The notes: generated by a model from the sequence alone, not told the origin. A DNA stretch of 30,171 nt from a virus (IMGVR_UViG_3300012665_000565:1-30171); one strand, 5' to 3'; positions 1-30,171 are shown, counted from the stretch's first letter. Numbers and translations: made by a program.

Positions 1-55
1 TCTCGTTTGTTTAGTTCTCGAACGTATTCTTTCAAATCATTTGAATTCATTCTGC
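1..55. repeat. 55-bp terminal direct repeat (copy at 30117-30171); circular assembly overlap
   Basis: First 55 nt are identical to the last 55 nt, and gene order continues seamlessly across the join. 55 is a common assembler k-mer. Confidence 0.95.
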
Positions 56-62
56 GGCCTCT

Positions 63-314
63 TTAAACAAACATTTTTCTAAATGGATTTTCAGGAGCCG
101 GTTCGCCTTTAGCATTAAGTTCATCTGCTAATGATTGCATCTCTGCTTTATTCAGGCTAAGTCCTTTAACAACTCCACCCCAATATGATCCACTACGAAC
201 TGATAACGCATCTAAACTATGAACTACTTGATAACCAGTGAGTCCATCCATATCATTACCAATAACTAACCATTTATTTTGATTAGCGTATTCTTGACAA
301 TAATTTTTTGTCAT
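63..314 (-). CDS. Early hypothetical protein (83 aa, start MTKNYCQ)
   Basis: The ORF-track start (395) runs through a promoter. The ATG at 314 follows GAGAAAGGTG and lies downstream of the TTGACA/TATAAT promoter. Confidence 0.75.
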   Translation of the reverse strand: MTKNYCQEYANQNKWLVIGNDMDGLTGYQVVHSLDALSVRSGSYWGGVVKGLSLNKAEMQSLADELNAKGEPAPENPFRKMFV

Positions 315-350
315 TTGTGCACCTTTCTCTTGTGCGTTGAACATAGTGTT

Positions 351-379
351 ATTATACGATAAAAGGGTGACTTTGTCAA
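351..379 (-). promoter_or_regulatory. Consensus sigma70 promoter
   Basis: TTGACA (379-374), 17-nt spacer, TATAAT (356-351). Confidence 0.9.
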
Positions 380-390
380 TCACCCTTTTA
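360..390. promoter_or_regulatory. 11-bp perfect inverted repeat enclosing the -35 box (operator and/or terminator)
   Basis: TAAAAGGGTGA (360-370), 9-nt spacer, TCACCCTTTTA (380-390), directly after the stop of 397..1323. Confidence 0.6.
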
Positions 391-396
391 ACCAAA

Positions 397-1323
397 TTAA
401 TTGTCTAATTCTTCACGTCCGGCATAATAAATGTCCTTGAGCGTTTTGATTGGAGGGCAACGATGTGCTACACCTTTGCGTTCCATATAACGAACAAATT
501 GTTTGTATAAACCAAAAGCCACACCATTATACCATTGGCCCAAACGGAATTCAGGGAAAGTGGCTTCACGATAGTTGCGACTTTCTGGTAAACGATGCAC
601 AAACCATTCTTGAAAACTTTTACCTAGAGCAATATTGGTGTTCATAAGTCCTCGATACTCATCGTGACTTAATAATTTAGTAGTGCCCTGTAACAAGATA
701 TCAAAGTTATCTGCTTCAGGAAAAGCCTGGCGAATCAATTTGGTAGCATAGATAGTTTCTGGCAATCCAAATTTAACGCACTTTTCAAAGCCTGCTCGCT
801 TAACCTGAGGAATCCCTTTGCCGAAATTAACTTTGCCACAGGCAAGTCCACAAGAAACCAAATTGCTTTTAATCATTAAAGCCTGTATATCTCCTGCTAA
901 TACCTCTGCCCAAAGCAGTTGCTCACGACTGACATTTCTACTGGCAACTCCATTTAGATAGGCAAATAGTTTGGCAGCATATTCTTTGTCATCTGTTTTG
1001 ATAATATGTGCAGGCACAGTTCGTTCTGTGGGCAATAGTGTTTTAACTATACTGGTTCTATGCTGTCCGTTAATCATAGTCTGTGTGCCATCACTGCGTT
1101 CAACTACGGTAACTACCCCAAATAGATTCCAATCAAGACATTCGCTTTTGGCAATGTAACGAACTACATCAATGTCATTAAAATCCCGCTGACTTTCATC
1201 CATTGGAGTGTCTACAGATACCTGTGTCATTGATGCTTTGGTGCCTAGTGGAGGTGAATTGATTAGATGTTGTAACTTTTCAGGTAAAGTTACAGGTGGC
1301 ACAATGTTTTGAATTGTTTGCAT
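397..1323 (-). CDS. ParB/Srx-superfamily (DGQHR-like) domain protein
   Basis: GVVTVVERSDG...MINGQHR motif followed by a 'VPAHII...AAKLFAYLN' segment; SD AAGGAG upstream. Confidence 0.65.
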   Translation of the reverse strand: MQTIQNIVPPVTLPEKLQHLINSPPLGTKASMTQVSVDTPMDESQRDFNDIDVVRYIAKSECLDWNLFGVVTVVERSDGTQTMINGQHRTSIVKTLLPTERTVPAHIIKTDDKEYAAKLFAYLNGVASRNVSREQLLWAEVLAGDIQALMIKSNLVSCGLACGKVNFGKGIPQVKRAGFEKCVKFGLPETIYATKLIRQAFPEADNFDILLQGTTKLLSHDEYRGLMNTNIALGKSFQEWFVHRLPESRNYREATFPEFRLGQWYNGVAFGLYKQFVRYMERKGVAHRCPPIKTLKDIYYAGREELDN

Positions 1324-1419
1324 TTGTTTCTCCTTTATTAAAAATGCAGTTTTAATATCTTAAACAAGATATCGTTATTCGAGTATTAAAAAATACTCTG
1401 TGTTACTTAACACATCTAT

Positions 1420-1448
1420 AGTATATGATAAAATTATAGAGATGTCAA
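1420..1448 (-). promoter_or_regulatory. sigma70 promoter for the ParB-like gene
   Basis: TTGACA (1448-1443), 17-nt spacer, TATACT (1425-1420). Confidence 0.85.
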
Positions 1449-1491
1449 TCAAATAGAAATCCAATTAGTTCTCTAAGATAATTTGGACTAT

Positions 1492-1880
1492 AGTTGATGT
1501 CTAAAGACATCAACTCATTTCGCTTCCGCTCATTCGTATGTCGCTTCGCTTTCTTTCTTCATTGAAGTAAATGACATAAGTGAGAAATACATATTAATTG
1601 ACTCGAATGTGGAGTCAAGAGGGGACAAATGTAGTTTCTGTATAAAAAAATATACTCACTACCTTTGTCCCTACCTCACTCACAAATCAATTAATGTGTA
1701 AGTCCCATCTCTGGAGAGGTATCTTAGGCTGCTTTATGAGAGAAGTTTGACTATGTGTAACTCTCAACCATTGCTGGTAGCAGTGGACTACACCCTAATG
1801 CAGTTATCTAAGATAACTTGCCTGCATATTATTGGGCGGTGTAGGATTTATCCCTATTATGAACTACACCTTTTTCTTTG
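1492..1880. other. Structured non-coding region; candidate replication origin or ncRNA
   Basis: Palindrome 1492-1515, pas-like tract 1518-1551, long rod 1588-1700, nested stems 1768-1870, no ORF in the track. Confidence 0.5.
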
Positions 1881-1890
1881 TCCAGGGTTC

Positions 1891-2205
1891 TTAGACTTTT
1901 GCCTTTAGTTGTTTAATTTTTGCCATTTGTTGTTGCCTTTTATTCATTGCCTGTTCGGCTCTAATAGTTATGTTTTCTAAGTCTTTGTGGTGTTTATTCT
2001 TGAGTGGAAATTTGCGAGTATATACCATACCCCAAAGTCCATTTATTTTAGCGTGATCCAAATCTGTAATATATTTGCCTAAGTCGTTTTTGATTAATGA
2101 CAGCAACACTAAATCGTCGGCACAAGGATGACTGCCTAAATCTTCAGCCTTAAATCCTCGACGCCAACAGAATAAATTAGTTTCGTGTTCAATGGATTTT
2201 GCCAT
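1891..2205 (-). CDS. Hypothetical protein (104 aa)
   Basis: ORF with AAAGGT SD-like sequence and its own promoter motifs upstream. Confidence 0.75.
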   Translation of the reverse strand: MAKSIEHETNLFCWRRGFKAEDLGSHPCADDLVLLSLIKNDLGKYITDLDHAKINGLWGMVYTRKFPLKNKHHKDLENITIRAEQAMNKRQQQMAKIKQLKAKV

Positions 2206-2229
2206 ATCTACCTTTAATGTTGTCTAATG

Positions 2230-2243
2230 TATTTAGTATAACA
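2230..2243 (-). promoter_or_regulatory. Overlapping extended -10 (TGtTATACT) and T4-late-like CTAAATA promoter
   Basis: Minus strand reads TGTTATACTAAATA, ending 24 nt before the ATG at 2205. Confidence 0.55.
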
Positions 2244-2284
2244 CCTAAAAAACTAAGTTAAAAGAGAATCTATTGCCAATATAC

Positions 2285-2314
2285 AAAAGACGAAACCCCC
2301 AAGGCGGGGGTTTC
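2285..2314 (-). terminator. Rho-independent terminator
   Basis: GAAACCCCC-gcctt-GGGGGTTTC followed by GTCTTTT. Confidence 0.85.
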
Positions 2315-2399
2315 TAACAGGGCGGTTTCACAATGGCAATAGCGAAACTCTTTAATTGACAGCCTCATCCAGGTAGAATAGAGAATTTTTGTCCCTGCT
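2285..2399 (-). ncRNA. Putative ~115-nt late small RNA
   Basis: Perfect TATAAATA at 2412-2405, closing stem AGCAGGG/CCCUGUU, internal hairpin, strong terminator; G-U pairs favour the minus strand. Confidence 0.55.
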
Positions 2400-2407
2400 A
2401 CTTTTAT

Positions 2408-2905
2408 TTATAAAGGATCTTTTGTTTCAGGGCAAATTCTGATAATTCCGACCGATTTTGCTAAATTACCTTTACTGGCGTAAGCACCTTTGGTTTCACG
2501 TAAAAATGAGTTCCAAACAATACTTGCCTTTTGTGGATTTAAATTATATTCACCGGTATATGGATCTTGCGTCATTCCGCAGGTGTGGCACTTCCATCGC
2601 CAGATTGCTTTGGTTTGCGTTTGGTATAACTTCGCTTCTTTTTCACAACCGTTGTCGCAGATTTTTCCACACTCGCAGTTGTAGGGGGTGTGTTTGATTC
2701 TGGTAAGCATTGGGGCGTAGGTTGGATTAGTCCCATCAAATAACTCCATAAAGACTTCTTCGTGTTCATCTTGATATTTTTCCTCAGCGGACTTTCGCCC
2801 TCTTTTCTTTTTAGCGTTCAGGCTAGTTTCTCGTGGAGTGTCTGGTAATTTCCACTCTGCTACTTGAGAAAGTTTTTGTTTGAATAATTCGTCATCCATA
2901 AGCAT
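2408..2905 (-). CDS. Cys-rich, probably Zn-binding hypothetical protein
   Basis: CECGKICDNGC and CHTC motifs; basic KKKRGRK patch. Confidence 0.7.
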   Translation of the reverse strand: MLMDDELFKQKLSQVAEWKLPDTPRETSLNAKKKRGRKSAEEKYQDEHEEVFMELFDGTNPTYAPMLTRIKHTPYNCECGKICDNGCEKEAKLYQTQTKAIWRWKCHTCGMTQDPYTGEYNLNPQKASIVWNSFLRETKGAYASKGNLAKSVGIIRICPETKDPL

Positions 2906-2922
2906 AGTTATCTATGCAGGAT

Positions 2923-3165
2923 TTAGAACTTCATCAAAATGGTTCCGATTACACCAATTAGAGCAACAACAATACTCGATGCACTGGTAATGATTGTAGT
3001 CTTCAATGACTTCTGCCCATCAAGTATATCTTTCTGGACAGCATCCATTTTTATCTCCAGAGTGATTAATCTCAAGTCTAATTGCTTGTAGCGTTGAGCA
3101 CAGATGGCAGTATGGGCAGGAAGACTTTCGTTTTCAATGTCGCTGATTTCTGCTAAGTCACTCAT
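2923..3165 (-). CDS. Coiled-coil protein with C-terminal TM helix (holin-like candidate)
   Basis: Heptad-like N-terminal region and hydrophobic tail SIVVALIGVIGTILMKF; last gene of the fibre operon. Confidence 0.55.
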   Translation of the reverse strand: MSDLAEISDIENESLPAHTAICAQRYKQLDLRLITLEIKMDAVQKDILDGQKSLKTTIITSASSIVVALIGVIGTILMKF

Positions 3166-3497
3166 TATGCGCTCCTTGCTAGAACCTTTACACGGAAGTT
3201 TCTGCGATCTACTAAGCCGTTGGCAGTGGTAATCTTGCAGGTAACAATATAGGTTTTACCTTCTTGTCCTTCTTTAAGTTCCACATAAGTTTTTGTTCCT
3301 GAACGCCCTTGGCTATGTATAGCCAATGGGTCTGGATCATTTGCACGGGCTGTGATAGTATAAACACTGGTAGCAATAGTATCGCCTGCAGGTAGCCAAT
3401 CTACCCAGTCAAAGGTATAGATTAATTTTGCTTCTGTGTCTTTTTGGATTGTTAATCCTTGTATGGTTTGTTCAAAACCTGAACGGGCTGTAGCCAT
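3165..3497 (-). CDS. Putative fibre-tail adaptor protein
   Basis: KD..A.L.YTFDW.DWL..GDTI...G..G.TY.VTC.ITT.NG..D.R.F.V pattern of small phage adaptor proteins; SD AAGGAG. Confidence 0.6.
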   Translation of the reverse strand: MATARSGFEQTIQGLTIQKDTEAKLIYTFDWVDWLPAGDTIATSVYTITARANDPDPLAIHSQGRSGTKTYVELKEGQEGKTYIVTCKITTANGLVDRRNFRVKVLARSA

Positions 3498-3508
3498 TTT
3501 GTTTCTCC

Positions 3509-6500
3509 TTAATCAATGTTATATATGCGTGTTTCGGAACCTATGTTTCTTAAACTAGTTTCTGTTTGTATTTCACGCAATCTTGTTTCTGTTTGTATGA
3601 TATGAATACGTGTTTCACCGGCAATTATATATTCCCAACCTTCACCAGGAATCTTGTATTCAATTTCATCTATTCTTAAATCTCTAATAGCAACAACAAA
3701 TGTCATTGCTGAAGACATTGTTACTGAATATCTCTTGGTAATTGATATTCTAGCAGAGACTGCCGCAACAATTTGTTGTTGGATTTGTGCTGATTTTACA
3801 ATACCAACATTTGCAGACAATGCTGAAGTTGAAGAAATAACACTTTGAGCATTTCTTTTAATTATTAATGTAGACGTTAATGTAAAAATCACATCAGCAT
3901 CAACAAAGAATGCGGCAATTCTTGCAACAGCAACTAATTCAGATGCAACTGCTTGAGTTAATATTATTGCACGTCTAATTAAACTAGCGGTGACATTTAA
4001 TGTTGTTTGAGCATTAATTGTCGAAACACCGGCAACACGACGTCTTGCAACAATATTAGTTGAGGCAATAGTTTGAGCAGTAATTATATTACCAGTAATT
4101 TTTACTGCATTAATAGATGTAGTAAATTGTGACTCACAAACTATGTCTGTTGCTACATCTTTAACTGCAACAATTAATGAACTTGCAACGCTATCAGTTA
4201 CAATTTCAGCACTAACACGTTTGACTGCTAATGTTAACGATGTAAATGCCGCAGACATCTCTGCGTTAGCATTGGCATTTAAACTGTCTTGTGTAAATGC
4301 ATAAACAGAACTTTGTGAAGATAGCGCAACATTAAATGGTTTTATAGCATTTGCTGTGGCTACTAATATTATAGCATTGAATACTTGGGCGGCAATTTCA
4401 CCGCCTGTTTGTGCAATAGTTAATTGTGTAAATGCACTGGCTAATTCCGCAACTCCACCGGCAATTACATTTATATCTGCTGTTACTGAGAATGAACTAT
4501 CTGAATCTATATGAGAACTGGTAGTCTTAACTACATTGGCAGTAACAGCAGTCAATGATGCAGTAGTTAATTGAGCAAAGAAACTTCCGCCTATGTTAGC
4601 CTGCAATGTTGTCTGTGCGGCTATGCCGGCTATGCCTCTTGCTATTTTTTCTACAACAATTTCAAATTCTTCAAAGTAGCCTGTTTCTAAATATTCGCCT
4701 TGAACTTCAAAATATGTTTGCTTAGTAATAAATTGACTGCTAATGTTAGCAATAATACCTAATAATAAAACTGGTGTAGCCGAAATAGATGCAACAATGT
4801 TTGCTGAGGTTGACCCAAATTTAACTCTATAATTGTCTGCACCTAAGATTGCCAAAGAAGAAATACTAGCAGAACTATTGGCAACTAAATTTACATTAGG
4901 AGATGTTGTTGCTGTTGATATTAGACTGATATTGACTTGAACAGTTTTAACAACACTGGCAGACAATGCACCATTGGTAAATGCTACAAGATTTATTTCT
5001 TCAAGTTTGCCGATAACAGCAGATAGTGTTATAGAATTTGCTATTGAACTTTCTGCATTGGCATTTTGATTTACTGATGCGCTAACCGTTGATATTGCTG
5101 ATATATTTGAAGAAATATCTCTAAATCTTTCGGCATTAGTATCAACATTTACCTGTGCTGTTAATAAACTATTGTTATCTCTTAATCTATTTTGAGATAT
5201 TGTAATAGATGACGCAGAATTAAATGCAGCCTCTGTAGTTCTTTGAACATTAATATCTGCAGACAATGCACCATTGGTAAATGCTACAAGATTTATTTCT
5301 TCAAGTTTGCCGATAACAGCAGATAGTGTTATAGAATTTGCTATTGAACTTTCTGCATTGGCATTTTGATTTACTGATGCGCTAACCGTTGATATTGCTG
5401 ATATATTTGAAGAAATATCTCTAAATCTTTCGGCATTAGTATCAACATTTACCTGTGCTGTTAATAAACTATTGTTATCTCTTAATCTATTTTGAGATAT
5501 TGTAATAGATGACGCAGAATTAAATGCAGCCTCTGTAGTTCTTTGAACATTAATATCTGCAGACAATGCACCATTGGTAAATGCTACAAGATTTATTTCT
5601 TCAAGTTTGCCGATAACAGCAGAAACAGCAGCCTGCAATGTAATTGCAATAACAGGCGAAGTAATATAACCAATGGCAGCGGTTTGTGTTGCTGTTGATG
5701 TCAGAGAGGCACCAACACTAAATGTTATTCTAGTATCATCGTTTACATCATTATCAAAGTGATAAAGATATTGAACCCCTGTAGTATCTGTTCTTGCCGA
5801 AGTTGGCACAGAAATAGACGTATCAGTAGTGTTAAATCCGTAGGTTGATCCTTTAATATAAAATGCTTCATCTACTCTACCATTTTGAGCATAGAAACCA
5901 ATTGTTGATGTATATGTGGTATTAGTAGCATCACCCCAACGATTAATTGGTAATAGAGCATCCGGAGTAGATTCATTGTAATAATAAACTCTTGAACCAT
6001 TAATGTAATAGGCAATGCTATTGTTTTGTTTTACAGCCGCTAGGTGATACCATTGATTAGCACTAAATGTAGATGTGTGAGTATAACGATAAAAATCAAC
6101 GTAGACTCCGCCGTTTGTATTAGAAATATATGGCTGAAATCTAAATGCTCCTGATTGAACGCGGAACTGTAAAAATTCAGATAATCCACCTATAGGATAC
6201 GACCCGCCAGTAGCAGTTGGATAGAACCATACTTCTAGATAAAAATCTTCATTTTGATAAGGAATAACATTTTTATTTTGTCCATAGTATCCAAAATTTA
6301 AATTAATTCCACCACTTAAACTATATGTGCCAAATTTCTTAATACTACTGTCAAAAGTAGGTAAGGAGTTAATAAAATTATCAGTTAGATTTCTCGGACG
6401 AGCAAGTTGTCCTATGTTTCTTGAAGCAAATATAAATGCATACGCAGTCATTGTTGCGGCAGTGACTTTTAATTTTCCACCTAATAATGTCTGCGTAAAT

Positions 6501-7309
6501 TGTAAATTAAATGTTAATATAGTTTCTGTTGTTTTAACATTATTACAGACTAACGAAGCAATGCCTGTGCCGGTTAGGTGAGCGTCACGTATCTTTCTAC
6601 CTAATATAGAAATTGTAAATTCACTATTTGCGGTTGTGTCAATGTTTCTTAATCTTTGAGCATTAACATTTAAAGAAACCTCAGAGAAAATTGTTGAATT
6701 ACCATATCTAATTCTATCGCCAGAAATAGACATAGATATTGCTGTAGATAATCCTGAAGATGTATCTTTGTTAACAACAGAATTTAGATCAAAAGAAAAC
6801 GCAGCCTGCGTTTCTAAATTTGTGTCACGGCTGCGTAGTCCATTAATAATGGCAGAAAAAATAGCATCAACATCTGAATCAGCATTACGACTAACAACAA
6901 AATCAACAGCAACATCAAAACTCACAGATGCTGTAATATTTGTTTGTCGAATCCTGTTTACTTGAACAGCAATGGCAGCATTTGAGAATGCAAATAAATC
7001 AATGTCTCTATCTCTAGAGCCAATTGCTGTTTGCGTGAATACACTTTGAATGCTGGCAGATGTGTCTACCAATTTAGAAACAGATGCTAAAAATGCAAAT
7101 TCCGAAGTTAGATATGCCTGTGCTTCTAACAGCATACCGATAACAATTTCAGGGTCACAGTATAATAATGCAAAACTTCCCGAAGTGCTAAAATAGTCGG
7201 CAGGCAAATAACCTTCAATTAGATATGGTTCTAATACAATAACAGCATCGGCCGTATAGACATGATACTTGGTATCAATATAGCCTTCTTCGTAGTAGAG
7301 TTGGTCCAC
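3509..7309 (-). CDS. 1266-aa repetitive fibre ('rope') protein with an internal LamG/concanavalin-like domain
   Basis: GTG start after AGGAG; strict 20-aa repeats; central 'DFYLEVWFYP...NQWYHLAAVK...YYING...VDE' LamG motif. Confidence 0.75.
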   Translation of the reverse strand: MDQLYYEEGYIDTKYHVYTADAVIVLEPYLIEGYLPADYFSTSGSFALLYCDPEIVIGMLLEAQAYLTSEFAFLASVSKLVDTSASIQSVFTQTAIGSRDRDIDLFAFSNAAIAVQVNRIRQTNITASVSFDVAVDFVVSRNADSDVDAIFSAIINGLRSRDTNLETQAAFSFDLNSVVNKDTSSGLSTAISMSISGDRIRYGNSTIFSEVSLNVNAQRLRNIDTTANSEFTISILGRKIRDAHLTGTGIASLVCNNVKTTETILTFNLQFTQTLLGGKLKVTAATMTAYAFIFASRNIGQLARPRNLTDNFINSLPTFDSSIKKFGTYSLSGGINLNFGYYGQNKNVIPYQNEDFYLEVWFYPTATGGSYPIGGLSEFLQFRVQSGAFRFQPYISNTNGGVYVDFYRYTHTSTFSANQWYHLAAVKQNNSIAYYINGSRVYYYNESTPDALLPINRWGDATNTTYTSTIGFYAQNGRVDEAFYIKGSTYGFNTTDTSISVPTSARTDTTGVQYLYHFDNDVNDDTRITFSVGASLTSTATQTAAIGYITSPVIAITLQAAVSAVIGKLEEINLVAFTNGALSADINVQRTTEAAFNSASSITISQNRLRDNNSLLTAQVNVDTNAERFRDISSNISAISTVSASVNQNANAESSIANSITLSAVIGKLEEINLVAFTNGALSADINVQRTTEAAFNSASSITISQNRLRDNNSLLTAQVNVDTNAERFRDISSNISAISTVSASVNQNANAESSIANSITLSAVIGKLEEINLVAFTNGALSASVVKTVQVNISLISTATTSPNVNLVANSSASISSLAILGADNYRVKFGSTSANIVASISATPVLLLGIIANISSQFITKQTYFEVQGEYLETGYFEEFEIVVEKIARGIAGIAAQTTLQANIGGSFFAQLTTASLTAVTANVVKTTSSHIDSDSSFSVTADINVIAGGVAELASAFTQLTIAQTGGEIAAQVFNAIILVATANAIKPFNVALSSQSSVYAFTQDSLNANANAEMSAAFTSLTLAVKRVSAEIVTDSVASSLIVAVKDVATDIVCESQFTTSINAVKITGNIITAQTIASTNIVARRRVAGVSTINAQTTLNVTASLIRRAIILTQAVASELVAVARIAAFFVDADVIFTLTSTLIIKRNAQSVISSTSALSANVGIVKSAQIQQQIVAAVSARISITKRYSVTMSSAMTFVVAIRDLRIDEIEYKIPGEGWEYIIAGETRIHIIQTETRLREIQTETSLRNIGSETRIYNID
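4959..5623. repeat. Perfect 300-bp tandem repeat (about 2.2 copies, in frame)
   Basis: 4959-5258 equals 5259-5558; the first 65 bp recur a third time at 5559-5623. Confidence 0.95.
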
Positions 7310-7322
7310 CTATTGCTCCTAG

Positions 7323-9356
7323 TTATGGGGTATAGGGTGCTATACCGTTGTCGTCTATGAATACTGTTGAAGCATTAGTGCCATCGCAATGCAATAACAA
7401 TAAAGTGCTGGCATCATTTTGGAATGGTGCTGTAGGTGCTGTAAAGTTAGCAGTATATCGGGCTGTGTTTGAAATACGGATTTCATCTAGATAACCATTC
7501 CAACTAGTATTAGTGGTAGAAAAATAGAAACTACCAATATAGGCAATCGAGGGAGTAAAGTTATCACTAGAACTTAGTGTTACTGTAGATCCAATTTGTG
7601 TGCCATCAATGTAGTATTTCAGCGTAGTTGATGAATCACGAACTAAAGCAAAATGATGCCACGTAGTTGTGTCAATGCCTGTGTTTACTCCTGAACCAAC
7701 ACCGCCAACTAATTTATTGTTGAAAGCACCTGCTCGCCAATTGTTCTGATAGATGTTGATACCCCAATGTCCATTGCCTGAATCAATGTCTGCTATACCA
7801 GATATTTGACTGGTAGGCACTTTGAAGTTCATTAGATATTGATCCCCAGATGTAGTTGAAGAACGATACCAACCTTCAATGGTCCAATTGCCTGTGCCAA
7901 ATGCCAACCGGCTGGCTGGCAATACCACATAATCACCAGTGGCATCAAATACTGCCGAGGATCCGCCAAATTTACTTTGTGTGGTTGAAATGGCAGCATT
8001 ACCAACGGCCTGCATTCCCATTGGGGATCTTTGAGCCCCATTGTCATCACGGAATACTGTGGCTGCATTAGTGCCATCTGCGTGAATTAACAATAAGGTA
8101 TTGGCGTCATTAACAAATGGTGTTGTGGCTGGTGTAAAGTTGGCGGTATAACGAGCGTTATTTGAAATACGAATTTCATCTTGGAAATGACTTGAACTAT
8201 TAGCACCAAAGTCTGGGCTATTAGCAGTTCCAATAGCCAGAGTCAACTGACTGGCAAAGGTAGAACTACTGCTATAGGTTCCAACGCTGGTTCCATTTTT
8301 GTATAATGTAAAGGTGCTGCCACTTCTAACCAATGCACAATGCGTCCAAGTGTTTAATGATATAGTGCCTGCTTCTTGAATAAGAAAGCCACCGCTTGCA
8401 TACCAAGTGAGTTTCTGACTAACCTGTAATATGTTTAGAGCAAAACTATTACTACCGTTTCTTGAATCAATATATGTGGCATTGCTGGAACTGGTTTGAT
8501 AAAACCAAAACTCAACAGTTAAATCTCCAGATAATGCCCAAGTAGATGTTGAGTCTCCGTAGACTGCCAAATAATTTGTTCCGCTGAAAGATGCACTAGT
8601 TCCACCAAACTTTGATTGTGTTGTTGATGTGCTTGCACCTGAAGACACAATACTTCGCTGTGCTCTAACACCGTTGTCATCTTCAAAGAATGTTGAAGCG
8701 TCTGTGCCATTAGCGTGTATCAACAATAAGGTGTTAGCATCATTAACAAATGGTGTGGTTGAAGGTGTAAAACCTGAAGTATAACGAGCAGAACTGGAAA
8801 TGCGGATTTCATCTAAATGACCATTGTAATCATCACCAAGACTACTATTAACACCAATCCATAAATCGCCACTATTACCAAATGTTGTTGCACCTGCTGA
8901 ATTAGTAGCACGGCTGGTTCCATCAATATAGATAGTTGTGGTTCCGCCACTACGAACTATTGCAATGTGATACCAAGTATTAGAACTTAACAATACACCA
9001 GTTTGTGCATCATAGGTTCCGCTGCCATATAAATTGACTGATATTCTTTCAAAATATTGATCTATGCTATATCTACCAGAGGCTTCATTACCAAATTGAA
9101 ATAATTTTTTATTTCCTGACACATTGCTAGGTCTCATCCACCATTCAACAGTAAAATCACCTGTAAATGTAATGCCTGGTGAAACTTTGAGATAGTCATC
9201 AGTGCCATCAAACAATGCTGATGAACCACCAAATTTACTCTGTGCAGTATCTACTTGTGCATTGCCAAATGCTACAATACCTTTTTTCTGGCGAATTACT
9301 TCAGCCACTGTGGCAACAGTAAAACTGGCTCCAACCAATGAACATAGAATACTCAT
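7323..9356 (-). CDS. Receptor-binding/lectin protein with three tandem LamG domains
   Basis: Three repeats of 'QSKFGG.S..F...T(V/I)E.W...W.H.A.VR...DEIRIS..ARYT..FT..T.PF.NDA.TLLL.H'. Confidence 0.85.
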   Translation of the reverse strand: MSILCSLVGASFTVATVAEVIRQKKGIVAFGNAQVDTAQSKFGGSSALFDGTDDYLKVSPGITFTGDFTVEWWMRPSNVSGNKKLFQFGNEASGRYSIDQYFERISVNLYGSGTYDAQTGVLLSSNTWYHIAIVRSGGTTTIYIDGTSRATNSAGATTFGNSGDLWIGVNSSLGDDYNGHLDEIRISSSARYTSGFTPSTTPFVNDANTLLLIHANGTDASTFFEDDNGVRAQRSIVSSGASTSTTQSKFGGTSASFSGTNYLAVYGDSTSTWALSGDLTVEFWFYQTSSSNATYIDSRNGSNSFALNILQVSQKLTWYASGGFLIQEAGTISLNTWTHCALVRSGSTFTLYKNGTSVGTYSSSSTFASQLTLAIGTANSPDFGANSSSHFQDEIRISNNARYTANFTPATTPFVNDANTLLLIHADGTNAATVFRDDNGAQRSPMGMQAVGNAAISTTQSKFGGSSAVFDATGDYVVLPASRLAFGTGNWTIEGWYRSSTTSGDQYLMNFKVPTSQISGIADIDSGNGHWGINIYQNNWRAGAFNNKLVGGVGSGVNTGIDTTTWHHFALVRDSSTTLKYYIDGTQIGSTVTLSSSDNFTPSIAYIGSFYFSTTNTSWNGYLDEIRISNTARYTANFTAPTAPFQNDASTLLLLHCDGTNASTVFIDDNGIAPYTP

Positions 9357-10984
9357 TACGATATATTTCCTGTTAGAATTGCTACTGTTGAACTAATGAA
9401 TAAAATATTGCAAACACCTCGAGTGGCTAATGATACCGAAGTCTTGTTGGTATTAGTGCCTGCAATGTAGGCATTGCTAGTTGACAGAGTAATTGTGATT
9501 GCGGCTGTGTGATTGTTGTAGATAACCACAACATCACCTGCTGAAAATGTTGAGTTAGGAACAGTAATTGAACCACCGCTGCCTACCTGCACAAATTCTG
9601 CTCTATCACTAGTAGTCAATGTGTATGAAGTAGTTTTTTCACTACCAGCACTTGGAATGCTTCTAAAGCCTACGCTGTTAGTTCCATCTACTGTGCAATT
9701 TGATAAATTACCACTTGTTGGTGTGCCTAATATTGGAGTAGTTAATGTTGGGCTTGTGTCTAAAACAACATTGCCGCTGCCTGTGGTTGATGCGGAACTT
9801 GCAGATGTTAATCTACCTTGTGCATCAACCGTAAATGAACCTATGGTATATGATGCCGCTGTCACAGCGGTGTTGGCTAAAGAAATAGTAGGAGTTGTTG
9901 TGCCTGAAACTGAAATGCCTGTGCCGTTGGTAATTGATGTTACTGGGGCTGTGCCTGAACTTGCAGATGTTAATCTACCTTGTGCATCTACGGTAATACT
10001 AGCATTGGTGTATGAACCCGCTGATACTGCTGTGTTAGCAATAGCCACTGCACCATTGGTAATTGATATACCTGTGCTGGCTGAAAATGCATCGCGGGCT
10101 CGCTGTGTGGTAAAGTAAAGATTAGTTGAACCTTCAGTTACAGAATCAGTGCTCCCCGGACTGGCTGAAATCTCAACATAAGAACTGCCACTCCAACGAT
10201 AAATTTTGTTGTTGTCTAGTGTTACATATATCTTGCTTGTTTCGCCTGTGCCTGGTAGTGCGGCAAAGTTTGCGGCTTCTACTACATCGTCAACATAACT
10301 TGGTAATTGTGCCGAAGCAATTTTACCACTTGAATCAAGTCCGGCATAACCGTTGTTTTGATTCTTTGCTGAAATAACTTCTAATCCTGAAAAACTTGGA
10401 CCTGTGTAGGTAATAACACCTGAACCACTGTCATAACTTAGACTGCCTTCTCCACCTGCATCAGTAACCGAAATGGCTGAACGTGCATTTGAATCCGCAT
10501 ACTGAGTAATGCTAGTAGCAACAGTAATGGTATCTGCGTCAGTTCTAGTTAGACTAATGCCTGTGCCGTTGGCTAACTTAACATTGTCTGTGGAACTATC
10601 GCTGCCTGTTAATCTTAGATTAACACCACCTGTGGCAGTTTCTGCGGATATTCCGTATGTGGTATTTGTATCATTATCAGTGCCGCTGGCAGCACTGGTT
10701 ATACGACCTTGAGCATCAACAGTAATATTGGCATTGGTATAAGAACCTGCAGTTACTGCTGTGTTGTCAAGATTTAATGTTACGGTTTTAGTTGAAGCAA
10801 CACTGGTAATACCTATTCCACCAGCAACGGTAACCGTGTCGTTTAAGTCAATGGCTTGTGAAGTGCCACTATCCGCGGCTACGGTAACAGTAGCATCGCG
10901 AAGGTTGGTAAAGTTTGCATCACCTTCAACGAATGTGAGTGCTGAGCCTTTGCCTGCTCTGGTTACTATTACTGGCTTTGTCAT
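9356..10984 (-). CDS. Tail fibre shaft protein
   Basis: T/S/G-rich; three 'NTAV.A.SYT....TVDAQGR.TSA' repeats; 'GKIASAQLPSYVDDVVE' fibre motif. Confidence 0.8.
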   Translation of the reverse strand: MTKPVIVTRAGKGSALTFVEGDANFTNLRDATVTVAADSGTSQAIDLNDTVTVAGGIGITSVASTKTVTLNLDNTAVTAGSYTNANITVDAQGRITSAASGTDNDTNTTYGISAETATGGVNLRLTGSDSSTDNVKLANGTGISLTRTDADTITVATSITQYADSNARSAISVTDAGGEGSLSYDSGSGVITYTGPSFSGLEVISAKNQNNGYAGLDSSGKIASAQLPSYVDDVVEAANFAALPGTGETSKIYVTLDNNKIYRWSGSSYVEISASPGSTDSVTEGSTNLYFTTQRARDAFSASTGISITNGAVAIANTAVSAGSYTNASITVDAQGRLTSASSGTAPVTSITNGTGISVSGTTTPTISLANTAVTAASYTIGSFTVDAQGRLTSASSASTTGSGNVVLDTSPTLTTPILGTPTSGNLSNCTVDGTNSVGFRSIPSAGSEKTTSYTLTTSDRAEFVQVGSGGSITVPNSTFSAGDVVVIYNNHTAAITITLSTSNAYIAGTNTNKTSVSLATRGVCNILFISSTVAILTGNIS

Positions 10985-11007
10985 TTATAATTCCTTTTAT
11001 CTTTAAT

Positions 11008-11040
11008 AAAAAGGCACCAGAGATTTTATCTGAGGTGCCT
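11008..11040 (-). terminator. Intra-operon terminator/attenuator
   Basis: AGGCACC...GGTGCCT stem followed by TTTTATT. Confidence 0.7.
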
Positions 11041-11059
11041 ATACTTCGTTAGGCTTAGA

Positions 11060-11479
11060 TTAAGCCAACGATACGGTTAAATTACCGCTAGATACTTGGA
11101 ATGTATCGCCAGTTTCAATTGTTTTGCTAGTTGTCACTGCACCCCAGAATAATACATTGCCAGCACCTGCTGTGCCGCCGTCCATAACTGCCACATGAGT
11201 GATTGTGCCCCAGTTTGCAGTAGCCGCATCAAATGTTACAGTTGCGTTAGTAGCACTTGTTCCGCTGGATGCGGCAGCAAATGTCACTGCTTTGCGACTA
11301 TAAGCACTCGATGAAGTTGTAACTTCGTCTGTTAGTGTTCCTGCTTCTAGGTTGGCTGCGGCATTGCCACTACCATTAGTGAATAGAGCCAAATAACGTG
11401 TAGTTGGTGCTGTGTATGATGTAGATGTTAGAACGTGGTCCAACACTTTATTTTCTAAATAATTACTTGCGGCTGACAT
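11060..11479 (-). CDS. Small fibre subunit (139 aa; GP4 gp80-like 'bead')
   Basis: ATG at 11479 after AAGGAG; 'SNYLENKVLDH...YLALFT...EV...YSRKAVTF...N.TVTF..AT.NWGTITH...D...GNVLF.G....KTI..GD.F' pattern. Confidence 0.7.
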   Translation of the reverse strand: MSAASNYLENKVLDHVLTSTSYTAPTTRYLALFTNGSGNAAANLEAGTLTDEVTTSSSAYSRKAVTFAAASSGTSATNATVTFDAATANWGTITHVAVMDGGTAGAGNVLFWGAVTTSKTIETGDTFQVSSGNLTVSLA

Positions 11480-11544
11480 ATGAATCTCCTTGTGATAAGT
11501 TGTCGTTTGCTTTGAAACAGACAACCTATCGTTGTCTGTATCAA

Positions 11545-11552
11545 TATTTATA
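11545..11552 (-). promoter_or_regulatory. T4-type late promoter TATAAATA for the fibre module
   Basis: Exact T4 late consensus; a 9-bp hairpin (11517-11539) begins 6 nt downstream. Confidence 0.7.
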
Positions 11553-11600
11553 GAAAACCTTAATAAACCTATTTAAAAGTTAAAAAAAGGCAAAAAAAGA

Positions 11601-13466
11601 TTAGTAACCGTAAAAGGTTGTAGCGGTGCCTGTAATAATTCCATTAGGAGCCACTGAATTAAAACTAGTTATGATTCTAACAGGAAATCCTGCGGCGTTT
11701 ACACTGGATGCTGCAACGGTAGCAGTAGAAGTTACTGAAATAGTTGAAGGATTGCCTTTGGTAACGCTAACAGCAGTAGGAACTGTGGCTGTGGCTTCTC
11801 CTGCCTGAGGAACCGGTAAGTTTACATAGTCTTTAACCGTCATTGATTTTAATTGATTATCAGTGCCATCAAACACACCACACCAAATTGCAGGAACTTG
11901 AATATATACGCAGTTGGTGTCAGATGGCGGAGTTGGTGGTGCTGTATCATTGTCTAATACCGTAATACTAATTGTTCTTGTGCCTATGGTATTACAATAA
12001 TCGGCTGCTCCTGGCTCAACTTCTATGGTTAGTCCTTGTGTGCCTTGATAGATTGCATCATCGGTGGTATTAATTACTAGTGTGCCTGTCCCCCCAGTAA
12101 CTGATATATTGCCCGTCAACGCTGTGGTGACTTTACCTGTAGCAGTTCCTGTAATAACATATGGCACTGATGCAGTGGCTTTAGATCCTGTAGCAGTTAG
12201 AGTAATTGTTACTGATCCACCTTCTGTTATGCTAGCATTACTGCGTGATAATGAATAGGTATAATCTGTGGCTTCTCTAATGGTTACTGTAGTAGTTTGA
12301 CTTCCAATAGTAATAGTGGCTGTTTCAGCGCCTTCTACGCTGCCATCCGATACTGCGGTAAATGTTAAGGATCCTGAACCATTAGTTACGGTTACATTAC
12401 CTGTTAATGGAATGCTGATATCGCCTGCACTAACACCAGTAATTGAATACGGATAATTAAATGGCGGAATATCAAATAAACAACTAGTGCAGGTGTGTCC
12501 TACGGTAATTGTTACACTTTGTCCTTCACAGCAATTTTCTTTAGATCTTGTTATAGTTTCTAATGCGGGTTTTTTAGCACCGGCTAATAGTTTATCTAAT
12601 TCTTCGGCAGAAGTATCAGAAGGCTTAGTTTGACGCCCATATATAGGATTACCATTAGCGTCTGTGCCAGTTTGCACACGCCCAAATAATTTATTCAATA
12701 AACTATTGGCAATGCCTAATCCTATATTGGCAGCAATCATACGCCCAATACTACCTGCTACTCCGGCATCTTCTAATTGTTGAATAGTTTCGTTTTGTTG
12801 TTTAAGAAGAATACCTGTTTTTTTAGTTTTTTCTTTGTAAACAAGATTTGAGATGTTATAGACATTAGCATCATATTCTCTAGCAGTAATATTGATACCT
12901 ATAACATCTTCATCTACTTCTTCTAATTTTGTTACACGAAATAGTTTACTCGAATAGCCATACATTGTGCTGGTAACTGCAATTAAATCACCTGCTTTTA
13001 ATCCTAAACTAGTATAATCAGTGGTAAATGTTATTATTTTGTTTAATCTGGTTTGATTTAATTCAACCCCAGCAATATATTGTGCTTGGACAGGATCATT
13101 AATTAAATTTGTTTGAATCTGTAATGGATTATCTATTTCATTAGGAAATCTGCTGCCTTCGGGAATAACCAGTTCAATAAAATCAGTTTGATCTCTTAGA
13201 TTTTTGTGAGGAAACTCCATACTAACACTATTATAAAGTTCACTAACTCCTGACTCTGTAACCGTTATGTTTCCTATGATATTAGTATTATTATAACTTT
13301 TTACACTTGTGCCTGTGGTATTAATAACCACTGCCCATTTACCTTGACTAACATCAAAGGTTAGAAATGCCCCGCAGGCTGTGCAGATATCATTTAAATT
13401 TTGTAAAACAGTTTTATCAGTTGAAATAACGCCGTTAATTTTTAATGGTTGATATACGGTTGGCAT
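11601..13466 (-). CDS. Tail tip/hub protein C-terminal part with Ig/Calx-beta-like domains
   Basis: 'INGVISTDKTVLQNL...GKW.VVI...YNSV..EFP...L..GDLI.VT...FRV' hub pattern, then two 'EG.SVTIT...PY.ITG' domains. Confidence 0.75.
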   Translation of the reverse strand: MPTVYQPLKINGVISTDKTVLQNLNDICTACGAFLTFDVSQGKWAVVINTTGTSVKSYNNTNIIGNITVTESGVSELYNSVSMEFPHKNLRDQTDFIELVIPEGSRFPNEIDNPLQIQTNLINDPVQAQYIAGVELNQTRLNKIITFTTDYTSLGLKAGDLIAVTSTMYGYSSKLFRVTKLEEVDEDVIGINITAREYDANVYNISNLVYKEKTKKTGILLKQQNETIQQLEDAGVAGSIGRMIAANIGLGIANSLLNKLFGRVQTGTDANGNPIYGRQTKPSDTSAEELDKLLAGAKKPALETITRSKENCCEGQSVTITVGHTCTSCLFDIPPFNYPYSITGVSAGDISIPLTGNVTVTNGSGSLTFTAVSDGSVEGAETATITIGSQTTTVTIREATDYTYSLSRSNASITEGGSVTITLTATGSKATASVPYVITGTATGKVTTALTGNISVTGGTGTLVINTTDDAIYQGTQGLTIEVEPGAADYCNTIGTRTISITVLDNDTAPPTPPSDTNCVYIQVPAIWCGVFDGTDNQLKSMTVKDYVNLPVPQAGEATATVPTAVSVTKGNPSTISVTSTATVAASSVNAAGFPVRIITSFNSVAPNGIITGTATTFYGY

Positions 13467-13475
13467 ATTATTTCC

Positions 13476-15845
13476 TCATCTTGATGTAATATTAATTTTT
13501 ACAACACCCGAATAGCCGTTTCCGCCAGCATAGGAAGCAAATCCGCCTCCGCCTCCGCCACCGTGGTATAAAACAGGATTGTTTGATGTTGTGTAATTTG
13601 CTGGCAATGAAGGGCTTGCGCCGGCATTATTAAAAGATCCAGCACCTCGATTAGGACTTCCGCCACCACCACCACCTGATCCCCAATAACTATTAGGTCC
13701 ATTGGGTTCGTCAGCACCATATTGTCCTCTACCGCCTACAGTTCCAGTTCCGCTTGCAGAAGTTTGTCCGTTGATAGTGTAATGCCCACCACCACCACCA
13801 CCATTTCTTCCACCTAGGTTATTATTAATAGTTGATTGTGATCCACCCGAACTTCCATTATTATCGTTGGTTAATCCAATTTGAGGTCCGCTTGTTCCAC
13901 CCGATCCACCCGAATTCGATCTAAATCCGCCACCGCCGCCGGATATTGAATATCCAAAAGCACTTGTAGTGCCTCCCGAGGATCCATTACTGCCTGATAT
14001 CCCATCAACAACAGCAGTTCCTCCGCCTGCTCCGCCTGCACCAACAATAATTTCATAGGTAGTATCTGAAAATAAAATATCAGTGGTTACATATCTAACG
14101 CCACCACCACCGCCGCCACCACCACCCGAGGCGCCTGCTGGTCCGCCGCCGCCGCCACCACCACCTACCATTAGCATTGTATCTATTTTACCATATAATA
14201 AATCCGCTATGTCTGGTTTGTATGTTTGACTATAGGTAAAGATTATACTGCGGGCATTATTGTAGGTTCCCGAACTTCCAATTAATGCCACAGTCTGATT
14301 TACCTGTTGAACACCATTCTTAAATTGTGTGTAGGTAAATGTAGTATTGGCGCTAACTCCCACATTTGGATAAAATGTTATTTTTTGAAATAATCCATTA
14401 ATATAATCTTTAGTTCCTGTTATTGATAAAGAATTAGTGGGAGAATCAATTCCTGCTACAAAAGGACTATAATTATTAGCAATATTCCATTTACCTTGAG
14501 CACAATCGACTATTACGGTATAGTTTGGATTGGTTGCATCATTATCACTAATTTGAGGTGTTGTTGATGAAAATATTAAATTATAATTATTTGCTGTATA
14601 ATTTCTATTTAGGTTCATATTAACTATTTCTGTATCTGCACTACCAATTAATGCAACCTGTATTTTAGAAGCCGTGTCAGCACGAGGTGTGGTTAACTCG
14701 TATTGCAAATTAAAATTGCTTTGAAAGTCAATACCGGGTGTTATTGTTATATATGAAAGTCTTCCATTAATTTCGCTACGTGTTCCTTGGATTGAAATTA
14801 CCTTAGTGCTGTTATTAAATGATACAGTGCCTCCTGATCCAGCAAACACAACAGAATTAATTGCAGATACTGTGCTAGGTGTTATTGTATAAAAATAATT
14901 GCCTGTGCCATCGTATGGGACATCGGTAATCTGTGGAGCACCGGTTAATAAAAATGCAGTATCTTCAGTGTAATAAATTGTAGGTTCAGTAACAGATCCT
15001 AATCTAGCCAGTCCTTGACTGATTAAAGTTTGTGTTCGTGTGTCAGTAACAGCATTAACATTATTTGATACAAAATAACTTAAAACAAAATCTACTGCAT
15101 TGGCATTAGAAGTAATGCTTAACCCTTGTAATCTGTTATTAACTTGACTACGTGTTCCAGAAATAGTAATAACTTTAGTTGATGAATTAACACTAAAAGT
15201 TCCACCTACACCACTAGTAGTAAATGTATCAATTGATAATGTTGTGCTAGGTGTAACAGTTACACTCCAAGTTGCTCCAGGATATGCGGTATCTAAATTT
15301 CCTAATAGAGGAACACCAGATAATGTATTTGATGTTGATGTTTCATAGATAAACTGAGTAGAGGTCGTCCAAAAAATAATATTATTAACCGTAACTGCTG
15401 TGGTCCAACTTTTTGTTTGTGGACCTTCTTCAAGACTAAAATAAGAAATAGTTGAACTATATGTCCAACTTCCATAATAATCATCTGAAAAATCAATAGT
15501 AGGATTTTTTATTAAATCCCATTGCGATTTATCTTGAAATCCGGATATTATATATACACCGGTTGAAGGATTGGCAACTGAAACGCCCGTAGGTAAACTT
15601 GCCCAAGTAACCGTTGCGCCATTTAAATTGCTAACATCAATGGAATATGAAGGAATGCTTTGACTACCATTTAAAATTTCTGTTATGTCTATACCAATGC
15701 TGGCTGATAATGTAAAACCCCTATCAACACTTTGCGTTTGATTTGTTGGTATAGTTCTATCAAATAATACATTAGGCAATCTTTCGTCTTCATAGGTTAA
15801 TGTAAAACTACCTACAAATCCATTTAATTCTGTTAGGCTATTCAT
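13476..15845 (-). CDS. Tail-associated protein with repeated Ig/cadherin-like domains and a glycine-rich C-terminus
   Basis: Repeated 'GGT.S.N.STKVI.I.GTRS..N.RL' units; poly-Gly C-terminal domain. Confidence 0.7.
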   Translation of the reverse strand: MNSLTELNGFVGSFTLTYEDERLPNVLFDRTIPTNQTQSVDRGFTLSASIGIDITEILNGSQSIPSYSIDVSNLNGATVTWASLPTGVSVANPSTGVYIISGFQDKSQWDLIKNPTIDFSDDYYGSWTYSSTISYFSLEEGPQTKSWTTAVTVNNIIFWTTSTQFIYETSTSNTLSGVPLLGNLDTAYPGATWSVTVTPSTTLSIDTFTTSGVGGTFSVNSSTKVITISGTRSQVNNRLQGLSITSNANAVDFVLSYFVSNNVNAVTDTRTQTLISQGLARLGSVTEPTIYYTEDTAFLLTGAPQITDVPYDGTGNYFYTITPSTVSAINSVVFAGSGGTVSFNNSTKVISIQGTRSEINGRLSYITITPGIDFQSNFNLQYELTTPRADTASKIQVALIGSADTEIVNMNLNRNYTANNYNLIFSSTTPQISDNDATNPNYTVIVDCAQGKWNIANNYSPFVAGIDSPTNSLSITGTKDYINGLFQKITFYPNVGVSANTTFTYTQFKNGVQQVNQTVALIGSSGTYNNARSIIFTYSQTYKPDIADLLYGKIDTMLMVGGGGGGGGPAGASGGGGGGGGGVRYVTTDILFSDTTYEIIVGAGGAGGGTAVVDGISGSNGSSGGTTSAFGYSISGGGGGFRSNSGGSGGTSGPQIGLTNDNNGSSGGSQSTINNNLGGRNGGGGGGHYTINGQTSASGTGTVGGRGQYGADEPNGPNSYWGSGGGGGGSPNRGAGSFNNAGASPSLPANYTTSNNPVLYHGGGGGGGFASYAGGNGYSGVVKINITSR

Positions 15846-16624
15846 ACTGAATAAATCTCCTCATCCGTTAATCCTGCACCGTATCTAGTGCTCTTCATAT
15901 AATCGTTTAATACATCGCCAGGCAAAGTCATTGTATTAGTAATTTTAAATTCTAATTCGCCAAGACTAGTAACATTACGTTCTTTGTTGTATTCGACGCT
16001 GACAATGACAAATACTAATCCATCCATTGTATGCTGTGCTGTCCATCCTGGAAAAATACCATAGGCCCAAGGTAATGAACCATTAGTATAACCTATTGGC
16101 ACAGTTGGTGAACTACCACCGTTGTTATAACAATACATCTTGATAAATCCGTTCATTGATGTATCGGTGTTGCCATCTTCGTCTGTAGTTGATTGCACTG
16201 TGATACCATCAGACTGAAACAAAACTTCATTGGTATTAAGATAAATTTTATCAAAACTAATTACAGAATTAGTATTGTCGCTGAGTTTAACTCCTGTCTT
16301 TTCGCAGACAACCACAGCATACCACATTGTTTTACTGTCATCGCTTAATTTAGCATCAACAATTTTACCCTTAACATAGCCTGTGCCATAAACAACAGGA
16401 ATACTATTGTTGGTATCTGGTGACATTTGTTCGCGAACTAGTCTGTCTGGTTGACTTGTAGTAGCAGTCTGCGGAACACTATTTTGTTTGTTCATTGAAC
16501 TATTAACTTGATTAAGAATTAAGCCCAATGCTGCCGTTTTTGCTATTGTGGAGGCTAAACCACTACTAGACACACTCTTAAATAAAGAGGATGCCGAATC
16601 GCCTAAATCATCTAACCAACTCAT
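15842..16624 (-). CDS. Tail tip/hub protein N-terminal part
   Basis: IPVVYG and 'PGDVLNDYM.STRYGAGL' motifs of gpJ/Tal-like proteins. Confidence 0.75.
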   Translation of the reverse strand: MSWLDDLGDSASSLFKSVSSSGLASTIAKTAALGLILNQVNSSMNKQNSVPQTATTSQPDRLVREQMSPDTNNSIPVVYGTGYVKGKIVDAKLSDDSKTMWYAVVVCEKTGVKLSDNTNSVISFDKIYLNTNEVLFQSDGITVQSTTDEDGNTDTSMNGFIKMYCYNNGGSSPTVPIGYTNGSLPWAYGIFPGWTAQHTMDGLVFVIVSVEYNKERNVTSLGELEFKITNTMTLPGDVLNDYMKSTRYGAGLTDEEIYSV

Positions 16625-17202
16625 TTTTTGGCTCCAAAATCAAAATAACTGCTTTCAATAGCAGTAACTCTATCCATTGAAACATCGTTAGGATAAAATT
16701 TTCTTTGGCTTTCGCCGTTGGTTTTTCTTCCTGATATTTTGTTAGAAAGAACATCAACATTGCTGGCACAACTTAAAATAATTGTGTTTAAACTTGTTCT
16801 TGTATCAATATCATATTCTTCTTCTAAGGCAATGTTATTAACATAACCCTTAAATCTTAAAATAGGATTGCCAGTAACAGCACTTAGGAATGCGTTTGTT
16901 GAGGCATTGTATAAACCTCTTAATACCTGTATGTTACTACCTTTGATATTGCTGTCAACAATATCTGATATCGCACTATCTGGCACACCCGAAATTGCTA
17001 TGGTTAATTCTTGTCCGCTGGATCTAAGTTCGCTATTGGTGCCAGATATGTTTAATAATTGTCCTAAACCGACATAGGTGTCGCCAGAAATTGTAGTTGA
17101 TTCTAATCTGTCAGAAAACAATAATGAACTGCTTTCTAGAGTAATTTTAACAAATAGATTACTTTGAATGGAAGTGTAACTGGTTAGACTTAATACTGCC
17201 AT
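16621..17202 (-). CDS. Minor tail (hub/gpL-like) protein
   Basis: Position after Dit; 'Y.GLG.LL.IS...EL.....LTI.ISG...F.GYV...R.TN..SQ..FYP.D' pattern. Confidence 0.7.
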   Translation of the reverse strand: MAVLSLTSYTSIQSNLFVKITLESSSLLFSDRLESTTISGDTYVGLGQLLNISGTNSELRSSGQELTIAISGVPDSAISDIVDSNIKGSNIQVLRGLYNASTNAFLSAVTGNPILRFKGYVNNIALEEEYDIDTRTSLNTIILSCASNVDVLSNKISGRKTNGESQRKFYPNDVSMDRVTAIESSYFDFGAKK

Positions 17203-17585
17203 TATACTACTACCTCAACAAAAACAAATGCACCACTCCAACTAACTTGATCTCTAGCAAAAATAGTCCATTCGGGAAATTCTATACATCTCACAGTATA
17301 ACTATCGTTACTACCTGGTGCTGTGTTACCATAATACCAAGGAAATTTAGCATAGGGAATTGTAATAACCGCGCTAGTTATTCTATCCAATGCTTCAGCA
17401 GCAGCAATGTCGGATCTAATAACACTCCATAGCATACCATCAGGTAATTTAACCGTAAATCGCTTAGGTTGTGTGCCTCGACTAACTGCGCGAACGCCGC
17501 CGTCTCTGGCAGTAGTAGTAGCAACCATATTTTTTCTATTAATGCTTAATGTTTCTGCTTTATCAATAATCCATTGAAAACTCAT
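17202..17585 (-). CDS. Distal tail protein (Dit-like)
   Basis: 127-aa gene coupled directly after the tape measure. Confidence 0.6.
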   Translation of the reverse strand: MSFQWIIDKAETLSINRKNMVATTTARDGGVRAVSRGTQPKRFTVKLPDGMLWSVIRSDIAAAEALDRITSAVITIPYAKFPWYYGNTAPGSNDSYTVRCIEFPEWTIFARDQVSWSGAFVFVEVVV

Positions 17586-20017
17586 TATCTTCTCCCTGGC
17601 ACGCCTTTAGCGCCTTGTTGACTAACTGCGTAGATGAAACTTGGATCAGAAGCCACTAAGTCTTTGAAACTACGAGCATCAACTGCATTTATATTATAGG
17701 TAACATAACTAGGACCCATACCTAGTTGCTCATTCGGTGTAACAACTCTACCCGAGGCGCCTGAGATTAATTCAGGACCGCGTTCACCGACTAGCACAGG
17801 AGCATTAGTAGGAATAATACCACCATTGGCAAATCCTAGTAGATTACCAATGCTACCCATTAAACCACCTGACCCGCCACTATTACCAGCATTACCAATT
17901 TGGAATATTTGTGCAATCATTGAACGCACCTGACTGCGTAGTAATTCTTCAAGGATGCTGTTCATAAATGATTTAAATTCAAATTTGCCTGTCTTGGCAA
18001 AATTTACAATTAAATCTTCCATAGCACCTGTGGTTTTAGCAAATATACGTTCGGCAGCCTTGGCAGCATTAGTAGCATCGTCAATATAACTTTGAAATGC
18101 GTTCTTCCATCCTGTGGAGAATTGACGTCCTTGATTATAAAGTTCAGAAGTCTTTTGTTTTAATTCATCTGTGCCACGACGTGCTTCTTCGTAATAACGT
18201 TTTTCTTCATCAGTAGTCATTGCCGCAAGTTTTAAACTTCTTCGGCGACTATTTTCAGCATCTACGGCAGATTTAGCAGAGTCTCTGGCTGCGATGTCAA
18301 TATCATAATATTTCTTTTCTAAATCAGTCATTGTCATTTTAGCCATATCATCTTGAATCTTCTGTAAATTCTTTGTGCTGTCAATTTGATTTTTAATAGA
18401 AAATTCAGACAATGCCAATCTTTGTTTTTCTGCTTCGGCTAATATAAAGTTAGCATTGGTTAATTCTCTAACCTTTTCTATTTGTTCAGAATAAGCACCA
18501 CTAACCTTCTGAATGGCTTCTTGTATTAGAGGTAATGCGGCTTGATCCTCTTTGTTCTTGCTTTCGCTTTTTTTGCGATATTCATCAACTAACTTAGTAA
18601 TTTCTTGTATATAATTACTTTCTAATTCTGATAATGCTTGTTTTACATTTTTTTGTTGCTCACCTAAACCAATTAATGATTGTTCTAATTCTAATCTCTT
18701 AACCTGCTCAGCATTTTGTCTTTGATAATTAATAACAATCTGTTCCATTTCCTGACGTGCTTTAAGCATTTTAACAGGATCCAAAAATGCTGGTGCAGGT
18801 GCCCCGGCTGTGGTATCTAATTGTCCTTTAAATTTTCCTAACTCTTTGCGATAGTTTTCTAATTCTACTCTAGATTCGCTATTTGAATCACCTAAACCTT
18901 TGAACCAATCAAAAAGTTTATCTAAACCAAGAAACGTTCCTACGGCAGCACCAATGGTAACTAATCCGCCTGCTAATTTTAAGATTGGTCCTAATATAAA
19001 TTGTGCCAAAGATCCGATGGCAGCAAATCCGCCACCTAATGCTTCTAAAGTTTTTCCAAAATTTAAAGCAATATCTTTTATTAAACCAAATCTAGTCCAT
19101 AAAGTAGTCAATGCTGTAGCAAAAAATGCCACAGTTTCTGATACCCAAATAATAATACGTCCAACTACTGTAAAGGCTAGTATTGCACCAGCAACTTTAA
19201 TAAATGTAGATAGTGGACCAATTATGGCATCAATGTTTTGACTTAATTTATAAATCTGGAATCCAAGATATTCGATAGCAAGAGCAAAATTCTGTCCTGT
19301 ATTACTCTTAGATTCTATTTCATTAAAGGCTAATGCTGTGGCTGTTTTTAAATCATTAAATGCTTGTCCAATAGTTGGTATTGTTTTAGCAAAATCTTGT
19401 TCAATACTATCACGTGCGGCTCTCATTGCCTTGATAAAATCTTGGCTGGTAATTTGTCCTTCACTACCCATCTTCTTAAGAGCACCAATGGGCACACCTA
19501 ATTGATCCGCTAGAGCCTTAGCCACAGGCGGTAACCCTTCTAAGATTGAACGTAATTCATCGCCCTGGAACACACCAGACTGTAATGCTTGTCCTAATTG
19601 TAGCAATGGCCCTGCTGATTCTTTAGCACTTAGTCCCGACGCCGACATTGCTTTGGCTAGACTTTCTGTAATTACACCTGCTTCTGCTTGGCTAATGCCT
19701 AATTCTTTGGCAGAACGTGCAATACGGAAATATAAATCACCTGTAGCACCAATATCTGTTCTTGCTGAAATCGCAATAGCAGCCAATGCTTTAAATTGCA
19801 CATTGGCTTGTTCCTGACTGTCGCTTAACAGCATTAATCTATTCTTAAGACTAGTTATTTCATCACTAAATTTAGCAATAGCACCAACAGAAATACCGGC
19901 AACGGTTAATCTAAATGCATTAGTTAAACTTCCCAAAGCATTGTTTAGATTACTAATAGAACGTATAGCACCTGCGGTGTCGACGCCAACATTAAAATTT
20001 AAATCACCAGCAGCCAT
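17585..20017 (-). CDS. Tail tape measure protein
   Basis: N-terminal tape-measure domain (QLGQALQSGVFQGDELRSILE), long helical body, C-terminal 'FANGG...LVGERGPEL'. Confidence 0.93.
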   Translation of the reverse strand: MAAGDLNFNVGVDTAGAIRSISNLNNALGSLTNAFRLTVAGISVGAIAKFSDEITSLKNRLMLLSDSQEQANVQFKALAAIAISARTDIGATGDLYFRIARSAKELGISQAEAGVITESLAKAMSASGLSAKESAGPLLQLGQALQSGVFQGDELRSILEGLPPVAKALADQLGVPIGALKKMGSEGQITSQDFIKAMRAARDSIEQDFAKTIPTIGQAFNDLKTATALAFNEIESKSNTGQNFALAIEYLGFQIYKLSQNIDAIIGPLSTFIKVAGAILAFTVVGRIIIWVSETVAFFATALTTLWTRFGLIKDIALNFGKTLEALGGGFAAIGSLAQFILGPILKLAGGLVTIGAAVGTFLGLDKLFDWFKGLGDSNSESRVELENYRKELGKFKGQLDTTAGAPAPAFLDPVKMLKARQEMEQIVINYQRQNAEQVKRLELEQSLIGLGEQQKNVKQALSELESNYIQEITKLVDEYRKKSESKNKEDQAALPLIQEAIQKVSGAYSEQIEKVRELTNANFILAEAEKQRLALSEFSIKNQIDSTKNLQKIQDDMAKMTMTDLEKKYYDIDIAARDSAKSAVDAENSRRRSLKLAAMTTDEEKRYYEEARRGTDELKQKTSELYNQGRQFSTGWKNAFQSYIDDATNAAKAAERIFAKTTGAMEDLIVNFAKTGKFEFKSFMNSILEELLRSQVRSMIAQIFQIGNAGNSGGSGGLMGSIGNLLGFANGGIIPTNAPVLVGERGPELISGASGRVVTPNEQLGMGPSYVTYNINAVDARSFKDLVASDPSFIYAVSQQGAKGVPGRR

Positions 20018-20018
20018 A

Positions 20019-20315
20019 TTATCGCTTCCTTAATATTAATTGTAATTTTCTACGCAACCACTCTCTTAGAGGGCGAGTCATACCTCTTGGTGCTTGTTTT
20101 GAATATCCTTCATCTAATCTCTTAGCATAGGGATAATTGGCTCTAATTACACTATTGCTATATAGAGTGGTTTTGTTTCGAGCATTTCCTTTATCCTTAG
20201 GAGTCAATTGAATCATTTGTTGATGTGCTTGAGGGGGGATAGATTTTAGTTCTCTTTGCACAGCCACTAGAGTAGATGTTATCAAATCTCTAGTTACATC
20301 AACTTTTATTTTCAT
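20019..20315 (-). CDS. HK97 gp10-like tail completion protein
   Basis: TPKDKGNAR...YPYAKRLDEGYSKQAPRGM motif. Confidence 0.7.
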   Translation of the reverse strand: MKIKVDVTRDLITSTLVAVQRELKSIPPQAHQQMIQLTPKDKGNARNKTTLYSNSVIRANYPYAKRLDEGYSKQAPRGMTRPLREWLRRKLQLILRKR

Positions 20316-20593
20316 TTCCTTTCTCTCGCTCGCTTTATCATATCTAACATTTCTTGCTGAGTTAGATTCCGCGGCTTTGGTGCTTGACTTTGCCTTCCTG
20401 AATCTGCTTCAGCATCTTCTTGTTGTTTGTGTTGCCACATAATGCCTGTGTTGGCAACAAGAAGATCGAATGTTGATGCTGTAGCGAGGATTTCACTGGG
20501 TAATTTATGATATCTAGTGCAGATGTTGTCAATGGTAATCAACAGTTTGATATCGATGTCTTCCCAATTAATTTCCTCGCGGATTAGTTTCCC
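20312..20593 (-). CDS. Tail assembly chaperone GT extension (-1 frameshift product)
   Basis: The -1 frame is open from slippery G GGA AAC (20593-20587) into ORF 20312..20542. Confidence 0.8.
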   Translation of the reverse strand, partial: GKLIREEINWEDIDIKLLITIDNICTRYHKLPSEILATASTFDLLVANTGIMWQHKQQEDAEADSGRQSQAPKPRNLTQQEMLDMIKRARERK

Positions 20594-20880
20594 AACTTTT
20601 CTACAATTTTACCGATACATTTAATGAGAACCTGAGTGGGAACCATATTCTCATCTGTAATTAAGGCTTTACCGTTTTCGTCAAGAATTAAATCTTTGAC
20701 AACACCTACCATCTGACTCATATCTTTTTCTTGTGCCGATGCAATCTTTAGAAATACATCTATTGGTTGGCGATCCCAAGTATGGAATTCAATGGGTTCA
20801 CCAAATTCTTTAATGGTGGCTTCATCGTCAACACTTAGGGTAATGAGTTTGGGTTTTGCGGTTAGTTCTGAAAGTTTCAT
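20584..20880 (-). CDS. Tail assembly chaperone G
   Basis: Lies between major tail and tape measure; ends in a slippery heptamer. Confidence 0.8.
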   Translation of the reverse strand: MKLSELTAKPKLITLSVDDEATIKEFGEPIEFHTWDRQPIDVFLKIASAQEKDMSQMVGVVKDLILDENGKALITDENMVPTQVLIKCIGKIVEKLGN

Positions 20881-20883
20881 CTG

Positions 20884-21057
20884 TTAATCTCCTTGTCTGT
20901 CAATCAGTTCATTGGCAAGTAAAATAATAAATTTTATTCTACTTTGCGCTTTATCTATATCACCACGAGCACACTTTATTTCATTAGTGGCTTTAGCAAT
21001 TTCTGCTAATAAACTATCTAGCAATTCTTTGTCATTTTTGTTATCTATGACATCCAT
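20884..21057 (-). CDS. Small coiled-coil hypothetical protein (57 aa)
   Basis: GGAG 9 nt before the ATG at 21057 (alternative start 21072); CTAAATA motif upstream at 21075-21081. Confidence 0.65.
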   Translation of the reverse strand: MDVIDNKNDKELLDSLLAEIAKATNEIKCARGDIDKAQSRIKFIILLANELIDRQGD

Positions 21058-21089
21058 AAATCTTATCTCCATAATATTTAGTTAAGGCT

Positions 21090-21119
21090 AAAAGAAAAGG
21101 GCTTATTACGGCCCTTTTC
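21090..21119 (-). terminator. Rho-independent terminator after the major tail gene
   Basis: GAAAAGGGC-cgtaataa-GCCCTTTTC followed by TTTT. Confidence 0.85.
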
Positions 21120-21151
21120 AGTTCCACTAAGTGGATTCGCTCCCAGGTATA

Positions 21152-21643
21152 TTAGGTCGCTGCTACGGTGTATTCACCTGATACGGTAATAGTAATTGGT
21201 GAAACCCATACTGGACTATCAGCACTAACGGTTGGTGCTAAACCAGTAATATAGCCAACACCTTTGATGAAAGTGTCGCTAGTAGAGTTTTCAACACGAA
21301 TAATAAAATTAATCAATGTCTTGTTGCGGCTGCAACCCATTAGTCCTTGTTCTGCAATAGTGCCAGTGATGCTGGCACCTAAACTTGTTCCAAAGAAACT
21401 TGCTTGATCCACAACTAGATTCATAGAAACAGAGTTTGTAGATGTAGTAGCAACTTGCTTTTTAGCAGTAGAATCTAATTGACTCCAAGTAAAAACGTCG
21501 TTAGCCGCGTTGATAGTAATGTCTTGCAATGCAGGAACTGATAGGGCACCTACTCCTTGTGTGATGTCATCAGTTCCTGACGCTACATCAAGGGTTAGTG
21601 TCACCTGATTTGCTGTCCCTGGTGCTGGGTTAATATATGCCAT
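21152..21643 (-). CDS. Major tail tube protein
   Basis: Synteny, size, C-terminal 'G.GYITGL.PTVS.D....SPITITVSG' pattern, followed by a terminator. Confidence 0.85.
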   Translation of the reverse strand: MAYINPAPGTANQVTLTLDVASGTDDITQGVGALSVPALQDITINAANDVFTWSQLDSTAKKQVATTSTNSVSMNLVVDQASFFGTSLGASITGTIAEQGLMGCSRNKTLINFIIRVENSTSDTFIKGVGYITGLAPTVSADSPVWVSPITITVSGEYTVAAT

Positions 21644-21655
21644 TTGGCAATCTCC

Positions 21656-22048
21656 TTATGTTAGTTTAATATATCGTAATTCTATTTCTGTAACGAGTTT
21701 GTCTGCTTCATAGGTTGTATTGACATCTACTTCACGACGGCTGAAGCCATCATTAGTTTGAATATCTTTGGCAGCCTTAACAATAGTGACAATCTCATCA
21801 TAGTTAGAAGGTAACTGCTTCGCGTCATTAGCGAAATAGAGTCTGACTCTAGTAGTTTCATTTGTTAGATTTAATCCACTAAAAGTTGTGATAACAGGTT
21901 CCATTACAAATTCATCTACATCTACATAAATCTTTTTAAGATTTTTAAGATATAAATTTTCTCCGGTTTCGTTCCAAGGCAATTCTGTAGCAGTAACAAA
22001 ACTACCTAGGTTTTGGTTTTGGAGATAATCAATAACGTCCTGTCTCAT
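21656..22048 (-). CDS. Tail terminator/connector protein
   Basis: 130 aa immediately before the major tail gene; synteny only. Confidence 0.55.
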   Translation of the reverse strand: MRQDVIDYLQNQNLGSFVTATELPWNETGENLYLKNLKKIYVDVDEFVMEPVITTFSGLNLTNETTRVRLYFANDAKQLPSNYDEIVTIVKAAKDIQTNDGFSRREVDVNTTYEADKLVTEIELRYIKLT

Positions 22049-22554
22049 CGCACTCTCTTAAGATTATATTGTCCTGGTTGTTTTTCATTAGACTCAATAG
22101 TTGCGTCATCATCAAAATCATACCAGTCACCAGCGGTAATCAACTCACCAAAGAGTTCATCGGCTCGCTGTGTGTAGTAACCCATCTTTTGTCTTTCTGC
22201 TGAATCTTCTTTGGAAAAATCAGCAATGCTTGGCAGAATAAAATCCGACAAGGCTGTGTAGACACATAGATCCGTAAAATCGTTTTGTCTTGCAATAATA
22301 CGATTTGGATCTAAGGCAGGCACATCTGCCACTGTGGTAAAGGTGATAGCATTACTACGTCTAATATAATAACTCTTCCACCAATCACTAGAGCGTAACT
22401 TGGTTAAGATACGCTCTGTGGCTCTAACAAGGCTTGCATCAACAATAGTGTCAGAAAGGCCCTCATTGGCTTCAAATAGACGTTGATCCTTATTCACAAC
22501 ATCCTGAAACTCTGCGAAACTTACTACGATGCTTGCTTCTTCAATGAAAGCCAT
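22045..22554 (-). CDS. Head-tail adaptor protein
   Basis: Helical 169-aa protein directly after the capsid gene; synteny. Confidence 0.6.
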   Translation of the reverse strand: MAFIEEASIVVSFAEFQDVVNKDQRLFEANEGLSDTIVDASLVRATERILTKLRSSDWWKSYYIRRSNAITFTTVADVPALDPNRIIARQNDFTDLCVYTALSDFILPSIADFSKEDSAERQKMGYYTQRADELFGELITAGDWYDFDDDATIESNEKQPGQYNLKRVR

Positions 22555-22568
22555 TTCTATCTCCTAAA

Positions 22569-23423
22569 TTAGGCTGGATCGACTAATGAACTGTCAGAAG
22601 TGATCTTAACACCATATGTGTCGTATAATTCTCCAACACCATAGTGTGCAGAAGCAACGATATCATCACCTAAGAATGAAGCACGTCTTTGTGTTTCGAT
22701 AGAGATATCACCAACTAAAGCAAGACCCAATGCATCACGGTGGAACACAGCACCAACGTAGTCACCTGCTGTGCCAGTGTCAGCAATGTTTGCTGATTCA
22801 AATACTGGAACACCAAATAACATACCAACATAACCTTGGCTCATTGCTTCGTTTTGAATGATACCAGCGTTAGGGTTTGCAAATGTGTTAGTTAAGTCTT
22901 TCTTCAAATCATAGGCAACATATGGGTGAACAACTGCTGCCAATGCATCGCCTGGAACAGCGTTAGCACGTAGACGTGCTACTGCTTGAGCAACAACGGC
23001 TGCAGACAATGCTGTAGAAGCACCACCAACACCTGTTGAGAAGCCAGAGAATAGAGCCAATAAATCTTGGTCAATTTTCTTAGCAATTGCTTCACCGAAT
23101 AAACGGCCCATATCAGCAACAACATTAGAGGCTGCAGAAGTGCGAGCCAAGTCTGTTAATAGTGTGCGGATAGCAACTGTAGAAACAGTTAATGTAACAC
23201 CGTCAGTTGACACTGCTGTGTTAGATACTTCATCACCTTCAGTAACAGCGGCTGCTGACTGAACTGGATAACGAGGAACGGTAATTGTCTTACCTTGTCC
23301 TGCAGGGATAGCATAATTTTTAACGAGTCCGCGCATAATAGAACGCTCGTTAGCAACGAACATTGCTTCTGCTGTAATTGCAGGTAGCAAGTCATTTAGA
23401 GTAGTAGTGGTAGAACCAGCCAT
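22569..23423 (-). CDS. Major capsid protein (HK97 fold)
   Basis: 'GKTITVP...A..VTEG...G..IA.KIDQDLL...VVHP...DL...G.VG.LFGVPVFES...VFHRDALG...IETQR...YGV' pattern. Confidence 0.92.
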   Translation of the reverse strand: MAGSTTTTLNDLLPAITAEAMFVANERSIMRGLVKNYAIPAGQGKTITVPRYPVQSAAAVTEGDEVSNTAVSTDGVTLTVSTVAIRTLLTDLARTSAASNVVADMGRLFGEAIAKKIDQDLLALFSGFSTGVGGASTALSAAVVAQAVARLRANAVPGDALAAVVHPYVAYDLKKDLTNTFANPNAGIIQNEAMSQGYVGMLFGVPVFESANIADTGTAGDYVGAVFHRDALGLALVGDISIETQRRASFLGDDIVASAHYGVGELYDTYGVKITSDSSLVDPA

Positions 23424-23446
23424 AATAAATTTTCCTTTTGTTTAAG

Positions 23447-24136
23447 TTATGCAAGACCCGATGTCTTGCGGTATTCTTTATATAAAGCACGGTGTTCAGG
23501 ATTTGACATATCTAATTTAGAGATATCAACTTTCTTAGACTGTGCTTTATCTACTATATTGCTTTTGGTTTGTGTTGTAGCAGGATTGGCTAACTTAAAG
23601 TGAGGATTTGTGTCTAAGAATTCTTTGACTAAATCATCTACGCCTATGGGTTCACCTTTGTCTGAATAACGAACTGAGCCCTTGCTATCTACTACTTCAA
23701 CTTCACCGCTTTCACCAAGTCGAATATTAGACGATAATAGTGCCTTTACTTGATCTGCATTCACAGCATTATATTTTGCTGCCGCAGATATTAAAGGTGT
23801 ATTAATCTTATATTCTTTGATGACAGCATCTCGTTTAGAGATTTCAGCATCTTTTTTAGCGGCTAATTCTTGTAGGGTTTTTTCAAATTCACCACGTTTC
23901 ATCTGTTCTTGTTGACGCTTTTGTTCGGCTTCAAGTTTAAGTTGACGTAGTTCTTCTGGATCGCCCAGTTCCTCATAGGGTTTAAGAAGTTTAGACTTTA
24001 AGGATGTTTTCATCCTTGCCATCATATCATCCACTTCCTTTTGAGAATATGTCTTAGTCGCTTGTGCCTGATTTTCAGCGTCTGTGGTGCTTGCGGCATC
24101 AGTTGCCATATCTTGAACCAATGTATTGTCTGACAT
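23447..24136 (-). CDS. Capsid scaffolding protein
   Basis: 'KTYSQKEVD' and 'GEFEK' motifs, coiled coil; SD AAGGAGG; upstream of the capsid gene. Confidence 0.85.
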   Translation of the reverse strand: MSDNTLVQDMATDAASTTDAENQAQATKTYSQKEVDDMMARMKTSLKSKLLKPYEELGDPEELRQLKLEAEQKRQQEQMKRGEFEKTLQELAAKKDAEISKRDAVIKEYKINTPLISAAAKYNAVNADQVKALLSSNIRLGESGEVEVVDSKGSVRYSDKGEPIGVDDLVKEFLDTNPHFKLANPATTQTKSNIVDKAQSKKVDISKLDMSNPEHRALYKEYRKTSGLA

Positions 24137-24170
24137 TGTGCATCGCCTCCTTTAGAGTGTTTAATAGTTT

Positions 24171-24206
24171 TATTTATTAAACTCTGGAGTATATGGTGTA
24201 TTTATT
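24171..24206 (-). promoter_or_regulatory. Two AATAAATA late-promoter-like motifs before the scaffold/capsid operon
   Basis: TAAATA cores at 24204-24199 and 24176-24171. Confidence 0.6.
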
Positions 24207-24213
24207 GGTTATG

Positions 24214-24366
24214 TTAACGCTTTTTCTTGGGTTTAATCTTTCCCTGGCTGATTTTGATAGCAACCATTTGTTTAACGGCCTGAGCCTTGGTAGGATAGAC
24301 TTTACCGCTGTTACCATATTGCCAACCTTTACCGCCCTTAGGTCCATTGGCTTTATGTATTGGCAT
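24214..24366 (-). CDS. Small basic protein (50 aa, not in ORF track)
   Basis: MPIHKANGPKGGKGWQYGNSGKVYPTKAQAVKQMVAIKISQGKIKPKKKR; ATG 1 nt after the upstream stop; fills the gap. Confidence 0.75.
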   Translation of the reverse strand: MPIHKANGPKGGKGWQYGNSGKVYPTKAQAVKQMVAIKISQGKIKPKKKR

Positions 24367-24367
24367 A

Positions 24368-24748
24368 TTAGTATTTGCCTTTGCCTGGCTTAACTGGTTT
24401 TTTCTTTTTCTTGTATGCTTTCATTTTACGCTCCTCTGGTGTTTTGTATGTTGGATGAATCCAGTCTGTGGTATTGTTAGTAATATAATCATTTAGATTT
24501 TCAGCAAACTTCATTAGTCTAAGTAAATCTATTTCACTTCGGGCCATATTGTTTTCTATCTTGCCCAACATTGAATTACAGCCTCTGTGTAGAACTCTTC
24601 TTATAACTCCGGATCTATGATCGTGGTCCAATACTGCTTTGCCGTCTTCAATGATATCCTTGCACAGAGCACAACGATATTCTTGTTGTTCCAGCAAATA
24701 ATTTCTTACTGCTGGTATTTCCGAATATTTTAACTTTGTGGTTCCCAT
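24368..24748 (-). CDS. Recombination endonuclease VII-like (T4 gp49 family) nuclease
   Basis: Q..RCALC...VLDHDH.SG.IR.VLH..CN..LGKIE. Confidence 0.85.
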   Translation of the reverse strand: MGTTKLKYSEIPAVRNYLLEQQEYRCALCKDIIEDGKAVLDHDHRSGVIRRVLHRGCNSMLGKIENNMARSEIDLLRLMKFAENLNDYITNNTTDWIHPTYKTPEERKMKAYKKKKKPVKPGKGKY

Positions 24749-26277
24749 TTAGCACACCAGAATAGAGGACGAACGTTAGCATCAAACTTAATACAATATC
24801 CTTCAGTTGATTTATAATATTCACAGTTCTGGCACCATTGATCCTGGGTCCCGCTTTCTTCAGCGGGCATATATGCAGGTGGTAATGATTGAGGAATAGC
24901 CTCACCATCTGCGTAGGTTCTATCCGGAATAGGATTAATATCTTGATAGGCTAGTAGTTCTTTTTCTTCACCCATCCACTCTAGAATATGCTCATCAATT
25001 TTGCGGATTACAATAGGATCTGTGGCAGTATTCTTGGCAGTTTGTAGTTGTGTAATTTCACCAGACTTGTCTCGAATGTTAAAACTATTTGGATATTCAA
25101 TTTTACCCATCCACTGACTGCCTTGATATTGAAAAAATAGTTCCCACATTTGCTCTTCGGCAAGTTCAAGATTATCAGCCTTTTCAGAGAGGCGGGCATT
25201 TAGTAATTGGAATTCTGTCTCCATCGCTACACCACTCATTGAAATACTTTGGGTTGCTCTAACAGCCCCAATGTTTGCCATTTTATCAATGGCTTCAATT
25301 GTGTGTTTTATTGCTGAATAGATACTCTCAACACTAGCGCCGCCAAACTCTAATAGATATGGTTTCAAGCCTGGATCTAAGTTCTCCGGCATATGAATCA
25401 TTGAACCAGCACCAATGCCTGCCTGCGTTTCAGGTGTCTTAACAAGACTTGGATGGCTGTCTAATCTAATACTTTGTTCAACTTCACTAGTAGCATTGTA
25501 TATAAACTTCTGTGCATCAGCAATGTCAGCAATATCACTGACACCAAAGCCACGTATAATGCTTCTACCATTGTAAACACAGACAGCAGGGATTTTACCT
25601 AATTGATTAATTTCTATAATTTCTTCTGTGATAATATCTTTGCTGGTGTCAAGAGTAGTTGTTCTGATTTCACTAGAAGTCCACTCTTTTAATGTTCTTA
25701 AATCGCCTGTAACATCTTCAACATAACGAATATAATCTAATTCTACTTTTCCATTGGCTTTACGACGATAACTCCAGTCTAATACTACCATAGGAGTTAG
25801 ATAGGAAACATATGGACGAATACCTGATGCTTGTTCTTCTGCTAGAGTTACAGCGCCAATATTTGGCTTGGTAACTATAATCCAGCAATGTCCAAACACC
25901 GAAGCCCAGGTTGAGACTTCCTTGAAAAACATATTGAGACTGCGTCCATCCATATCAGCATCACGCAGGAACATTTCAAGTTCAAAACTCACACCATTGT
26001 TGGTAAAATCTCTATCGGGTCCTTCACGGAATAGAAAACTATTGTAAACTGATATTACGCTCTGGCAGTGATTTTCTAAAGGTGTTGTTCTAAGTCTGGC
26101 AGCATATTCAGCGTCGGTTTCAAGTTGATAACGATGCAGATGTCCTGCTTGTCGATATTCTTCGCCACCGATGTATGATTCTAGCAGATATTGCCATTGA
26201 TCATAATAATTTTGATAAAGCGAATTACCTGTTAATAATCTCTTAAGTTCGTCTGACAGGGTTTCAATGACATTCAT
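24730..26277 (-). CDS. Portal protein with a C-terminal Cys4 (HiPIP-like) extension
   Basis: Follows terL; 'E....Y..RL...DAD.DG...FGH..I.V...N.LG.IP...SG.A' portal pattern. Confidence 0.9.
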   Translation of the reverse strand: MNVIETLSDELKRLLTGNSLYQNYYDQWQYLLESYIGGEEYRQAGHLHRYQLETDAEYAARLRTTPLENHCQSVISVYNSFLFREGPDRDFTNNGVSFELEMFLRDADMDGRSLNMFFKEVSTWASVFGHCWIIVTKPNIGAVTLAEEQASGIRPYVSYLTPMVVLDWSYRRKANGKVELDYIRYVEDVTGDLRTLKEWTSSEIRTTTLDTSKDIITEEIIEINQLGKIPAVCVYNGRSIIRGFGVSDIADIADAQKFIYNATSEVEQSIRLDSHPSLVKTPETQAGIGAGSMIHMPENLDPGLKPYLLEFGGASVESIYSAIKHTIEAIDKMANIGAVRATQSISMSGVAMETEFQLLNARLSEKADNLELAEEQMWELFFQYQGSQWMGKIEYPNSFNIRDKSGEITQLQTAKNTATDPIVIRKIDEHILEWMGEEKELLAYQDINPIPDRTYADGEAIPQSLPPAYMPAEESGTQDQWCQNCEYYKSTEGYCIKFDANVRPLFWCAKWEPQS

Positions 26278-26288
26278 TTAATGTATCC

Positions 26289-27530
26289 TCAATTTGTTGC
26301 CAGAACGTGTCCCCATCTTTGTGGTTTCAGCAAGTCTGGATCTATATCTCTACGCACGGGGAACAGATAATCAATCATATAACCAAGTGCGTCATTCATA
26401 TGATCGTAGCCACTTTCTTTGTCAGGCTGGCTACTACCTTCTTTATATGTTTGACGTTCAAGTCCTTCAATAGTATATTTACATTTAGGTTCTATAAACA
26501 AGCGTCTAATACCTATCGTATCGCACAAACGACTATTCACTGCATTAATCCTATCACGCACTGGTGTGTGAACTCTAGGACATTTTACTACAAAGCCTGC
26601 GTTAGACAAGATAGTAACATCAGTCTGTCCGCCAGCACTGGTTTTTCTTTGATTGCCGGCAGGATCAGGGTAAACCCAGACTTTGGATTTGGGGAAGCGT
26701 TGTTTTATTTCTAACACCATTTCTAAAGTGTTAGATGAAAACATTCTCACTTCATCTATGATATGTAAGGTATCTCCAGCCCGTGTTGCAACCACAGCAC
26801 TCATTGGATCTATGTTAAAATCGAGTCCCACATAGATAACATCAGGAGTGTTGCCAATGTATTTACGAGTATTTGCCTGTCTATCAAACGCATAGTATAT
26901 TCTACCTGAAAATGTTTCAAAAGTAGCCATATACTCTTGGCGAAATGTGCGTTCATCTAAATCACGCTTGGCAGATTCAATTTCTTCTTGCGGAACATTG
27001 CCACCTTCAATGGTAGTAAATGTGTAACTCTTCCAACTATCATTATCTAGACTATTCTGATATATTTCATAAGCCCAGTTGCCAATGCCCTTTGGTGTGC
27101 CGATGAATAGTGCCTTGCCCTGCTTGTCAGACAGAGTAGGACGAAGTGTTTCATACCACGCTTCTGGATCAATGTCAGCAAATTCATCTAGGCATATAAA
27201 GTCAAGTCCAACACCACGAAGGCTGTCATAATTATCAGCACCTTTGAGACTGATAGTAGAGCCATTCTTAAGTGTCAACGTAAGTTCTGTTTCGTTGTGT
27301 TTCTGCACCCAGTTAATATCAGAAAGTTTATTCTTAAGTTTACGCCACACAATTTGTTTTGCCATTTTATAACTGGGAGCCACATACCATACTTCACGGT
27401 TGGGTTGACGAGCGTGATAACAAAGTTCACGGATGGCTAGATGAGTTTTGCCAAAACGGCGACCCGCTACTACCACACGGAATCTAGTAGGATCGTTAGC
27501 AATAGTTTCCTGTGCTTGACTTAATGGCAT
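26289..27530 (-). CDS. terL: Terminase large subunit
   Basis: Walker A AGRRFGKT, Walker B FICLDE, IGTPKG coupling motif, GLDFN and DH..DA nuclease motifs. Confidence 0.96.
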   Translation of the reverse strand: MPLSQAQETIANDPTRFRVVVAGRRFGKTHLAIRELCYHARQPNREVWYVAPSYKMAKQIVWRKLKNKLSDINWVQKHNETELTLTLKNGSTISLKGADNYDSLRGVGLDFICLDEFADIDPEAWYETLRPTLSDKQGKALFIGTPKGIGNWAYEIYQNSLDNDSWKSYTFTTIEGGNVPQEEIESAKRDLDERTFRQEYMATFETFSGRIYYAFDRQANTRKYIGNTPDVIYVGLDFNIDPMSAVVATRAGDTLHIIDEVRMFSSNTLEMVLEIKQRFPKSKVWVYPDPAGNQRKTSAGGQTDVTILSNAGFVVKCPRVHTPVRDRINAVNSRLCDTIGIRRLFIEPKCKYTIEGLERQTYKEGSSQPDKESGYDHMNDALGYMIDYLFPVRRDIDPDLLKPQRWGHVLATN

Positions 27531-27598
27531 TAGAAACCCCTTAATATGGCTTCAATAGTAATGCCTATAATCATAAAGATAATCAGAGGAAACCACAT
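27530..27598 (-). CDS. 22-aa hydrophobic micropeptide (not in ORF track)
   Basis: MWFPLIIFMIIGITIEAILRGF; TAATG overlaps with both the terS stop and the terL start. Confidence 0.65.
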   Translation of the reverse strand: MWFPLIIFMIIGITIEAILRGF

Positions 27599-27987
27599 TA
27601 TTCGTCGGACCAAGGTAATGGTTGTTTTTCGTCACTGTTAACAGGAGTGTCGCTCATCCCTAATATATTCTTCGCAAGAAAAATTTGCACAGCGGCATTC
27701 ATATTTCTGCAGGCATTGTCCAGCATTGCCCTGCGTAGAGTAATCTTTAGTTCCTCACGCCCTTTTATAATAAAGGCGGCAAAATGTCGGGAGACATTAG
27801 ATTCTTCAATACCAAAGAAGTTGGCAATATCGCGGTTAGAGCATCCTAAGGCTGCTAGTTTTTGCACCTCATCGGGAGGCACTATCTTTTTGTCTCTGCC
27901 AATAGGAAATCCAAGAACTGTTCCTTCTGTAAGTTGTTTTTTACTAGGCTTTAGAGAGACGGCTCCGCTGTCGTGTATTTCATTCAT
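27598..27987 (-). CDS. terS: Terminase small subunit
   Basis: HTH 'V.KLA.LGCS..DIA.FFGI', 'LRRA...A...N...QIFL.KN.LG.SD'; upstream of terL; leaderless after AATAAATA. Confidence 0.8.
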   Translation of the reverse strand: MNEIHDSGAVSLKPSKKQLTEGTVLGFPIGRDKKIVPPDEVQKLAALGCSNRDIANFFGIEESNVSRHFAAFIIKGREELKITLRRAMLDNACRNMNAAVQIFLAKNILGMSDTPVNSDEKQPLPWSDE

Positions 27988-28023
27988 ACCAATATTTATT
28001 GCATCAGTATGAATCCCAGGGAG

Positions 28024-28299
28024 TTATTGGCTTTGTTGTTGTGATTTGGCAGACAGTAGTTGTATCTGGGTATCTTGCAGTATCATTTGATGTCTTAGAC
28101 TTTCTACAGATTTTTGTAGTCTGCTGTTCTGTAGTGTTAATTGCTCTATGACTTCTTGTTGATGATTATACTTAAAGGCTAAATCTTTCATTACTTCTGT
28201 GCCGTTATTAATGGCTATAGCACATTGCTGTATGTTCTGTTCACACATCAGTAGGGCAGTATGCGGATCCCATCCGGTGTTAAACATATCATCATCCAT
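28024..28299 (-). CDS. Coiled-coil hypothetical protein (91 aa, start MDDDMF)
   Basis: ATG at 28299 separated by 4 nt from TTAAATA; this start avoids overlap with the upstream gene. Confidence 0.65.
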   Translation of the reverse strand: MDDDMFNTGWDPHTALLMCEQNIQQCAIAINNGTEVMKDLAFKYNHQQEVIEQLTLQNSRLQKSVESLRHQMILQDTQIQLLSAKSQQQSQ

Positions 28300-28306
28300 A
28301 TGGTAT

Positions 28307-28708
28307 TTAAGCACCAAAACCAATCTGAAATCTAACTGGTTGTATATCATCTCTAAAGTGAGCCATAGCATTAAAGATATTTTCAATGTCTGTCATTTGT
28401 TTATTACTAAAATCACGCTGTTGAGGTTCTTTAAACATTATATTATTCACTATGCCGCCTATTACAGAACAGGGTGAGTTTTGTCCATTTTTGCCTTTGT
28501 GTAAATCTTTACGCTTTTTATGCCACCATTGATCTCTAATCCATATATCATCAAAGTTATCAGATGACGTTTTGTCATATTCAGCCATAATTGATAGTGC
28601 TCGAATACATTGTTGTAGAATCCAATTTTTGTCATCTTCGTCTATTTCTCTGTATTCAGTGCCAGCGGCGGTGTTTTTAGGTATGTATTTGATTATTCTT
28701 TGTGCCAT
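28307..28708 (-). CDS. Hypothetical protein (133 aa)
   Basis: Tightly packed ORF overlapping the upstream gene end. Confidence 0.7.
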   Translation of the reverse strand: MAQRIIKYIPKNTAAGTEYREIDEDDKNWILQQCIRALSIMAEYDKTSSDNFDDIWIRDQWWHKKRKDLHKGKNGQNSPCSVIGGIVNNIMFKEPQQRDFSNKQMTDIENIFNAMAHFRDDIQPVRFQIGFGA

Positions 28709-29010
28709 TTTTTTCTCTCTATTTTAAAAAGTTTCTGACGGCGTAGATGTTCAATACGAGGCATACACACAACATTGCCCCAAATCCACGCACCTGCAGG
28801 ATCTTCCCTGGTTAGGCAGTAATTATCGCTGCCTCTGCCTTTCATATCCCAGTGTTCTCTCCATAATATTTGGAACTGTTCGAATGACAGAGCAAATATT
28901 TCTTTACGATACATTGCCTGCGCTCGCATCTGTAGCCAAGCGCAATACTGCTCGTGATTAAGAGCACCTTGAACTTTCCAAACGTGTGGGCGAGGTCCTG
29001 ATCTGGGCAT
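28693..29010 (-). CDS. Putative HNH-like (beta-beta-alpha) protein
   Basis: 'LSFEQF..LW...GRG...YCLTR.D..G.W..GNV' resembles degenerate phage HNH nucleases; leaderless after CTAAATA. Confidence 0.5.
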   Translation of the reverse strand: MPRSGPRPHVWKVQGALNHEQYCAWLQMRAQAMYRKEIFALSFEQFQILWREHWDMKGRGSDNYCLTREDPAGAWIWGNVVCMPRIEHLRRQKLFKIERKKWHKE

Positions 29011-29046
29011 ATGTTTATTTAGCAGACTGAATAAAGACAGGGTTAA

Positions 29047-29343
29047 TTATGGCTGAAACATTGTGGTTAGGAACCACGTGGCAATTGTTTTATATCTGTC
29101 ATATGAACAGAATATCTTGCCTACTGGGCCTCTGTAGATACCGTCGTCAACAAAATGCAGTAGTTCAGGGCCCCAACCACCTCGATAAAAACGACTATTA
29201 GGATGTTTGATAGTCATAAACAAAGCGTGCCTATCGTTACGGGGCGACCACTCTTTTAGTTTTTTATATCTTGTAAGTTCTTCTATTTCCATTGAACCAC
29301 AGACAATATGCCATTGTTGTTTAACGACTTTGCGTGTAGCCAA
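29047..29343 (-). CDS. Hypothetical protein (98 aa)
   Basis: TTG start after AGGAG; overlaps the lipoprotein gene end. Confidence 0.6.
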   Translation of the reverse strand: MATRKVVKQQWHIVCGSMEIEELTRYKKLKEWSPRNDRHALFMTIKHPNSRFYRGGWGPELLHFVDDGIYRGPVGKIFCSYDRYKTIATWFLTTMFQP

Positions 29344-29542
29344 TTGGGGCTCCTAGAGGTTGTCCCTGTGGAGTAGAATAGATTGTGGTTCTGCCTGCCG
29401 AAGAACCACAGTATTTAGGCTGCACCTGTTGCCAATTTTGGACTTGACATCGATCCATACTGTCATAATGAGCGGCTAGCCAACGAGGTGGTGTTGCACA
29501 GCCTGTGATAAAAATTATTGGTATTATTAAAAGATATTTCAT
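29321..29542 (-). CDS. Small lipoprotein
   Basis: MKYLLIIPIIFITG-C signal peptide II/lipobox; SD GAGGAG. Confidence 0.8.
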   Translation of the reverse strand: MKYLLIIPIIFITGCATPPRWLAAHYDSMDRCQVQNWQQVQPKYCGSSAGRTTIYSTPQGQPLGAPIGYTQSR

Positions 29543-29636
29543 ATTGTTCTCCTCAATATGTTAATTAAGTTGGTGGGTTTCGGGCACATTACCCACCGGA
29601 ATGTTGAGAAAAGGAACCGTGACGCTCCTAGCCCAG

Positions 29637-29801
29637 TCACAAACCACGAGTCACTGCGGTTTGATGTAATTCTAATTGATCCAACCAGTATTGTAAATGC
29701 TCAAGATACTGCTGCCATTCTTCTTTTGAACCCTGCACCAATGCTTCATAATAGGCAATATTGGCACTAATACCAGCCTGGCTTAATAAATTATTATCCA
29801 T
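29637..29801 (-). CDS. Hypothetical protein (54 aa, not in ORF track)
   Basis: MDNNLLSQAGISANIAYYEALVQGSKEEWQQYLEHLQYWLDQLELHQTAVTRGL; start overlaps the upstream stop region. Confidence 0.6.
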   Translation of the reverse strand: MDNNLLSQAGISANIAYYEALVQGSKEEWQQYLEHLQYWLDQLELHQTAVTRGL

Positions 29802-30036
29802 TACAGCCACAACCTTCTGGACCTGCTAATTCCTCTAAAGCAGGTAATTCAACTTGTTTTTGGACCCAATCTTCTGCCCAATCTTCTGCATCTGATTCAA
29901 TGTCAAATGCATCACTTTCTGCTTCGTGTCCGCAACAAAAACAATAGACTAGATATTTCTTAGTAGTGAGATTTTGTAGAACCTGTGCAGTTCTCTTGCC
30001 CTCTACATATTCACTGAGATATAACATTTCTGGCAT
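29794..30036 (-). CDS. Acidic, Cys-containing hypothetical protein (80 aa)
   Basis: SD AAGGAAG; CFCCGH, 'AEDWAEDWV', C-terminal GCGC. Confidence 0.7.
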   Translation of the reverse strand: MPEMLYLSEYVEGKRTAQVLQNLTTKKYLVYCFCCGHEAESDAFDIESDAEDWAEDWVQKQVELPALEELAGPEGCGCNG

Positions 30037-30166
30037 TTTGTTCTTCCTTGATCCGTTTTCTTAACGCTTGTATTTTATTTATAGCCTCTAGTCTACGCTG
30101 TTCGTGTTCAAGTAGTTCTCGTTTGTTTAGTTCTCGAACGTATTCTTTCAAATCATTTGAATTCAT
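30011..30166 (-). CDS. Coiled-coil hypothetical protein (51 aa, spans the circular junction)
   Basis: MNSNDLKEYVRELNKRELLEHEQRRLEAINKIQALRKRIKEEQNARNVISQ; its SD (AGAGG) is found only at positions 58-62 at the other end of the window. Confidence 0.7.
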   Translation of the reverse strand: MNSNDLKEYVRELNKRELLEHEQRRLEAINKIQALRKRIKEEQNARNVISQ

Positions 30167-30171
30167 TCTGC

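Follow-up and report, generated by a model that had tools for sequence, protein, structure and literature searches.

The closest described systems include the Streptomyces satellites MiniFlayer and MulchRoom, which have 20-26 genes, carry their own capsid and packaging genes with accessory HNH and GIY-YIG nucleases, lack a primase and use a virulent helper; in the account cited, MiniFlayer has no integrase and bears short fibres that bind the neck of the helper, while MulchRoom has an integrase and apparently takes its tail from the helper (PMC10690885). Late transcription in T4 and in jumbo phages of the CBB, GAP32 and PA5oct type is described in the cited sources as using a TA/ATAAATA box without a -35 element (PMC2988020, PMC5259590, PMC7318152), this element being absent from gp55 promoters (PMC2988020) and ATAAATA being the late motif predicted for CBB and GAP32 (PMC5259590).

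Here we analyse a viral genome, the window (the whole stretch of 30,171 nt), which we consider likely to be a satellite virus that encodes its own virion and is driven by the late sigma factor of a T4-related jumbo phage infecting the same cell, the helper probably also supplying DNA replication and lysis. Because in this genome and about twenty relatives the virion is complete, genes for copying, lysis and late transcription are unrecognised and gene blocks begin at the jumbo-phage late word, these viruses likely multiply only in cells co-infected by such a phage. Like the Streptomyces satellites, the window family encodes capsid and packaging proteins of its own together with accessory nucleases of the HNH and GIY-YIG types, and no primase is recognised, but it has a complete tail with tape measure and a full set of fibres; its hook is the inferred late sigma of the helper, whereas the main text of PMC10690885 never mentions 'promoter'. 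It differs from T4 and the jumbo phages in carrying late boxes on a genome without gp55 families and in its siphophage-like virion.

Gene content of the window and its relatives

The window is a closed, siphophage-like genome of 30.1 kb, assigned by IMG/VR to the direct terminal repeat class, with all long ORFs on the minus strand. Pfam and PHROGs searches of 36 ORFs matched TerL, TerS-like, portal, scaffold, major capsid, neck, tape measure, tail-tip, fibre, gp77/gp80 adaptor and endonuclease VII families, arranged as follows.

1..55 (with 30117-30171), no strand: exact 55-nt terminal repeat that closes the circle; likely assembly overlap
2923..3165, minus: holin-like 80-aa ORF with coiled coil and C-terminal hydrophobic helix; its positional counterpart matches XhlA/holin weakly
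3165..11479, minus: fibre/adaptor block with gp77-like adaptor, 1266-aa fibre-like protein, LamG protein, 542-aa fibre and gp80-like protein (Pfam/PHROGs)
11601..21072, minus: tail block with 62-aa ORF, chaperone-like ORFs, neck-like ORF, tape measure, distal-tail/hub-like and tip proteins (Pfam/PHROGs)
21152..24136, minus: scaffold, major capsid, two connector-like ORFs and putative tail tube (Pfam/PHROGs)
24368..24748, minus: accessory endonuclease VII-family resolvase (Pfam/PHROGs)
24730..27987, minus: portal, terminase large and small subunits (Pfam/PHROGs)
28024..29010, minus: HNH-like 105-aa core ORF (a homologue matches HNH phrog_3377 at 2e-4), 133-aa ORF and coiled-coil ORF

The same searches of the 36 ORFs found no polymerase, helicase, primase, SSB, integrase, repressor, sigma factor, endolysin or ParA; NCBIfam matched none of 30 ORFs and a tRNA search of the genome was empty. 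Satellite viruses are defined by their own encapsidation machinery, the lack of key replication genes and an inability to multiply unless a helper virus is present (PMC10690885), the last being a prediction for the window; it has TerL, portal, scaffold, capsid, tail and fibre matches and, among recognisable genes, lacks the replication set, for which matched controls do give matches. The original prediction of a closed genome with a full virion set and without recognisable replication, regulatory or endolysin genes thus stands, but lysis genes are not wholly missing, given the holin-like ORF. Head and tail are siphophage-like and not T4-like: a gp55-type sigma, T4-type capsid and portal, contractile tail and own replisome, the marks of a T4-like phage, were not found in the window. 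Searches with the LamG and fibre proteins gave close matches in small contigs only, and matches of 27-36% in contigs of 100-320 kb. The resolvase, proposed earlier to be T4 gp49-like, is an accessory gene that we rejected as a T4 link: it is 29% identical to T4 gp49 over 90 aa, a family-level likeness only, and its best isolate matches (43-46%) lie in 40-43-kb phages, where they are mostly annotated as endonuclease VII and adjoin an exonuclease.

The window is one of 22 related genomes examined, seven of which are closed circles of 28-31 kb. Replication, endolysin and integrase families were found neither in 75 ORFs of 14 relatives nor in 26 ORFs of six more, and gp55-type late sigma families (phrog_12791, phrog_234) in none of 16 family genomes vs 7 of 12 large-phage records. 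Sub-cut-off Pfam matches in relatives' ORFs, to Sigma70_r4_2 (E 0.0035, inside an HNH protein) and a 5'-3' exonuclease SAM fold (E 0.008), were not accepted. The HTVC111P-like pelagiphage siphophages (MN698245, G007-G010) have equal genome size, terminases 53-56% identical and related portals and capsids, but encode DnaD/primosomal, lysozyme/endolysin, holin and regulator genes and are without the TAAATA motif; in G007, G008 and HTVC111P, sister phages with related heads, the calls are DnaD/primosomal, endolysin, holin or lysozyme. In the portal tree one branch splits 19 motif-bearing from 5 non-motif genomes (support 100/99). Phage DSL-LC06 (OR003941, proposed 'Nanhuiviridae') falls on the same side as the window and is likewise a 29.8-kb circle (TerL 53%) with 8 of 9 TAAATA copies non-coding and a GenBank table without a replication or lysis gene; it is distant, with about 12 shared ORFs at 22-56%, and the relation to its cluster VC_342_0 was judged by pairwise protein sharing and the portal tree. 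The cited part of the DSL-LC06 paper offers no satellite reading (PMC10611076). A host search through bacterial and archaeal species genomes found no close prophage and, among 29 terminase loci, no close relative (best 55-57%, on contigs of 3-12 kb).

Late boxes and the link to jumbo phages

The exact T4 8-mer TATAAATA occurs three times in the window vs 3.56 expected, no more than chance, and its count was rejected as evidence; HTAAATA is depleted (16 observed vs 38 expected). The late-motif signal is one of position and strand, not of count: 15 of 18 TAAATA copies lie on the coding strand, and 10 of these 15 end in non-coding DNA, which makes up 7.5% of the window (p 1e-8). The claim that T4-late-like motifs precede most genes accordingly holds by position and strand and fails by exact 8-mer count. 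The boxes precede the packaging, head, tail, fibre and small-RNA units and are kept at equivalent places in relatives.

2230..2235, minus: TAAATA late box downstream of the small-RNA terminator; place conserved
2405..2412, minus: TATAAATA late box that overlaps the zinc-ribbon stop codon; predicted small-RNA promoter
11545..11552, minus: TATAAATA late box before the gp80-like gene; place conserved
21075..21080, minus: TAAATA late box where the tail block starts; place conserved
24171..24176, minus: TAAATA late box before the scaffold gene; place conserved
27993..27998, minus: TAAATA late box 11 nt before TerS; place conserved
29016..29021, minus: TAAATA late box lying 11 nt ahead of the HNH-like ORF; place conserved

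A further TATAAATA at 30076-30083, inside a 51-aa ORF, may be an additional promoter of small ORFs. TAAATA lies directly upstream of gene blocks in all 22 related genomes. Over 14 family genomes it is the top de novo non-coding hexamer, present in all 14, with 107 non-coding vs 36 coding copies in pooled counts that include two near-identical pairs. Tested per genome, its placement gave p <= 2.4e-4 in 22/22 motif genomes and 0.04-1 in 9/9 controls. At the window boxes the best -35 hexamer agrees at 2-4 of 6 positions; what is found ahead of the late genes is a TATAAATA-like box with relaxed first bases and without a -35, as in gp55-dependent late promoters.

RNA contigs of a relative, from two studies, span the scaffold/capsid region (21152..24136) as a single block and end at 24166 and 24161, 5 and 10 nt past the box at 24171-24176, a site that DNA contigs cross without a break. 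At gp55-dependent promoters transcription begins about one helical turn from the box; the RNA contig ends are a weak hint of such a start, which contigs cannot show. Low-depth RNA contigs are also present upstream of the scaffold box, and one RNA contig crosses the gp80 box. The sequencing runs share <10% of the window's words and therefore come from relatives of this genome.

Two accessory genes, the SegE-type nuclease of four relatives (G001, G005, G006, G021) and the ParB-like gene of the window, have their closest outside relatives in jumbo T4-related phages (PA5oct/CBB/GAP32-like). The nearest outside SegE-type homologues (60-69%) adjoin gp46/gp47 and gp55-type genes in 7 of 7 candidates tested (E <= 2e-62), on contigs of 36-60 kb rated 10-17% complete, with gp55-type sigmas closest to those of PA5oct, Phosso, Atu_ph07 and 350-380-kb coliphages. 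In these contigs too TAAATA is the top non-coding hexamer, with a logo similar to that of the family. SegE-type nucleases are mobile and common. The helper, host and helper dependence of the family are what we infer from these data, and the predicted reliance on a T4-like helper for late transcription gains support from the family-wide placement, the matched controls, the lack of gp55 families and the genes shared with gp55-encoding jumbo phages. Relatives of the candidate helper available in culture are PA5oct, CBB and Atu_ph07.

Small RNA, non-coding element and early region

The remaining features lie around the junction of the circle.

63..344, minus: small early ORF without relatives in the loci compared
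351..379, minus: perfect sigma70-type promoter (TTGACA-17-TATAAT, 12/12) before the small-ORF run; likely early promoter, similar sites in relatives
397..1323, minus: accessory ParB/Noc-fold protein, 308 aa, in 2/22 motif genomes; homologues in large-phage contigs
1420..1448, minus: sigma70-type promoter (11/12) of the ParB-like gene
1490..1890, minus: non-coding stretch that folds strongly (z -5.6); candidate origin or RNA
1495..1551, minus: conserved 57-nt non-coding element with GCGA-AGCG repeats and hairpin; origin candidate
1891..2205, minus: 104-aa ORF of no assigned function behind the second late box (2230..2235)
2285..2403, minus: conserved structured RNA of ~120 nt with an intrinsic terminator (2314-2292) at its end; matches no Rfam family
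2408..2905, minus: core C4 zinc-ribbon protein, 165 aa, in 19/22 motif genomes; family marker
29047..30166, minus: small ORFs of the early region, found in some family members only: GGWGPE protein (81-98 aa), a lipoprotein and ORFs of 80 and 51 aa

The structured RNA behind its own late box is a new candidate element; Rfam gave nothing near gathering score in the window and five relative loci. Its loop UGCCA faces TGGCA of the next late leader, present in 19/19 leaders, but an antisense role found no support, as duplex energies were no better than in random windows (8-72 of 100 controls as good). RNA runs of relatives (<10% shared words) gave it next to zero cover, which speaks neither for nor against it. 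The zinc-ribbon model (pLDDT 70) had no PDB match at Z >= 5, which does not exclude a known fold; its viral structure matches were uncharacterised uncultured-phage proteins only, Atlas matches stayed <0.9 and a PDB profile search was empty. The non-coding stretch of G001 folds no better than shuffles (z -1.3), unlike that of the window. In some relatives the origin-like slot is filled by an unassigned ORF of 170-570 aa; that of G027 (569 aa) has what we take by eye to be polymerase-like motifs, and no tool gave it a polymerase identity.

The predicted consensus sigma70 promoters at the ParB-like gene and small ORFs were recovered at 1448-1420 and 379-351, the only two sites of the strict pattern in the whole window, positions 4000-20000 being searched with that pattern alone and 20000-30171 holding no consensus above 10/12. 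Such promoters do not imply a carrier state, since those predicted for early genes of the candidate helper group are also sigma70-type and precede short ORFs in the cited accounts (PMC5259590, PMC7318152). None of the early ORFs is shared by the whole family, the widest-spread occurring in 9 of 31 genomes searched; homologues lie on contigs of at most 32 kb and 63 kb. The GGWGPE protein had no usable Atlas or PDB match, and the first 3.5 kb of the window had no DNA match in five large-phage records. The ParB-like protein has a ParB/Noc-like fold (Foldseek E 0.013-0.02, probability 0.89-0.98), with homologues also in accessory regions of large, lytic-type phage contigs, one on a 315,778-nt contig and another adjoining an RNase H-like gene that has 53% identity to PA5oct-group phages.

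Proposed cycle, alternatives and known systems

In the proposed cycle the particle would inject into a host cell of the helper, where host RNA polymerase would read the two sigma70-type promoters to give small accessory proteins. Appearance of the helper's gp55 would switch on the TAAATA units, including the structured RNA and the non-coding stretch, the latter, as the least certain step, a possible transcription-primed origin for the helper replisome. The virus's own terminase would fill its own small heads, and the helper endolysin would free both viruses. The helper might be met by waiting in the cell, by infecting already-infected cells or by co-entry.

That the window is a late-gene fragment of a larger phage, circularised in error, is hardly credible and largely refuted: the 55-nt repeat looks like assembly overlap and one fibre gene holds a perfect 300-nt tandem repeat, but the seven circles (28.0-31.1 kb) close at different points, four keep 13 marker genes in identical order, all 24 contigs with the small-RNA pattern are <= 31.9 kb, and head and tail are siphophage-like. 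Very doubtful, too, is a phage-plasmid kept as an episome by the ParB-like protein and a host-primed origin and induced by T4-like infection. The ParB/Noc-like fold behind its own sigma70 promoter, the lipoprotein, the conserved non-coding element and the need of an integrase-less satellite for a route to its helper speak for it; against it, the ParB-like gene is present in 2 of 22 motif genomes with homologues in large phages, neither ParA nor Rep, which with ParB form the core of ParABS phage-plasmids, is matched, and the 29 terminase loci of species genomes held no close relative. The gene was hence rejected as a maintenance core, the episomal persistence originally suggested was not borne out, and ParB-based plasmid maintenance, judged from gene distribution, is not a family trait; a carrier state by other means may exist and would be compatible with the satellite explanation.

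An autonomous small lytic phage is unlikely. It would combine DNA copying by host enzymes from a cis origin with a TAAATA activator that escapes recognition, either a small early ORF or the zinc-ribbon protein (which might be injected), and with a lysin or tail enzyme that likewise goes unrecognised. A self-made activator might lie among the fold-less small ORFs or be the core zinc-ribbon protein. In favour of the autonomous phage, several ORFs have neither family nor fold, the zinc-ribbon protein is present in 19 of 22 motif genomes and has 575 representatives at 50% clustering, a holin-like gene is retained and G027 has its possible replicase. However, three functions would all have to be hidden, though plain in sister phages, and no early gene is family-wide; the zinc-ribbon gene closes its late unit and went undetected in G002, G004 and DSL-LC06, strict sigma70 promoters are absent from the complete genomes G014, G015 and G023, and the motif is identical to that of the gene-sharing, gp55-encoding jumbo phages.

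Returning to the virion-encoding satellite, we lean towards the broader view that the family is a large and common freshwater lineage of bacterial 'virophages', complete tailed viruses descended from autonomous siphophages that lost replication, lysis and regulation and were rewired, small RNA and possibly origin included, to the late sigma of jumbo T4-related phages. Virophages of giant viruses use the late promoters of the giant virus, and many carry replication proteins of their own. They make their own virion and rely on the giant virus's expression machinery in the account cited (PMC13359090), much as proposed for the window family and its helper, but they have eukaryotic hosts and an unrelated virion. 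In literature drawn mostly from open-access journals, no description of a gp55-dependent virion-encoding satellite was found. P4, PICI, cf-PICI, PLE, the I55 islands, Ando, EPIPs and Phanie are, as proposed for the window, small and helper-requiring, the helper of I55 being a jumbo phage and that of PLE a large lytic phage; as described in the cited portions, each of them takes capsids or tails from its helper and the majority integrate or replicate on their own, whereas the window family makes all structural parts and apparently borrows enzymes (PMC12772148, PMC13587820, PMC12822802, PMC11476376). The window has its own tail genes and no integrase or primase match, which sets it apart from PICI, cf-PICI, P4 and PLE.

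If the satellite reading is true, the satellite-virus concept, with two Streptomyces isolates so far, gains an apparently large family from the environment, jumbo T4-related phages have a dedicated viral parasite, and many 30-kb 'complete phages' of freshwater viromes are not independent predators. Misplaced promoter words together with missing genes offer a general route to satellite viruses in metagenomes. A full tailed virus would then steal transcription, and likely replication and lysis, where known phage satellites steal capsids or tails.

Gene content and placement of the late box

As the original prediction held, the window is a closed genome: it spans an entire IMG/VR virus record, whose ends share an exact repeat of 55 nt. 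GC content is 38%, and every long ORF is encoded on the minus strand. Profile scans of 36 ORFs identified terminase, portal, scaffold, capsid, neck, tape measure and tail-tip matches together with LamG and other fibre proteins, gp77/gp80-like adaptors and endonuclease VII, with no match to replication, integration, repression, sigma factor or endolysin functions, which confirms the predicted set of virion genes lacking replication, integrase, repressor and endolysin. NCBIfam gave no matches for 30 ORFs, six of these being opposite-strand frames. The sigma70-type promoters predicted to serve the small ORFs and the ParB-like gene were recovered at two sites, before the small-ORF run (12/12) and before the ParB-like gene (11/12).

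The T4-late-like motifs of the original prediction are upheld by their strand and placement and not by their number, the T4 8-mer occurring 3 times against 3.56 expected and HTAAATA being depleted (16 vs 38). The coding strand holds 15 of the 18 TAAATA sites, 10 of which end in non-coding DNA (p 1e-8), 8-71 nt upstream of the HNH-like, TerS, scaffold, tail-block, gp80-like and 104-aa genes. Relatives were gathered through terminase, endonuclease, fibre and RNA-pattern searches, giving a comparison set of 28 records fetched whole and two GenBank genomes. Non-coding placement of TAAATA is common to 22 genomes including the window (p ≤ 2.4e-4 each; two near-identical pairs and several partial genomes among them) and absent from nine controls (p 0.04-1), namely five sister phages (terminase identity 53-56%) and four unrelated ones with genomes of 32-37 kb. 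Run identically on controls, the test includes boxes overlapping stop codons and disregards the higher AT of spacers. TAAATA and ATAAATA were the top non-coding words de novo in the first 14 family genomes, with TAAATA boxes at equivalent places among the matches listed. In an unrooted portal tree of 24 rows, omitting two genomes (G005 and G013) and short matches, one branch splits 19 motif from 5 non-motif genomes (100/99). Seven family members of 28.0-31.1 kb close into circles, and 13 marker genes keep one order in four of them, which makes a mis-circularised piece of a larger genome very unlikely.

Two further features were observed in the window:
4959-5623: perfect repeat of a 300-nt unit, 2.2 copies in tandem, within the 1266-aa fibre-like gene, either a recent duplication or an assembly artefact
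29321-29542 (-): small lipoprotein with two additional conserved cysteines and 13 distinct homologues among fetched loci, which could block entry of other phages

A structured RNA, a candidate origin and transcription

Two non-coding features lie behind late boxes in the window:
2285-2412 (-): ~120-nt RNA ending in a terminator; the late box before it shares bases with the zinc-ribbon stop codon
1490-1890 (-): non-coding DNA downstream of a second late box, folding strongly (z -5.6)

A pattern search for the RNA, in which the pattern includes the late box (located independently via the zinc-ribbon protein), retrieved 24 viral contigs, all ≤ 31.9 kb. On alignment of the window with 22 of these contigs 9/25 pairs covary, and pairing is kept in 99% of cells over the 23 sequences compared with 87% when shuffled and at most 54% when slid. 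Rfam contained no match to this RNA, which we regard as a new RNA motif. A longer variant occupies the equivalent place in four genomes (G012-G015). The second late box follows 35-52 nt past the terminator in 18/19 distinct copies, and the stretch beyond it, 400-550 nt in length (L129:10262-10800 (-) in a fetched contig), ends with a conserved 57-nt element present in 41/528 loci, all of them family contigs. The ~500-nt version in genome G001 opens with repeated GGCA words and is 76-88% conserved in G003, G012, G018, G019, G021 and G022. This stretch is a candidate origin or long RNA. T4 has R-loop origins, and by analogy with these the stretch might act as a late-promoter-primed origin, the weakest step of the proposal.

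River runs contain a relative (<10% of sampled words). RNA contigs of this relative from two studies span the scaffold-to-tail-tube unit (21150-24166), with ends at 24166 and 24161, 5 and 10 nt past the window's box at 24171-24176; DNA contigs extend through to 25029. These ends are a weak hint that transcription may start at the late box, if the relative has the box too. Low-depth RNA contigs are also present upstream of the scaffold box, and one RNA contig spans the gp80 box.

Missing functions and the proposed link to a large-phage helper

Among relatives, our scan took in 70 of 93 cluster representatives that lack a window match, five representatives with a match, and a hand-picked set of 26 ORFs of six additional genomes. 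These yielded methyltransferases, HNH, NUMOD3 and SegE nucleases, an AAA ATPase, a Dps-like and an XhlA/holin-like protein, and no initiator, primase, helicase, polymerase, SSB, recombinase, integrase or endolysin. Replication/lysis-type genes were returned at once by the same scan from four unrelated phages (29 picked ORFs) and from sisters G007 and G008 (38/60 ORFs), while the annotation of sister HTVC111P includes a DnaD protein and a lysozyme. A counter-sign is a 569-aa ORF in the origin-like slot of genome G027 (L325:1676-3385 (-)), in which we take certain motifs, by eye, to be polymerase-A-like; it had no Pfam, PHROG or PDB match and no counterpart in the 30 other genomes searched. G014, G026 and G030 have ORFs of 170-250 aa at this position. 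Six-frame searches with both late-sigma families found 0/16 family genomes and 7/12 large-phage records, five of the latter being chosen positives. No early ORF is universal in the family (the GGWGPE protein occurs in 9/31 genomes); the most conserved protein without assigned function, in 19/22 motif genomes, is the C4 zinc ribbon (2408-2905), the last gene of a late unit, for which no known fold was found. Other family ORFs without assigned function lie at 29047-29343 and 28307-28708 in the window.

Four relatives, the window not among them, encode a SegE-type nuclease whose nearest outside homologues (60-69% identical) adjoin gp46/gp47 and T4-type portal and capsid genes at the 11 loci inspected. 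All seven candidate sigma genes from such loci match the late-sigma family phrog_12791, and are closest to those of the PA5oct group, Phosso, Atu_ph07 and 350-380-kb coliphages (40-46%). The contigs, of 36-60 kb, are rated 10-17% complete, which implies source genomes of about 350 kb. TAAATA is also the top non-coding hexamer in 18 large-phage loci of this type, with a logo similar to that of the family. T4 late promoters are described as an 8-bp box with no -35, read by gp55 (PMC2988020); for CBB and GAP32 a late motif ATAAATA is predicted and RpoD-like promoters are reported upstream of short early ORFs (PMC5259590), and PA5oct is reported to use the host polymerase (PMC7318152).

The window's ParB-like protein folds like Noc/ParB; the gene is accessory, leaving the predicted plasmid persistence unsupported, and the search of species genomes gave no close prophage. 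Homologues of the gene lie at 29 metagenome loci of at least 3 kb, four being family contigs; the others (six read) include a 316-kb contig, and at one locus the RNase H-like gene next door shares 53% identity with PA5oct-group phages. This gene points the same way as SegE, toward the proposed helper group. Against the link count the lack of a DNA match for the window's first 3.5 kb in five large-phage records and the confinement of early-ORF homologues to small contigs.

Other cargo was observed among relatives. A DNA methyltransferase of the 316-kb contig (L509:17222-17908) is 64% identical to one in a family genome (G014:19717-20445), which may be a further sign of gene sharing or a matching of the helper's methylation. 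Genome G030 encodes a Dps-like protein (L316:8868-9380) and G011 an AAA ATPase (phrog_1250, L151:3222-4082) whose best isolate matches are mostly 140-380-kb phages. Glycosyl- and methyltransferase-like genes behind late boxes in L149 (OR003941, DSL-LC06), G004 and G022 possibly serve virion or host-surface glycosylation. The predicted T4 gp49-like resolvase stands as an endonuclease VII match; it shares 29% identity with T4 gp49 and more with endonucleases from phages of 40-43 kb. In several relatives a conserved ORF without assigned function (L164:7966-8382, L306:11966-12310 and kin) separates the portal gene from the scaffold gene, at or close to the position that endonuclease VII has in the window.

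Comparison with known satellites

We consider it likely that the window's family is a real, new variant of satellite virus, for which we infer helper, host and dependence. Our literature searches found no description of a gp55-dependent, fully tailed satellite. The accessible text of a 2026 review names as large-phage satellites only the ICP1 satellites, MindFlayer virus and the I55 island (PMC13359090), and in that of a second the terms satellite and gp55 are absent (PMC13282480). DSL-LC06, a published distant relative, is described without a satellite reading in the text available (PMC10611076). MiniFlayer and MulchRoom, which encode a capsid but lack a primase, define the bacterial satellite viruses (PMC10690885). 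The family differs from Ando and the EPIPs, described as tailless, from Phanie, whose tail is reported as borrowed from its helper (PMC11476376), and from I55, described as an island packaged by a jumbo phage (PMC12772148).
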